Shown here: positions 1 to 43,877 of the stretch, piece by piece | Layout of the letters: the number at the start of each line of letters is the position of its first letter | Position numbering within the stretch: position 1 is the stretch's first letter | Assembly (NCBI GenBank): GCA_905202115.1 | Contig: CAJKQZ010000001.1 | Span: 1 to 43,877 of the forward strand | Source of the DNA: an uncultured Prevotellaceae bacterium | GTDB lineage: Bacteria > Bacteroidota > Bacteroidia > Bacteroidales > Bacteroidaceae | Length of the DNA stretch: 43,877 bases | Direction of reading: 5' to 3' | Made by a program: the position numbers and the translations under genes | The notes under the pieces: model-generated | The model's input: the letters and a program-made list of their open reading frames with translations, nothing else | Database searches by the model: none | Told to the model about the DNA's origin: nothing

Positions 1-79
1 ATCTCAGACATATTTTTTGCTACATATACACATGCTGATTTTCAAGTGCTTGGCGAGTGACCGTTTTTGTCTGCAAAAC
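1..79 (+). repeat. dispersed intergenic repeat, copy A (5' part cut off by the window edge)
   Basis: It starts inside the right hairpin arm: 'atctcagacatattttttgctacatatacacatgctgattttcaagtgcttggcgagtgaccgtttttgtctgcaaaac'. It aligns base-for-base with the 3' halves of copies B-H. Confidence 0.9.
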
Positions 80-326
80 CACGTGAATTTCCGGTATTTT
101 TATTAAAGGTGTCTATGAAACTGTTCAATACTATAAAAAATGTGACTTTGTGAGTATGGATATTCATTCAACTTAAACCTCAATGCAAACAGCTTGAATT
201 TATCCAGAAATTCGTTCTAAAAACCGATACAAGGTTTTGGAACGAAAAATGATTTCGGTATTAAAAATACATGTATATATACGTCTCCTATAGTTTTTCG
301 TATATTGAAAATAAATTCAGTTTTAA

Positions 327-358
327 ATTGTATACATAAAAAATACTTAGTACTTTTG
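327..358 (+). promoter_or_regulatory. candidate Bacteroidota sigma-A promoter for lplA and the gcv operon
   Basis: Exact -7 box TAnnTTTG ('tacttttg', 351..358) lies 37 nt upstream of the ATG. 'attg' lies 20 nt upstream as a weak -33. Confidence 0.4.
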
Positions 359-394
359 AACTCAATGTTTGGTACGAAATAAATAGACAATAGG

Positions 395-1369
395 ATGTAT
401 TATTTAAAACTTCCGCAGATTGGTACACAGAAGTTGTCGTTCTATCTTGCAACAGAGGAATATGCTGCAAGATATCTGGAGCCGGACCCTATATTCTTTT
501 ATTGGCAGGTTGAGCCGAGTGTGATAATCGGACGGAACCAAAACATTGATAAAGAAGTTAATCTTGATTATTGCAGGGAGCAGGGGATAAATGTTTTTCG
601 TCGTAAAAGCGGTGGCGGATGTGTATATGCCGACAAGAGCAATGTCATGCTCGCATATATAGCCAAAGGAGAAGATGTGCAGCTTACATATTCTAATTAT
701 ACAACTTTGGTGGTTAGTGCATTGAAACGAATGGGCTTTAATGTGCAGGCAACGGGACGGAACGACATAGTGGTGGACGGAGGAAAGGTTAGCGGTTCCG
801 CTTTCTATCATCTTCCTGGACGAAATATCGTTCATGGAACTTTGCTTTACGATACAAATATGCGGAACATGGTGGCAAGCATTACTCCGTCGAATGAAAA
901 GCTTGTGGCAAAAGGTGTGGAAAGTGTCAGAAGTAGGATTAACTTGCTGAAAGATTATACCGCTCTCACGCTTGATGAGATAAAGGATAATTTGCGCACA
1001 ATGCTGTGCTGCGATATCATATCGCTCGGCGATGACGACTTGGAAAGAATCCGCGAGATTGAAAAATCCTATGTGTCCGAAAGCTTTATTTATGGCAAAA
1101 GCAAGGCGTGGAATCACGTGCGTAGAAGTCGTATAGAAAATTGTGGTGACGTAGAAGTACGTTTGCGCATAGTGCAAGGAAAAATCGAGGCTGCGGAACT
1201 GGCGGGAGATTATTTCCTGCTTCGCGATACGGACGAGGAACTGTCTAAAGCCATGCTGGGAGCCGAACTTGAAGAAAGTTCGCTTTTGTCCTGTTTTGAA
1301 AAATTTCCTCCCGAACAGTGTGTCAGAGGATTGAAAACAAAAGATTTAATAAGACTTATTCTTAGCTGA
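395..1369 (+). CDS. lplA: lipoate-protein ligase A family protein
   Basis: 324-aa ORF with an LplA-type catalytic pattern, including 'RRKSGGGCVYAD' (RRxSGGG-type lipoyl-AMP motif) and 'GGKVSGSAF'. It lies directly upstream of gcvT-gcvH, whose H protein is the expected substrate. Confidence 0.85.
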   Translation: MYYLKLPQIGTQKLSFYLATEEYAARYLEPDPIFFYWQVEPSVIIGRNQNIDKEVNLDYCREQGINVFRRKSGGGCVYADKSNVMLAYIAKGEDVQLTYSNYTTLVVSALKRMGFNVQATGRNDIVVDGGKVSGSAFYHLPGRNIVHGTLLYDTNMRNMVASITPSNEKLVAKGVESVRSRINLLKDYTALTLDEIKDNLRTMLCCDIISLGDDDLERIREIEKSYVSESFIYGKSKAWNHVRRSRIENCGDVEVRLRIVQGKIEAAELAGDYFLLRDTDEELSKAMLGAELEESSLLSCFEKFPPEQCVRGLKTKDLIRLILS

Positions 1370-1416
1370 TAATAAAATATATTAACCATAATAACAGATA
1401 AAACAATAAAAATACC

Positions 1417-2526
1417 ATGAATGTTTCTGATCAAACGGCAAACAAAAAAACCTGCCTTTACGACCGTCATGTGGAGTTAGGGGCAAAGATAAGTCCTTTC
1501 GGGGGCTTCGACATGCCTATCCAATATAGCGATATTATTACAGAGCATAATGCCGTGCGCAATGATTGCGGAGTGTTCGATGTGTCGCACATGGGAGAAG
1601 TTTCGGTAAAGGGGCCCGACGCCGAACGGTATGTGCAGCATATATTTACAAATGACATAGAGAATGCGCCAATAGGTAAGATATATTACGGGATAATGCT
1701 CTATCCCGACGGAGGAGCCGTGGATGATTTGCTCGTTTATAAAATGGGAGAACAAGACTTCTTTCTTGTCATAAATGCAGCAAACATAGATAAGGATCTT
1801 GCCTGGATGCACGAAAACTCAAAAGGTTTCGATGTCGAGATAAACGATTTGAGCGGTTACTACGGGCAATTGGCCGTGCAAGGACCTAACTCCGAACATG
1901 TGGTGGAAAATGTGTTGCAACTTGATGTAAAGGATTTGGCTTTCTATACATTTAAGACCATTGAAACAGACGGACAATGTATAATAGTAAGCCGCACCGG
2001 CTATACAGGTGAAGACGGCTTTGAAATATATGGCAACCACTCATATATCGTAAAGTCGTGGGATAAACTTATTTCCAGCAAACAAGTCTTGCCTTGCGGG
2101 CTTGGAGCAAGAGATACATTGCGTTTTGAAGTAGGGCTCCCGCTTTACGGTCAGGAATTGAGCAAAGAAATTTCTCCGATAGAGGCGGGATTGGGCATAT
2201 TCGTTAAAACAGAAAAGCCCGATTTCATCGGCAAAGAAGCAATGATCAAGCAAAAATCCGAAGGCACACCATATAAAGTGGTCGGTATTGAACTTGATGA
2301 TAAGGCAATTCCCCGTCATGGGTATGAGGTGGAATGCGACGGAAAGGTCGTAGGTACTGTAACTACGGGATATAATTCTATATCTACAGGCAAAAGTGTT
2401 GCTATGGCATTGGTGGAGACTTCTTATTCACGACAAGGAACTCGATTGGACGTGAAAATTCATCGGAAGTTGCACTCCGCTGTTGTTACAAAGAAAAGAT
2501 TCTATGAAAAGAAATATAAAAAATAA
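1417..2526 (+). CDS. gcvT: glycine cleavage system aminomethyltransferase (T protein)
   Basis: 369 aa with typical GcvT motifs ('PIQYS', 'FDVSHMGE', 'RTGYTGEDGFEI'). It sits in operon context with gcvH and gcvP. Confidence 0.93.
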   Translation: MNVSDQTANKKTCLYDRHVELGAKISPFGGFDMPIQYSDIITEHNAVRNDCGVFDVSHMGEVSVKGPDAERYVQHIFTNDIENAPIGKIYYGIMLYPDGGAVDDLLVYKMGEQDFFLVINAANIDKDLAWMHENSKGFDVEINDLSGYYGQLAVQGPNSEHVVENVLQLDVKDLAFYTFKTIETDGQCIIVSRTGYTGEDGFEIYGNHSYIVKSWDKLISSKQVLPCGLGARDTLRFEVGLPLYGQELSKEISPIEAGLGIFVKTEKPDFIGKEAMIKQKSEGTPYKVVGIELDDKAIPRHGYEVECDGKVVGTVTTGYNSISTGKSVAMALVETSYSRQGTRLDVKIHRKLHSAVVTKKRFYEKKYKK

Positions 2527-2538
2527 AAATTTACAACT

Positions 2539-2916
2539 ATGGCAAATGTATTGAATGACTGCTTATATGCAAAGTCGCACGAATTTGTTCGCGTTGAAGG
2601 CGAATATGCTTATGTCGGTATAACCGATTATGCACAACAGCAACTGGGCAACGTTGTTTATGTGGATATGCCCGAAGTTGGTGATGATGTTACGGCTAAT
2701 GAAGAGTTCGGAGCCGTAGAAAGCGTCAAGGCCGCAAGCGACTTGATATCGCCTGTTAGCGGAACAGTAGAGGAGGTAAACGAAGAGCTGGAAGACGACC
2801 CTGGTATTATAAATGCCGACGCTTTTAAGAACTGGATTATAAAAGTGAAACTTTCCGATAAATCAGAACTCGAGAAATTGCTTAATGCCGAGCAATATCA
2901 AGAGATTTGTAAATAA
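2539..2916 (+). CDS. gcvH: glycine cleavage system H protein
   Basis: 125 aa with the lipoyl-lysine motif 'AVESVKAASDL' and the typical H-protein length. Confidence 0.93.
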   Translation: MANVLNDCLYAKSHEFVRVEGEYAYVGITDYAQQQLGNVVYVDMPEVGDDVTANEEFGAVESVKAASDLISPVSGTVEEVNEELEDDPGIINADAFKNWIIKVKLSDKSELEKLLNAEQYQEICK

Positions 2917-2927
2917 AAAAGATAATT

Positions 2928-4253
2928 ATGAGCCAAAAATATTTGCCTCATACAGAAAGCGATTTATCGGAAATGCTTTCAGTCACTGGCGTAAGTTCAT
3001 TGCAGAATTTATATGATGACATTCCCGATAATCTTAAATTGAAAGGCGATTATGATTTGCCTTCTGCAATGTCGGAATTGGAAATACGTAAGACATTTGC
3101 TTCGCTTGCAGAGAAAAATAAGGTACTTACATGTTTTGCCGGAGGTGGAGTATATGATCATTATATACCTGCCGTTTCAGATTACATAGTTTCCCGCTCG
3201 GAATTTCTTACCTGCTATACGCCTTACCAGGCGGAAATATCGCAGGGAACCTTGCAATATATTTTCGAGTATCAAACGATGATGGTTGCGCTTACCGGAT
3301 TGGAAATTTCAAATGCAAGCTTGTACGACGGAGCCACAGCTGCAGCAGAAGCAATGATGACAGCCATTGCTGTTACCAAGAAAAAGTCACGGGTTTTGTT
3401 ATCTGCAACTCTGAATCCGAGGGTCATCAAAGTGGTTGAAACGTATGCAAAATTTAATGGTGTTAAGCTAACTGTCATTCCCGAGAGCGACGGAGTTACA
3501 GACCTCGAAGCCATGCGCGTAGAGTTAGCTGTGGGCGATGTGGCTGGAGTTATATTGCCGGAGCCTAATTACTATGGGATTGTTGAGGACTTTACAGGCG
3601 TTGCCGACGATATTCATGCAGCAAAAGCTGTTATGATTGTGCATTGCGTGCCTTCGGATTTGGCTTATCTTAAAACTCCTGGAGAGTGGGGAGCTGATAT
3701 AGCCGTAGGCAGCGGGCAGTCATTGGGCTTATCTATGTCTTATGGTGGTCCATACGTAGGTTTTTTCTGTGCTCGAAAGAGTATTTTAAGAAAAATGCCA
3801 GGAAGAATCGTCGGAGCTACGGTTGACTCTAAAGGACGTCGTGCGTTTTGTCTTACAATGCAAACCCGCGAGCAGCATATCCGTAGAGAAAAAGCGACTT
3901 CTAACATTTGTTCTAATCAAGGAGTAATGACGCTGTATATAGCGATATATCTTTCGCTTATGGGTAAAAGAGGATTGCAAGAAGCCGCAGCGATTTCTTA
4001 TTCTGGTGCACATTATCTGTATAAGGCTCTTATGGATAGTGGGAAATTTAAACAGGTTTATAGCGCTCCTTTCTTTAATGAATTTTGTCTTGAAGCGAAG
4101 TTCGATTTAAATGAATGGGAACGCATTTGTACCGAGAACGGAATTATGGGAGGAATAAGAATAGATAATACGAATCGATTATTATTCGCCGTTACAGAAG
4201 TAAATACAAAAGAAGATATGGATAAACTCGTATCTTTAACGAATTTGTTATAG
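2928..4253 (+). CDS. gcvPA: glycine dehydrogenase (aminomethyl-transferring) subunit 1
   Basis: 441 aa with a split P-protein alpha-subunit pattern ('TCYTPYQAEISQGTLQ', 'GGPYVGFF'). It lies between gcvH and gcvPB. Confidence 0.9.
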   Translation: MSQKYLPHTESDLSEMLSVTGVSSLQNLYDDIPDNLKLKGDYDLPSAMSELEIRKTFASLAEKNKVLTCFAGGGVYDHYIPAVSDYIVSRSEFLTCYTPYQAEISQGTLQYIFEYQTMMVALTGLEISNASLYDGATAAAEAMMTAIAVTKKKSRVLLSATLNPRVIKVVETYAKFNGVKLTVIPESDGVTDLEAMRVELAVGDVAGVILPEPNYYGIVEDFTGVADDIHAAKAVMIVHCVPSDLAYLKTPGEWGADIAVGSGQSLGLSMSYGGPYVGFFCARKSILRKMPGRIVGATVDSKGRRAFCLTMQTREQHIRREKATSNICSNQGVMTLYIAIYLSLMGKRGLQEAAAISYSGAHYLYKALMDSGKFKQVYSAPFFNEFCLEAKFDLNEWERICTENGIMGGIRIDNTNRLLFAVTEVNTKEDMDKLVSLTNLL

Positions 4254-4265
4254 AATAGTTGCGTT

Positions 4266-5725
4266 ATGAATAATAAATATTATGGCAAATTGATTTTTGA
4301 ATTGTCACATCCGGGACGTATTGGCTATTCACTGCCAAATAATGGAGCGGAAAAATATTCTGTTAAAGAATTAGATGAAAATTTGATAAGGAAAGAGGAT
4401 TTGTCGTTGCCCGAAGTAGATGAGCTTACTGTTGTGAGACATTATACAAATATGAGCAACAATAATTTTGGCGTAGATACCGGTTTTTATCCATTGGGAA
4501 GTTGTACAATGAAGTACAATCCCAAAATAAATGAAGAAGTTTGCCGGATTCCTCAATTTGCAAAACTTCATCCGCTTCAGCCGGAAAATACAGTTCAAGG
4601 AGCATTGGAAATATATTATGAACTCCAGTCCGCCCTTTCTCGTATTTGTGGAATGGAGGAATTTACTCTTAATCCTTTTGCCGGGGCTCATGGAGAATTG
4701 ACGGGCTTAATGATAATAAGGGAATATCATATTAGCCGAAATGATAATAAACGTACAAAAATAATAGTTCCTGATTCTGCTCACGGCACAAATCCTGCGT
4801 CGGCTGCACGTTGCGGCCTTCAAGTTATAGAGGTAAAAAGCAAAGAAGATGGCAGAATTGACGTTGAAGAATTGAAAAACCTTTTAGGAGATGATATAGC
4901 GGGAATGATGATGACTAATCCTAATACTTTGGGGCTTTTTGAATATGATATACCTGAAATCGCAAAGTTGATTCATGGTTCAGGAGGCTTGATGCAAATC
5001 TTAATCCGCTGCTCGGTGCTTGTCGTCCTGGAGATATGGGTTTTGACGTAATGCACTTGAATTTACATAAGACATTTTCTACCCCTCACGGTGGAGGGGG
5101 CCCCGGCGCCGGTCCTGTCGGCGTTCGTAAAGGTTTGGAACAGTTTTTACCTAACCCTAAAGTTGTAAAAGGAAAAGATAATGAGTATGAAATTGTATGT
5201 TCCGAAAAAGCAATAGGTAGTATTTCTGAGCAACTCGGCAATTATGCTGTTTTGTTACGTGCATACTCATATATACTTACAATGGGCAAAGAAAATTTGA
5301 AACAAATAGGTCCGTTATCCGTCCTGAACGCTATGTATGTTAGAGAAAAGCTTAGAGGCAAATACGAATTACCTATAAATTCTCTTTGTAAGCATGAGTT
5401 CGTTTTCAATGGATTAAAGGATAAGTCTACAGGAGTTACGACTCTTGATATAGCAAAACGATTATTGGATTATGGATTTCATGCACCTACTATCTATTTC
5501 CCATTGTTGTTTCATGAAGCTATAATGATAGAGCCTACAGAGAGCGAATGTAAAGAAACGTTAGACGAGTTCATAGAAACGATGCTGTTAATAGCAGACG
5601 AAGCGGTTAATAACCCTGAATTAGTTAAGACAGCTCCTCATAATACTCCTATTTCTCGTTTAGATGAAGTGAAGGCAGCCCGTGAACCGCAACTTACATA
5701 CAAAGAATTAAATGAAGCTCTGTAA
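4266..5725 (+). pseudogene. gcvPB: glycine dehydrogenase subunit 2, reading frame broken near 4989-4996
   Basis: Two overlapping ORFs (4266..5051 and 5036..5725) together cover one GcvPB. The first carries '...[13 protein letters not shown]...[11 protein letters not shown]...NPNTLGLFE...'. The second frame, read upstream of its ATG, gives '[39 protein letters not shown]', which includes the PLP-lysine motif. The total span of 1460 nt is not a multiple of 3. Confidence 0.75.
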
Positions 5726-5730
5726 ACCAA

Positions 5731-7107
5731 ATGACAGAAGTAGATCTTATAATAATAGGAGGCGGCCCTGGTGGGTATGAAACTGCTTTAAGTGCTTCTC
5801 GTGCCGGCTTAAGAACCGTGCTCATCGAAGCCGAAAAGTTAGGCGGTACTTGTCTTAACGAAGGGTGTATTCCAACAAAATGTCTTTGTCGAACTGCAGA
5901 AGTTGTTGAGCTCTGTAAAGGCGCAGAAGTTTTTGGCATTGAATGCATAGACGTAAAATTCGACATTAAAAAAGCTCAAGAGAGGAAAAACCAAGTTGTC
6001 GAAGCTTTGCAAAGCGGCGTGCTAACACTTATGAGTTCAGCTAAAGTCCATGTTATTTATGGTTGGGCTAAGTTTTCTGACAGAAAAACTGTTGTTGTAG
6101 AAAATGCGGTTACTTTAGATGGAATTTCTGTTGATTCGGAATATACAGCAAAGAACATAATAATAGCAACAGGTTCAAAACCTAAATTTTTACCGGTAGC
6201 AGGCTCTGATTTGGAAGGTGTCTTGACTTCAAAAGAGTTGCTTTCCATTGAAACTATACCAGCTTCTTTATGTATAATAGGAGGTGGAGTAATAGGAATA
6301 GAGTTCGCGTCGATATTTTCTTCATTTGGTTCAAAAGTATCCGTTATAGAGTTTTGCAAAGAAATTTTACCAAATTTCGACACTGAACTTTCTAAGCGTT
6401 TGCGTTTGAATTTGAAACGCAAGGGCGTTGCTTTTTGTACCGGATCAGCGGTTACGGAAATAAAAAAAGTCGATAATAGATTTTCTGTAAGTTATAGAAC
6501 CGGTAATGATGAAGATAAGATTGAAGCAGATGTCGTTTTAATGGCTGTAGGACGTGTGGCAAATACAGATTCCTTGAATTTGCAGGATGTAGGTGTTATG
6601 ACTGACAAACGTGGCATTGTTGTGGACGAAAATTTCCAAACATCTGTAAAAGGAGTATATGCAGTCGGTGATATTAACGGTATATGTCAGTTGGCTCATG
6701 CTGCGAAGTTTCAGGGGCAACGTGTCTTGAAGGCTATTATGGGTGAATCGGACAGTTTTAATTTCGGGGTCATTCCTGCTGCGGTGTTTACAGATCCGGA
6801 GTTTGCTATGGTAGGAAAAACGGAGAACGAATGCCGTACAAATGATATAGCATATAAAGTTCATAAGGCTTTCTTCCGTGCAAATGGTAAGGCTTTAGCT
6901 TTGAATGGCTCTGAAGGTTTAGTTAAATTAATAACTTCGTCTGATGATAAAATATTAGGCTGTCATATTCTTGGACCTCATGCTTCGGATCTTATAGAAG
7001 AAGTAGCTATAGTAATGCAGCACGAAGGAAATTTGGATGATATAAGACAGACAATACACGCTCATCCTACTTTAGGAGAGGTGGTTTGGGAAGCTGCTTC
7101 CGAATAG
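5731..7107 (+). CDS. lpdA: dihydrolipoyl dehydrogenase (L protein / E3)
   Basis: 458 aa with the FAD motif 'GGGPGGY', redox-active disulfide 'CLNEGCIPTK', NAD motif 'GGGVIGIEFA' and C-terminal 'HAHPTLGE'. Confidence 0.9.
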   Translation: MTEVDLIIIGGGPGGYETALSASRAGLRTVLIEAEKLGGTCLNEGCIPTKCLCRTAEVVELCKGAEVFGIECIDVKFDIKKAQERKNQVVEALQSGVLTLMSSAKVHVIYGWAKFSDRKTVVVENAVTLDGISVDSEYTAKNIIIATGSKPKFLPVAGSDLEGVLTSKELLSIETIPASLCIIGGGVIGIEFASIFSSFGSKVSVIEFCKEILPNFDTELSKRLRLNLKRKGVAFCTGSAVTEIKKVDNRFSVSYRTGNDEDKIEADVVLMAVGRVANTDSLNLQDVGVMTDKRGIVVDENFQTSVKGVYAVGDINGICQLAHAAKFQGQRVLKAIMGESDSFNFGVIPAAVFTDPEFAMVGKTENECRTNDIAYKVHKAFFRANGKALALNGSEGLVKLITSSDDKILGCHILGPHASDLIEEVAIVMQHEGNLDDIRQTIHAHPTLGEVVWEAASE

Positions 7108-7148
7108 CTTTCTGTAACTATAATGTAATTAAATAATAAATAAATAGA

Positions 7149-8201
7149 ATGAACAAAAAGGTAGCTTTAATATCCGGTATAACAGGGCAGGACGGTTCTT
7201 TTCTTGCAGAATTCTTGCTTGGTAAAGGTTATGAAGTGCATGGTATATTACGTCGCTCATCTTCGTTCAACACAGGAAGGATAGAACATCTTTATCTGCG
7301 AGAATGGGTTAAGGATATGAAGAATCCGCGCAAAGTCGATTTACATTATGGTGATATGACGGATTCTTCATCTCTATTACGTATAATACAGAAAATACAG
7401 CCGGATGAAATATATAATTTAGCAGCTCAAAGTCATGTTAAGGTCAGTTTTGACGTACCGGAATATACGGCCGAAACCGTTGCTCTCGGAACGTTGAGAA
7501 TGCTTGAGGCTGTGAGAATACTCGGCTTGGAGAAAAAGACAAGGATATATCAGGCTTCTACTTCCGAATTGTTCGGAAAAGTTCAGGAGATACCTCAACG
7601 GGAAACTACTCCTTTCTATCCCCGTTCTCCTTATGGAGTAGCTAAATTATATGGTTATTGGATTGTCAATAATTACCGTGAAAGCTATGGAATGTTCGCC
7701 GTAAATGGTATATTGTTCAATCATGAAAGTGAGCGTCGTGGAGAAAATTTTGTAACCAGAAAGATTACTCTTGCCGCTGCCAATATAGCGAAGGGTTTGC
7801 AGGACAGATTGTATCTTGGAAACTTGAATGCGAAACGAGACTGGGGGTATGCGCGTGATTACGTTGAATGCATGTGGCTTATGCTTCAACACGATAAGCC
7901 GGAAGATTTTGTTATTGCTACTGGCGAACAGCATTCTGTTCGTGAATTTGCAACTCTTGCATTCCATTACGCAGGAATAGAAATTGAATGGCAGGGAGAG
8001 GGTATAAATGAGAAGGGAATAGATAAGTCCACGGGTAAAATTCTCATAGAAGTAGACCCGCGTTTTTTCCGTCCTTCGGAAGTTGACCAGCTTCTTGGCG
8101 ATCCGACAAAGGCCAAGACATTATTAGGCTGGAATCCTACTGCCACTTCGTTCAATGAGCTTGTAAGAATAATGGTTGAACACGATATGAAGAGCGTTTA
8201 A
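7149..8201 (+). CDS. gmd: GDP-mannose 4,6-dehydratase
   Basis: 350 aa with '[44 protein letters not shown]' and '[17 protein letters not shown]', both typical of Gmd. Confidence 0.95.
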
Positions 8202-8217
8202 GACGTTGCAATTCGGT

Positions 8218-9324
8218 ATGAATAAAAGTGCGAAAATCTATGTTGCCGGTCATCGGGGATTGGTCGGCTCGGCTATCAGCAATAATTTAATATCTAAAGG
8301 ATATACTAATGTAATAGGGCGTACACATGAGCAACTTGATTTGCTCGACGGCTTATCGGTAAGAAAATTTTTCGATGAAGAGCGCCCTGATTACGTAGTT
8401 CTTGCAGCGGCATTCGTTGGTGGAATAATGGCTAACAGCAAGTATCGTGCAGATTTTATATATCGCAACCTTCAGATACAACAAAATGTAATAGGTGAGA
8501 GTTTTCGCCATGAAGTAAAAAAGCTTTTGTTTCTCGGCTCTACCTGTATTTATCCACGTGAAGCTCCGCAGCCCATGAGTGAGGATGTGCTTTTGACATC
8601 ACCATTGGAGTACACAAACGAACCTTATGCGATTGCAAAGATTGCAGGATTGAAGATGTGCGAGAGCTTTAATCTTGAGTATGGCACAAACTATATTGCT
8701 GTTATGCCTACTAATCTTTACGGGCCGAACGACAACTTTCATCTTGAAAATGGACATGTGCTGCCATCTATTGTTAGAAAAATCCACCTTGCGCGTTGTC
8801 TTAATGAAAATCGTGAGGAAGATTTACGTCTCGACTTAAATGTCAGACCGATTGGACATGTGGACGGAACTGCACCTATGTCGGAAATTATTAATCTGCT
8901 TACCGAGTATGGAATAACGGCAGACGGACTTATGCTATGGGGAACAGGCCGCCCGTTACGTGAGTTCCTTTGGAGTGAAGATATGGCAGATGCAAGCGTG
9001 TTTGTAATGGAACATGTTGATTTTAAAGACACATATAAAGAAGGAGAAAAAGAAATACGAAATTGTCATATAAATGTCGGAACAGGTAAAGAAATAACTA
9101 TTGCCCGTTTGGCAGATTTGGTAAAATCGGTTGTAGGATATAAAGGACGTGTGGGTTTTGACGGTATACATCCTGACGGAACCATGCGCAAACTTACAGA
9201 TGTGACCAAACTGCATAATTTGGGCTGGCGTCATAAAGTGGAAATAGAAGAAGGAGTGGGGCGCTTGTATGAATGGTATTTACATTCGTTGTCTGCCTGT
9301 AACAACAATGTAGCCGTTCGTTGA
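8218..9324 (+). CDS. fcl: GDP-L-fucose synthase
   Basis: SDR-type 'IYVAGHRGLVGSAI' and 'YAIAKIAG' (YxxxK), immediately after gmd. I prefer the ATG at 8218 over the TTG at 8206 used by the ORF track. At 368 aa it is longer than the roughly 320-aa E. coli-type enzyme as I remember it, apparently because of an insertion around residues 195-240. Confidence 0.9.
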   Translation: MNKSAKIYVAGHRGLVGSAISNNLISKGYTNVIGRTHEQLDLLDGLSVRKFFDEERPDYVVLAAAFVGGIMANSKYRADFIYRNLQIQQNVIGESFRHEVKKLLFLGSTCIYPREAPQPMSEDVLLTSPLEYTNEPYAIAKIAGLKMCESFNLEYGTNYIAVMPTNLYGPNDNFHLENGHVLPSIVRKIHLARCLNENREEDLRLDLNVRPIGHVDGTAPMSEIINLLTEYGITADGLMLWGTGRPLREFLWSEDMADASVFVMEHVDFKDTYKEGEKEIRNCHINVGTGKEITIARLADLVKSVVGYKGRVGFDGIHPDGTMRKLTDVTKLHNLGWRHKVEIEEGVGRLYEWYLHSLSACNNNVAVR

Positions 9325-9547
9325 TTGTAGATGACAAGACGTAATTTATTTCATAAGTGACCGTTTGTTAATCAGTGAAGTTTGGAGAATGAGCGGTCGT
9401 AAAAGATTCCAGCTATGTTATGAAGCTACATAAGGTTTCCGACATAGAGACGGTAAGAGGAGGATAAATTACAGTAAAACCAGCTTTTTTTTCCTGTTAT
9501 GGCTGTTATACGAAAGTGTAGAATGGTTTCTGTAAAAAATTAGTGTA

Positions 9548-9750
9548 GAAAAGATTTTTTAAGGACCGGCTTCCTGCGAAAAAAAATATTTTTTCGTGTG
9601 GTAAAAAACTTCCCGCAGGAAATTGAAAATACAAGGGAGATAATCGAAAATATGTCTGAGATAATTCAAAATATCTCAGACATATTTTTTGCTACATATA
9701 CATCTGCTGATTTTCAAGTGCTTGGCGGGTGACCGTTTTTGTCTGTAAAG
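9548..9750 (+). repeat. dispersed intergenic repeat, copy B (full)
   Basis: Conserved core runs 9600..9749. The palindrome arms are 9647..9663 and 9672..9688. It lies between the convergent fcl and lipid-kinase genes. Confidence 0.92.
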
Positions 9751-9812
9751 TCCGACTACTTTTTGTGTAAAAAGACAATAAATATAATGGCCGGCCGGAT
9801 ATTAGTTGTCAA

Positions 9813-9841
9813 ATTCTACAAAAAATTATTTTTTGTAGAAT
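9813..9841 (-). terminator. A/T-rich perfect palindrome overlapping the lipid-kinase stop codon; possible terminator
   Basis: The arms are 'attctacaaaaaat' (9813..9826) and 'attttttgtagaat' (9828..9841). The TAA stop (complement of 9826..9828) sits at the centre. Confidence 0.35.
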
Positions 9842-10851
9842 TTGTCGAAGAAGTTTTTGTTTAAGGCTGCAAGCGGGTTATTCTTTGTGGCAAATTCAAG
9901 TCCTTTTTCCTGGAGACCGACTGCAAACGTAGCGAGTGATTGCAGAATTGTTTCTTTTTGCATTTCTGCATTAGGATTTATGACGACGTTAATTCCTTCG
10001 TGTACTATTTCTACGTTTACGTTTTCTCCTGCGAATACCGGATCACCGTCTCTATGTATTACACCTGGCCCGCTACGGTGAATAGAAAGCTTATTAGTTC
10101 TGAACATTTGTACGTAGCTTCCTGTGTGTAATGTTTTGCTGAACAATTGCAGAGCTAATTGTGGGGCTTCGAACGCATTGAACGGTTCGATGACTGTAAC
10201 ATCCATTAATCCGTCGTTCATGGAGGCTTGCGGAGCTATATAGGCGTTGTTTCCATACTCCGAAGCGTTTGCGCATGTTATGAGGAATGCTTTGTATGTT
10301 TTGCTGCCGGTTTCGTCTTCAACTATATATGTTTCCGGCTTGTATCGCAGCCATTCCGTAAGTGCCTGTTCGAGATAGGTAAGTACCCCACGCTTTTTTG
10401 CTTCAGTGAACTTGTAGCTTACATATGCGTCAAAGCCCATGCCGCAAGTACAGAAGAAAGGTTCTCCGCATACTTTTCCATAATCAAGCTTTTCTATAGA
10501 GCATTGATTGATAATTTCTACCGCACGTTTTCCGGTCAGTGGTATTTGGAGATGACGGGCAAGTCCGTTTCCGGAGCCGCATGGAATTATACCTAATGCC
10601 GTTTCGGTACCTATTAATCCGCTGGCTACTTCATTTACTGTTCCGTCGCCTCCTACGGCAACAACAATGTTTTTTCCTTCAGAAGCAGCTATGCGGGACA
10701 GTTGCCCTGCGTGTCCAGCATGCTCGCTATATAATATTTCGTGTTCAAAAAAGTCCTTGTTCAAAACTTTGTTGATGCTTTGAACAATATCGTCTTTCCT
10801 CTTGGTTCCGGAAATAGGATTGACTATGAATGTTATTCGTTTCTTTTCCAT
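9826..10851 (-). CDS. YegS/BmrU-type lipid kinase (diacylglycerol-kinase catalytic domain)
   Basis: 341 aa with 'ITFIVNPISG', 'VVAVGGDGTVNEV' (GGDGT motif) and 'GIIPCGSGNGLARHL'. It is divergent from the Spt-like gene. Confidence 0.8.
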   Translation of the reverse strand: MEKKRITFIVNPISGTKRKDDIVQSINKVLNKDFFEHEILYSEHAGHAGQLSRIAASEGKNIVVAVGGDGTVNEVASGLIGTETALGIIPCGSGNGLARHLQIPLTGKRAVEIINQCSIEKLDYGKVCGEPFFCTCGMGFDAYVSYKFTEAKKRGVLTYLEQALTEWLRYKPETYIVEDETGSKTYKAFLITCANASEYGNNAYIAPQASMNDGLMDVTVIEPFNAFEAPQLALQLFSKTLHTGSYVQMFRTNKLSIHRSGPGVIHRDGDPVFAGENVNVEIVHEGINVVINPNAEMQKETILQSLATFAVGLQEKGLEFATKNNPLAALNKNFFDKFYKK

Positions 10852-10864
10852 TTTTGATAAAGGA

Positions 10865-10872
10865 CAAAGTTA
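10865..10872 (-). promoter_or_regulatory. candidate -7 box for the lipid-kinase gene
   Basis: The minus strand reads 'taactttg' (TAnnTTTG) only 13 nt before the ATG, so the leader would be very short. Confidence 0.3.
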
Positions 10873-10946
10873 ATCCTATTTTCAGGAAAAAATAGCTCGT
10901 TAGTGATAAAAAACATTTTATGTTTTGTTTTTTGCAAGCAAAAGAG

Positions 10947-10974
10947 TTTAATTATGTAAAAAATACTATCTTTG
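10947..10974 (+). promoter_or_regulatory. candidate promoter for the spt-like gene
   Basis: Exact -7 box 'tatctttg' (10967..10974) with 'ttta' 16 nt upstream. It precedes both candidate start codons. Confidence 0.4.
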
Positions 10975-11026
10975 CGCCGTTTAAAAGAAAATGATAAGCT
11001 CCCTGTTGTTCAGGGCTGATTATAAA

Positions 11027-12214
11027 ATGGGATTACTACAAGAAAGATTAGAAAAATACAACTTGCCCCAGTTGTATATGAAACACGGTGTTTATCCTTA
11101 CTTTCGTGAAATTACAGGCAAACAGGGCACGGAGGTTGACATTGAGGGACACAAAGTTCTGATGTTTGGTTCGAATGCTTATACCGGTCTTACTGCTCAT
11201 CCGAGAGTTATTGAGGCGGCCGAAAAAGCATTGCATAAGTATGGAACCGGATGTGCAGGCTCGCGTTTCCTCAACGGGACGCTTGATTTGCATGTGCAAT
11301 TAGAAAAAGAACTGGCGCAATTCTTAGGAAAAGACGAGGCGCTTTGCTTTTCAACGGGGTTTACTGTAAATAGTGGTGTTATAGCATGTCTTACAGGGCG
11401 CGACGATTACATCATATGTGATGACCGCGATCATGCTTCTATAGTTGATGGCCGAAGACTTTCTTTCTCCAGAAGTTTGAAATATAAGCACAATGACATG
11501 AACGATCTCGAATGTCAGCTCAAAAAGTGCAAACCTGAGGCTGTAAAGCTTATTGTTGTTGACGGTGTATTTTCTATGGAAGGCGACCTTGCCAATCTTC
11601 CCGAAATAATTCGTCTTAAACACAAGTACAACGCGACTGTAATGGTCGATGAGGCTCACGGACTCGGTGTGTTCGGAAAGCAGGGACGAGGCGTCTGCGA
11701 CCATTTCGGACTTGCCAATGAGGTAGACCTTATTATGGGTACTTTCAGTAAGAGTCTTGCGTCGATAGGAGGATTCATTGCTTCCGATTCGAGTATAATA
11801 AACTGGCTTCGTCATAACACGAGGACATATATATTCAGCGCCAGCAACACTCCGTCTGCAACTGCGGCTGCAATGGAAGCGTTGCATATAATACAGGAAG
11901 ACACCGAGCGCAGGGAGCATTTGTGGGATGTTACAAATTATGCTCTTAAATTGTTCCGTGAAAAAGGTTTTGAAATAGGTGCGACGGAATCTCCCATAAT
12001 TCCTTTATATGTCCGCGATGTCGACAAGACTTTCCTTGTTACGCGTAGAGCTTTCGAAGAAGGAGTATTTATAAATCCTGTTATTCCTCCGGCGTGTGCT
12101 CCTCAGGATACATTGGTTCGTTTTGCACTTATGGCTACTCATACGAAAGAGCAGGTGAGCCTTGCTGTAGAACGACTTGTAAAAGTGTTTGAAGAATTAG
12201 ATTTGCTTAAATAA
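11027..12214 (+). CDS. spt: alpha-oxoamine synthase family PLP enzyme, probable serine palmitoyltransferase (often auto-annotated as 8-amino-7-oxononanoate synthase/Kbl)
   Basis: PLP-lysine motif 'GTFSKSLASIGG' and 'HGLGVFG'. The N-terminus 'MGLLQERLEKYNLPQLYMKHGVYPYFREI' resembles Bacteroides Spt as I recall it. The start at 11027 (MGLLQE) is preferred over the upstream ATG at 10991, but this is uncertain. Confidence 0.7.
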   Translation: MGLLQERLEKYNLPQLYMKHGVYPYFREITGKQGTEVDIEGHKVLMFGSNAYTGLTAHPRVIEAAEKALHKYGTGCAGSRFLNGTLDLHVQLEKELAQFLGKDEALCFSTGFTVNSGVIACLTGRDDYIICDDRDHASIVDGRRLSFSRSLKYKHNDMNDLECQLKKCKPEAVKLIVVDGVFSMEGDLANLPEIIRLKHKYNATVMVDEAHGLGVFGKQGRGVCDHFGLANEVDLIMGTFSKSLASIGGFIASDSSIINWLRHNTRTYIFSASNTPSATAAAMEALHIIQEDTERREHLWDVTNYALKLFREKGFEIGATESPIIPLYVRDVDKTFLVTRRAFEEGVFINPVIPPACAPQDTLVRFALMATHTKEQVSLAVERLVKVFEELDLLK

Positions 12215-12236
12215 TAAGCATACAAATAAAAGTCAG

Positions 12237-12274
12237 ACTCCTGCATACAAAACAAAAGTATGCAGGAGTTTTTT
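12237..12274 (+). terminator. Rho-independent terminator after the spt-like gene
   Basis: The 12-bp stem is 'actcctgcatac'/'gtatgcaggagt' with a 9-nt loop, followed by 'ttttt'. Confidence 0.75.
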
Positions 12275-12371
12275 GTGAAAGTATTATTATAATTCTGTAT
12301 TATTTATATATAATGCAATATGTTTTACATATAATTAATACTTAATAAGTTTACATAAAAATATAAACTGT

Positions 12372-12379
12372 TATTTTTG
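12372..12379 (+). promoter_or_regulatory. candidate -7 box for the OMP gene
   Basis: 'tatttttg' matches TAnnTTTG 69 nt upstream of the ATG. Confidence 0.35.
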
Positions 12380-12447
12380 CCGTTGAATTAAATGTCTTTT
12401 GGTTTAAAATCCGACAGGCAAATGTTTAACTCAAAAATAGATTTAAT

Positions 12448-12987
12448 ATGAAAAAGTTTTTATTTACCCTGGCAGCTGCTTTTATAGCGTTTACCGCAAG
12501 TGCACAAGTTTATGTAGGCGGTGAAGTCGGTTTTTGGCGTAATTGGACAGATGGCGCGAATTCCACGACAGCTAAGATTCTTCCGGAAGTCGGTTATGGT
12601 TTAGATGACAAATGGTCTATCGGAACTCAGATTGGTTGGGTTTATAATTATAATGACGGGATAAAAGTCAATGCTTTTGTCGTTGCTCCTTATGCCCGTT
12701 TTACTTATGCCAAATTCGATGCCATAAGTCTTTTCCTCGACGGTGGTTTTGAGTTCGGTACATACAAGGCCAGCGGTCATGGCATTAAAGATGATTCCCA
12801 TAATTCCTGGGGTATCGGTATCAAACCAGGTGTAAAGGTTGATCTTACCAGCAAACTTTCATTCGTTGCCCACGCAGGCTTCTTTGGCTATAGAGACAAT
12901 GACGATGCTGAAATTTTCGGCAATAATGGTTTCGGCCTTGATGTTAATGGAAATAACCTGCAATTCGGTCTTTATTACAACTTCTGA
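12448..12987 (+). CDS. small outer-membrane beta-barrel protein (OmpW/porin-family-like)
   Basis: 179 aa with a signal peptide ending 'FTASAQ', alternating aromatic/glycine beta-strand pattern and C-terminal '...FGLYYNF', typical of OM beta-barrels. Confidence 0.7.
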   Translation: MKKFLFTLAAAFIAFTASAQVYVGGEVGFWRNWTDGANSTTAKILPEVGYGLDDKWSIGTQIGWVYNYNDGIKVNAFVVAPYARFTYAKFDAISLFLDGGFEFGTYKASGHGIKDDSHNSWGIGIKPGVKVDLTSKLSFVAHAGFFGYRDNDDAEIFGNNGFGLDVNGNNLQFGLYYNF

Positions 12988-13017
12988 TTTTAAAGCCAAT
13001 AGGTTTCAATTCCCTAT

Positions 13018-13056
13018 ATATCGTCATGCTGCATTTACAGCATGACGATATTTTTT
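13018..13056 (+). terminator. Rho-independent terminator after the OMP gene
   Basis: The 14-bp stem is 'atatcgtcatgctg'/'cagcatgacgatat' with a 6-nt loop, followed by 'tttttt'. Confidence 0.75.
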
Positions 13057-13101
13057 GTATGTTTATTTAATATGAAAAACGGTCCGATAGAAAATAAGAG
13101 C

Positions 13102-13310
13102 GAAAAGATTTTATCCTGAGCCGGACTTCTCAAAGAATAATATTTTATTTTTTTGCATGGTAAAAAACTTCCCGCAGATAATTGAAAATACAAGGGAGAT
13201 AGTAAAAAATATGTCTGAGATAATTTAAAATATCTCAGACATATTTTTTACTATATATACACCTGCTGATTTTCAGGTGTTTGGCCACTGACCGTTTTTG
13301 TCTGCAATAC
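13102..13310 (+). repeat. dispersed intergenic repeat, copy C (full)
   Basis: It has the same module order as copy B. It lies 45 nt after the OMP gene's own terminator and carries the 'caggtg/ggccactg' sub-variant. Confidence 0.92.
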
Positions 13311-13555
13311 TTGTTGGTAAAACAGCGGATTTTTATAGGTCTTTATTTCTTTTTTACTCAAAGGATTTTAAATTTAAAATAGCAGTTGATTAGGGATTAC
13401 TTCTTTGTATGTAATTTCTATTGAGCTCGAAAGATTTTTAATTTCAAAAAAGGTTTTCGAGTTTTTGGAACAATAGTCCTTTGTCCTATTGCAACTCTAA
13501 ATATTGTGGGTGAAGAAAGATTTCTGTTTTACTTATTAAAATACGAAATAAGTTG

Positions 13556-13563
13556 TATTTTTG
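13556..13563 (+). promoter_or_regulatory. candidate -7 box for the DUF1573 gene
   Basis: 'tatttttg' matches TAnnTTTG 28 nt upstream of the ATG. Confidence 0.4.
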
Positions 13564-13590
13564 CAAAAAAGCATTTAAACATATAAGAAT

Positions 13591-13983
13591 ATGAAACGAA
13601 TTCTGTTTTTGTTTGTAGCTATTATGGTTTCAACGGTATCAATATCGGCTCAGAAACAATATGCTGAAATGAAGTTTGATTCAACAGAGTATGATTTCGG
13701 TACTTTTTATAAGGATGTGAACAAATTGAGTCATACGTTTACTTTTACAAATACCGGAACAATGCCGGCTATTATAAACAAGGCCGTCACGACGTGTGGC
13801 TGCACTGTCGCTACGTATACAAAAGAACCGGTTGCTCCTGGCAAAAAGGGGACTGTTGTTATTGAATATAATCCGATTGGACGGTTTCCCGGGGAATTCA
13901 AGAGAACAATAACGCTGATGACCAATGCAAAAAAGCAAATGTGTAAATTGTATATTAAGGGAAATATGATAGAACGCCCTTGA
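13591..13983 (+). CDS. DUF1573 domain-containing protein
   Basis: 130 aa with a signal peptide. 'FTFTNTG..P..I......TCGCTVA.....P.APG..G.V...YN' matches the DUF1573 pattern common in Bacteroidota. Confidence 0.8.
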   Translation: MKRILFLFVAIMVSTVSISAQKQYAEMKFDSTEYDFGTFYKDVNKLSHTFTFTNTGTMPAIINKAVTTCGCTVATYTKEPVAPGKKGTVVIEYNPIGRFPGEFKRTITLMTNAKKQMCKLYIKGNMIERP

Positions 13984-14035
13984 TTTTATTCATGGTATGA
14001 GGTAAGGTAACACATACCGATAAATTTATTTTGAA

Positions 14036-15088
14036 ATGAATAACAATAACTTGGTAATTATGGCCGGCGGTATAGGCAGCCGCTTCTGGCCCATGAGTAG
14101 CGTTGAATGTCCAAAACAGTTCCTCGACGTACTTGGAGTAGGGCGCTCGTTGCTGCAAATGACGTTAGAGAGGTTTTCCGACTTGTGCCCTATCGAGAAC
14201 ACATGGGTCGTAACATCCAAAATGTATGAGAGCCTGGTTCGCGAGCAACTACCGGATTTGCCGGCCGAAAATATACTGCTGGAACCTTGCCGCAGAAATA
14301 CAGCACCTTGTATAGCTTATGTGAGCTGGAAAATAAAGAAGCGTAATCCAAGAGCAAATATAGTAGTCACACCAAGCGATCATGTTGTGCGTGATGTCAG
14401 AATGTTCAAGGAGGCATTGAAAGATTCCATGAACTTTACGGCCGAGACAGACTCGATAGTGACACTCGGAATCCGTCCGACTTGTCCCGAAACGGGATAC
14501 GGATACATAGAAGCGGATCTTAGCTACTCGTCATCAAGAAACAAACAGATATTTCGCGTCGATTCTTTTAGGGAGAAACCTTCTTTGGAGGTGGCTACAC
14601 AATATATCTCAAAAAACAATTATTTTTGGAACGCCGGAATTTTTGTTTGGAGCGTGCAGACTATAGTTAATGCCTATAGAGTTTATCAGCCTGGAATAGC
14701 CAAATTGTTTGAGAGCATGACGCCTGTCTTTGATACTCCTGAAGAGCAGAGTGTTTTGGATGAGGAATTCCCCAAATGTGATAACATCAGCGTAGACTAC
14801 GCTATAATGGAGAAAGCTGAGGAAATATTTGTTTATCCGTCTTCTTTCGGCTGGAGTGATGTGGGCACATGGGGAGCGCTTCGCCAGCAGATTGCTCAGG
14901 ACGTGCATGGAAACGCAATTGTGGGAAACGTAGATTTATACGAAACAAACAACTGCATAATACACTGCGCCGAAGCAAAAAAAGTAGTGGTGCAAGGTCT
15001 TGACGGTTATATTGTAGCTGAAAAGAACGGAATGCTTATGATTTGCAAATTGTCGGAAGAGCAGCGCATAAAGTTGTTTCACGACTGA
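14036..15088 (+). CDS. manC: mannose-1-phosphate guanylyltransferase
   Basis: 350 aa with 'VIMAGGIGSRFWPMS....PKQFL' nucleotidyl-transferase motifs and a C-terminal 'DYAIMEKA...FGWSDVGTW' pattern. It supplies the substrate for gmd and fcl. Confidence 0.8.
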   Translation: MNNNNLVIMAGGIGSRFWPMSSVECPKQFLDVLGVGRSLLQMTLERFSDLCPIENTWVVTSKMYESLVREQLPDLPAENILLEPCRRNTAPCIAYVSWKIKKRNPRANIVVTPSDHVVRDVRMFKEALKDSMNFTAETDSIVTLGIRPTCPETGYGYIEADLSYSSSRNKQIFRVDSFREKPSLEVATQYISKNNYFWNAGIFVWSVQTIVNAYRVYQPGIAKLFESMTPVFDTPEEQSVLDEEFPKCDNISVDYAIMEKAEEIFVYPSSFGWSDVGTWGALRQQIAQDVHGNAIVGNVDLYETNNCIIHCAEAKKVVVQGLDGYIVAEKNGMLMICKLSEEQRIKLFHD

Positions 15089-15109
15089 AGCGCATTGACA
15101 TAAAACAAA

Positions 15110-15143
15110 AAGCGGAGCGTTTCACAACGTCCCGCTTCTTTTT
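15110..15143 (+). terminator. probable Rho-independent terminator after manC
   Basis: The 'aagcgg'/'ccgctt' stem is extended by 3 further pairs and followed by 'cttttt'. Confidence 0.5.
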
Positions 15144-15397
15144 GAATACCTAATAAGCAATGATTTTATCATAAATACAAAATAATTATCGGATTTTCAT
15201 GACCGATTTTCATAGATTAGATAAGGTTTATGTAAGATTTGTAATGTGCAAATATGCAAATTATTTTTAATCTCGGCAAAGTTTTAAGCTAAAATAAACT
15301 AAATTTAAAAAGAAACGGATATACATTTATATTATTGAATGTGATGAAGAAGTTATAAAAAAAACTTATTTTTACAACGTAATAACTCTTTATAGAA

Positions 15398-17098
15398 ATG
15401 AATACCAATATACCAAACGAAGAAAAGCGTAAAAGTCTTGATTTTATAGAGCAAATAGTGGAAAAAGACCTGGCGGAAGGAAAAAACGGAGGCAGGATAC
15501 AAACACGTTTTCCGCCTGAGCCTAACGGCTATCTGCATATAGGTCATGCAAAGGCTATTTGTGAGGATTTCGGAATAGCAGAAAAGTATGGCGGCATTTG
15601 CAATCTTCGTTTCGACGATACAAATCCTCAGAAAGAAGACGTAGAATATGTTGATTCTATAATGGAGGATATAAAATGGTTGGGATTCAGTTGGAAAAAT
15701 GTTTTTTATGCTTCAGACTATTTTCAAGATCTTTGGGATTTTGCAGTTAGATTGATTAAAGAAGGCAAGGCTTATGTTGATGAACAGACGAGTGAACAAA
15801 TAGCCGAACAGAAAGGCACTCCTACGCAGCCGGGTATTGCGAGCCCGTATCGTGACAGGCCTGTTGAAGAAAGTCTCTCTTTGTTTGAAAAAATGAACTC
15901 GGGAGAATTGCCGGAAGGTTCTATGGTTCTTCGTGCCAAAATTGATATGGCAAATCCCAATATGCATTTCCGTGATCCTATTATATATAGAATAATAAAC
16001 AGAACACATCACAGAACCGGCGACAAGTGGAAAGCATATCCGATGTATGATTTTGCACATGGACAAAGCGATTTCTTTGAAGGCGTCACACATTCTATAT
16101 GTACGCTTGAATTTGTGCCTCATCGCCCTTTATACGATTATTTCATAGACGAACTTAAAGAAGGTAAGGACTTAGACGATAATCGTCCGCATCAGTATGA
16201 ATTCAACAGGTTGAATCTTACTTATACTATAATGAGTAAACGTAAGTTGCTGGCTCTTGTTGAAGAAAAATTGGTTAAAGGGTGGGACGATCCGAGAATG
16301 CCGACAATCTGCGGCCTCAGACGAAGAGGCTATTCGCCCGAAGCCATTCGGAAATTCATTCAGATGATAGGTTATACTAAGTTTGATGCGTTGAATGACT
16401 ATGCAATGCTTGAAGCTGCCGCACGCGAAGATTTGAATGCAAGAGCAATACGTGTTTCTGCTGTGTTGAATCCTGTGAAACTTGTTGTAACGAATTATCC
16501 GGATGATAAAGAAGAAGAGTTGGAGGCAATAAATAATCCCGAAAATCCGGAAGACGGCAGCCACACAGTTGTTTTTGCAAAAGAACTGTGGATAGAACGT
16601 GACGATTTCATGGAAGACGCTCCTAAAAAGTTTTTCCGTATGACTCCAGGAAGAGAAGTCCGTTTAAAGAATGCTTACATTGTAAAATGCACAGGTTGTA
16701 AAAAAGACAATGACGGAAACGTGACGGAAATATATTGTGAGTATGATTACGAAAGTCGTAGCGGAATGCCTGGAGCAGACCGGAAAGTCAAAAGCACCTT
16801 GCATTGGGTAAGTGTGAAACACGCAGTAAAATCGGAAGTAAGGCTGTATGATCGTCTTTTCACCATAGAGAATCCTTCTGCAGACGAGCGGGATTTTCGC
16901 GACTTGCTTAATCCTGATTCTTTGCAGGTTCTGAATAACTGCTACGTAGAACCTTTTGCTGTTAATAATGAAGAACATCGTTATCTGCAGTTCCAGCGTA
17001 TAGGATATTTTGTTAAAGACAATGATAGTACGCAAAACAATCCTGTATTTAATCGGACTGTAGGCCTTAAGGATAACTGGAACAAACAGAAAGCTTAG
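15398..17098 (+). CDS. glnS: glutamine--tRNA ligase
   Basis: 566 aa with class I 'PEPNGYLHIGHAKA' (HIGH) and 'IMSKRKL' (KMSKS-like) motifs and the typical GlnRS length. Confidence 0.95.
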   Translation: MNTNIPNEEKRKSLDFIEQIVEKDLAEGKNGGRIQTRFPPEPNGYLHIGHAKAICEDFGIAEKYGGICNLRFDDTNPQKEDVEYVDSIMEDIKWLGFSWKNVFYASDYFQDLWDFAVRLIKEGKAYVDEQTSEQIAEQKGTPTQPGIASPYRDRPVEESLSLFEKMNSGELPEGSMVLRAKIDMANPNMHFRDPIIYRIINRTHHRTGDKWKAYPMYDFAHGQSDFFEGVTHSICTLEFVPHRPLYDYFIDELKEGKDLDDNRPHQYEFNRLNLTYTIMSKRKLLALVEEKLVKGWDDPRMPTICGLRRRGYSPEAIRKFIQMIGYTKFDALNDYAMLEAAAREDLNARAIRVSAVLNPVKLVVTNYPDDKEEELEAINNPENPEDGSHTVVFAKELWIERDDFMEDAPKKFFRMTPGREVRLKNAYIVKCTGCKKDNDGNVTEIYCEYDYESRSGMPGADRKVKSTLHWVSVKHAVKSEVRLYDRLFTIENPSADERDFRDLLNPDSLQVLNNCYVEPFAVNNEEHRYLQFQRIGYFVKDNDSTQNNPVFNRTVGLKDNWNKQKA

Positions 17099-18424
17099 AT
17101 GAACAACGGTAACAAGGGAATAAATAGCGCGGAAGTTTTACGCAAAGTAGAGCGTTACGAAAATATGCTTTGTGACAACACAAAAGTATATTTCGACGAA
17201 GACGATCTGCTTGATGTTGCGGAATACTATTATTATGATATGTCTAAAGAAGCCGAAGCTCTGCGTTGTTTGGACTATGCATTGAAGTTACACCCTGAGT
17301 CATTGCCTGCGAGGCTTCGGATTGCTGAGATAAAATATTTTCAGGGAAAAACTTCCGAGGCATGGTCTCTTCTTAAATCTATTTCCGAGCAGGAGGATCC
17401 CGATGTGCAATATTTTTACGGTTTGTTTTCTTTAGAAGAGAAAAATCTGAAAAAGGCCGAAGAATATTACAGAAAGGCATATTCCCTTGAACAAGGCACA
17501 GGTGTGGATTTGTTTTGCAGTATTGTGACCGATTATCTGGAACATGACATAATCGACGGCCTTGATAAATGGTTTAATCTTTTGCCAGATACATATCAAA
17601 GCTATCCGCGCGTTGTAGAAGTTAAAGTTTCGTATCTGCAAATGGCCGGCCGTTTGTCTGAGGCGGTAAAACTTGTTGAAAAGCAGATTGACAACGAGCC
17701 TTATAATGTGGATAATTGGACGGATTTGACCAAACTTTATATCCAAATGGGAGAGTTCGGAAAAGCAAAGGAAAGTAATACCTATATATTGGATATAGAA
17801 CCGAACAACCATGTGGCTTTGTGCTTGTCGGCCGAGATAGAGTTTCATCAGGGCAATATGGAGCATGCACATGAACTTTACGACAAGTACATAGCTTTGG
17901 AGGATAAAGATGCATATGCTTATTTTAACAATGCTTTCTGTCTTGTTTATATGTTTCGGTTTGATGAAGCTCTGCAACAGTTGCATTATGCGCAGAAATT
18001 CGTAGATGAAAAAAATACGGAACAACAGAACAAGATAAATCTGCTTACTATTTCCGTGCTTATTTGTATGGAAAAACTCGATGAGGCCGAAAGCGAACTT
18101 GAGAAAGCCCGACGCCTGGGATTGGACAAGGAAGATTATTTGTATAACAGTGCAATGATTCTTTACAAGAAAGGAAATGTATCTGAAGCCTTGAGCGTTC
18201 TTGATGATTTGATGACTTCAAAGCTGCAAACGGAGAATTTTCCGGAAAAGGTTTTCAATACGTATATAGCTCTTGGTGATTATGATAATCTATTGAAATC
18301 GTTAGATAAAGCGGTTTCGTTAATTCGTCAAAAGGATTCATATAAAGAGTTGGAGGAAAAGTGTTTTCCTTTTTATGCATTTTGTTATTATGAAAAGAAT
18401 GAAAGGGAAAAATTTCTTGAATAG
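17099..18424 (+). CDS. tetratricopeptide-repeat protein
   Basis: 441 aa with repeated 34-residue helical patterns rich in A/Y/L/E. Its ATG abuts the glnS stop (TAGATG), which suggests co-transcription. Confidence 0.65.
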   Translation: MNNGNKGINSAEVLRKVERYENMLCDNTKVYFDEDDLLDVAEYYYYDMSKEAEALRCLDYALKLHPESLPARLRIAEIKYFQGKTSEAWSLLKSISEQEDPDVQYFYGLFSLEEKNLKKAEEYYRKAYSLEQGTGVDLFCSIVTDYLEHDIIDGLDKWFNLLPDTYQSYPRVVEVKVSYLQMAGRLSEAVKLVEKQIDNEPYNVDNWTDLTKLYIQMGEFGKAKESNTYILDIEPNNHVALCLSAEIEFHQGNMEHAHELYDKYIALEDKDAYAYFNNAFCLVYMFRFDEALQQLHYAQKFVDEKNTEQQNKINLLTISVLICMEKLDEAESELEKARRLGLDKEDYLYNSAMILYKKGNVSEALSVLDDLMTSKLQTENFPEKVFNTYIALGDYDNLLKSLDKAVSLIRQKDSYKELEEKCFPFYAFCYYEKNEREKFLE

Positions 18425-18583
18425 AAAAGGTATAGAAAAAGCTCCTTATATAGCGGAACGGTTGTTTGAAAAGGTCTTTCCCGAAAGCCTTGACGTTAAA
18501 GATTATTATGCGTATGCAGAACAGAGAATGTTAAAGTAAAGATAACGTGATATAGTATTAACTTAAAACAAATCAGTAGAGTT

Positions 18584-19126
18584 ATGATATATGTAATGTT
18601 GGCCGACGGCTTTGAAGAAATTGAAGCTTTAACAGTAGTAGATGTTCTTCGGCGTGCTAATCTGGATGTGCAGACAGTTTCTGTTTCCCATAGTTTCCAG
18701 GTAGAGGGAGCACATGGAGTTGTTGTAAACGCAGATAATATTTTTACCGAGATTTCAGCTGCTAAGAGCGAACTTGTTGTTTTGCCGGGTGGAATGCCTG
18801 GTGCGTTGAATTTGCGTAATGAACAAGCGCTTTGTGCTGTTCTGAAAGAACGTTCTTCTGAGAATTTGAAAATCGCCGCTATATGCGCAGCACCGTTTAT
18901 ATTGGGTGAACTGGGCATTTTGCAGGGAAAACGCGCCACATGTTATCCCGGATTTGAAGATAAACTTACTGGCGCGACTGTAACTGGTGCAATGGTAGAG
19001 TGGGACGGTAATGTAATAACAGGCAAGGGCCCTGCAGCCGCAACAGATTTTGCTCTTTCTATCGTAGAAATGCTTGTAGGAAAAAATGTTCGTGATGAGG
19101 TGGCAAGCGGTATGCTTGTAAAATAG
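18584..19126 (+). CDS. DJ-1/PfpI family protein (YajL/ThiJ-like)
   Basis: 180 aa with 'ADGFEEIEALTVVDVLRRA' and the nucleophile-elbow 'IAAICAAP'. Confidence 0.85.
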   Translation: MIYVMLADGFEEIEALTVVDVLRRANLDVQTVSVSHSFQVEGAHGVVVNADNIFTEISAAKSELVVLPGGMPGALNLRNEQALCAVLKERSSENLKIAAICAAPFILGELGILQGKRATCYPGFEDKLTGATVTGAMVEWDGNVITGKGPAAATDFALSIVEMLVGKNVRDEVASGMLVK

Positions 19127-19167
19127 ATTTATCATAGAATTATTTTTTTCTGAAAAGGAACTTGAAA

Positions 19168-19207
19168 AAACCGGTCTGAGATATGAAAAAATATCTTAGA
19201 CCGGTTT
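19168..19207 (+). terminator. hairpin after the DJ-1 gene, putative terminator
   Basis: The 17-bp stem is 'aaaccggtctgagatat'/'atatcttagaccggttt' with one G-T pair and a 6-nt loop. The T tail is weak ('ctttat'). It shares the 10-mer 'gtctgagata' with the dispersed repeat. Confidence 0.5.
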
Positions 19208-19350
19208 CTTTATACCTCTTCTGTTTTCTATAAAAACTCCCTGTTATTGTAAAAGTAAACTTCTGTGATGATCTCTTCTCCCATTAAATGTTCTTACTGC
19301 TTGGGTGAAAGCCTGAGGACAAATATTTCATCTTATGGCATGTTTTTTAT

Positions 19351-19523
19351 AGAAGAAAAATTTTTTTGCGTGTAAAAAAACTTCCCGCATGAAATTGAAA
19401 ATACAAGGGAGATAATCGAAAATATGTCTGAGATAATTCAAAATATGTCAGACATATTTTTTGCCATATATACACCTGCTGATTTCCAGGTGCTTGGCCG
19501 CTGACCGTTTTTGTCTGCAAAAC
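19351..19523 (+). repeat. dispersed intergenic repeat, copy D (full)
   Basis: It has the same modules, with one substitution in the right arm ('tatgtcagaca') and the 'caggtg/ggccgctg' sub-variant. It lies in the DJ-1/recG spacer. Confidence 0.92.
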
Positions 19524-19714
19524 AGTCATAGTTTCATTTGTCTTTAATGATTCTAAAGACAGTAAAACCGTTAATAACTTTGGGAAGTCACGGTATGGAT
19601 TATTTTCTTGATTTGAATGGGTAAGCTCTCTTTGTTTGGTGTTCGCCTTTTGCACAATTTGAGTTGAGGTTCCAATATAGACAGCGGCTCGGCAAAGAAA
19701 ATGAACAGGCTTAT

Positions 19715-19745
19715 TTTGCTTTGCTCTCGCCTTTTGCTATATTTG
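19715..19745 (+). promoter_or_regulatory. candidate promoter for recG
   Basis: TTTG (19715..19718), then 19 nt, then 'tatatttg' (19738..19745). This fits the TTTG/TAnnTTTG bipartite consensus and lies 120 nt upstream of the ATG. Confidence 0.5.
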
Positions 19746-19864
19746 CGTGTAATGTTGGAGTAACGGCGGGTATAAACGGTATTTATTCCCTATGCTCCCG
19801 ATAAATAATCTGTCATGGCAAAAAGTAACTATATGTTCTTTTGTTGTAAAGGTTGAATGTACGA

Positions 19865-21958
19865 ATGTTCGATATACTGTCGCAGGATATAAAGTTTCTG
19901 AAAGGAGTAGGGCCTCAGAGAGCCCGTACACTATCTTCCGACATGTCGATAAATACGATTGGCGATTTGCTTGAAACTTATCCTTATCGTTATATCGACC
20001 GTAGCCGTACATATCGTATTGCAGATCTGCGTGACGGTATGTCGTATGTGCAGATACGCGGGCGTATAATTTCATATAGCTCCGAAGGCACAGGCCGTAA
20101 AAAACACCTGAAAGCGTTGTTCAGCGACGGACGGGGGATAATGGAGCTTGTCTGGTTCAGAGGAACGTCATACGTTGAAAAACGTTACAAAACAGGAACC
20201 GATTATATCGCGTTCGGACAACCGCAGGTATTTGGAGGGCGTTGGTCAATGGCTCATCCGGAGCTCGAAGAACCCGATTCGGTTCAGACATCCATAGCAT
20301 TTTATCCTTGCTATCATACATCGGGCGATATGAAGCGGGTGCGTATTACGTCGAAGCAAATGGTCGACTTTGTTGCAGCCGCACTTTCTGCCTTGCGTGC
20401 ACCTTTGCCTGAGACATTGCCGTCTTATATCGTAGAACGTAAAGGTTTATGCAGCCGGAACGAAGCAATCCGTTTTATTCACCGTCCTGAAACGTATGAA
20501 CAAATAGCCGCCGCCGAACGAAGATTGAAGTTCGAGGAACTGTTTTATATTCAGCTTGGCATTCTCAATTATGCGCGTCAACGGCAGGAGCATTCTTCCG
20601 GCCAATGTTTTACCCGCATAGGCGCTTTGTTCAATGGTTTCTATCAATATCATTTGCCCTTTCCTCTTACAGGGGCGCAAAAACGCGTTCTTCGCGAAAT
20701 ACGTGCGGATGTAGGCAGTGGCAAACAAATGAATCGGCTTCTGCAAGGCGATGTAGGTAGCGGCAAAACCATTGTGGCTTTAATGGCAATGTTGATGGCG
20801 CTCGACAATAATCGCCAGGTTTGTTTAATGGCGCCTACCGAAATTCTTGCGGAACAACATTATGAAACAATATCCGAACAACTTGCCGAATTGCCGATAA
20901 GGGTTGATTTACTGACATCTACTGTAAAAGGAAGCAGACGAAAGGACACACTCTCGGCTCTTGCCGCCGGTCAGGTGAATATTCTTATAGGAACCCATGC
21001 CGTTATAGAGGACAATGTGGTTTTTGCACAGTTAGGATTGGTTGTCATAGACGAACAACATCGTTTCGGAGTGGCACAACGTGCTAAGCTGTGGCTGAAA
21101 AGCGCTGCTCCTCCTCATGTCCTGATAATGACGGCCACACCCATTCCGCGCACTCTGGCAATGACGGTTTACGGCGACTTGAATGTTTCTGTTCTTGACG
21201 AACTTCCTCCTGGAAGAAGGCCTGTTTTAACCAGTCATATTTCAAGTGAATATCGCGCGCAGCTATATCAAAAGATTAATATCGAAATATCCAAAGGACA
21301 TCAGATATATTATGTTTTTCCTCTTATAAAGGAAAATGAGAAAATGGATTTGCGCGATCTCGAAAACGGCTTTGAATACTTGAAGAAAGTATTTCCTGAA
21401 AGAAGTATCGCTTATGTACATGGAAAAATTTCTCCTGCAGAGAAAAATGAGATAATGTCCCGTTTCTCAGAAGGAAAAATAGATATACTTGTTGCAACTA
21501 CTGTTATAGAAGTGGGCGTAAACGTGCCTAATGCAACGGTAATGGTGATTGAGGAAGCGCAACGCTTCGGACTTTCCCAACTTCATCAGTTACGTGGAAG
21601 GGTAGGGCGTAACGCAGAACAGGCGTATTGTTTTCTGGTTACTTCCGGAAAACTGGCAAATACGACCCGCAGACGAATAGAAATAATGGTCGAAACAAAT
21701 GACGGCTTTCGTATCTCGGAAGAAGACATGCGTCTTCGCGGCCCCGGCGATCTTCAGGGTACTTTGCAGAGCGGGATGCCTTTCGATCTGCATATTGCCA
21801 ATCTTGCTACCGACGGACTTATTCTTGAAGAAGCACGTGCGTTGGCTCATGAGGTAATAGACTCCGACCCTCAGCGGAATCGCTCTTATAATGATATACT
21901 ATGGAATCAATTATGCATTCTGAAAAAGAATGATATAAATTGGTCGGAAATATCATAG
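19865..21958 (+). CDS. recG: ATP-dependent DNA helicase RecG
   Basis: Helicase motifs 'LLQGDVGSGKT', 'VVIDEQHRFGV', 'MTATPIPRTLA' and 'QLHQLRGRVGR'. The ATG at 19865 (MFDILSQDIKFLKGVG) is preferred over the TTG at 19853. Confidence 0.93.
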   Translation: MFDILSQDIKFLKGVGPQRARTLSSDMSINTIGDLLETYPYRYIDRSRTYRIADLRDGMSYVQIRGRIISYSSEGTGRKKHLKALFSDGRGIMELVWFRGTSYVEKRYKTGTDYIAFGQPQVFGGRWSMAHPELEEPDSVQTSIAFYPCYHTSGDMKRVRITSKQMVDFVAAALSALRAPLPETLPSYIVERKGLCSRNEAIRFIHRPETYEQIAAAERRLKFEELFYIQLGILNYARQRQEHSSGQCFTRIGALFNGFYQYHLPFPLTGAQKRVLREIRADVGSGKQMNRLLQGDVGSGKTIVALMAMLMALDNNRQVCLMAPTEILAEQHYETISEQLAELPIRVDLLTSTVKGSRRKDTLSALAAGQVNILIGTHAVIEDNVVFAQLGLVVIDEQHRFGVAQRAKLWLKSAAPPHVLIMTATPIPRTLAMTVYGDLNVSVLDELPPGRRPVLTSHISSEYRAQLYQKINIEISKGHQIYYVFPLIKENEKMDLRDLENGFEYLKKVFPERSIAYVHGKISPAEKNEIMSRFSEGKIDILVATTVIEVGVNVPNATVMVIEEAQRFGLSQLHQLRGRVGRNAEQAYCFLVTSGKLANTTRRRIEIMVETNDGFRISEEDMRLRGPGDLQGTLQSGMPFDLHIANLATDGLILEEARALAHEVIDSDPQRNRSYNDILWNQLCILKKNDINWSEIS

Positions 21959-22022
21959 GATTATGAAATCTGTTAATCTATTTTGAAATAAAATAATATT
22001 GGTCTTTATATAGAATGAAACC

Positions 22023-24971
22023 ATGAGTAACATACCAAACATGAAAGCATTGGCGTTCAGAGACACGCCATTTGCAAATCTAATGAATAAGCGCATTTAT
22101 AATGTGTTGCTTATCGCGACAACATACGACGCTTTTATTCTTGAAGACGACGGTCGGGTGGACGAACAGATATTTAATGAATACACTTCTTTAAGTCTTA
22201 GCTCTCCTCCCCGTTTCACACAGGTTACAACCGAGGCTGAGGCTTTGAAGGCTTTGGAAGACCGAAATTTTGAGCTTGTTATTTGTATGCCCAACATGGA
22301 CAACCGTGATATCTTCGTTGCGGCAAAGGAGATAAAGCAACGTTATCCGCAAATTCCGATTGTCGTGCTTACTCCTTTCTCAAAAGAAGTATCCAAACGT
22401 GTTGCAAATGAGGATCTGTCGGCTATTGATTACGTATTTAGCTGGCTTGGGAATTCGGAGCTGCTTCTTGCAATAATAAAATTGATTGAAGATAAAATGA
22501 ACGCCCCTTACGACACGGACAGTGTGGGCGTCCAGATAATATTGCTTGTAGAGGATTCAATCCGCTCTTATTCTTCTGCTCTTCCGCTGCTGTATCGTTT
22601 TGTTTTGCAGCAAAGTCTTGAATTTTCAAAAGAAGCTTTGAATGGACATCTTCAAACTCTTCGAATGCGTGGGCGTCCTAAAATAAAGCTTGCCAGAAAC
22701 TACGAAGAGGCAGTCAGGATATTCGAACGCTATAAGCATAATATGTTAGGAATAATATCGGACATGAGTTTTATGCGGGCAGGTAAGAAAGATCCGTACG
22801 CAGGATATAAATTCGGACGTTATGTAAGGCAGTCGGGGTTGATTATTCCTTTTATTCTTGAAAGTTCCGATACAGCCAATGAAGTTTATGCCGGTGAATT
22901 GAAGGCCTCTTTTATTGACAAAAATTCAAAAGCCTACCCTCAAATGCTTCGTCACGAGGTTAACGAGCATTTTGGATTCGGCGATTTCGTGATTGTAAAT
23001 CCCAAAAATCACGAAGAAATAATGCGAATTCGTGATCTTAAGGATTTGCAGCAGAAGATTTTTGCTATTCCCGACGATTCGCTGGTATATCATTTGAGCC
23101 ATAATCATTTCTCCCGCTTTTTTTATTCGCGTGCCATGTTTCCGCCGGCCGAGCTCCTGAAGAAGGTAGACGTAAATGATTATGACGATATGAACGAGGC
23201 TCGTAAATTGATTTTCGACTGTATCGTAGAGTATCGTCGTATGAAGAATTCCGGTGTAGTTGCGATATATAAGCGCGACCGCTTTGATGAATACAGTACG
23301 TTCGCACGGATAGGGAACGGTTCTCTCGGAGGAAAAGGGCGTGGCCTTGCGTTTATGAGCGCAATGCTGAATCGTTATCCGCAGTTGCATTATGAAAATA
23401 TGGATGTAACTATTCCGCGTACAGTTGTGATTTGCACCGATATTTTCGATGAGTTCATGGAAACGAACAATCTGTATTCCATCGCCCTTTCTGACGCTAC
23501 AGACGAGGAAATACTCAACAGTTTCCTTAATGCACGTCTTCCGGATAATCTTCTCGACGACTTGAGCTCGTTTTATGCCGTTGTAAAAAGTCCCATAGCC
23601 GTTCGTTCCTCATCGTTGCTTGAGGATTCGCATTATCAGCCTTTTGCCGGAATTTATTCAACCTATATGGTTCCTCGTATCGCTTCCGACGAATCGCTGG
23701 TTTATTTACGAAATGCAATTAAGGCCGTATATGCTTCTGTCTTTTATAAGGACAGCAAGGCATACATGACATCTACATCGAATCTTATAGACCAGGAAAA
23801 GATGGCTGTCGTGTTACAGGAAGTTATAGGTTCTACATACGGCGACAGGTATTACCCTACTATGTCGGGCGTTGCGCGTTCGCTTAACTTCTATCCTATA
23901 GGTGATGAAAAACCTGAGGAAGGAATAGCCAATATTGCTTTAGGGTTGGGAAAATATATAGTAGACGGAGGTTTGACATTGAGATTCTCGCCGGCTCATC
24001 CGCACAACATATTGCAGACATCCCAGCTGGATATCGCCTTGCGTGAGACGCAAACCAGATTTTACGCTCTTAATTTGCTGAATCTCGGCAAGGATTTATC
24101 TATCGACGATTCCTTTAATTTGTTTAAGTTGAATGTGAAAGAAGCTGTTGGAGACAAATCGCTTAAATACGTAGCTTCTACTTACGATCCTTACGATCAG
24201 GTGCTGAACAGCGGAGTTTATCCGAACGGGAGGAAAGTTGTGACATTTTCCGGTATTCTTGAGAACGATTCTTTTCCTTTGGCCGATGCTCTTACTCAGA
24301 TTCTTAATGTCGGACAGAAGGAAATGGGACGCCCGATAGAAATAGAGTTCGCGCTGAATATAGAGGATAATGAGCGTTGCTCATTTTATCTTTTGCAGAT
24401 AAGACCTATCGTTGATGCCAAAGACGATATGAATGAAGACCTAACTTGTATCAAGAGAGAAGATACGATAATAGAATGTTCCAGCGTATTAGGGCAGGGA
24501 ATAATAAACGATGTCTATGACGTTGTATACGTGAAAAGTCGCAATTTCAATGCACAAAACAATGGCCTTGTGGCTCGTGAAATAGAGAAACTGAATAGGG
24601 AATACATAGAAAAGGGCAATGGCTATGTTTTGGTCGGCCCCGGACGTTGGGGCAGCAGTGACCCGTGGCTCGGTATCCCTGTGAAGTGGCCGCATATCAG
24701 TGGAGCACGCGCCATTGTGGAATGCAGTTTGGAACAGTACAGGGTAGACCCTTCACAGGGAACCCATTTCTTCCAGAACCTGACATCGTTCGGAGTTGGT
24801 TATTTTACGATAGCTCCTTTCAACGGAGAAGGTTTCTTTGATGAAGAGTACCTTAATTCATTGCCGGCTTCGCATGAAACGGAATATATTCGCAGCGTAA
24901 AGTTCAATACTCCCATTCTTATAAAAATGGACGGGCGTCATGGTCGTGGCGTGGTGATGAAGCCGCAATAA
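22023..24971 (+). CDS. receiver-domain / PEP-pyruvate-binding (PPDK_N, ATP-grasp) fusion protein of unknown function
   Basis: 982 aa. Residues ~25-140 form a CheY-like fold that lacks an obvious phospho-acceptor Asp ('ELVICMPNMD'). Residues ~170-290 form a second receiver-like module ('ILLVEDS', 'LGIISDMSF'). Residues ~430-800 are PPDK/PpsA N-terminal-like ('GNGSLGGKGRGLAFM', 'VRSSSLLEDS', 'EIEFALN...LLQIRP'). I saw no swivel-His or PEP TIM-barrel domain. Confidence 0.7.
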   Translation: MSNIPNMKALAFRDTPFANLMNKRIYNVLLIATTYDAFILEDDGRVDEQIFNEYTSLSLSSPPRFTQVTTEAEALKALEDRNFELVICMPNMDNRDIFVAAKEIKQRYPQIPIVVLTPFSKEVSKRVANEDLSAIDYVFSWLGNSELLLAIIKLIEDKMNAPYDTDSVGVQIILLVEDSIRSYSSALPLLYRFVLQQSLEFSKEALNGHLQTLRMRGRPKIKLARNYEEAVRIFERYKHNMLGIISDMSFMRAGKKDPYAGYKFGRYVRQSGLIIPFILESSDTANEVYAGELKASFIDKNSKAYPQMLRHEVNEHFGFGDFVIVNPKNHEEIMRIRDLKDLQQKIFAIPDDSLVYHLSHNHFSRFFYSRAMFPPAELLKKVDVNDYDDMNEARKLIFDCIVEYRRMKNSGVVAIYKRDRFDEYSTFARIGNGSLGGKGRGLAFMSAMLNRYPQLHYENMDVTIPRTVVICTDIFDEFMETNNLYSIALSDATDEEILNSFLNARLPDNLLDDLSSFYAVVKSPIAVRSSSLLEDSHYQPFAGIYSTYMVPRIASDESLVYLRNAIKAVYASVFYKDSKAYMTSTSNLIDQEKMAVVLQEVIGSTYGDRYYPTMSGVARSLNFYPIGDEKPEEGIANIALGLGKYIVDGGLTLRFSPAHPHNILQTSQLDIALRETQTRFYALNLLNLGKDLSIDDSFNLFKLNVKEAVGDKSLKYVASTYDPYDQVLNSGVYPNGRKVVTFSGILENDSFPLADALTQILNVGQKEMGRPIEIEFALNIEDNERCSFYLLQIRPIVDAKDDMNEDLTCIKREDTIIECSSVLGQGIINDVYDVVYVKSRNFNAQNNGLVAREIEKLNREYIEKGNGYVLVGPGRWGSSDPWLGIPVKWPHISGARAIVECSLEQYRVDPSQGTHFFQNLTSFGVGYFTIAPFNGEGFFDEEYLNSLPASHETEYIRSVKFNTPILIKMDGRHGRGVVMKPQ

Positions 24972-25238
24972 GATATGAACAACGTGTGTTATAAAGAAAA
25001 AGCGATAAAAATGACATGGCAATTAGACATACGTTGATGATTGCAGTTTTGCGGTTGTTAATTTGTCTAAACATAGTGCAGAGGGCATTAAATACGAGAA
25101 AGCCACGTTCCCCTTGATTGTGCTAATGTGTGCCGGACGTGGTGTTACGGGCAAACGTTCCGCTGTTTTCTGCAAATAGTGTAATTTTTTATATGTGAAT
25201 TTTTAGAATTTTAATTCAAATAACGAGTTTAAACAAAT

Positions 25239-26426
25239 ATGGCAAACAACATTTATCTCGCATCTAAGCCACGCTATGAGATTCTCGACGGGATGCGTGG
25301 TGTGGCTTCTATCCTTGTGATGTGCTTCCACCTGACTATGGCTTACAATTTCAGCCGCGTTGACACTCCGTTGGGGCACGTATCTATGGCGGTAGACTTC
25401 TTCTTCCTTCTCTCGGGATACGTCATCGGATACGCCTATGATAACCGTTGGGACCGTATGAGCGTGTGGAATTTCTGCAAGCGCCGCCTGGTCAGACTAC
25501 ATCCCATGATAGTCATGGGCACGCTTGTGGGCATGGTGCTGTTCTACTTCACCGGCGTGTACGAGCCGGGCGACCATAGTTCGCACCTCGTTGATCAGAC
25601 GTCCGTTGGCATGCTCATTCTAATAACCCTGTTGGGCATGTTGCTCATTCCCACGCCAAAGAGCCTCGACATACGCGGCTGGAGCGAGACCAACAATCTC
25701 AATCCCGCCCACTGGTCGCTTTTCTTTGAATATATCGCCAACATTCTCTATGCCCTATTCATCCGTAAGTTTTCCAAGAAGGTGTTGGCCGTTTTCGTGC
25801 TGGCGGCGGGCTTCCTTACGTTGGATAAGGCGCTCCATTTGGACGTTTTCGGCATATATGCCGACATGGGCGGCGGGCGCAACTCTATGAGCGGCGGCTT
25901 CTACCTTACTCCGCAGCATTTGTTCATTGGTTTTGTGCGCTTGTTCTACCCGTTCTTCTGCGGACTACTGCTCAGTCGCATAAAAGCACGTATACAGGTG
26001 CGCGGCGGCTTTTGGTGGTGTACCTTTATGCTGATAGTACTGCTGCTGATGCCATTCATTCGGGGCGGAGAAATTGGCACGCCGGGCTGCATGGACGGCA
26101 TATATTACGCCGTAAGCATTCTTGTACTCTTTCCCCTGCTGGTGTGCATGGGAGCAGGTAGCCAGGTGACGGGACGTAGTCGTCGCGTATGCCGCTTTCT
26201 GGGTGATATTTCCTATCCACTTTACGTCACCCACAATCCACTTGCCTTTTTGCAGCGCAAATGGGTCGTGGAGCACCCTGATGCACCTCTCGGCCAGCAC
26301 ATTTTTATCTTTGTCACGCTAAGCTTTACGGCCATAGCACTGGCATGGGCCATGCTCAAACTCTATGACGAGCCCGTGCGCGAGTGGCTCAAGAGGAAGT
26401 TATGGAAGAAAGCAACCGACAAGTAA
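25239..26426 (+). CDS. acyltransferase family 3 (OafA/YrhL-like) integral membrane protein
   Basis: 395 aa and polytopic, with 'ILDGMRGVASILVMCFH', 'VDFFFLLSGYV', 'KRRLVRLHP' and 'ISYPLYVTH' matching Acyl_transf_3 hallmarks. GC is visibly higher than in neighbouring genes. Confidence 0.85.
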   Translation: MANNIYLASKPRYEILDGMRGVASILVMCFHLTMAYNFSRVDTPLGHVSMAVDFFFLLSGYVIGYAYDNRWDRMSVWNFCKRRLVRLHPMIVMGTLVGMVLFYFTGVYEPGDHSSHLVDQTSVGMLILITLLGMLLIPTPKSLDIRGWSETNNLNPAHWSLFFEYIANILYALFIRKFSKKVLAVFVLAAGFLTLDKALHLDVFGIYADMGGGRNSMSGGFYLTPQHLFIGFVRLFYPFFCGLLLSRIKARIQVRGGFWWCTFMLIVLLLMPFIRGGEIGTPGCMDGIYYAVSILVLFPLLVCMGAGSQVTGRSRRVCRFLGDISYPLYVTHNPLAFLQRKWVVEHPDAPLGQHIFIFVTLSFTAIALAWAMLKLYDEPVREWLKRKLWKKATDK

Positions 26427-26447
26427 CTCGTATGCCGAACAAAGATG

Positions 26448-26481
26448 AGGAGCTGCACCACGATCAAGCGGTGCAGCTCCT
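26448..26481 (+). terminator. GC-rich hairpin after the acyltransferase gene; no U-tract
   Basis: The 12-bp stem is 'aggagctgcacc'/'ggtgcagctcct' with a 10-nt loop, 22 nt after the stop. It lacks a T-run, so a terminator function is uncertain. Confidence 0.35.
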
Positions 26482-26622
26482 TGTGCACATATCTTTTACA
26501 GACTTCGTCAATGTGACACTCAAAACTCTGTATTTGTCTTAAATCGATATAGAAAAGCATCTGTATTACCTGTGGGCATCTGTCATGAATATTGCTTGTG
26601 TAGAAAATCTTGTCGGTATTGA

Positions 26623-26727
26623 GGAAAACACTTTCCGCTTGTGAAAAAAATTATCTCAGACATATTTTAAAATATCTCAGAGATAATTCAAAATATGTCT
26701 GAGATAATTTTTCGGGCGTTTTTTGCC
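26623..26727 (+). repeat. dispersed intergenic repeat, copy E (rearranged, core only)
   Basis: The 57-nt near-perfect palindrome at 26651..26707 is made of the family's hairpin arms in swapped order. The 5' module is degenerate ('ctttccgc') and the 3' tail of about 70 nt is absent. Confidence 0.8.
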
Positions 26728-26732
26728 AGCGT

Positions 26733-26763
26733 GAAAAAAGCCACCTGACATTTTGTCAGGTGG
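26733..26763 (-). terminator. Rho-independent terminator for the TIGR02757 gene
   Basis: The 9-bp stem is 'ccacctgac'/'gtcaggtgg' with a 5-nt loop. On the minus strand it is followed by 'cttttttc'. Confidence 0.65.
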
Positions 26764-26856
26764 AAGGATAGTGTCTTCACTTTGCTCTTACGTTGATTGC
26801 TGGTTGCGTTGTACAATTCTTATTCGTATATCAAGAGTTGTTCGTCGTCGGCGAAT

Positions 26857-27591
26857 TTACATTCCGGACGCTTTTATAGTATTTGTATCCTGATTTACTC
26901 CCACGCCGAAAAGCGAAAAATCGCCACGTACCGGATCATCAGGAAAGATTTCTCTCAAGGCTTCAGTTATTCTGATTGCAGCTGCAAGAGAATAGGTCTT
27001 TGATGTAGTAAGGCCGATAGCGTGTGCCACTTGCACCACATGAGTATCCAATGGAATGATAAGATCGGCTGGTGAGAAGCTATTCCAAATACCGAAATCG
27101 ACAGGAGAGTTGCTACGAATCATCCATCGCAGAAACATGTTTATTTTTTTCTGAGGACTTTTGGACGATACGCTAAGAAAGCGGCACATGCGTTCCATTG
27201 CTGTACCTTCAAGTGTATTTAGATAATCCTCCATATCTTGGAATTGAGAATAGACATGGAAAAGACGGTCGAATATTTTTCTGAAATCCGAATACGACAT
27301 CATTCTGTAAAAACTGTCGTTCCTGTCTGTTGGAAAATCCATTTCAAAGCGGCGGGACAGAATGTATTCTTTAGGTCGGCCGTGCATTGTTCCGCATAAT
27401 TTATCGGCTTTGGCTATTATCTGCTTTCTGTTGCCGAAACTCATCAAGGCGGTGAGCAATCCGGATATTTCGATGTCGCATTTGTCGGAAAATCTATGCG
27501 GAAACTGAACCGGATCGTGTGAAATAAAATCCGGTTGTTCGTATTTTTCGGCTGCTTTAATAAGGCTTGTTTTTAGTTTTTCTGAAATCAT
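26857..27591 (-). CDS. TIGR02757 (DUF2400) family protein
   Basis: 'DPVQFPHRFSDKCDIEISGLLTALMSFGNRKQI' and 'IPLDTHV' resemble the TIGR02757 family as I recall it. The ATG at 27591 (MISEKL) is preferred over the TTG at 27621. Confidence 0.7.
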   Translation of the reverse strand: MISEKLKTSLIKAAEKYEQPDFISHDPVQFPHRFSDKCDIEISGLLTALMSFGNRKQIIAKADKLCGTMHGRPKEYILSRRFEMDFPTDRNDSFYRMMSYSDFRKIFDRLFHVYSQFQDMEDYLNTLEGTAMERMCRFLSVSSKSPQKKINMFLRWMIRSNSPVDFGIWNSFSPADLIIPLDTHVVQVAHAIGLTTSKTYSLAAAIRITEALREIFPDDPVRGDFSLFGVGVNQDTNTIKASGM

Positions 27592-27707
27592 AGTGTTGCA
27601 AAGTAACGCATTTTGTGGCAATATACCATGTCGCTTATTTGTTAAAAAGCTCTCTGCGGCTTTTAAAAATGCCTTAAATCAGACATTACTTAATTTTTGA
27701 TGCGTTG

Positions 27708-27741
27708 TTTGTTACCGAATGAGAAAAATTGAGTACCTTTG
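27708..27741 (+). promoter_or_regulatory. candidate promoter for gyrA
   Basis: TTTG (27708..27711), then 22 nt, then 'tacctttg' (27734..27741), 29 nt upstream of the ATG. Confidence 0.45.
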
Positions 27742-27769
27742 AAACTCGATTTGAACAACCAAAAACATA

Positions 27770-30277
27770 ATGATAGACCAGGATAGGATTATAAAAGTCA
27801 ATATAGAGGAAGAGATGAGAAGTTCTTACATCGACTATAGTATGTCGGTGATTGTTGCTCGTGCTCTTCCTGATGTCAGAGATGGATTCAAACCCGTTCA
27901 CCGTCGCATTCTTTACGGAATGATGGGGCTGGGAAACACGCACGAGAAACCATATAAGAAATCGGCGCGTATCGTCGGGGAAGTGCTCGGTAAATATCAT
28001 CCTCACGGCGACTATTCAGTTTACGGCGCTTTGGTCCGCATGGCTCAGAACTGGTCAATGCGTTATACTTTGGTCGACGGGCAAGGTAACTTCGGCAGCG
28101 TCGATGGCGACTCTCCTGCTGCAATGCGTTATACCGAAGCACGCCTGCAACCGCTCGGCGAGGCAATGATGCAGGATATCGACAAGGAAACTGTCGATAT
28201 GACAAACAATTTCGACGATACTCTTACGGAACCGACCGTCATGCCGACTCGTATACCGAATCTTCTGGTGAACGGAGCCAGCGGTATAGCCGTCGGAATG
28301 GCAACAAATATTCCTACTCATAATTTAGGTGAGGTTATAGACGCCTGCATTGCATACATCGACGATAACGATATTGATGTAGACGGACTTATGAAGTATG
28401 TGAAAGCTCCCGATTTCCCTACAGGCGGTTTTATATACGGAATGTCAGGTGTGAGAGACGCTTACGCCACAGGGCGCGGACGCATAGTCATGCGTGCACG
28501 GGCTGAAATAGAGACCGACGCAACTCATGATAAAATAGTTGTTACCGAAATACCTTACGGAATTAACAAGAAAGAGCTTATAATGTATATAGCCCAGCTT
28601 GTTAATGAGAAAAAGATTGACGGAATAACCAATGTGAACGACGAGAGCGACAGGGAAGGTATGCGTATAGTCGTTGACGTAAGGCGTGATGCAAATGCTA
28701 ACGTCGTACTCAACAAACTGTTTAAAATGACTGCCTTGCAAACGAGTTTCAGCGTAAACTGCATTGCCCTCGTTCATGGCAGACCGAAACTGCTTACGCT
28801 TAAAGATTGTATAAGTAATTTTGTAGATCACAGGCATGATGTGGTCATACGTCGTACTCAGTATGAGCTGCGTAAGGCAAAAGAACGTATTCATATTTTG
28901 GACGGCCTGATAATAGCTTGTGATAATATTGATGAAGTCGTACACATAATCCGTTCTGCAAAAACTCCACAGGTGGCAATGGAGAATCTCGAAAAACGTT
29001 TCGGTCTCGACGAGATTCAGTCGCGTGCGATTGTAGAAATGCGTTTGCGTCAGCTCACTGGTCTAATGCAGGAACAGCTTCATGCAGAGCATGATGAAAT
29101 AGAAGAACGTATAAATCGTTACAACGAAATACTTAATGACAATAATGTCTGCCTCCAGGTAATAAAAGATGAGCTTACGGAGGTAAAGAACAAATGGAAT
29201 GACCCGCGCCGCAGCGAGATAGTTCCTACTAAGGACGAGTTTAATCCGGAAGACTTTTATTCGGATGACGAAGTCGTCATAACAATAAGCAATTTGGGAT
29301 ATATTAAGCGCACGCCGCTTGCCGAATTTAGAGCGCAAGGACGCGGAGGTGTGGGAAGCCGTGGCGGCAGTACCCGTAGTGAAGACTTTATAGAGTACAT
29401 GTATCATGCGACGTCGCACAATACGATGCTTTTCTTTACACAGAACGGTCGTTGTCATTGGCTTAAGGTGTATGATATACCTGAGGGCGCAAAAAATTCC
29501 AAAGGCCGTGCTATACAGAATCTGCTTAATCTCGCTCCAGACGACCAGGTGAGTGTATGTCTTTATATAAGAAAACTTAACGACCCCGAGTTTTGCAAAA
29601 GTCATTTCGTAGTATTCTGTACAAAGAACGGAATAATAAAGAAAACATGTTTGTCGGAATATTCACGTCCGAGAGCAAACGGTGTGAATGCAATAAATAT
29701 CCTCGAGGATGACAAGGTTATAAGCGTATGTCTGACCCGAGGTGACGAGGAAATACTGGTTGCCGATAAATTTGGCCGTGCAATTCATTTTAATGAAAGC
29801 ACTGTCCGTCCTATGGGACGTACTGCTACGGGTGTGAAAGCCATGACACTTGAAGAAGGCGATGAAGTAATCGGAATGGTAAGTGTTTACGATCCGGAAA
29901 ACGAAAGTGTAATGGTTGTCAGTGAGAAAGGATACGGCAAGCGTAGCGAAGTAAAAGATTACCGTGTTACAAACCGAGGAGGTAAGGGCGTAAAGACTAT
30001 AAATGTAACGGAAAAGACAGGAAATCTTGTCGCTATTAAAGCCGTGACAGACAATGACGATCTGATGATAATAAATAAGAGCGGTATAACTCTTAGGATT
30101 CATGTTTCGGATGCAAGGATTATGGGTAGGGCGACACAAGGTGTGCGGCTTATAAATCTTGAAAAACGTGGCGATACGATTGCAAGTGTTTGCAGGGTTC
30201 CGAGTGAAACCGAAGAAGATATTGCGGAAGAATCCGGCGAAGTTCAGAATCAGGACGTGGCCGAAAATGATGAATAA
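27770..30277 (+). CDS. gyrA: DNA gyrase subunit A
   Basis: 835 aa with 'SYIDYSMSVIVARALPDVRDGFKPVHRRILY', the QRDR-like 'HPHGDYSVY', active-site 'AAMRYTEARL' and C-terminal beta-pinwheel repeats. Confidence 0.97.
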   Translation: MIDQDRIIKVNIEEEMRSSYIDYSMSVIVARALPDVRDGFKPVHRRILYGMMGLGNTHEKPYKKSARIVGEVLGKYHPHGDYSVYGALVRMAQNWSMRYTLVDGQGNFGSVDGDSPAAMRYTEARLQPLGEAMMQDIDKETVDMTNNFDDTLTEPTVMPTRIPNLLVNGASGIAVGMATNIPTHNLGEVIDACIAYIDDNDIDVDGLMKYVKAPDFPTGGFIYGMSGVRDAYATGRGRIVMRARAEIETDATHDKIVVTEIPYGINKKELIMYIAQLVNEKKIDGITNVNDESDREGMRIVVDVRRDANANVVLNKLFKMTALQTSFSVNCIALVHGRPKLLTLKDCISNFVDHRHDVVIRRTQYELRKAKERIHILDGLIIACDNIDEVVHIIRSAKTPQVAMENLEKRFGLDEIQSRAIVEMRLRQLTGLMQEQLHAEHDEIEERINRYNEILNDNNVCLQVIKDELTEVKNKWNDPRRSEIVPTKDEFNPEDFYSDDEVVITISNLGYIKRTPLAEFRAQGRGGVGSRGGSTRSEDFIEYMYHATSHNTMLFFTQNGRCHWLKVYDIPEGAKNSKGRAIQNLLNLAPDDQVSVCLYIRKLNDPEFCKSHFVVFCTKNGIIKKTCLSEYSRPRANGVNAINILEDDKVISVCLTRGDEEILVADKFGRAIHFNESTVRPMGRTATGVKAMTLEEGDEVIGMVSVYDPENESVMVVSEKGYGKRSEVKDYRVTNRGGKGVKTINVTEKTGNLVAIKAVTDNDDLMIINKSGITLRIHVSDARIMGRATQGVRLINLEKRGDTIASVCRVPSETEEDIAEESGEVQNQDVAENDE

Positions 30278-30314
30278 ATCAACAGGAATAACTAACGTTT
30301 AAAATTAATTTGAT

Positions 30315-31565
30315 ATGAAGAAGCTTTTATTATTTGCAGTTCTCTTCTCATCTACTATTTCTTATGCCCAAAACAGTCTCATAGACAAGGCACAGATGAA
30401 GTTAGACGACAATAAAATAGAAGAAGCTGTTGAGGTTATAGAACCCGCTCTAACAAGCGGCAAAACAAAAAACTTGGCAGGAGCGTACAATATGGCAGGA
30501 AATGTTTACGGCCGTATTCTTAATGGAGAGATACTCAAGGCTGCCAACAATCAGCCATGCGATACAACAAAATTCATTTCCGCTCTGAATAAATCGCTTG
30601 AATATTTTATTAAGAGCTATGAATTTGACAACAAACCGAACGAGAAAGGAAAGGTAAAGCCGCAGTATAACGCCAACAATCTGAAGATGATTTCGCAGAT
30701 GTCTAATTATTTCATTTATGCGGGTCAATTCCTTAATACCAATGGCGACCAGAAAGGAGCTTATGACGCTTTTGAGAAATATCTCGAAATGCCTAAATTA
30801 TCGGTGTTTACTGAAGCGCAGGCCGACTCCATGTATAAAGCGAACGCTGACGAATACAGCACGATTTCTTATTACACGGCTTTGCTCGGTTATCAGATGA
30901 AGGATTATGACCGTGCTCTGAAACATATAGATTACGCAATAGCCGACACTTCCTCAAAAAACAAGAACGACTTGTTCTTCATTAAGTCGCAGTCTTTACT
31001 TGCAAAGCAGGATACAGCAGCGTGGGTGAAGTGTGTTACCGAGGCTATTACCCAGCTTCCAGACAATACGCAGTTTGTTCAGAACCTGTTGTATTATTAT
31101 AACATGAAAAGCTTGAAGGATGAGGCTATTACAACGGCGAATGACCTTGTTGCAAAAGCTCCCAACAACAAAAACGCATGGTATTCGGCAGGATGTATCT
31201 ATCTTAATGAAGCGAAAGATTTCAATAAGTCGAGAGAATATCTGCAGAAGGCTTTGGAGCTTGATCCTAACATGATGGAGGCTCAGTACAATATGGGCAT
31301 TTCATACGTAAACGAGTTGGTTTCGATAAAAGATAAATTTACGACAAACACTAAGGATCCTAACTATAAGAGAGACCTTGAAGCGGCTAAAGAGTATTAC
31401 AAAAAAGCGCTTCCTTATTTTGAGAAAACACGCGAGCTGGTTCCTGACCAACCTAAGATATGGGGACTTTCTTTGAAGAATGTTTACTATAATCTTGAAA
31501 TGAAAGACAAAGAAAAAGAAATCGACGATGTTCTTTCTGCGGCAGGTATAACGAGTTCCAACTAA
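30315..31565 (+). CDS. secreted tetratricopeptide-repeat protein
   Basis: 416 aa with a signal peptide 'MKKLLLFAVLFSSTISYAQ' and several TPR-like repeats ('AWYSAGCIYLNEAKDFNKSREYLQKALELDPN'). Confidence 0.65.
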   Translation: MKKLLLFAVLFSSTISYAQNSLIDKAQMKLDDNKIEEAVEVIEPALTSGKTKNLAGAYNMAGNVYGRILNGEILKAANNQPCDTTKFISALNKSLEYFIKSYEFDNKPNEKGKVKPQYNANNLKMISQMSNYFIYAGQFLNTNGDQKGAYDAFEKYLEMPKLSVFTEAQADSMYKANADEYSTISYYTALLGYQMKDYDRALKHIDYAIADTSSKNKNDLFFIKSQSLLAKQDTAAWVKCVTEAITQLPDNTQFVQNLLYYYNMKSLKDEAITTANDLVAKAPNNKNAWYSAGCIYLNEAKDFNKSREYLQKALELDPNMMEAQYNMGISYVNELVSIKDKFTTNTKDPNYKRDLEAAKEYYKKALPYFEKTRELVPDQPKIWGLSLKNVYYNLEMKDKEKEIDDVLSAAGITSSN

Positions 31566-31617
31566 GAAAATAAATGGAGGATTCCTGTTTCCGGTAAACC
31601 TCCATTCCTATAAACAG

Positions 31618-31661
31618 ACTCTTTTTTGCTGATTATAATGCGAAAAAGAGTTTGTTTTTTT
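31618..31661 (+). terminator. Rho-independent terminator after the secreted TPR gene
   Basis: The 9-bp stem is 'actcttttt'/'aaaaagagt' with a 16-nt loop, followed by 'ttgttttttt'. Confidence 0.55.
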
Positions 31662-31733
31662 GTGATTAATACAGGTAAGGACGACGTTTTCTGTCATCTT
31701 GTTTTTTTGTATTAATAAGATTTCTTTTGTTAC

Positions 31734-31911
31734 AAAGAGATTTTTATAAAAATCTTATAAGGCAAAAAAGTTCCCGCAGATAGTTGAAAATACAAGGGAG
31801 ATAATTCAAAATATGTCTGAGATATTTTAAAATATCTCAGACATATTTTTTGCTACATATACATGTGTTGATTTTCAAGTGCTTGGCGGGTGACCGTTTT
31901 TGTCTGTAAAA
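31734..31911 (+). repeat. dispersed intergenic repeat, copy F (5' module shortened)
   Basis: The core from 'aaaaaagttcccgcag' (31765) through 'gtctgtaaa' (31910) is present. The 'ctgcgtgg' segment is missing. Confidence 0.9.
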
Positions 31912-32105
31912 TCGAACAACAACGTATTTCAATTTTTTCGGAAAGCAGTCTTTTTTCACTTATAAAAGTATTTTGGCAGGAAACTGGATATAGATTGAAA
32001 TATTTCCTTTCCGGTGATTTCTTACTGTGTCTGTTTTATTGATAAAAATGCTTGTCTTATATCGAACTTATGTTATTCTATTTCATTCCTATTGGTTTTT
32101 ATGGA

Positions 32106-32154
32106 TATTTTTGTGTGTATATCTTTCTTATTCGGCTAAAAAGCAGTAAATTTG
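32106..32154 (+). promoter_or_regulatory. two candidate -7 boxes for the DUF177-rpmF-fabH unit
   Basis: 'tatttttg' (32106..32113) and 'taaatttg' (32147..32154) both match TAnnTTTG. Confidence 0.35.
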
Positions 32155-32258
32155 CAGGCGAATTTGGCATGAACTTAACAAGGCTGTAAGAAAAGACGGT
32201 GAGACGTTGTTCATTTGCCAGTTTGCATAGAAAAAAGCTAAAACAGTCTTCAAAAAGA

Positions 32259-32738
32259 ATGAGTAGTTGTATAATAAACGTCAAGGCTTTGGCCGAGAGT
32301 GACGCTCTGACGGCAAATATTCATTTGGACAATACTTTTTTCAAATGTTTCCATTCGTCGGATATCTCTGGCGGAGAGGTGGACGTTGTTGCGAAATCAA
32401 CGAAAACGGCCGCCGGCAACGAATATGAGGTTGCTCTCGAAATAAACGGGTTTATAAAGATTCCGTGTACGAGATGTCTTGACGAGATGAATTATGAGAT
32501 AAAGTTGGATGACCGTTTTAAGGCTCACGCGGGTGAATATATATCTGACGAAGACGCTGATTATGATATAATTCCCGCTAAAATAACCGGCGAATGCGAT
32601 GTAGCGGAACGTATATTCGAAACAATTGTTTTAAATATTCCTTCTGTACATTCTCATTCGGACGGTCTTTGCAATACAGACATGATAGAAAAACTCAAAG
32701 AGCATTCGGCGAGTGAAATAACGAAAATAATAAATTAA
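32259..32738 (+). CDS. DUF177 (YceD-like) protein
   Basis: Its position directly upstream of rpmF is the conserved yceD-rpmF arrangement, and it carries a 'CTRCLDEM' CxxC motif. The ATG at 32259 is preferred over the GTG at 32199. Confidence 0.7.
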   Translation: MSSCIINVKALAESDALTANIHLDNTFFKCFHSSDISGGEVDVVAKSTKTAAGNEYEVALEINGFIKIPCTRCLDEMNYEIKLDDRFKAHAGEYISDEDADYDIIPAKITGECDVAERIFETIVLNIPSVHSHSDGLCNTDMIEKLKEHSASEITKIIN

Positions 32739-32750
32739 AAAATAACAGAA

Positions 32751-32936
32751 ATGGCACATCCTAAAAGAAGACAATCCAAAGCACGTACACTTAAGCGCAG
32801 AACTCACGATAAAGCAGTTGCTCCTACATTGGCTATATGTCCTAATTGCGGCGCATGGCATGTATATCATACTGTATGCCCTGAATGCGGCCATTATCGT
32901 GGAAAACTTGCTATTGAGAAAGAGGTTAACTCTTGA
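32751..32936 (+). CDS. rpmF: 50S ribosomal protein L32
   Basis: 61 aa starting 'MAHPKRRQSKARTLKRRTH', with the zinc-ribbon 'CPNCG....H.VCPECG'. Confidence 0.95.
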   Translation: MAHPKRRQSKARTLKRRTHDKAVAPTLAICPNCGAWHVYHTVCPECGHYRGKLAIEKEVNS

Positions 32937-32948
32937 CGTTAAGTGATA

Positions 32949-33956
32949 ATGGGAAAAATTAATGCTGCAATCACAGGTGTAGGCGGTTATGTGCCCGAAT
33001 ACGTGCTGACCAACGACGAACTGTCGCGTATGGTCGACACGAACGACGAGTGGATAATGACGCGAATCGGTGTTAAGGAGCGTAGAATCCTGAACGAGGA
33101 AGGCTTGGGAACAAGCTATATGGCCCGAAAGGCCGTAAAGCAGTTGCTGGAGCGCACCAATACCGATCCTGCCGAAATAGACTGCCTTATCGTTTCCACA
33201 ACAACTCCCGACTATCATTTTCCGTCGACAGCATCGATAGTTCTCGGCCGGCTTGGATTAGTAAACGCTTTTGCTTTTGACTTTTCGGCCGCTTGCTGCG
33301 GATTCCTTTATTCTTTGGAAATAGGAGCGAATATGATAAAAAGCGGTTGCCACAAGAAAGTAATTGTTGTTGGAGCCGATAAAATGTCTTCAATGGTCGA
33401 TTATACAGATCGTGCCACGTGTCCTATTTTCGGCGACGGCGCGGGTGCTGTGCTTCTTGAACCGACCGAAGAAGAATGTGGTTTGATGGATTCGTATCTC
33501 CGCACCGACGGTAAAGGACTTCCTTTCCTTTGCATGAAAGCAGGCGGTTCGGTATGTCCTCCTTCTTACTTCACGATAGATCACCACATGCACTATCTTC
33601 ACCAGGAGGGACGCACTGTATTTAAATTTGCGGTAACTCACATGAGTGATTCCTGCGAATTGATAGCAAAGCGTAACAACCTTGACAAAGACAGTATTGC
33701 GTGGGTCGTTCCTCATCAGGCTAACGTCAGAATTATAGAGGCTGTTGCCAAACGTCTTGACTTGTCTATGGACAAAGTCATGCTTAACATACAGCGCTAT
33801 GGCAATACATCTGCGGCAACTCTTCCGTTGGCTTTGTGGGATTATGAAAAGCAACTGAAAAAAGGTGATAATTTAATCTTTACAGCTTTCGGCGCAGGAT
33901 TCGTTTGGGGCGCTTCATATCTGAAGTGGGCTTACGATTACCAGCCAGCGAAATAG
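32949..33956 (+). CDS. fabH: beta-ketoacyl-ACP synthase III
   Basis: Active-site Cys context '[12 protein letters not shown]', plus 'PHQANVRII' and '[12 protein letters not shown]'. The ATG at 32949 is preferred over the GTG at 32943. Confidence 0.93.
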
Positions 33957-34128
33957 TAAAATCACCGGCTCTGAAAAAAGCGAATATTGAAAACAAAGCT
34001 TTGTTCTGGTATTTGCTAAAAATAAAACACCCTCTCGCTACTACCTGATAAACGGGAATAACGAGAGGGCTTTTGATAAAATTAGAGTTAAGCCGGAATA
34101 AAAATAATCCGTAAGTAATTATAAAGTT

Positions 34129-35010
34129 ATGCATAAAGCAGGCTTCGTAAACATAGTAGGAAATCCTAATGTCGGAAAATCCACACTCACTAATTTATTT
34201 GTCGGTGACAGGATTTCAATAGCAACATTCAAGGCACAGACTACACGTCACAGAATACTCGGAATCCTTTCAACGGATGATTACCAGATTGTATTTTCCG
34301 ACACACCGGGGGTGCTGAAACCAAATTATAAGCTGCAGGAAGCTATGCTTGCATTTTCCTTGTCGGCGCTTGAGGATGCCGATGTGCTTGTTTATGTTAC
34401 GGATACGATTGAGGACAGTTCGAAAAACAGTGACTTCTTAGAAAAAGTAGCCAAATTGAATGTCCCTGTTCTGCTTCTGATAAACAAAATCGATTTAAGC
34501 AATCAGAAAGACTTGACTTCGCTTGTTGAAATCTGGCAGGAACGTTTGCCTAACGCTGAAATCTATCCTGTTTCTGCAAAAGCAAAATTCAATACAGATA
34601 ACGTGTTGAAACGTATAGTCGAACTGTTGCCTGAATCGCCGAACTATTTCGACAAAGACCAGCTTACCGACAAATCTTCGAGGTTTATAGTTGCTGAGAT
34701 TCTCCGCGAAAAGATATTGCTTTATTATGACAAGGAAATTCCTTATTCTGTAGAAGTTTCGGTGAACGAATTTCATGAGGAGGGAAAGGTTATCCGAATA
34801 AGCGCAACTATATATGTGGAACGAGAAAGCCAGAAAGGAATAATAATAGGGCATAAAGGCATAGCAATACGCAAAGTCGGAATGGAAGCCCGTAGGGATA
34901 TAGAACGCTTTTTTGACAAAAAAGTATTCTTGCAAACTTACGTCAAAGTAGATTCCGATTGGAGAAATTCGGATCGGGAATTGAAACTGTTCGGTTATAA
35001 TCCCGAATAG
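34129..35010 (+). CDS. era: GTPase Era
   Basis: 293 aa with G1 'GNPNVGKST', 'DTPG', 'NKID' and a C-terminal KH domain ('IIGHKGIAIRKVG'). Confidence 0.93.
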   Translation: MHKAGFVNIVGNPNVGKSTLTNLFVGDRISIATFKAQTTRHRILGILSTDDYQIVFSDTPGVLKPNYKLQEAMLAFSLSALEDADVLVYVTDTIEDSSKNSDFLEKVAKLNVPVLLLINKIDLSNQKDLTSLVEIWQERLPNAEIYPVSAKAKFNTDNVLKRIVELLPESPNYFDKDQLTDKSSRFIVAEILREKILLYYDKEIPYSVEVSVNEFHEEGKVIRISATIYVERESQKGIIIGHKGIAIRKVGMEARRDIERFFDKKVFLQTYVKVDSDWRNSDRELKLFGYNPE

Positions 35011-35053
35011 CATTACTAATTACAAATAAAAACTACTTCACCTAAATATAAAT

Positions 35054-36367
35054 ATGGGAAATTTAGTAGCAATAGTAGGTCGTCCCAATGTGGGCAAATC
35101 AACTTTATTCAACCGTCTTACCGAAAGCCGGCGCGCAATAGTCAGCGATGAAGCGGGAACAACGCGCGATCGCCAGTACGGAAAGGTAATATGGAACGGA
35201 AAGGAATTCTCGATTGTAGACACAGGAGGCTGGGTTGTCAATTCGGACGATGTGTTCGAGCATGAAATAAGGAAACAGGTGGAGATTGCAACCTCCGAGT
35301 CGGACGTTATACTTTTTGTGGTTGACGTAAACAACGGAATCACCGATCTCGACATGGAAGTAGCAGACATTTTGCGTCGCACCAAAACGCCCGTTATATT
35401 AGTATCGAACAAAGTAGACCATAATGAAAAGGATTATCTCTCGGCAGAGTTTTACAAGTTAGGGTTAGGCGCTCCCCATTCAATCAGTGCGGCAACCGGT
35501 AGCGGAACAGGCGATTTGCTCGATGTGATATTGGAAACATTGGGCGACCGTGAATTGAATGAAGAAGACGACAACATTCCCCGCTTTGCTGTCGTAGGCC
35601 GTCCGAACGTAGGAAAAAGCAGTATAATAAATGCATTTATAGGCGAAGATAGAAATATCGTGACCGATATTGCCGGAACAACGCGTGATGCTGTATCTAC
35701 GCGGTATACCAAGTTTGGATTCGATTTCTATATCGTCGACACGGCAGGAATACGCAAAAAGAACAAGGTCACGGAAGACCTTGAGTATTACAGCGTGCTG
35801 CGTTCCATACGCGCTATCGAGCAGGCCGACGTTTCCATTCTGATGATCGACGCGACCCAGGGAATAGGTACGCAGGATATGAACATATTCCAGGTAATAC
35901 AGCGCAATAACACGGGTTTGGTTGTAGTTGTCAACAAATGGGACCTTGTAGATGACAAATCGCACGAAGTTCAGATGAACTTCGAGAACGTAATTCGCCA
36001 GCGCATGGCTCCGTTTACGGACTTTCCCATAATTTTCGCTTCCGCACTTACCAAGCAGCGCATATACAAGGTTCTTGAAACGGCAAAGGACGTCTTTGAA
36101 AACCGTCGCTCGCGCATTCCGACGGCGAAACTTAACGATGTAATGCTGCCATTGATTACCGAGACGCCTCCTCCTGCTCTGAAAGGTAAGTATATAAAGA
36201 TAAAATACTGCACTCAGCTGCCTAACACGCGTATTCCGTCGTTTGCATTCTTTGCCAATCTGCCTCAGTATGTTAAGGAGCCCTATCGTCGTTTCCTCGA
36301 GAACCGAATCAGGGAGAACTGGAACCTTTGCGGCACGCCTATAAACGTTTTCATTCGTCAAAAGTAA
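35054..36367 (+). CDS. der: ribosome-biogenesis GTPase Der (EngA)
   Basis: 437 aa with tandem GTPase domains ('GRPNVGKST' twice, 'DTGG'/'DTAG', 'NKVD'/'NKWD'). Confidence 0.95.
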
Positions 36368-36371
36368 AACA

Positions 36372-36773
36372 ATGATATTACGGAATTATATTTTATTCGT
36401 GTGTTTTGCGGCCGTGCTCGCTTCCTGCAGCAATGAAAAGCAGGCGGAAAAGCATGAAACGCCCGAGGAGGTTGCACTCGCAGCGTACAACCACCTTATA
36501 AAAGACGAATATGAAGATTATGTGAAACTTGTTCATTCCGGCGACAGCATTACTGAAACCTACAGGCAAGGTTTGCTTGCTACGGTAAAACAGTTTATGG
36601 CCCGACAAAACGACGAGAAGAAGGGAATAAAATCGGCAAGCGTAGTAGACGAGAAAACAGTGTCGAACGACAATTACGCACTTGTGATGTTAATACTTAC
36701 TTATGGCGACAGCACTTCGGAAGAAGTGGCTGTGCCGGTTGTGAAAGTTAACGACGTATGGCGCTTGCGGTAA
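36372..36773 (+). CDS. hypothetical lipoprotein
   Basis: 133 aa with a lipobox-like signal 'FAAVLASCSN'. I recognised no family. Confidence 0.5.
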   Translation: MILRNYILFVCFAAVLASCSNEKQAEKHETPEEVALAAYNHLIKDEYEDYVKLVHSGDSITETYRQGLLATVKQFMARQNDEKKGIKSASVVDEKTVSNDNYALVMLILTYGDSTSEEVAVPVVKVNDVWRLR

Positions 36774-36994
36774 ATCAAGCAGAACAAAAAGAAAGTAATA
36801 TTTTCCGTGGCGGACTTTTTCATAGTTTGCACGATTTTTTATATTTTCGAATAATAAGGAGGCTATAATTTGAAATTTTTGATAGATTGTTATATTTTAA
36901 TCTATTTGTCTTTGAGATAATTTGATGTAAATTCGGCATAAACAGAAACAATTCCGGTAGAAAAATATAGGGGAAAACAATTTCGTAAAAAAAC

Positions 36995-37155
36995 ACTTCG
37001 CAGAAAAAATACTTTTTTCTGCGTGGTAAAAAAATTCCCGCAGATAATTGAAATTACAAGGGAGATAATTCAAAATATGTCTGAGATATTTTTTGCTATA
37101 TATACACATGCTGATTATCAAGTGTTTGGTCGGTGACCGTTTTTGTCTGCAAAAC
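36995..37155 (+). repeat. dispersed intergenic repeat, copy G (right hairpin arm deleted)
   Basis: It has the full 5' module, including a perfect 'cgcagaaaaaa-tac-ttttttctgcg' hairpin (36999..37023). A 21-nt deletion relative to the other copies removes the loop and right arm. Confidence 0.9.
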
Positions 37156-37306
37156 CAAACATAGTAAGGTATTGTCGATTTTGCGACGTGTAATTTATAC
37201 ATTAAATAAACCCTTAGAATTTCCCGATGTTTCATAACAAAGAGAAATACTAATGACCAAAAGGGGAAGTATATACTTAAAGAATATACAGTGCGTGCCA
37301 GCGTAT

Positions 37307-38074
37307 TTACTTTTGTTCTTCCTGTTCTGCTTTCTTAACCTTGCGGAACAAGTCGGAAGCAAATATAAAATTGTTAAGCTGTTTGTTTTCCGATGACATC
37401 ACATCGTCTTTGGTGCCTTGCCATTCTTTATGCCCGTTGTAAAGAAAAACAATGTTTTCGCCTATGTCCATGACCGAATTCATGTCATGGGTGTTGATGA
37501 TAGTCGTAATATTATAATCTTTTGTGATGCTGTGTATCAGTTCGTCTATAACTAAAGACGTTTTAGGGTCGAGGCCCGAGTTTGGTTCATCACAAAAGAG
37601 ATAACGCGGATTCATGGCAATGGCCCGTGCAATGGCGACGCGTTTCTGCATACCTCCGCTTATTTCACCAGGCATTTTGTTTTCTGCTTCCAGGAGGTTG
37701 ACGCGCTCAAGGCAGCTGAGTGCCCTGCGTTGCCTTTCTTTATAGGAATAGTTTGAAAACATGTCGAGAGGAAACCTTACGTTATCGACTACCGACATGG
37801 AATCGAACAACGCTGCACTTTGAAAAATCATTCCCATTTCCCTACGTAACAGTGTCCGTTCGTTCTTGTCCATGTTTACAATGTCGCGTCCGTCATAAAG
37901 AATCTCGCCGCTTGTAGGAACAAGAAGTCCGACGATACATTTCATAAGCACGGTCTTTCCCGAACCGCTCTGGCCTATGATGAGATTGGTCTTGCCTTTT
38001 TCGAATACGGTATCTATGCCTTTAAGCACATCCTTATCGTCGAATGACTTGTAAAGAGATTTAAGTTCTATCAT
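37307..38074 (-). CDS. ABC transporter ATP-binding protein, MlaF-like
   Basis: 255 aa with Walker A 'GQSGSGKT', signature 'ISGGMQKRVAIARA' and Walker B 'LFCDEP'. It is paired with an MlaE-like permease. Confidence 0.85.
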   Translation of the reverse strand: MIELKSLYKSFDDKDVLKGIDTVFEKGKTNLIIGQSGSGKTVLMKCIVGLLVPTSGEILYDGRDIVNMDKNERTLLRREMGMIFQSAALFDSMSVVDNVRFPLDMFSNYSYKERQRRALSCLERVNLLEAENKMPGEISGGMQKRVAIARAIAMNPRYLFCDEPNSGLDPKTSLVIDELIHSITKDYNITTIINTHDMNSVMDIGENIVFLYNGHKEWQGTKDDVMSSENKQLNNFIFASDLFRKVKKAEQEEQK

Positions 38075-38076
38075 AT

Positions 38077-38823
38077 TCAGGAGAGCAGTTTGGTGAGAAA
38101 CAAATCGGAAAAAAGTATAAGCATAGAACTCGATACAACGGCATTCGTACTGGCTTTTCCGACATTTATGGAACCGCCTTCAACCGTGTAGCCGTAATAC
38201 GAGGAAACGCTCGCAATTATAAAGGCGAAAAACAAAGATTTGATAACGCCCATCCATACAAACCACTGCGTAAAAGAATACTGCATTCCCGCCGTAAGGT
38301 CTGAAGCCGAAATGATATGTCCTATGTAAGCCGTTGCGTAGGCTCCTATTATGCCCGATACGGTGCTGAAAATAACAAGAAAAGGCATAATCGTTATCAA
38401 ACCGGCTATTTTAGGAAGAATAAGGAATGAGGCTGAATTTACACCCATTATATCGAGCGCGTCTATCTGCTGCGTCACGCGCATTGTTCCTATCTCCGAC
38501 GCTATGTTCGAGCCTACCTTTCCTGATAGAATCAGACACATAATGCTCGACGAAAATTCAAGAAGCATGATTTCACGCGTTACAAAACCCGAAGTCCAGC
38601 GGGGCATCCAGGCACTTTGCACGTTCAGTTTTATCTGGATACATATTACAGCTCCGATGAAGAAAGAAATGAGTAGCACGATAGCTATCGAGTTTACTCC
38701 CAATTGTTCCATTTCTTTGATGTATTGCCGCCAGAACATGCGCAGTCTTTCCGGACGGGAGAATGTGCGTCCCATAAGTTGCAGATAGCGGCCGAAAGCA
38801 GTCAGAAACTTATTTAATAACAT
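38077..38823 (-). CDS. ABC transporter permease, MlaE-like
   Basis: Polytopic membrane protein with MlaE-type segments ('REIMLLEFSSSIMCLILSGKVGS', 'MRVTQQIDAL'). The ATG at 38823 is preferred over the TTG at 38847. Confidence 0.85.
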   Translation of the reverse strand: MLLNKFLTAFGRYLQLMGRTFSRPERLRMFWRQYIKEMEQLGVNSIAIVLLISFFIGAVICIQIKLNVQSAWMPRWTSGFVTREIMLLEFSSSIMCLILSGKVGSNIASEIGTMRVTQQIDALDIMGVNSASFLILPKIAGLITIMPFLVIFSTVSGIIGAYATAYIGHIISASDLTAGMQYSFTQWFVWMGVIKSLFFAFIIASVSSYYGYTVEGGSINVGKASTNAVVSSSMLILFSDLFLTKLLS

Positions 38824-38887
38824 TGTAGTATGTGTTTTTACCTGCAATGCCCCTGTAAATCATTTTCCGTATGTTTTTATTAAGGAG

Positions 38888-38907
38888 CAAAAGTATTGAC
38901 AAAGGTA
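38888..38907 (-). promoter_or_regulatory. candidate -7 boxes for mlaE/mlaF-like operon
   Basis: The minus strand reads 'tacttttg' (38888..38895) and 'tacctttg' (38900..38907), 65-77 nt upstream of the ATG at 38823. Confidence 0.4.
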
Positions 38908-38950
38908 AGAAACTTTTCGTGTTACGGGCTGCAATACTATCATTTCTTTC

Positions 38951-38978
38951 TTTGTTAGGAGTTAAATTAGTAATTTTG
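38951..38978 (+). promoter_or_regulatory. candidate promoter for lptB
   Basis: TTTG (38951..38954), then 16 nt, then 'taattttg' (38971..38978), 19 nt upstream of the ATG. Confidence 0.4.
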
Positions 38979-38996
38979 TCAATAAAATAAATAAGC

Positions 38997-39785
38997 ATGG
39001 ACAGTTCAGACTCTAAGATGGTGTTGCGTACCGAGGGATTGATTAAACGTTATGGCAAGCGCACTGTCGTTAACGATGTTTCCTTCAATGTACATCAAGG
39101 TGAGATTGTTGGTTTGCTCGGCCCGAATGGGGCAGGGAAGACGACGTCGTTCTACATGACGACAGGCCTGATAAAAACAAACGGAGGACATATTTATCTT
39201 AACGACGAGGACATAACGGATTTTCCCGTTTACAAGCGCGCGCAATATGGCATTGGCTATTTGGCGCAGGAGGCGTCTGTTTTCAGAAAGATGTCGGTCG
39301 AGGACAATATTGCTTCTGTTTTAGAGATGACAGGCAAGCCTAAATCATATCAGCGCGAGAAACTCGAGAGTCTTATAGCCGAATTTCATTTACAGAAAGT
39401 GCGCAAAAATCTTGGCGACCGGCTTTCGGGAGGCGAGCGGCGCAGAACCGAGATAGCCCGTTGTCTGGCTATCGACCCTAAGTTCATAATGCTCGACGAA
39501 CCTTTTGCCGGTGTGGACCCTATTGCCGTTGAAGACATACAGTACATAGTATGGAAATTGAAATACCGTAACATAGGTATTCTTATTACTGACCATAACG
39601 TAGAGGAAACTCTTTGTATAACCGACCGCGCATATCTTCTTTTCGAAGGGCGCATTTTATTTCAGGGAACGCCTGATGAACTGGCTACCAACCAGATAGT
39701 CCGTGATAAATACCTTACAAACAGCTTCGAATTGCGCAAGAAAGATTTCCAGCTCATCGATAAGCAAAAAACGGTTGAAGAATAA
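38997..39785 (+). CDS. lptB: LPS export ABC transporter ATP-binding protein
   Basis: 262 aa with '[12 protein letters not shown]', '[12 protein letters not shown]', '[16 protein letters not shown]' and '[12 protein letters not shown]', typical of LptB. Confidence 0.9.
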
Positions 39786-39799
39786 GTGTAATAAAAAAG

Positions 39800-39977
39800 G
39801 TTTTAAAAAAATATTTTTTCTGCGTGGTAAAAAAGTTCCCGCAGCAAATTGAAAATACAAGGGAGATAATTAAAAATATGTCTGAGATAATTTAAAATAT
39901 CTCAGACATATTTTTTGCTACATATACACCTGCTGATTTTCAAGTGCTTGGCGGGTGACCGTTTTTGTCTGCAAAAC
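39800..39977 (+). repeat. dispersed intergenic repeat, copy H (full, closest to consensus)
   Basis: It begins about 15 nt after the lptB stop. The palindrome arms are 39873..39889 and 39898..39914, and the tail ends 'gtctgcaaaac' at 39977. Confidence 0.92.
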
Positions 39978-40105
39978 CCTACGGAAAAGTGTCGTGAATT
40001 TTAGGTGTAGCAATATTTTTATGTGTCTTAATATCTTCTGATAGAAAAAACGGAGGCAGACAAGAACTTATTTCTTTCTGATTTTCAGCTGAACTCTTTT
40101 TCTTG

Positions 40106-40146
40106 AAAAACATCCGAGATATTTCTAAATATCTCGGATGTTTTTT
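40106..40146. terminator. bidirectional Rho-independent terminator (murF-alr side and lptB side)
   Basis: The palindrome 'catccgagatattt-ct-aaatatctcggatg' is flanked by 'aaaaa' on the left and 'tttttt' on the right. Confidence 0.7.
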
Positions 40147-40191
40147 ATCCTTTTCCGAAGAGGGTAGAGGCTACGTAACTGTTGCCGTTGC

Positions 40192-42660
40192 TCAATCCTG
40201 ATAGTACACGCGCCTTACACGTTCGCTTATCGAAGTAAGTATTTCGTAAGGTATGGTTTGTAGTTTGTCGCTCAGAACCGAAACGGGAAGATTGTCGCCG
40301 AAAATCTCTACTTTGTCGCCTTCCTTGCAAGGTATGTCGGTTACATCGATCAAAGCTACATCCATGCAGATGTTTCCAACATATTGTGCTGGTTTTCCGT
40401 TGACAAGGCAATATGCATTGCCGCAGCCTAAGTGACGGTTCAATCCGTCGGCATAACCTATCGGAACGGCTGCAATGCGACTTGGACGTGTAAGGTGGCC
40501 TTTTCTCGAGTATCCCACCGTGTTGTCTGCATTTACGTCGCGTATCTGTAAAATGGTGGTGGAAAGCGTCGCTACATTGTTTACTATACTGTTGTTTACA
40601 GGATTTACTCCGTATAGTCCTATGCCGAGACGCACCATATCGAGATGATACTTCGGAAAACGTTCAATACCTGCCGTATTGCAGATGTGGCGTAGTATTT
40701 TGTGGGGAAAAACTTTTTGCAACAGGCTGCTTGCCTCGTCGAAAACAGCAAACTGCTTTTCAGTGAAGTCATCGAAAGCGGGACTGTCACTTCCCACAAA
40801 ATGAGAAAACACAGAGCGGGGAAGAACGGCGTTCTGCGATTTCAGACGCTCCACAAGTTGTTTTATATCTTTGGGGGCAAACCCCAAGCGGTGCATTCCC
40901 GTATCGATTTTGACGTGGATAGGGAAGAGTGTAACGCCTTCCCGCTCAGCTTCGGCAATGAGAGCTTCCAACAATCTGAAGCTGTACACTTCGGGCTCGA
41001 GACGATAGTGGAACATTGTGCGAAACGTTGTCATTTCGGGATTCATAACCATTATGTTGGCCGTGATTCCCGCTTTTCTCAGAGCCACGCCTTCGTCGGC
41101 CACGGCTACGGCAAGATAATCGACGCCGTGTTCCTGTAGTTTTCTTGACACTTCGAGCGCTCCTGAGCCGTAGGCGGAGGCTTTGACCATGCAAACCATT
41201 TTGGTCTCGGGTTTCATAAACGAGCGGTAGTGCTTTAGATTTTTTACAATGGCGCCGAGATTTATATCGAGCGTCGTTTCGTGCAGTTTGAGCGCAAGCA
41301 AATCGCCTATTTTCTCAAAACCGAACGAACGTGCGCCTTTCAGCAATATGGTTTCAGTATCAAAGCTGTTAAGCAAACCGCTGACAATAAAATCTTCGGT
41401 TGTAGTGAAAAAATGCTTCTCCGTTTTGAAAAAATGTGCAAAACGTGATATTTCCGGACCTACACCAATGAATTTACTGAGCTTATGCGTGTTTACCATA
41501 TCGGCGACATGAGTGTACAGAACTTCGGAATTCATTCCGCTTTGATAAATGTCGCTGAGAATAAGTGTGGTTTTCCGGCTCTGCCCGCCTGTATGCCGGT
41601 TCAGAAAGTCGAGAGCGATGTCGAGAGAATTGACATCGGAATTATAAGAATCGTTTATAATAGTACAATGCCGTATTCCTTGCGTTACTTCAAGGCGCAT
41701 AGCCACCGATTCCAGGCGGGCAAGGCCGTTGTGTATATATTCCGGATCGAGTTTTAGGTAAAGACATGTGGCCAGACAGTGAATGCTGTCGCAAATAGAG
41801 GCGTCGTCTATAAAAGGAAGCGTATAATTTCCTTCTTTGTCTTCGTATCGATAAGAAATCTGAGTGTTGTCACGGCCTTTTACAATGGACGAGACGAATA
41901 GGGGAGCGGTCTCATCTTTTACCGACCAGCGTAACTGCCGGCGTGCCACCTTTCCTATGGAAATAGCGCGGTCTACCGTTTCGTCGTCAGAGGAATATAT
42001 TATGACCTCGCTGTTTTTGAAAAGTTTGAGCTTTTCTCTGCACTTTGATTCCTTGTCGGGAAAATTTTCCTGGTGTGCATGCCCCAAATTCACCATTATA
42101 CCGATTGTCGGCTGGATTATGTTGCGTAAAGCCTCCATTTCTCCGGGCTCGGATATGCCGGCTTCGAAAATCCCGATACGTGATGATTCGTCGAGTAACC
42201 ATACAGAGAGCGGAACACCTATCTGTGAATTGTAGCTTCTTGGCGAACGCGTTACGTTCATAACAGGTTGTAGTAATTGGTTAAGCCATTCTTTAACTAT
42301 GGTCTTGCCGTTGCTGCCGGTTATGCCTATTATAGGAATGTCGTATTGCTCTCTGTGCCGTTCCGACAAGCGTTGAAGCGCTTTCCGTGAATCGATAACC
42401 AACAGGAAGTTAGCGTCGGGATATATTTGTTCTGACTTGCATGGCACTTCGGTAACCACGAAATTTTTAACACCGCGTTTGTAAAGCTCTTGGATGTAAT
42501 TGTGTCCGTTGCCGACGTTGGTTTTTATCGCGAAAAACAATGATGATTCAGGAAAGACCAGAGAACGGCTGTCGGTTAGCAGCCATTCTATTTGCGCCGC
42601 TGCATTACCGTAACGGCGGGCCCCTATAAGTGCAACGATATCTTCTATTTTGTATTTCAT
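40192..42660 (-). CDS. bifunctional UDP-N-acetylmuramoyl-tripeptide--D-alanyl-D-alanine ligase / alanine racemase
   Basis: 822 aa. The N-terminal Mur-ligase part has 'ITGSNGKT'. The C-terminal part is alanine racemase with the PLP-lysine context 'VCMVKASAYGSG' and 'GIGLYG'. As far as I know this fusion is common in Bacteroidota. Confidence 0.9.
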   Translation of the reverse strand: MKYKIEDIVALIGARRYGNAAAQIEWLLTDSRSLVFPESSLFFAIKTNVGNGHNYIQELYKRGVKNFVVTEVPCKSEQIYPDANFLLVIDSRKALQRLSERHREQYDIPIIGITGSNGKTIVKEWLNQLLQPVMNVTRSPRSYNSQIGVPLSVWLLDESSRIGIFEAGISEPGEMEALRNIIQPTIGIMVNLGHAHQENFPDKESKCREKLKLFKNSEVIIYSSDDETVDRAISIGKVARRQLRWSVKDETAPLFVSSIVKGRDNTQISYRYEDKEGNYTLPFIDDASICDSIHCLATCLYLKLDPEYIHNGLARLESVAMRLEVTQGIRHCTIINDSYNSDVNSLDIALDFLNRHTGGQSRKTTLILSDIYQSGMNSEVLYTHVADMVNTHKLSKFIGVGPEISRFAHFFKTEKHFFTTTEDFIVSGLLNSFDTETILLKGARSFGFEKIGDLLALKLHETTLDINLGAIVKNLKHYRSFMKPETKMVCMVKASAYGSGALEVSRKLQEHGVDYLAVAVADEGVALRKAGITANIMVMNPEMTTFRTMFHYRLEPEVYSFRLLEALIAEAEREGVTLFPIHVKIDTGMHRLGFAPKDIKQLVERLKSQNAVLPRSVFSHFVGSDSPAFDDFTEKQFAVFDEASSLLQKVFPHKILRHICNTAGIERFPKYHLDMVRLGIGLYGVNPVNNSIVNNVATLSTTILQIRDVNADNTVGYSRKGHLTRPSRIAAVPIGYADGLNRHLGCGNAYCLVNGKPAQYVGNICMDVALIDVTDIPCKEGDKVEIFGDNLPVSVLSDKLQTIPYEILTSISERVRRVYYQD

Positions 42661-42672
42661 CTTCGGAATGCT

Positions 42673-43683
42673 TTATGCTGTATAAGTTTGTTGCAGACTT
42701 TTATCGAGTATTTCCAATTCGTTTGCGACTGCTAAGTTCGCATATTTTTTGCTTAGATTTACAATGTGCGCCCGTGTTTTTTCCAGAAACCCACGGTATT
42801 CTTTTGTTTCTGGATGAAGCGGACGGTGTTTCATTGCCTTTATAATTTTTTTCCACTCAAGGGCAAATTCTGCAGCTTGTCTGTCGAACGCATATTCTGC
42901 AAAGCGTTCGAAAATATAGTTTACGGCAAGTTCCGAGGGGTGGAGCATATCGTCGGCATAGAAACGGTAATCGCGAAGTTCGTCGTTAACTATTTCATAA
43001 GACGGAAAATAAAAACATTTGTTGGCGAATCGCTTTATTATATTGTCGATAGATAGAAGCAGTACGGCCTTGCTAAGGTTAGAAGCATGAAAACCATACT
43101 TGGAATATCTGTACGGACTCACGGTGAACAGCACTTGCAGTCTTGTGTTAAGATTGAACAGTCGGGTAAGCAAATCCGTAAATCTTTCGGTTATTTCTTC
43201 AATGCTGATATCGTTTACGGTAAATTGCGTTTCGGGAATTTTGTGACAGTTTGCTACAATGATATTTCCGGCATTTGAACTGTAACTATAACAACGGTTC
43301 GTTCCCAATGTGATAATCAATGCGTGAGCGTTTATTATGGAGTTGGCGCAGGCAGTATGGCGTTTAAGTATGTTTTCGATACACTGTTCGCGCGAAGCTG
43401 CAGAAAAAAGGCCGGAATGTAGCCAACTGTTCCAAAGGCCGTTCTTTTCAAACAGATAATTCTCGAATTTGAAATCCGGTCCTTCGAGCAAACATTCAAT
43501 AGCCTGGCAAATACTTATAGGATTATAGAGCACTCCGAACGGGTTTACATCACAATCAAATTTAAGGTCGCACAGCTTGGAACCGATATTTTCGGTAAAA
43601 CAAGACCCCAGCATTACAATGCTGTCACCGACGCTAAGATTGAAATTCTCTTTGGTTATAGAAACGTTAGTTCTGAAATCCAT
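42673..43683 (-). CDS. GSCFA domain-containing protein
   Basis: 336 aa with the eponymous motif in 'VMLGSCFTENIG'. Confidence 0.85.
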   Translation of the reverse strand: MDFRTNVSITKENFNLSVGDSIVMLGSCFTENIGSKLCDLKFDCDVNPFGVLYNPISICQAIECLLEGPDFKFENYLFEKNGLWNSWLHSGLFSAASREQCIENILKRHTACANSIINAHALIITLGTNRCYSYSSNAGNIIVANCHKIPETQFTVNDISIEEITERFTDLLTRLFNLNTRLQVLFTVSPYRYSKYGFHASNLSKAVLLLSIDNIIKRFANKCFYFPSYEIVNDELRDYRFYADDMLHPSELAVNYIFERFAEYAFDRQAAEFALEWKKIIKAMKHRPLHPETKEYRGFLEKTRAHIVNLSKKYANLAVANELEILDKSLQQTYTA

Positions 43684-43720
43684 ACAAATTACTCCCCGGA
43701 CTTTTAATTCATACGTATTA

Positions 43721-43728
43721 CAAAAATA
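43721..43728 (-). promoter_or_regulatory. candidate -7 box for the GSCFA / murF-alr unit
   Basis: The minus strand reads 'tatttttg' about 38 nt upstream of the GSCFA ATG. Confidence 0.35.
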
Positions 43729-43877
43729 CGCAAAATAGTAAATAACATGAATTCAATATAAATTAAAACAAATTTGCTCGCGTGTCTTTGATAAAATCCG
43801 TACTTAAAATAAGCCGCTTCTAAAGAAACAATAAGTAATATATGCAGAAAAGAGCATTTGTTGTGTTTCAATTAAAT

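Follow-up and report, generated by a model that had tools for sequence, protein, structure and literature searches.

A species-restricted intergenic repeat with an array of 13-nt palindromes in a human-gut Prevotella/Alloprevotella-like Bacteroidales species

Copies of one intergenic repeat can be found throughout the 43,877-nt stretch of DNA analysed here (the window), whose host is an uncultured human-gut Prevotella/Alloprevotella-like species of the Bacteroidales. Seven copies of a core of about 175 nt and one short variant (copy E) occupy eight of the 18 intergenic regions that are 100 nt or longer, each copy lying after the 3' end of a gene on the + strand. The eight places had been picked out in a sequence-only reading of the same DNA, and all are recovered by combining a repeat search (6-7 copies in register), a 16-mer, an nhmmer profile built from five copies, and BLAST, where the extent of each copy was set by repeat depth against about 0.9 Mb of the same species. 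The 16-mer, TGACCGTTTTTGTCTG, is invariant and occurs seven times in the window, 7/7 on the + strand, for a chance expectation of 0.39; with the profile, + is the best strand for 8/8 copies. The sole other repeated intergenic DNA in the window, by BLAST against the same 0.9 Mb, is a small unit at 19658-19746. Pairwise core identity is 90.1% among the window copies, with a mean of 91.6% among 96 copies from the species, so that the 90-95% first estimated was about right. The copies were also described as lacking a conserved ORF, in a window devoid of transposase, integrase and Cas genes; indeed, any given reading frame stays open in at most 3% of copies, and none of these genes is seen among the window genes.

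Copy A (BLAST 1..82; nhmmer 1-80, profile positions 99-178; + strand) retains the 3' half, the window edge truncating an otherwise full-length copy that can be seen whole in two orthologous contigs, L086 and L210 (9516-9686). Copy B (BLAST 9569..9756; nhmmer 9577-9753, 197 bits; +) is full-length, of the L type and located in a convergent gap, with palindromic sites at 9651-9663 and 9672-9684. Copy C (BLAST 13126..13314; nhmmer 13141-13311, 183 bits; +) is also full-length, and its palindromic sites are at 13210-13222 and 13231-13243. In the full-length copy D (BLAST 19351..19524; nhmmer 19351-19525, 192 bits; +), the symmetric variant TATGTCAGACATA stands at the second palindromic site, resulting in one hairpin mismatch. 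Copy F (BLAST 31755..31918; nhmmer 31745-31914, 180 bits; +) has a full-length core with AGATTTTTATAAAAATCT in place of the 5' AT-palindrome. The core of copy G (BLAST 36975..37158; nhmmer 37006-37156, 135 bits; +) has a 21-nt deletion that takes out the second palindromic site and thus the hairpin; this deletion is polymorphic among strains, most of which have the undeleted form, and only two copies of that length class can be found in the species sample. Copy E (BLAST 26621..26763; nhmmer 26625-26725) is a short S2 variant without the 3' module, nearly palindromic, with three palindromic sites in symmetric order (26652-26664, 26673-26685, and 26694-26706), then a hairpin CCACCTGACA-TTTT-GTCAGGTGG. 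Its architecture differs from that of the other window copies and recurs at more than ten other loci. The + strand assigned to copy E is weak (33 bits vs 27 bits on the - strand with nhmmer, and - outscores + in several strains).

Copy H (BLAST 39804..40015; nhmmer 39806-39979, 196 bits; +), also full-length, serves as the reference for the sub-features, all given on the + strand. The repeated unit is about 330 nt long and consists of the sharply conserved core of about 175 nt and weakly conserved, unstructured flanks, the core carrying 13-nt palindromic sites (TATSTCWGASATA) at 21-nt spacing. A 5' AT-palindrome (A7-TA-T6) is found at 39805..39819, its A/T tract being conserved in the conservation profile; no covariation is detected for the bases outside it (own vs other complementarity, 2.15 vs 2.15 pairs), the observed complementarity being reached in 1047 of 2000 permutations. 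A degenerate first site, TACAAGGGAGATA, read from the sequence at 39856..39868 (profile position 56), stands 21 nt upstream of the next one. Within the element, constraint is strongest at the inverted 13-nt site pair TATGTCTGAGATA and TATCTCAGACATA with its 8-nt spacer (39877..39910), which together with the flanking A/T bases makes up a 17-bp hairpin. According to RNAalifold, this hairpin is near-invariant over 72 copies, with one exception at 2/17 pairs, and shows no base-pair covariation among them. Directly 3' of the hairpin comes a T6 tract (39911..39916), each T being invariant or conserved to at least 90%, then the 3' module (39917..39979), which contains TGACCGTTTTTGTCTG at 39956-39971. 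A conserved C-rich 5' segment, CUUCCCGCAG, precedes hairpin and T6 by about 45 nt, and about two thirds of copies carry CTAC (GTAG on the opposite strand) at a distance of 8 nt from the hairpin (profile column 121, C 64 / T 32). Judging from its layout, the hairpin with T6 is intrinsic-terminator-like, and the upstream A-tract would make it roughly bidirectional; a consensus terminator scan made no call on it, owing to pairing between the A and T tracts. The fold z-score of the element is -4.5 on the + strand and -6.1 on the - strand.

Three architectures (L, S1, and S2) have the palindromic sites in common, with differences in order and orientation and a spacing that is always 21 nt. These sites are found within repeats in 487 of 498 cases in the species sample and exclusively so in the window. 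Their half-sites tolerate a G/C swap (GAGATA/GACATA), and the symmetric forms TATCTCTGAGATA and TATGTCAGACATA exist. Internal spacing is identical in 89 of the 112 full copies measured, most of the others being anchor artefacts, and a unit is deleted in only two.

Comparison was made with a metagenome harboring the same species (98% nucleotide identity to the window). A total of 292 further non-overlapping profile matches can be found in 0.89 Mb of its contigs, which were chosen for bearing a copy. They comprise 118 full copies, 119 at contig ends and, for the remainder, internal partials; the repeat interior is the break point of many contigs, and exact-pattern stretches number 109. Among sampled gaps, a copy is present in 58% of the convergent ones, the highest class, and in 39% of the divergent (promoter-to-promoter) ones. 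Outside this species, a search of 185,579 species-representative genomes with the repeat pattern gave no match, related species show neither copies nor comparable repeats at 80 syntenic loci, and no match is found in viral contigs, plasmids or phages. Neither Rfam, at gathering score, nor a literature search with the sequence strings returned a match. The proposal of an undescribed repeat of REP/BOX/Correia-like density is borne out.

Across the species sample, orientation is random with respect to flanking genes, GC skew and adjacent copies. Copies are spread over all four classes of neighbouring-gene arrangement (28/23/26/33, 118 full copies considered), 49-51% agree with the G-rich strand, and adjacent copies point in the same direction in 46 cases and in opposite directions in 34. 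Upstream of the window, the nearest copy, about 5 kb from copy A, is on the - strand, GC skew being positive throughout that stretch. The 8/8 co-orientation in the window, taken earlier as strict, is a chance run, i.e., a local coincidence that does not characterise the family; given randomly oriented copies that number several hundred or more, chance alone predicts at least one run of this kind in each genome. The arithmetic of the attached probability (about 0.008) is correct, but it is post hoc and the run is bounded by the upstream - copy. Given this random orientation and the inverted copy on the positive-skew stretch, strand-biased transposition lacks support.

Copies are fixed at orthologous sites in about ten strains, and the strain comparison that had been called for yields no presence/absence polymorphism at nine sites. 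Between-strain pi is 0.0033 at the palindromic sites vs 0.030 at third codon positions, i.e., tenfold lower (binomial P = 1.3e-6), a constraint equal to that of first and second codon positions. Pi amounts to 0.006 in the T-run and 0.002 in TGACCGTTTTTGTCTG (0.0021 for 3' module/TGACCGTTTTTGTCTG), and the spacers and loop are hypervariable (0.07-0.08). Variation is concentrated in about 18 hot columns (12% of columns), which account for 46% of the differences that orthologous copies show between strains; the alleles of these columns are reshuffled from copy to copy, and multi-base variants, e.g., CG/TC, act as units. Short sequence tracts are exchanged between copies, and the swapping of spacer alleles that several copies have in common suggests gene conversion. 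Homogenising gene conversion alone could account for the low diversity of the palindromic sites, which could also reflect a host function instead of a selfish history.

The element is thus high-copy, intergenic, randomly oriented, absent from relatives and fixed in present-day strains. It is an undescribed repeat of a familiar kind of bacterial interspersed repeat, with no new mechanism. The evidence tips towards a species-restricted, non-coding repeat of the REP/BOX/BIME kind, once amplified as a non-autonomous selfish element, now evolving in concert and endowed with a hairpin- or palindrome-based activity. Amplification in this lineage would have relied on a mechanism that leaves no terminal inverted repeats or target duplications behind; movement would no longer be detectable, and concerted evolution would now proceed via ectopic gene conversion. 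The working part would be the 13-nt palindrome array (TATSTCWGASATA, 21-nt spacing), two sites of which would form the invariant 17-bp hairpin, then T6. Most likely, it may act as a roughly bidirectional intrinsic terminator or insulator against read-through transcripts, or as the recognition site of a protein that formerly mobilised the element or now binds it. These two forms of activity are non-exclusive. Against this reading, there is no direct sign of mobility among about ten strains (nine sites) or among 635 ORFs adjoining copies, which include no multi-copy (IS-like) protein gene, nor in the form of terminal inverted repeats or target duplications. Conservation is also much lower in the flanks than in the core, which a simple recent burst does not predict. 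The occupation of 39% of divergent gaps argues against a pure terminator role, and the terminator scan made no call on the hairpin.

A host-domesticated array is considerably less probable, with the 13-nt palindromes as operators of a dimeric DNA-binding protein (a nucleoid-associated, insulator or topology factor) at hundreds of intergenic sites. Gyrase and IHF occupy REP/BIME elements in E. coli, and 21 nt corresponds to two helical turns. The near-perfect palindromes have symmetric forms and tolerate half-site swaps that disrupt hairpin pairing yet preserve a protein half-site, their spacing is constant despite the changes in order and orientation between L, S1, and S2, they are constrained like first and second codon positions with freely varying spacers, and orientation independence suits a role at the DNA level. 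The structured-DNA or protein-binding site put forward earlier is still compatible with these strongly constrained palindromes. However, the binding protein is putative, the sites are nearly confined to the repeat family, gene conversion alone could generate the diversity pattern, and the invariant hairpin and T-run are equally compatible with a role at the RNA level. It is unlikely that a single-strand HUH/Y1 enzyme (IS200/IS605-type PATE or REP/RAYT-REPIN-like) moved the element, in which case its recognised hairpin would be the inverted site pair. No terminal inverted repeats were found in the element, nor target duplications of at least 4 bp at fixed offsets, a lack that Y1 transposition would predict. 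Its centre is a perfect hairpin, and the nearby CTAC/GTAG is reminiscent of the REP GTAG head. Nevertheless, that tetranucleotide is not invariant, the hairpin is central and not subterminal at both ends, no Y1 gene is seen in the sample of about 0.9 Mb, where the ORF screen was aimed at multi-copy genes and not at Y1 domains, and the predicted strand or replication bias is missing. Random orientation and the lack of presence/absence polymorphism in about ten strains mean that the strand-biased Y1/IS200-605 idea, as initially formulated, fails.

Even less credit can be given to a large family of paralogous small-RNA genes resembling Bacteroides FopS, with a 5' single-stranded seed, then a terminator hairpin. 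Hundreds of copies are, to our knowledge, far above any known sRNA family. The segment CUUCCCGCAG upstream of a strong hairpin and U6 would provide a plausible sRNA of about 85 nt with a FopS-like layout (PMC11697453), and the fold z-scores are in line with it. Yet the flanks are unstructured, no base pair covaries, and a canonical TAnnTTTG -7 box is found at no fixed position on either strand of 91 copies, though the host does use this motif, e.g., TATATTTG upstream of recG. The absence of an Rfam match at gathering score further weakens the sRNA proposal, whereas the FopS authors report their consensus structure as deposited in Rfam (PMC11697453). Least probable of all, the copies could be native terminators of upstream + strand genes, alike for that reason. 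The position of all window copies, the terminator-like hairpin with T6, the high occupancy of convergent gaps and the similar GAGATAT...ATATCTC stem of ordinary terminators nearby (40104-40147; also the DJ-1 terminator) would fit. By contrast, the upstream gene points away in 52 of 113 full copies, 39% of divergent gaps are occupied, the upstream gene often has a terminator of its own, e.g., CGTGGC...GCCACG+T7 before copy G in contig L001, and about 140 nt conserved beyond the hairpin would be superfluous for termination.

As regards known systems, REP/BIME elements of E. coli and other Proteobacteria are present in hundreds of intergenic copies, as short palindromic units in mosaic architectures whose hairpins can act on transcripts or bind host proteins. 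The repeat described here is likewise non-coding, combines palindromic units with other motifs in several architectures, and lacks target duplications. It differs by its sequence, its 13-nt unit with strict 21-nt spacing, its much longer core, its host phylum, its presence in divergent gaps (REPs lie mostly at gene 3' ends), and the absence of an identified RAYT in the sample of about 0.9 Mb. BOX elements of Streptococcus pneumoniae are made of boxA-boxB-boxC modules with a variable number of boxB. They are similarly modular, about 100-200 nt long, intergenic and species-restricted, with a stable predicted fold, hundreds of copies and no known transposase, but share no sequence similarity with the present repeat, in which the 21-nt register is fixed. 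Correia/NEMIS elements of Neisseria, which can carry terminator activity and an IHF site, are similarly dense, intergenic and of comparable size (about 100-160 nt); unlike the present repeat, they end in terminal inverted repeats of 26 nt and duplicate a TA target. Within the same order, the species-specific, intergenic BrickBuilt MITE of Porphyromonas gingivalis also combines a leader and a tail with short direct repeats, which measure 23 nt in BrickBuilt and 21 nt in the present element (PMC4596501). BrickBuilt occurs in 19 copies, contains 1 to 22.8 tandem units, ends in small inverted repeats and has promoter activity (PMC4596501), whereas the present repeat has hundreds of copies, a fixed unit number, and neither terminal inverted repeats nor a canonical promoter. 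FopS comprises 12-15 copies per genome, producing RNAs of about 65-70 nt from canonical promoters (PMC11697453), and thus differs from the present repeat in copy number, promoter motif and Rfam match. The two families are multicopy, intergenic and Bacteroidales-specific, and FopS members end in a terminator hairpin (PMC11697453).

The eight repeat copies proposed from the sequence alone (A to H, from left to right) are all recovered by a profile built from five of them, each scoring better on the + strand, and a repeat search of the window finds the family in register. The 16-mer TGACCGTTTTTGTCTG occurs seven times in the window, always on +, against a chance expectation of 0.39. Pairwise core identity among the window copies is 90.1%, in keeping with the 90-95% estimated by hand; no reading frame is conserved across copies, in agreement with the lack of a conserved ORF noted earlier, and no transposase, integrase or Cas gene is seen among the window genes, again as had been claimed. 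When every intergenic region was compared by BLAST with about 0.9 Mb of the same species, the repeated intergenic DNA of the window came down to these eight copies and one small unit at 19658-19746. The copies occupy 8 of the 18 window intergenic regions of at least 100 nt and are flanked by housekeeping operons (gcv, gyrA, glnS, recG, era/der); a serine palmitoyltransferase of CFB-group type is also encoded in the window and places the host in the Bacteroidales. Copy E has a different, nearly palindromic architecture (S2, see below), and its strand is weakly defined (33 bits vs 27, with - scoring higher in several strains). Copy G carries a 21-nt deletion, absent from most strains. Among public gene calls for metagenome contig slices of the species, several small ORFs of 44-71 aa fall within copies, on the - strand (L200 10764-10946 and 4439-4654, L004 2544-2678, L005 10983-11117); because no frame is conserved across copies, these calls are annotation artefacts. 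A small protein (MSEIIQNISDIFF...) starting from an ATG in the first full palindrome was likewise considered and dropped: about 70% of copies have a TAA stop at profile column 93, and no frame is open.

In full copies (architecture L), the sharply conserved core starts at its 5' end with an AT-palindrome, A8-TA-T8, followed by TAAAAAAC-TTCCCGCAG and a degenerate first site, TACAAGGGAGATA. Two full sites, TATGTCTGAGATA and then TATCTCAGACATA, each lie 21 nt past the preceding site; a T6 tract comes after the second, and a 3' module of 60 nt ends in the invariant TGACCGTTTTTGTCTGCAAAAC. One full site is the inverted copy of the other, and with flanking A/T bases they pair into a hairpin of 17 bp, essentially invariant in 72 copies apart from a single exception at two pairs. 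This central hairpin is the sole structure found by RNAalifold, with zero compensatory changes. Several copies seemed by eye to form perfect hairpins around the 5' AT-palindrome as well, but a covarying stem there was dropped, since arms from the same copy pair no better than arms from different copies (2.15 vs 2.15 pairs). Two shorter architectures, S1 and S2, are made of the same 13-nt sites (consensus TATSTCWGASATA) in another order and orientation, always 21 nt apart, and 487 of the 498 sites of this type in the sample (about 0.89 Mb of same-species metagenome contigs chosen for carrying a copy) fall inside repeats. S2 copies lie between CCTGACA-N3-5-TGTCAGG hairpins that have A/T tracts (window 26728-26763; also, for example, L054, L056 and L079), and this composite of about 230 nt recurs as a unit; some of these hairpins resemble - strand terminators.

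On either side of the core, conservation continues more weakly, for about 95 nt upstream and about 80 nt downstream. These flanks are always joined to cores, and profiles of the flanks alone match almost only beside cores or at contig ends, which disposes of the idea that they belong to an older, separate repeat family invaded by the core. Nor do they appear to hold a structured RNA, their fold z-scores of -0.5 being equal to those of control intergenic DNA. In a few copies (L050 at about 3875-3940, L110, L073 at about 10300) another palindromic module, GGTCTTTAAGGTCGTTAATGGCATTAACGACCTTAAAGACC and variants, takes the place of the usual 3' flank, a hint that the genome has one or more other repeat families.

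Outside the window, the region was found by exact-protein look-up in many human-gut metagenome assemblies, one contig (L006) being 100% identical to it. One scan of metagenome contigs detected the strict 3' pattern in 109 stretches, almost all of them in assembly OHBJ01, where the same species is present with identity of about 98%. Longer contigs of the species, of 174-638 kb, are present in ERZ28595059 and ERZ27259310. In the 0.89-Mb sample, 292 non-overlapping profile matches were counted: 118 are full, 119 touch a contig end and the rest are internal partial matches, 57 of which were classed as short. The matches at contig ends indicate that assemblies break in the repeat. From the density in the window, the genome would hold several hundred copies. 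A further + copy lies about 1.2 kb past the right end of the window, between two - strand genes (L001 14899-15070); upstream of the left end, a - copy (L210 4530-4696) is met, then a + copy (L210 1809-1982). Beyond the species, the repeat pattern has no exact match in 185,579 species-representative genomes, and the best match there of a conserved LptB-like ATPase, among Alloprevotella, Prevotella or 'Bacteroidaceae' MAGs, reaches only 87% aa identity; on both counts, the source species seems to be missing from that collection. At 80 syntenic loci of related species there are no copies of the repeat and no comparable repeats of their own either. An apparent relative in Ihuprevotella (L171) turned out to be an ordinary terminator with a similar loop, searches of phages and plasmids gave no match in favor of such an origin, and the repeat is absent from the literature when looked for as a sequence string.

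The main argument of the sequence-only reading was the strict co-orientation of the copies, which one of its three proposals, an element moved with strand bias by a Y1 transposase (PATE- or RAYT-like), would explain. Co-orientation is not a property of the family, since orientation in the sample is random. Full copies are found in all arrangements of flanking genes, namely (<,<) 28, (<,>) 23, (>,<) 26 and (>,>) 33. Of 173 copies, 49% lie on the G-rich strand of the surrounding 8 kb (51% at |skew| > 0.05 and 47% at > 0.1), and neighbouring copies share orientation in 46 cases and are opposite in 34. The first copy upstream of A, about 5 kb away, is on the - strand, yet GC skew is still positive there. 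Strand-biased transposition is rejected on these statistics. The co-oriented run consists of eight L-type copies plus E, and with several hundred randomly oriented copies, chance predicts about one run of this kind per genome; co-orientation in the window is a local coincidence. Local hopping or local gene conversion does not account for it either, neighbours being no more alike than random pairs (0.912 vs 0.916). Integron attC or VCR-like sites are uniformly oriented downstream of mobile gene cassettes; random orientation and flanking housekeeping operons exclude the repeat from that class.

Comparison between strains gives no sign of ongoing transposition, as all nine sites checked for insertion polymorphism are occupied in about 10 strains each. 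The single exception, L005, has the whole intergenic region replaced, with two extra genes. The replacement, about 3.4 kb long (L005 4892-8311; its orthologous stretch in the window is ~36774-37306, around copy G), is a strain-specific island between conserved genes; it holds a copy of the repeat in inverted orientation and, in one of the extra genes, a T9SS Por_Secre_tail sorting domain. Identity between paralogous copies is 91.6%, and 94% to the consensus, with an uneven spread of differences: there are about 18 'hot' columns, none outside spacers, loop or linkers, at which two to four alleles are common and shuffled among copies, linkage being limited to adjacent bases (e.g., CG vs TC). Orthologous copies from different strains segregate at these columns too, with 46% of events in 12% of columns. 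The simplest reading of this pattern would be frequent short-tract gene conversion among copies.

Regarding constraint, nucleotide diversity (pi) between strains is 0.030 at third codon positions, 0.003 at first and second codon positions and 0.023 in other intergenic DNA. The repeat core as a whole stands at 0.030, with 0.07-0.08 in its spacers and loop, 0.0033 in the two 13-nt palindromic sites, 0.006 in the T-run and 0.002 in TGACCGTTTTTGTCTG; the low values of these last three mark them as the protected parts of the repeat. Of 156 palindromic site-loci, only 1 segregates (binomial P = 1.3e-6). Such low diversity could be the work of selection, or of conversion that homogenises the copies from hundreds of identical donors. 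A functional site is favored by the placing of the variation, which spares precisely the palindromes and lies in their spacers.

Several classes of mobile element can be set against these data. A classical MITE, derived from a DDE transposon, would have terminal inverted repeats, target duplications and insertion polymorphism between strains, none of which is found. The inverted repeats present are internal (the hairpin and TTGAAAAT/ATTTTCAA), and up to 100 nt from the core, fixed offsets show no inverted match, whether specific to a copy or shared by the family. As for target-site duplications, a copy's own flanks match no oftener than those of other copies (k = 4 to 8, all offset pairs up to 100 nt, 91 copies), a test that might overlook duplications as short as 2-3 bp or with variable boundaries. 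As for an autonomous parent with the same ends, none of 635 ORFs near copies in about 0.9 Mb is multi-copy. PATEs have subterminal hairpins at both ends, and REPINs are inverted REP doublets with a conserved GTAG head; the present repeat has one central perfect hairpin formed by the inverted 13-nt pair, CTAC/GTAG adjoins it in only about two thirds of copies (column 121), and no Y1/RAYT gene flanked by repeats is seen within the window. A BrickBuilt-type minisatellite MITE, whose tandem short units vary in number between a leader and a tail, is set aside on the fixed number of units: internal spacing is 73 nt in 89 of 112 full copies measured and shorter in only 2, and the longer spacing classes are mostly artefacts in which the 5' anchor matched further upstream.

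A family of small-RNA genes was another of the original proposals. The whole window has no Rfam match at gathering score, which leaves out FopS and other described families, and an E-value threshold brings up nothing but hairpin look-alikes that stay below it (miRNA and snoRNA models, all short of their gathering scores). The Bacteroidetes sigma-ABfr promoter has TTTG at -33 and TAnnTTTG at -7. The latter motif is in use in the source species, for example as TATATTTG upstream of recG; within about 250 nt, on either strand, no 5-nt position bin holds it in 5 or more of 91 copies, and by this promoter test the copies are not independent sRNA genes. What the repeat does share, with elements of the REP/BIME/BOX type, is being high-copy, strictly intergenic, non-coding and species-restricted, with short palindromic units reused in modular architectures (L, S1 and S2), and it is with this class of interspersed repeats that it is best filed.

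As a member of the REP/BIME/BOX class, the repeat may be a non-autonomous selfish sequence, which we infer to have been amplified in the lineage by a route leaving neither terminal inverted repeats nor target duplications. It is now fixed and probably evolves in concert. Its active part would be the palindrome array with the hairpin. At the RNA level, a strong hairpin with U6 downstream and an A-tract upstream would make a plausible, roughly bidirectional terminator or insulator. The layout is that of an intrinsic terminator, with a 13-17-bp stem and then the invariant T6, and the consensus terminator scan made no call because the upstream A-tract pairs with the T-tract. Occupancy of gaps by copies is highest between convergent genes (58%) and still 39% between divergent ones, so that termination is not the whole story. 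At the DNA level, the phased array would suit a dimeric binding protein. REP/BIME with gyrase and IHF is a known system of protein-bound interspersed repeats. A Bacteroidales counterpart is conceivable, in which the repeat would not be junk: a dedicated DNA- or RNA-hairpin-binding protein would land on the 13-nt palindromes, which are phased at 21 nt and constrained to the degree of coding positions, and would mark at least a third of intergenic regions, the whole acting as a genome-wide transcription insulator or chromosome-organising signal; we consider this rather improbable.

By behaviour, the nearest known families are REP/BIME, BOX and Correia elements, and by taxonomy and layout BrickBuilt of P. 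gingivalis, and the repeat shares sequence with none of these four. Unlike Correia and BrickBuilt, the repeat lacks terminal inverted repeats and target duplications; unlike BOX and BrickBuilt, it has a fixed number of units; and unlike REP, it has a long core and no known RAYT. To our knowledge, interspersed repeats are poorly catalogued in gut Bacteroidales, above all in uncultured Prevotella-like species. A census of MITEs in Bacteroidota counts tens of thousands of genus-specific families (PMC11602168), such that a lineage-specific repeat is expected in kind. As it stands, the repeat adds one more example to a known class and involves no new mechanism. Its density, about one copy per 5 kb, suffices to break short-read assemblies of the source species, and gene callers already put spurious ORFs on its copies. 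Since copies visibly exchange sequence, they are also substrates for ectopic recombination. If the palindromes prove to be protein-binding or terminating, they would offer a species-wide handle on transcription-unit boundaries, and possible protein binding by such constrained, phased palindromes is the point of greatest interest.

Ordinary terminators nearby have a related GAGATAT...ATATCTC stem, and the repeat hairpin and native terminators may, speculatively, have a common origin. Stems related to the repeat palindrome are seen in a terminator at window 40104-40147 (CATCCGAGATAT...ATATCTCGGATG), bidirectional with A- and T-tracts on both sides, and in another after the DJ-1 gene at about 19166-19227 (CCGGTCTGAGATAT...ATATCTTGGACCGG). 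The small repeated unit upstream of recG (19658-19746), of about 83 nt, contains a canonical Bacteroidetes promoter (TTTTGC...TATATTTG) and is tandemly repeated, its copy number varying by strain with one extra unit in L204 and L207 (depth 11). At 4266-5725, GcvPB (glycine dehydrogenase subunit) is split into overlapping ORFs of 261 and 229 aa, while in other strains it is intact as a single 490-aa gene (L210 13872-15344); the split is a frameshift, so that in the source genome the gene is a pseudogene or its sequence contains an error. Finally, the TPR-repeat gene at 17099-18424 encodes 441 aa, likewise in L205, where a separate 54-aa ORF comes next, and 481 aa in most strains (e.g., L200 8511-9956), a strain-polymorphic truncation or frameshift near its 3' end.

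Follow-up and report, generated by a model that had tools for sequence, protein, structure and literature searches.

The repeat at positions 39800-39977 (copy H) of the window, i.e., the whole 43,877-nucleotide stretch of DNA analysed here, which comes from an uncultured human-gut Bacteroidales bacterium, is probably a member of a very abundant, non-coding and intergenic mosaic repeat: repeated DNA, and not an RNA gene. The element is best read as a mosaic repeat like BIME, BOX or BrickBuilt, with a hairpin that is incidentally terminator-like; it behaves as repeated DNA of a kind already known. It is spaced at about one per 5 kb, and 1.01 Mb of contigs from the same species contain about 100 distinct full-length copies together with about 60 short forms, many of the contig breaks lying inside the element. 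Every copy examined is intergenic (between ORFs). Small ORFs annotated on the minus strand of copies were rejected as genes, since every one of the six reading frames of the element consensus contains stop codons.

Aligned with one another, 102 distinct copies of this species (alignment A3) display a core of about 150-165 bp, in which a head is followed by 21-bp near-palindromic units and then by a tail; with its flanks the element reaches about 330 bp, the outer flanks accounting for about 60-85 bp per side. Conservation peaks at the centre and becomes progressively weaker in the outer flanks. The tail repeats the head in inverted orientation, though imperfectly, so that the whole core forms one long fold-back around a 17-bp palindrome: across the 102 copies, 88.1% of cells pair in this fold-back, as opposed to 33-52% in slid controls, and the helix between head and tail (helix 1) is 82% paired.

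In copy H, all the modules named in an earlier reading of the sequence alone (the sequence-only reading) can be located directly at 39800-39977 on the + strand, and the modular build that it proposed is supported. The outer 5' module (39801-39824) consists of an A7-TA-T6 hairpin followed by CTGCG (39805-39824), and a CGCAG lies downstream at 39840-39844. The previously described 5' A/T hairpin is thus present in copy H, but it is part of a weakly conserved outer region, for which the family consensus reads GC-clamp-A8-TA-T8-GC-clamp with a conservation of 50-90%. Copy-specific complementarity of this hairpin was considered and rejected: perfect extended stems do occur in a few copies, but native partners compared with swapped ones give only z = -1.8. 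The head, TGGTAAAAAAGTTCCCGCAGCAAATTGAAAATAC (39825-39858), pairs with the tail; apart from a single dinucleotide patch (A3 columns 68-69), its positions are 90-100% conserved.

Between head and tail lies an array of about 2.6 copies of a 21-nt unit (39863-39916) of the form AAAATAT[G/C]TC[T/A]GA[G/C]ATATTTT, each unit being a near-palindrome in itself; Tandem Repeats Finder assigns the array a period of 21, and the offsets between its copies are also 21 nt. The tandem 17-mers of copy H, GAGATAATTAAAAATAT (39863-39879) and GAGATAATTTAAAATAT (39884-39900), are separated by GTCT. The 17-nt tandem duplication described earlier is therefore real as a 21-nt repeat but not as an exact one: its 17-mers differ by 1-5 nt across the 102 copies, and since those of copy H differ by 1 nt, the gagataattcaaaatat quoted as occurring twice does not do so. 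The near-palindromic nature of the units and their reuse in a second repeat family were overlooked by that reading.

At the centre of the array lies a perfect 17-bp palindrome, just as had been claimed, with arms at 39873-39889 and 39898-39914 and an 8-nt loop, ATTTAAAA, at 39890-39897; it is perfect in 93 of the 102 distinct copies. In copy H it is directly followed by T6, and the T-run extends to 39916. The hairpin is strong on either strand (dG = -22 kcal/mol) and has A4 before and T6 after its stem, partly within it, an arrangement that would fit the geometry of a bidirectional terminator. The tail, GCTACATATACACCTGCTGATTTTCAAGTGCTTGGCGGGTGACCGTTTTTGTCTGCAAAACC (39917-39978), combines a hypervariable patch (GGCGGG in copy H) with the invariant TGACCGTTTTTGTCTG. 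A conserved tail of about 85 nt had been reported and called unexplained; about 62 nt are indeed strongly conserved, but the further ~45 nt are weakly so, and the tail is accounted for by its imperfect inverted complementarity to the head. The outer 3' flank (39979-40022; consensus CCTACGGCAAGGCACTGCGGATTTTACGGAAAGCA) is weakly conserved, resembles a decayed second copy of the tail module, and was in no case found without an adjoining core. Conserved hairpins or terminators in the flanks were rejected (mean z = -0.66 and -0.33), the latter value being that of the outer 3' flank, which has no structure.

The window carries seven long copies, all on the + strand, and one short form, i.e., eight copies in 43.9 kb. 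Besides copy H, these are copy A (1-87), of which the contig start leaves the tail half alone; the full-length copies B (9577-9798; 223 bits with nhmmer), C (13143-13353), D (19349-19564) and F (31749-31959); the short form E (26627-26760, + strand); and copy G (37004-37189), from which exactly one 21-nt unit, and with it the palindrome, is missing in this strain. Copy G is full length in other strains (L002 7986-8198, 195 bits vs 148 bits in the window) and is without the hairpin in three assemblies. The contig starts inside one copy, and it ends 17 nt short of the next. The closest named homologue of LptB, encoded upstream of copy H, is from Pseudoprevotella. Same-orientation copies after genes raised the possibility of an integron attC array, which was rejected because the genes near the copies are housekeeping genes (gyrA, recG, der, lptB) and orientation is random elsewhere.

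From the 21-bp units a second, shorter family of repeats is built as well, with a head on one side only. Over all the repeats, units are arranged as a-a', b-a-a' or a'-b-a, and related single hairpins occur too. Copy E belongs to the shorter family, with a head CTTTCCGC and units a'-b-a (26627-26713), followed by a terminal hairpin CCTGACATTTTGTCAGG (26744-26760). The units recur in related species of differing G+C content and are nearly identical between species whose intergenic DNA is otherwise unalignable; the motif GACCCGTTTTTGTCTGCA is likewise present in a related species. In two relatives (L142 and L143) short forms adjoin the same three genes, a 3/3 positional match to which no weight is given, as it is possibly a coincidence in view of the high copy density, and L144, a more remote relative that has these genes too, is without the element. 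No match to the element was found in viral contigs (searched with two patterns), in phage and plasmid collections, or by a literature search with its sequence strings; among the matches listed for a variable-gap pattern across genome contigs, there was only a chance one in a Treponema coding region.

A structured RNA, either a small RNA or a cis-regulator, that would start from a promoter within the 5' hairpin, switch between mutually exclusive stems and end at the palindrome, is already disfavoured by these data and appears highly improbable. Single-sequence folds of the element are far more stable than those of shuffles (z = -5.1 and -6.1), yet folds are equally stable on both strands, as expected for a DNA palindrome. 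Covariation, which the sequence-only reading had put forward as the check to be made, is absent from the 102 copies, an outcome that this reading had itself listed as speaking against an RNA-structure function: RNAalifold returns a covariation term of -0.2 and compensatory pairs at 0/23, and retains the central hairpin as the sole long helix, the covariation score (0.038) equals the shuffled mean and is attained by 356 of 500 shuffles, and variable columns far apart share no more than 0.27 bit of mutual information. The competing CGCAG/CTGCG stems do not hold up either: the upstream CTGCG arm exists in one of the 102 copies, copy H (copy G of the window also has it), and is thus not a family feature. 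The supposed competition of two GAGATA for one TATCTC would set 6-8 bp against a perfect 17-bp stem. As for a promoter, TATTTTTT, one base off the -7 box, lies within A8-TA-T8 in most copies, but TAnnTTTG itself occurs 5 times in total when both strands of the 102 copies are counted, at scattered positions and without consistent placement. The absence of an orientation bias argues against an RNA too, as does that of an Rfam family match: Rfam 15 gives 0 matches in the window at the gathering score, and in E-value mode yields hairpin look-alikes of microRNA precursors only, far below threshold.

The strong central hairpin could instead suggest that the element serves mainly as a cassette for bidirectional intrinsic termination at gene boundaries. 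Besides its stability and the upstream A tract and downstream T tract on both strands, this agrees with the position of copy H, whose start lies 18 nt beyond the stop codon of lptB, the interval containing no other hairpin, and with the stand-alone terminator-like hairpins of the same genome, which share the unit apex GAGATA-N8-TATCTC. One of these lies at 40104-40147 (+ strand), separate from copy H; the window contains 5 matches to GAGATA-N(4-12)-TATCTC, as opposed to 0 expected. However, placement is not that of a terminator. Relative to flanking genes, 31 copies are same/same, 25 convergent, 23 antisense in co-directional spacers and 18 divergent, i.e., there is no orientation bias towards genes among about 100 copies, and 18 of them lie between divergent gene starts. 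Moreover, copies C and D are each preceded by a gene with a terminator-like hairpin of its own (13018-13051 and 19170-19205, respectively), the hairpin of copy G is missing in three assemblies, and the palindrome is not flagged by a consensus terminator scan. Finally, termination would not require the roughly 100 nt of head and tail that are highly conserved; the earlier claim that a terminator role is insufficient for the whole element is supported. Termination as the main role is thus very unlikely.

In a classical MITE, a DDE transposase encoded by an insertion sequence elsewhere in the genome would act in trans (by cut-and-paste or copy-in) on terminal inverted repeats, here the head and the tail. 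A MITE would equally be small, non-coding, intergenic and high-copy, as is the element (core of ~165 bp, ~100 distinct copies in 1 Mb), and tens of thousands of MITE families are reported from genomes of Bacteroidota (PMC11602168). The inverted symmetry of head and tail also speaks for it, yet the conserved bases lying furthest out do not mirror each other as inverted copies, and conservation fades outwards, the opposite of conserved termini. The alignments contain no direct repeat around the conserved core that would represent a target-site duplication, a test limited by boundaries that are not sharp, and the short-form family is headed on one side only. Insertion polymorphism was also not observed, eight loci carrying the element in each of the roughly 10 strains compared; the lone locus difference (L006) reflects the replacement of a whole segment. 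Neither empty sites nor flank-to-flank junctions were found, and nothing of at least 350 bp shares the ends of the element in the 1-Mb sample. Taken together, a classical MITE is unlikely. A composite transposon or parent insertion sequence is likewise disfavoured within the 1-Mb sample of same-species contigs, which contains no other repeats of at least 350 bp and where, by eye, no transposase-like gene lies between close copies in these fragmented contigs, the genes looking housekeeping or otherwise ordinary.

The mosaic repeat favoured here would rather have been dispersed, probably, by a trans-acting enzyme recognising the palindromic units, in the manner of REP/BIME and not of a classical TIR/TSD transposon, and it appears to be static now in the sampled population. 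The lack of empty sites, target-site duplication and insertion polymorphism, and of a transposase or parent element in the 1-Mb sample, weighs against this dispersal as well. Replication-coupled orientation, as expected for single-strand transposition of the IS200/IS605 or RAYT type, was rejected, since orientation relative to GC skew across contigs splits 113 to 94, without any bias for the direction of replication. On read-through from a neighbouring gene, the hairpin and its A/U tracts may act as a putative bidirectional terminator or 3'-end stabiliser, an effect that would be a by-product and not the reason for the position of the element.

Comparison of strains, in which orthologous copies were mapped by megablast, gives a contrasting picture for the two classes of sites. 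Nucleotide diversity (pi) is 0.093 in family-variable columns and 0.0089 in invariant ones, against a background of 0.0197 in other intergenic DNA and 0.0120 in coding DNA; relative to intergenic background, orthologous copies thus evolve about 5x faster at family-variable sites and at 0.45x the rate at invariant sites. Among strain-polymorphic core sites, 48/64 fall in family-variable columns, which represent 24% of columns (odds ratio 12.5, p = 2e-19). The alleles seen in strains come from the pool of variants present in the family; among the changes are linked swaps of several bases and inverted loops, and a unit-sized change between strains is exemplified by the 21-nt deletion in copy G. 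Fast variable sites, slow invariant sites, family-pool alleles, linked swaps and loop flips point to exchange between copies, which would be kept alike mainly by ectopic gene conversion, with hairpin-driven DNA events contributing as well. An alternative to gene conversion may be that hairpin DNA is hypermutable at specific sites.

The slow invariant columns could also reflect a host protein-binding array, in which three palindromic 21-bp sites, two helical turns apart, are kept in sequence by selection, the candidate binders being a dimeric nucleoid-associated or insulator protein, or gyrase as in BIMEs. Each unit indeed has inverted half-sites, ATAT[G/C]TC / GA[G/C]ATAT, in exact 21-bp phasing; it is the sequence that is conserved, rather than a structure with compensation; units are kept in related species of different G+C content; and a function independent of orientation would match the lack of strand bias. 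However, homogenising gene conversion predicts the same conservation, and host-function selection and homogenisation fit the slow invariant columns and the cross-species units equally well. Furthermore, there is no known binding protein for the units, the loss of a unit from copy G in some strains has no visible consequence, and the distant relative L144, despite having the same genes, is without the element. We consider such an array quite unlikely. A bolder proposal makes the phased triple array the site of a dedicated protein, i.e., a domesticated hairpin- or palindrome-binding transposase (a counterpart of REPIN-RAYT) or a nucleoid or insulator factor, and the copies maintained gene-boundary marks throughout the genome and not junk; it draws on invariant sites evolving at less than half the intergenic rate, on conservation of sequence and not structure, and on orientation independence, and it too is unlikely.

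Whatever its origin, the element breaks short-read assemblies of this gut bacterium and affects binning and scaffolding of the lineage, for which the core sequence is a specific metagenome marker. With hundreds of strong and nearly identical hairpins located at the boundaries of genes, a genome-wide effect on read-through and mRNA ends is probable, and the core is a candidate terminator or insulator part for genetic tools in Prevotella-like bacteria. With variable sites 5x hotter, invariant sites about 2x colder and flipping loops, the family also provides a clean natural case of concerted evolution of dispersed repeats in Bacteroidota. If a partner protein exists, REP/RAYT-like or BIME-like biology would be extended to this phylum.

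Likeness to known systems is found in several phyla. Within Bacteroidota, Porphyromonas gingivalis has BrickBuilt, whose 19 copies make up 0.44% of the genome and contain between 1 and 22.8 repeats (Klein et al. 2015, Mob DNA 6:18; PMC4596501), and promoter activity has been demonstrated for it (PMC4596501). Compared by description, both are strictly intergenic, occupy loci conserved between strains, consist of a leader, spacer-less tandem repeats (23 nt in BrickBuilt, 21 nt in the element) and a tail, show some inverted symmetry of their ends, and have copies without leader or tail. In contrast with BrickBuilt, the present element has a repeat number fixed at about 2.6-3, palindromic units that form a 17-bp hairpin, and hundreds of copies; at the level of the descriptions, the two did not look alike in sequence.

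In the pneumococcal BOX, the outer modules are complementary and the element folds back, boxB measures 45 nt, and the copy number is 100 or more. BOX elements are intergenic, multi-copy and MITE-like, with the build boxA-boxB(n)-boxC (Martin et al. 1992; Croucher et al. 2011; summarised in PMC3184786); they are transcribed, and mobilisation by ISStso1 is thought likely (PMC3184786). The present element shares with them the modular A-B(n)-C build, the variable number of internal units, the fold-back, and the intergenic and multi-copy character, but belongs to another phylum, has another sequence and, while boxB is not a palindrome, has palindromic units; it is also without a known mobilising enzyme. 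Dense intergenic fold-backs of about 100-170 bp are likewise found in the Correia (CREE) and ERIC-type MITEs and in the pneumococcal SPRITE (PMC3184786), of which SPRITE may carry terminator-like hairpins and Correia promoter and IHF sites (PMC3184786). Correia and ERIC differ in having evident terminal inverted repeats together with a TA duplication, while the element shows neither; SPRITE differs by its bias to convergent 3' ends, whereas the element is unbiased.

A further likeness is to the REP, BIME and REPIN elements of proteobacteria (PMC3184786; see also PMC2817692 and PMC3733652). REP/BIME can influence mRNA ends, and BIMEs serve as binding sites for IHF, gyrase and DNA polymerase I (PMC3184786). 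REPs are G+C-rich with a GTAG or CGTC head, whereas the units of the element are A+T-rich and have neither; REPs are reported to be biased to convergent gene ends, whereas 18% of the copies of the element lie between divergent genes. A non-exhaustive survey of the genes flanked by copies in about 1 Mb of fragmented contigs yielded no RAYT gene. In both, short palindromic units occur singly or in mosaic clusters with alternating orientations, classical MITE signatures are not seen, and, as in REP/BIME, the 21-nt near-palindromic unit of the element is found alone and in mosaics, outside genes and in hundreds of copies.

The repeat that the sequence-only reading described is real, although several of its details need correction: the window holds multiple copies of it, its palindrome motif occurs five times where none is expected by chance, and Tandem Repeats Finder calls a 21-nt period. 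Seven long copies, all on the + strand, lie at 1-87 (A, truncated), 9577-9798 (B), 13143-13353 (C), 19349-19564 (D), 31749-31959 (F), 37004-37189 (G) and 39803-40022 (H), together with a shorter relative, copy E (26627-26713, or 26627-26760 with its terminal hairpin). Read directly on the + strand, copy H consists of an A7-TA-T6 run followed by CTGCG (39805-39824), a head TGGTAAAAAAGTTCCCGCAGCAAATTGAAAATAC (39825-39858), two tandem 17-mers one base apart in sequence with GTCT between them (39863-39879 and 39884-39900), the arms of a perfect 17-bp palindrome (39873-39889 and 39898-39914) around the 8-nt loop ATTTAAAA (39890-39897), a T-run to 39916 and a conserved tail to 39978.

An alignment of 102 distinct copies (A3) delimits a core from GGTAAAAAAC to GTCTGCAAAA in which nearly all positions are 90-100% identical, the exceptions being columns 68-69 and 94-95 (both dinucleotides), columns 152-154 and 166-169, the hairpin loop and a hypervariable tail patch, GGC[C/G/A][G/A][C/G]. 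Outside the core, conservation is gradually lost on both sides: the 5' A8-TA-T8 hairpin with ~60 nt upstream of it, and ~45 nt downstream of the core, are 40-90% conserved. The flanks look like degenerate second copies of the head and tail modules, are without notable structure (mean z = -0.66 and -0.33), and none was found without an adjoining core.

The modular build had been recognized largely correctly, and the conserved tail, previously left unexplained, can now be accounted for. Single-sequence folds pair head with tail on either strand, and in the 102 copies 88.1% of the cells in this fold-back are paired, as opposed to 33-52% when the partners are slid by 1-3 columns; the tail is thus an imperfect inverted complement of the head. 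Each 21-nt unit between them, AAAATAT[G/C]TC[T/A]GA[G/C]ATATTTT, is itself near-palindromic, and units 2 and 3 are mutually complementary, giving the 17-bp palindrome; it has no mismatch in 93 of the 102 copies, copy H among them. The tandem 17-mers, on the other hand, are no exact duplication: they are identical in none of the 102 copies (1-5 nt apart), because the linker variant TC (column 95, 39872 in copy H) and the loop variant C (column 116, 39893) never occur together. This exclusion may reflect loss of any exact 21-nt tandem repeat by slippage, of which copy G seems to be a case: it is full length in other strains and lacks exactly one unit, and hence the palindrome, in three assemblies. 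A variant copy (L117 1248-1359) retains the upstream flank, 5' hairpin and head, after which come an unrelated short hairpin and TTCGGGAGG, which complements CTTCCCG of the head; a gene begins immediately downstream.

The same alignment bears on the proposed RNA and promoter functions. Apart from a few trivial pairs, the central hairpin is all that RNAalifold retains, with a covariation term of -0.2 and none of 23 pairs compensatory. The covariation score of the full fold-back (0.038) equals the shuffled mean, with 356 of 500 shuffles attaining it; where the variable tail patch faces the invariant CCCGC, pairs are broken with no compensation; and variable columns that are not adjacent share at most 0.27 bit of mutual information. 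Extended 5' hairpin stems appear compensated in a handful of copies, the comparison of native with swapped partners being marginal (z = -1.8). Rfam yielded no match, and copies are oriented 31 sense, 25 convergent, 23 antisense and 18 divergent relative to flanking ORFs, and 113 to 94 relative to GC skew. Taken together, these results agree with the prediction for a family of DNA palindromes and not with that for a strand-specific RNA. Nor is a switching RNA or a promoter supported: the upstream CTGCG arm of the supposed competing CGCAG/CTGCG stems is present in one of 102 copies, and the -7 box TAnnTTTG occurs five times in total, at scattered positions, when both strands of the 102 copies are counted. 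On the suggested terminator role the evidence points both ways. The central hairpin reaches -22 kcal/mol on each strand, with A and T runs alongside, and the lptB stop codon is 18 nt upstream of the start of copy H; against this, copies C and D each lie behind a separate terminator-like hairpin of the upstream gene, and about one-fifth of copies are located between divergent genes. Termination is plausibly a side effect of the repeat and is not its organizing principle.

The 21-nt units also occur in other arrangements. A short-form family joins the head CTTCCCGC to three units, whose order and orientation vary (b-a-a' or a'-b-a), and some members, including copy E (26627-26760), carry terminal CCTGACA-TTTT-TGTCAGG hairpins. 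Seen beside the long form, this is a second repeat family: at 26627-26760 and ~20 loci (e.g., L037 1568-1662, L063 62-157 and L077 3534-3625), elements of ~190 bp have the same units as a'-b-a with these hairpins bounding both sides, and so resemble a classical MITE more closely than the long form. The apex GAGATA-N8-TATCTC is common to a few terminator-like hairpins that stand alone (e.g., 40104-40147), and in a related one after the DJ-1 gene (19170-19205) TATCTT replaces TATCTC.

Two related contigs (L142 and L143), with LptB 96-97% identical to that of the window, carry three-unit short forms only, with the three neighbouring genes shared (elements follow lptB and a 133-aa gene and precede yceD), and one of them also has a GACCCGTTTTTGTCTGCA motif; no such element was found on a contig with 89% LptB identity. 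The unit array is thus the family's conserved heart, confined to one clade. With copies this dense, the shared positions could be coincidence. L142 and L143 have a G+C content of 47.5-48.6%, versus ~41% in the window, a large gap for such similar proteins, and gene order is only partly shared.

A fixed-pattern metagenome scan yielded 120 loci, almost all in one assembly, whose blastn identity to the window (97-99%) indicates the same species. In 1.01 Mb, nhmmer identified ~100 distinct full-length copies, ~90 more matches cut by contig ends and ~60 internal partial matches, mostly a distinct short form. Adjacent copies are commonly 1-3.5 kb apart and the window has eight in 43.9 kb; copy counts and spacing imply several hundred copies per genome, the sampled loci having been chosen for containing a copy. 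The window appears to be an entire contig, since no contig recorded with its GyrA protein exceeds 43,877 nt. Its first base falls inside one copy and its last lies 17 nt short of the next, and many metagenome contigs also end mid-palindrome, so the repeat evidently breaks up short-read assemblies of its host. Contigs found through identical proteins to carry the region come from human-gut metagenomes and reach 638 kb in length, and the closest named LptB homologue is from Pseudoprevotella muciniphila (87% identity). Genes flanking the copies are ordinary chromosomal ones (gyrA, recG, der, lptB, a GSCFA-family gene and an alr-murF fusion); the fusion is a single 822-aa ORF (40192-42660, - strand) with a Mur ligase domain and alanine racemase N- and C-terminal domains. 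Just upstream of recG, between that gene and copy D, lies an ~84-nt tandem repeat (~19640-19810), in two copies in most strains and three in two (L136 and L139), whose unit contains CGCCTTTTGCTATATTTG, including a perfect TAnnTTTG -7 box.

All eight window loci are occupied in all of ~10 strains. The sole difference is in L006, where an intergenic region is replaced wholesale by 3.4 kb with two genes and its own copy (L006 4891-8311 versus L002 7756-8311, window ~36774-37306, the region holding copy G); the insert encodes proteins of 816 aa and 151 aa, the latter with a Por_Secre_tail (T9SS) domain, and carries its copy in the opposite orientation. Neither target duplications, sharp ends nor empty sites were found at repeat copies, nor, in the 1.01 Mb, other repeats of at least 350 bp, and genes between close copies, judged by eye, are of housekeeping or ordinary type, none transposase-like.

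Nucleotide diversity among these strains is 0.0120 in coding and 0.0197 in intergenic DNA outside any element, and 0.032 in element cores, rising to 0.093 in core columns variable in the family and falling to 0.0089 in invariant ones. Family-variable columns (24% of columns) hold 48 of the 64 strain-polymorphic core sites (odds ratio 12.5, p = 2e-19), strain alleles are for the most part ones widespread elsewhere in the family, and several of the changes swap a number of linked bases together. Hairpin loops are inverted between strains at three places: the DJ-1 terminator loop (19170-19205), the 40116 hairpin (window 40116-40135 versus L029 5959-5978) and the copy D loop (L133). The exact inversions, with stems unchanged, include TGAAAAAA versus TTTTTTCA, TTTCTAAA versus TTTAGAAA and AATTCAAAAT versus ATTTTGAATT, and represent flip-flop inversion within long inverted repeats. 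Strain variation is best read as exchange between copies (ectopic gene conversion) plus hairpin-mediated flips, a combination that would also account for conservation peaking in the centre and fading outwards. Site-specific hypermutability could also lie behind the variable sites, and the slow invariant columns fit either homogenization or selection for sequence.

No description of this repeat family was found in the literature, and it may have been catalogued in bulk in large-scale censuses, which number the MITE families of Bacteroidota in the tens of thousands (PMC11602168). Two defining marks of a MITE, a duplicated target and insertion polymorphism, are lacking, and on terminal repeats the picture is mixed, head and tail being inverted copies of each other whereas the outermost conserved bases are not. 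The repeat also has no GTAG/CGTC tag of the REP type. The nearest architectures are REP/BIME mosaics (PMC3184786), the pneumococcal BOX with its A-B(n)-C build, and, within the same phylum, the intergenic BrickBuilt of P. gingivalis, with a leader, tandem 23-nt repeats and a tail (PMC4596501). Real, striking and very abundant, the repeat is of an already-known kind, and can therefore be likened in its workings to a BIME, BOX or BrickBuilt-type mosaic, without being assigned to any single one.
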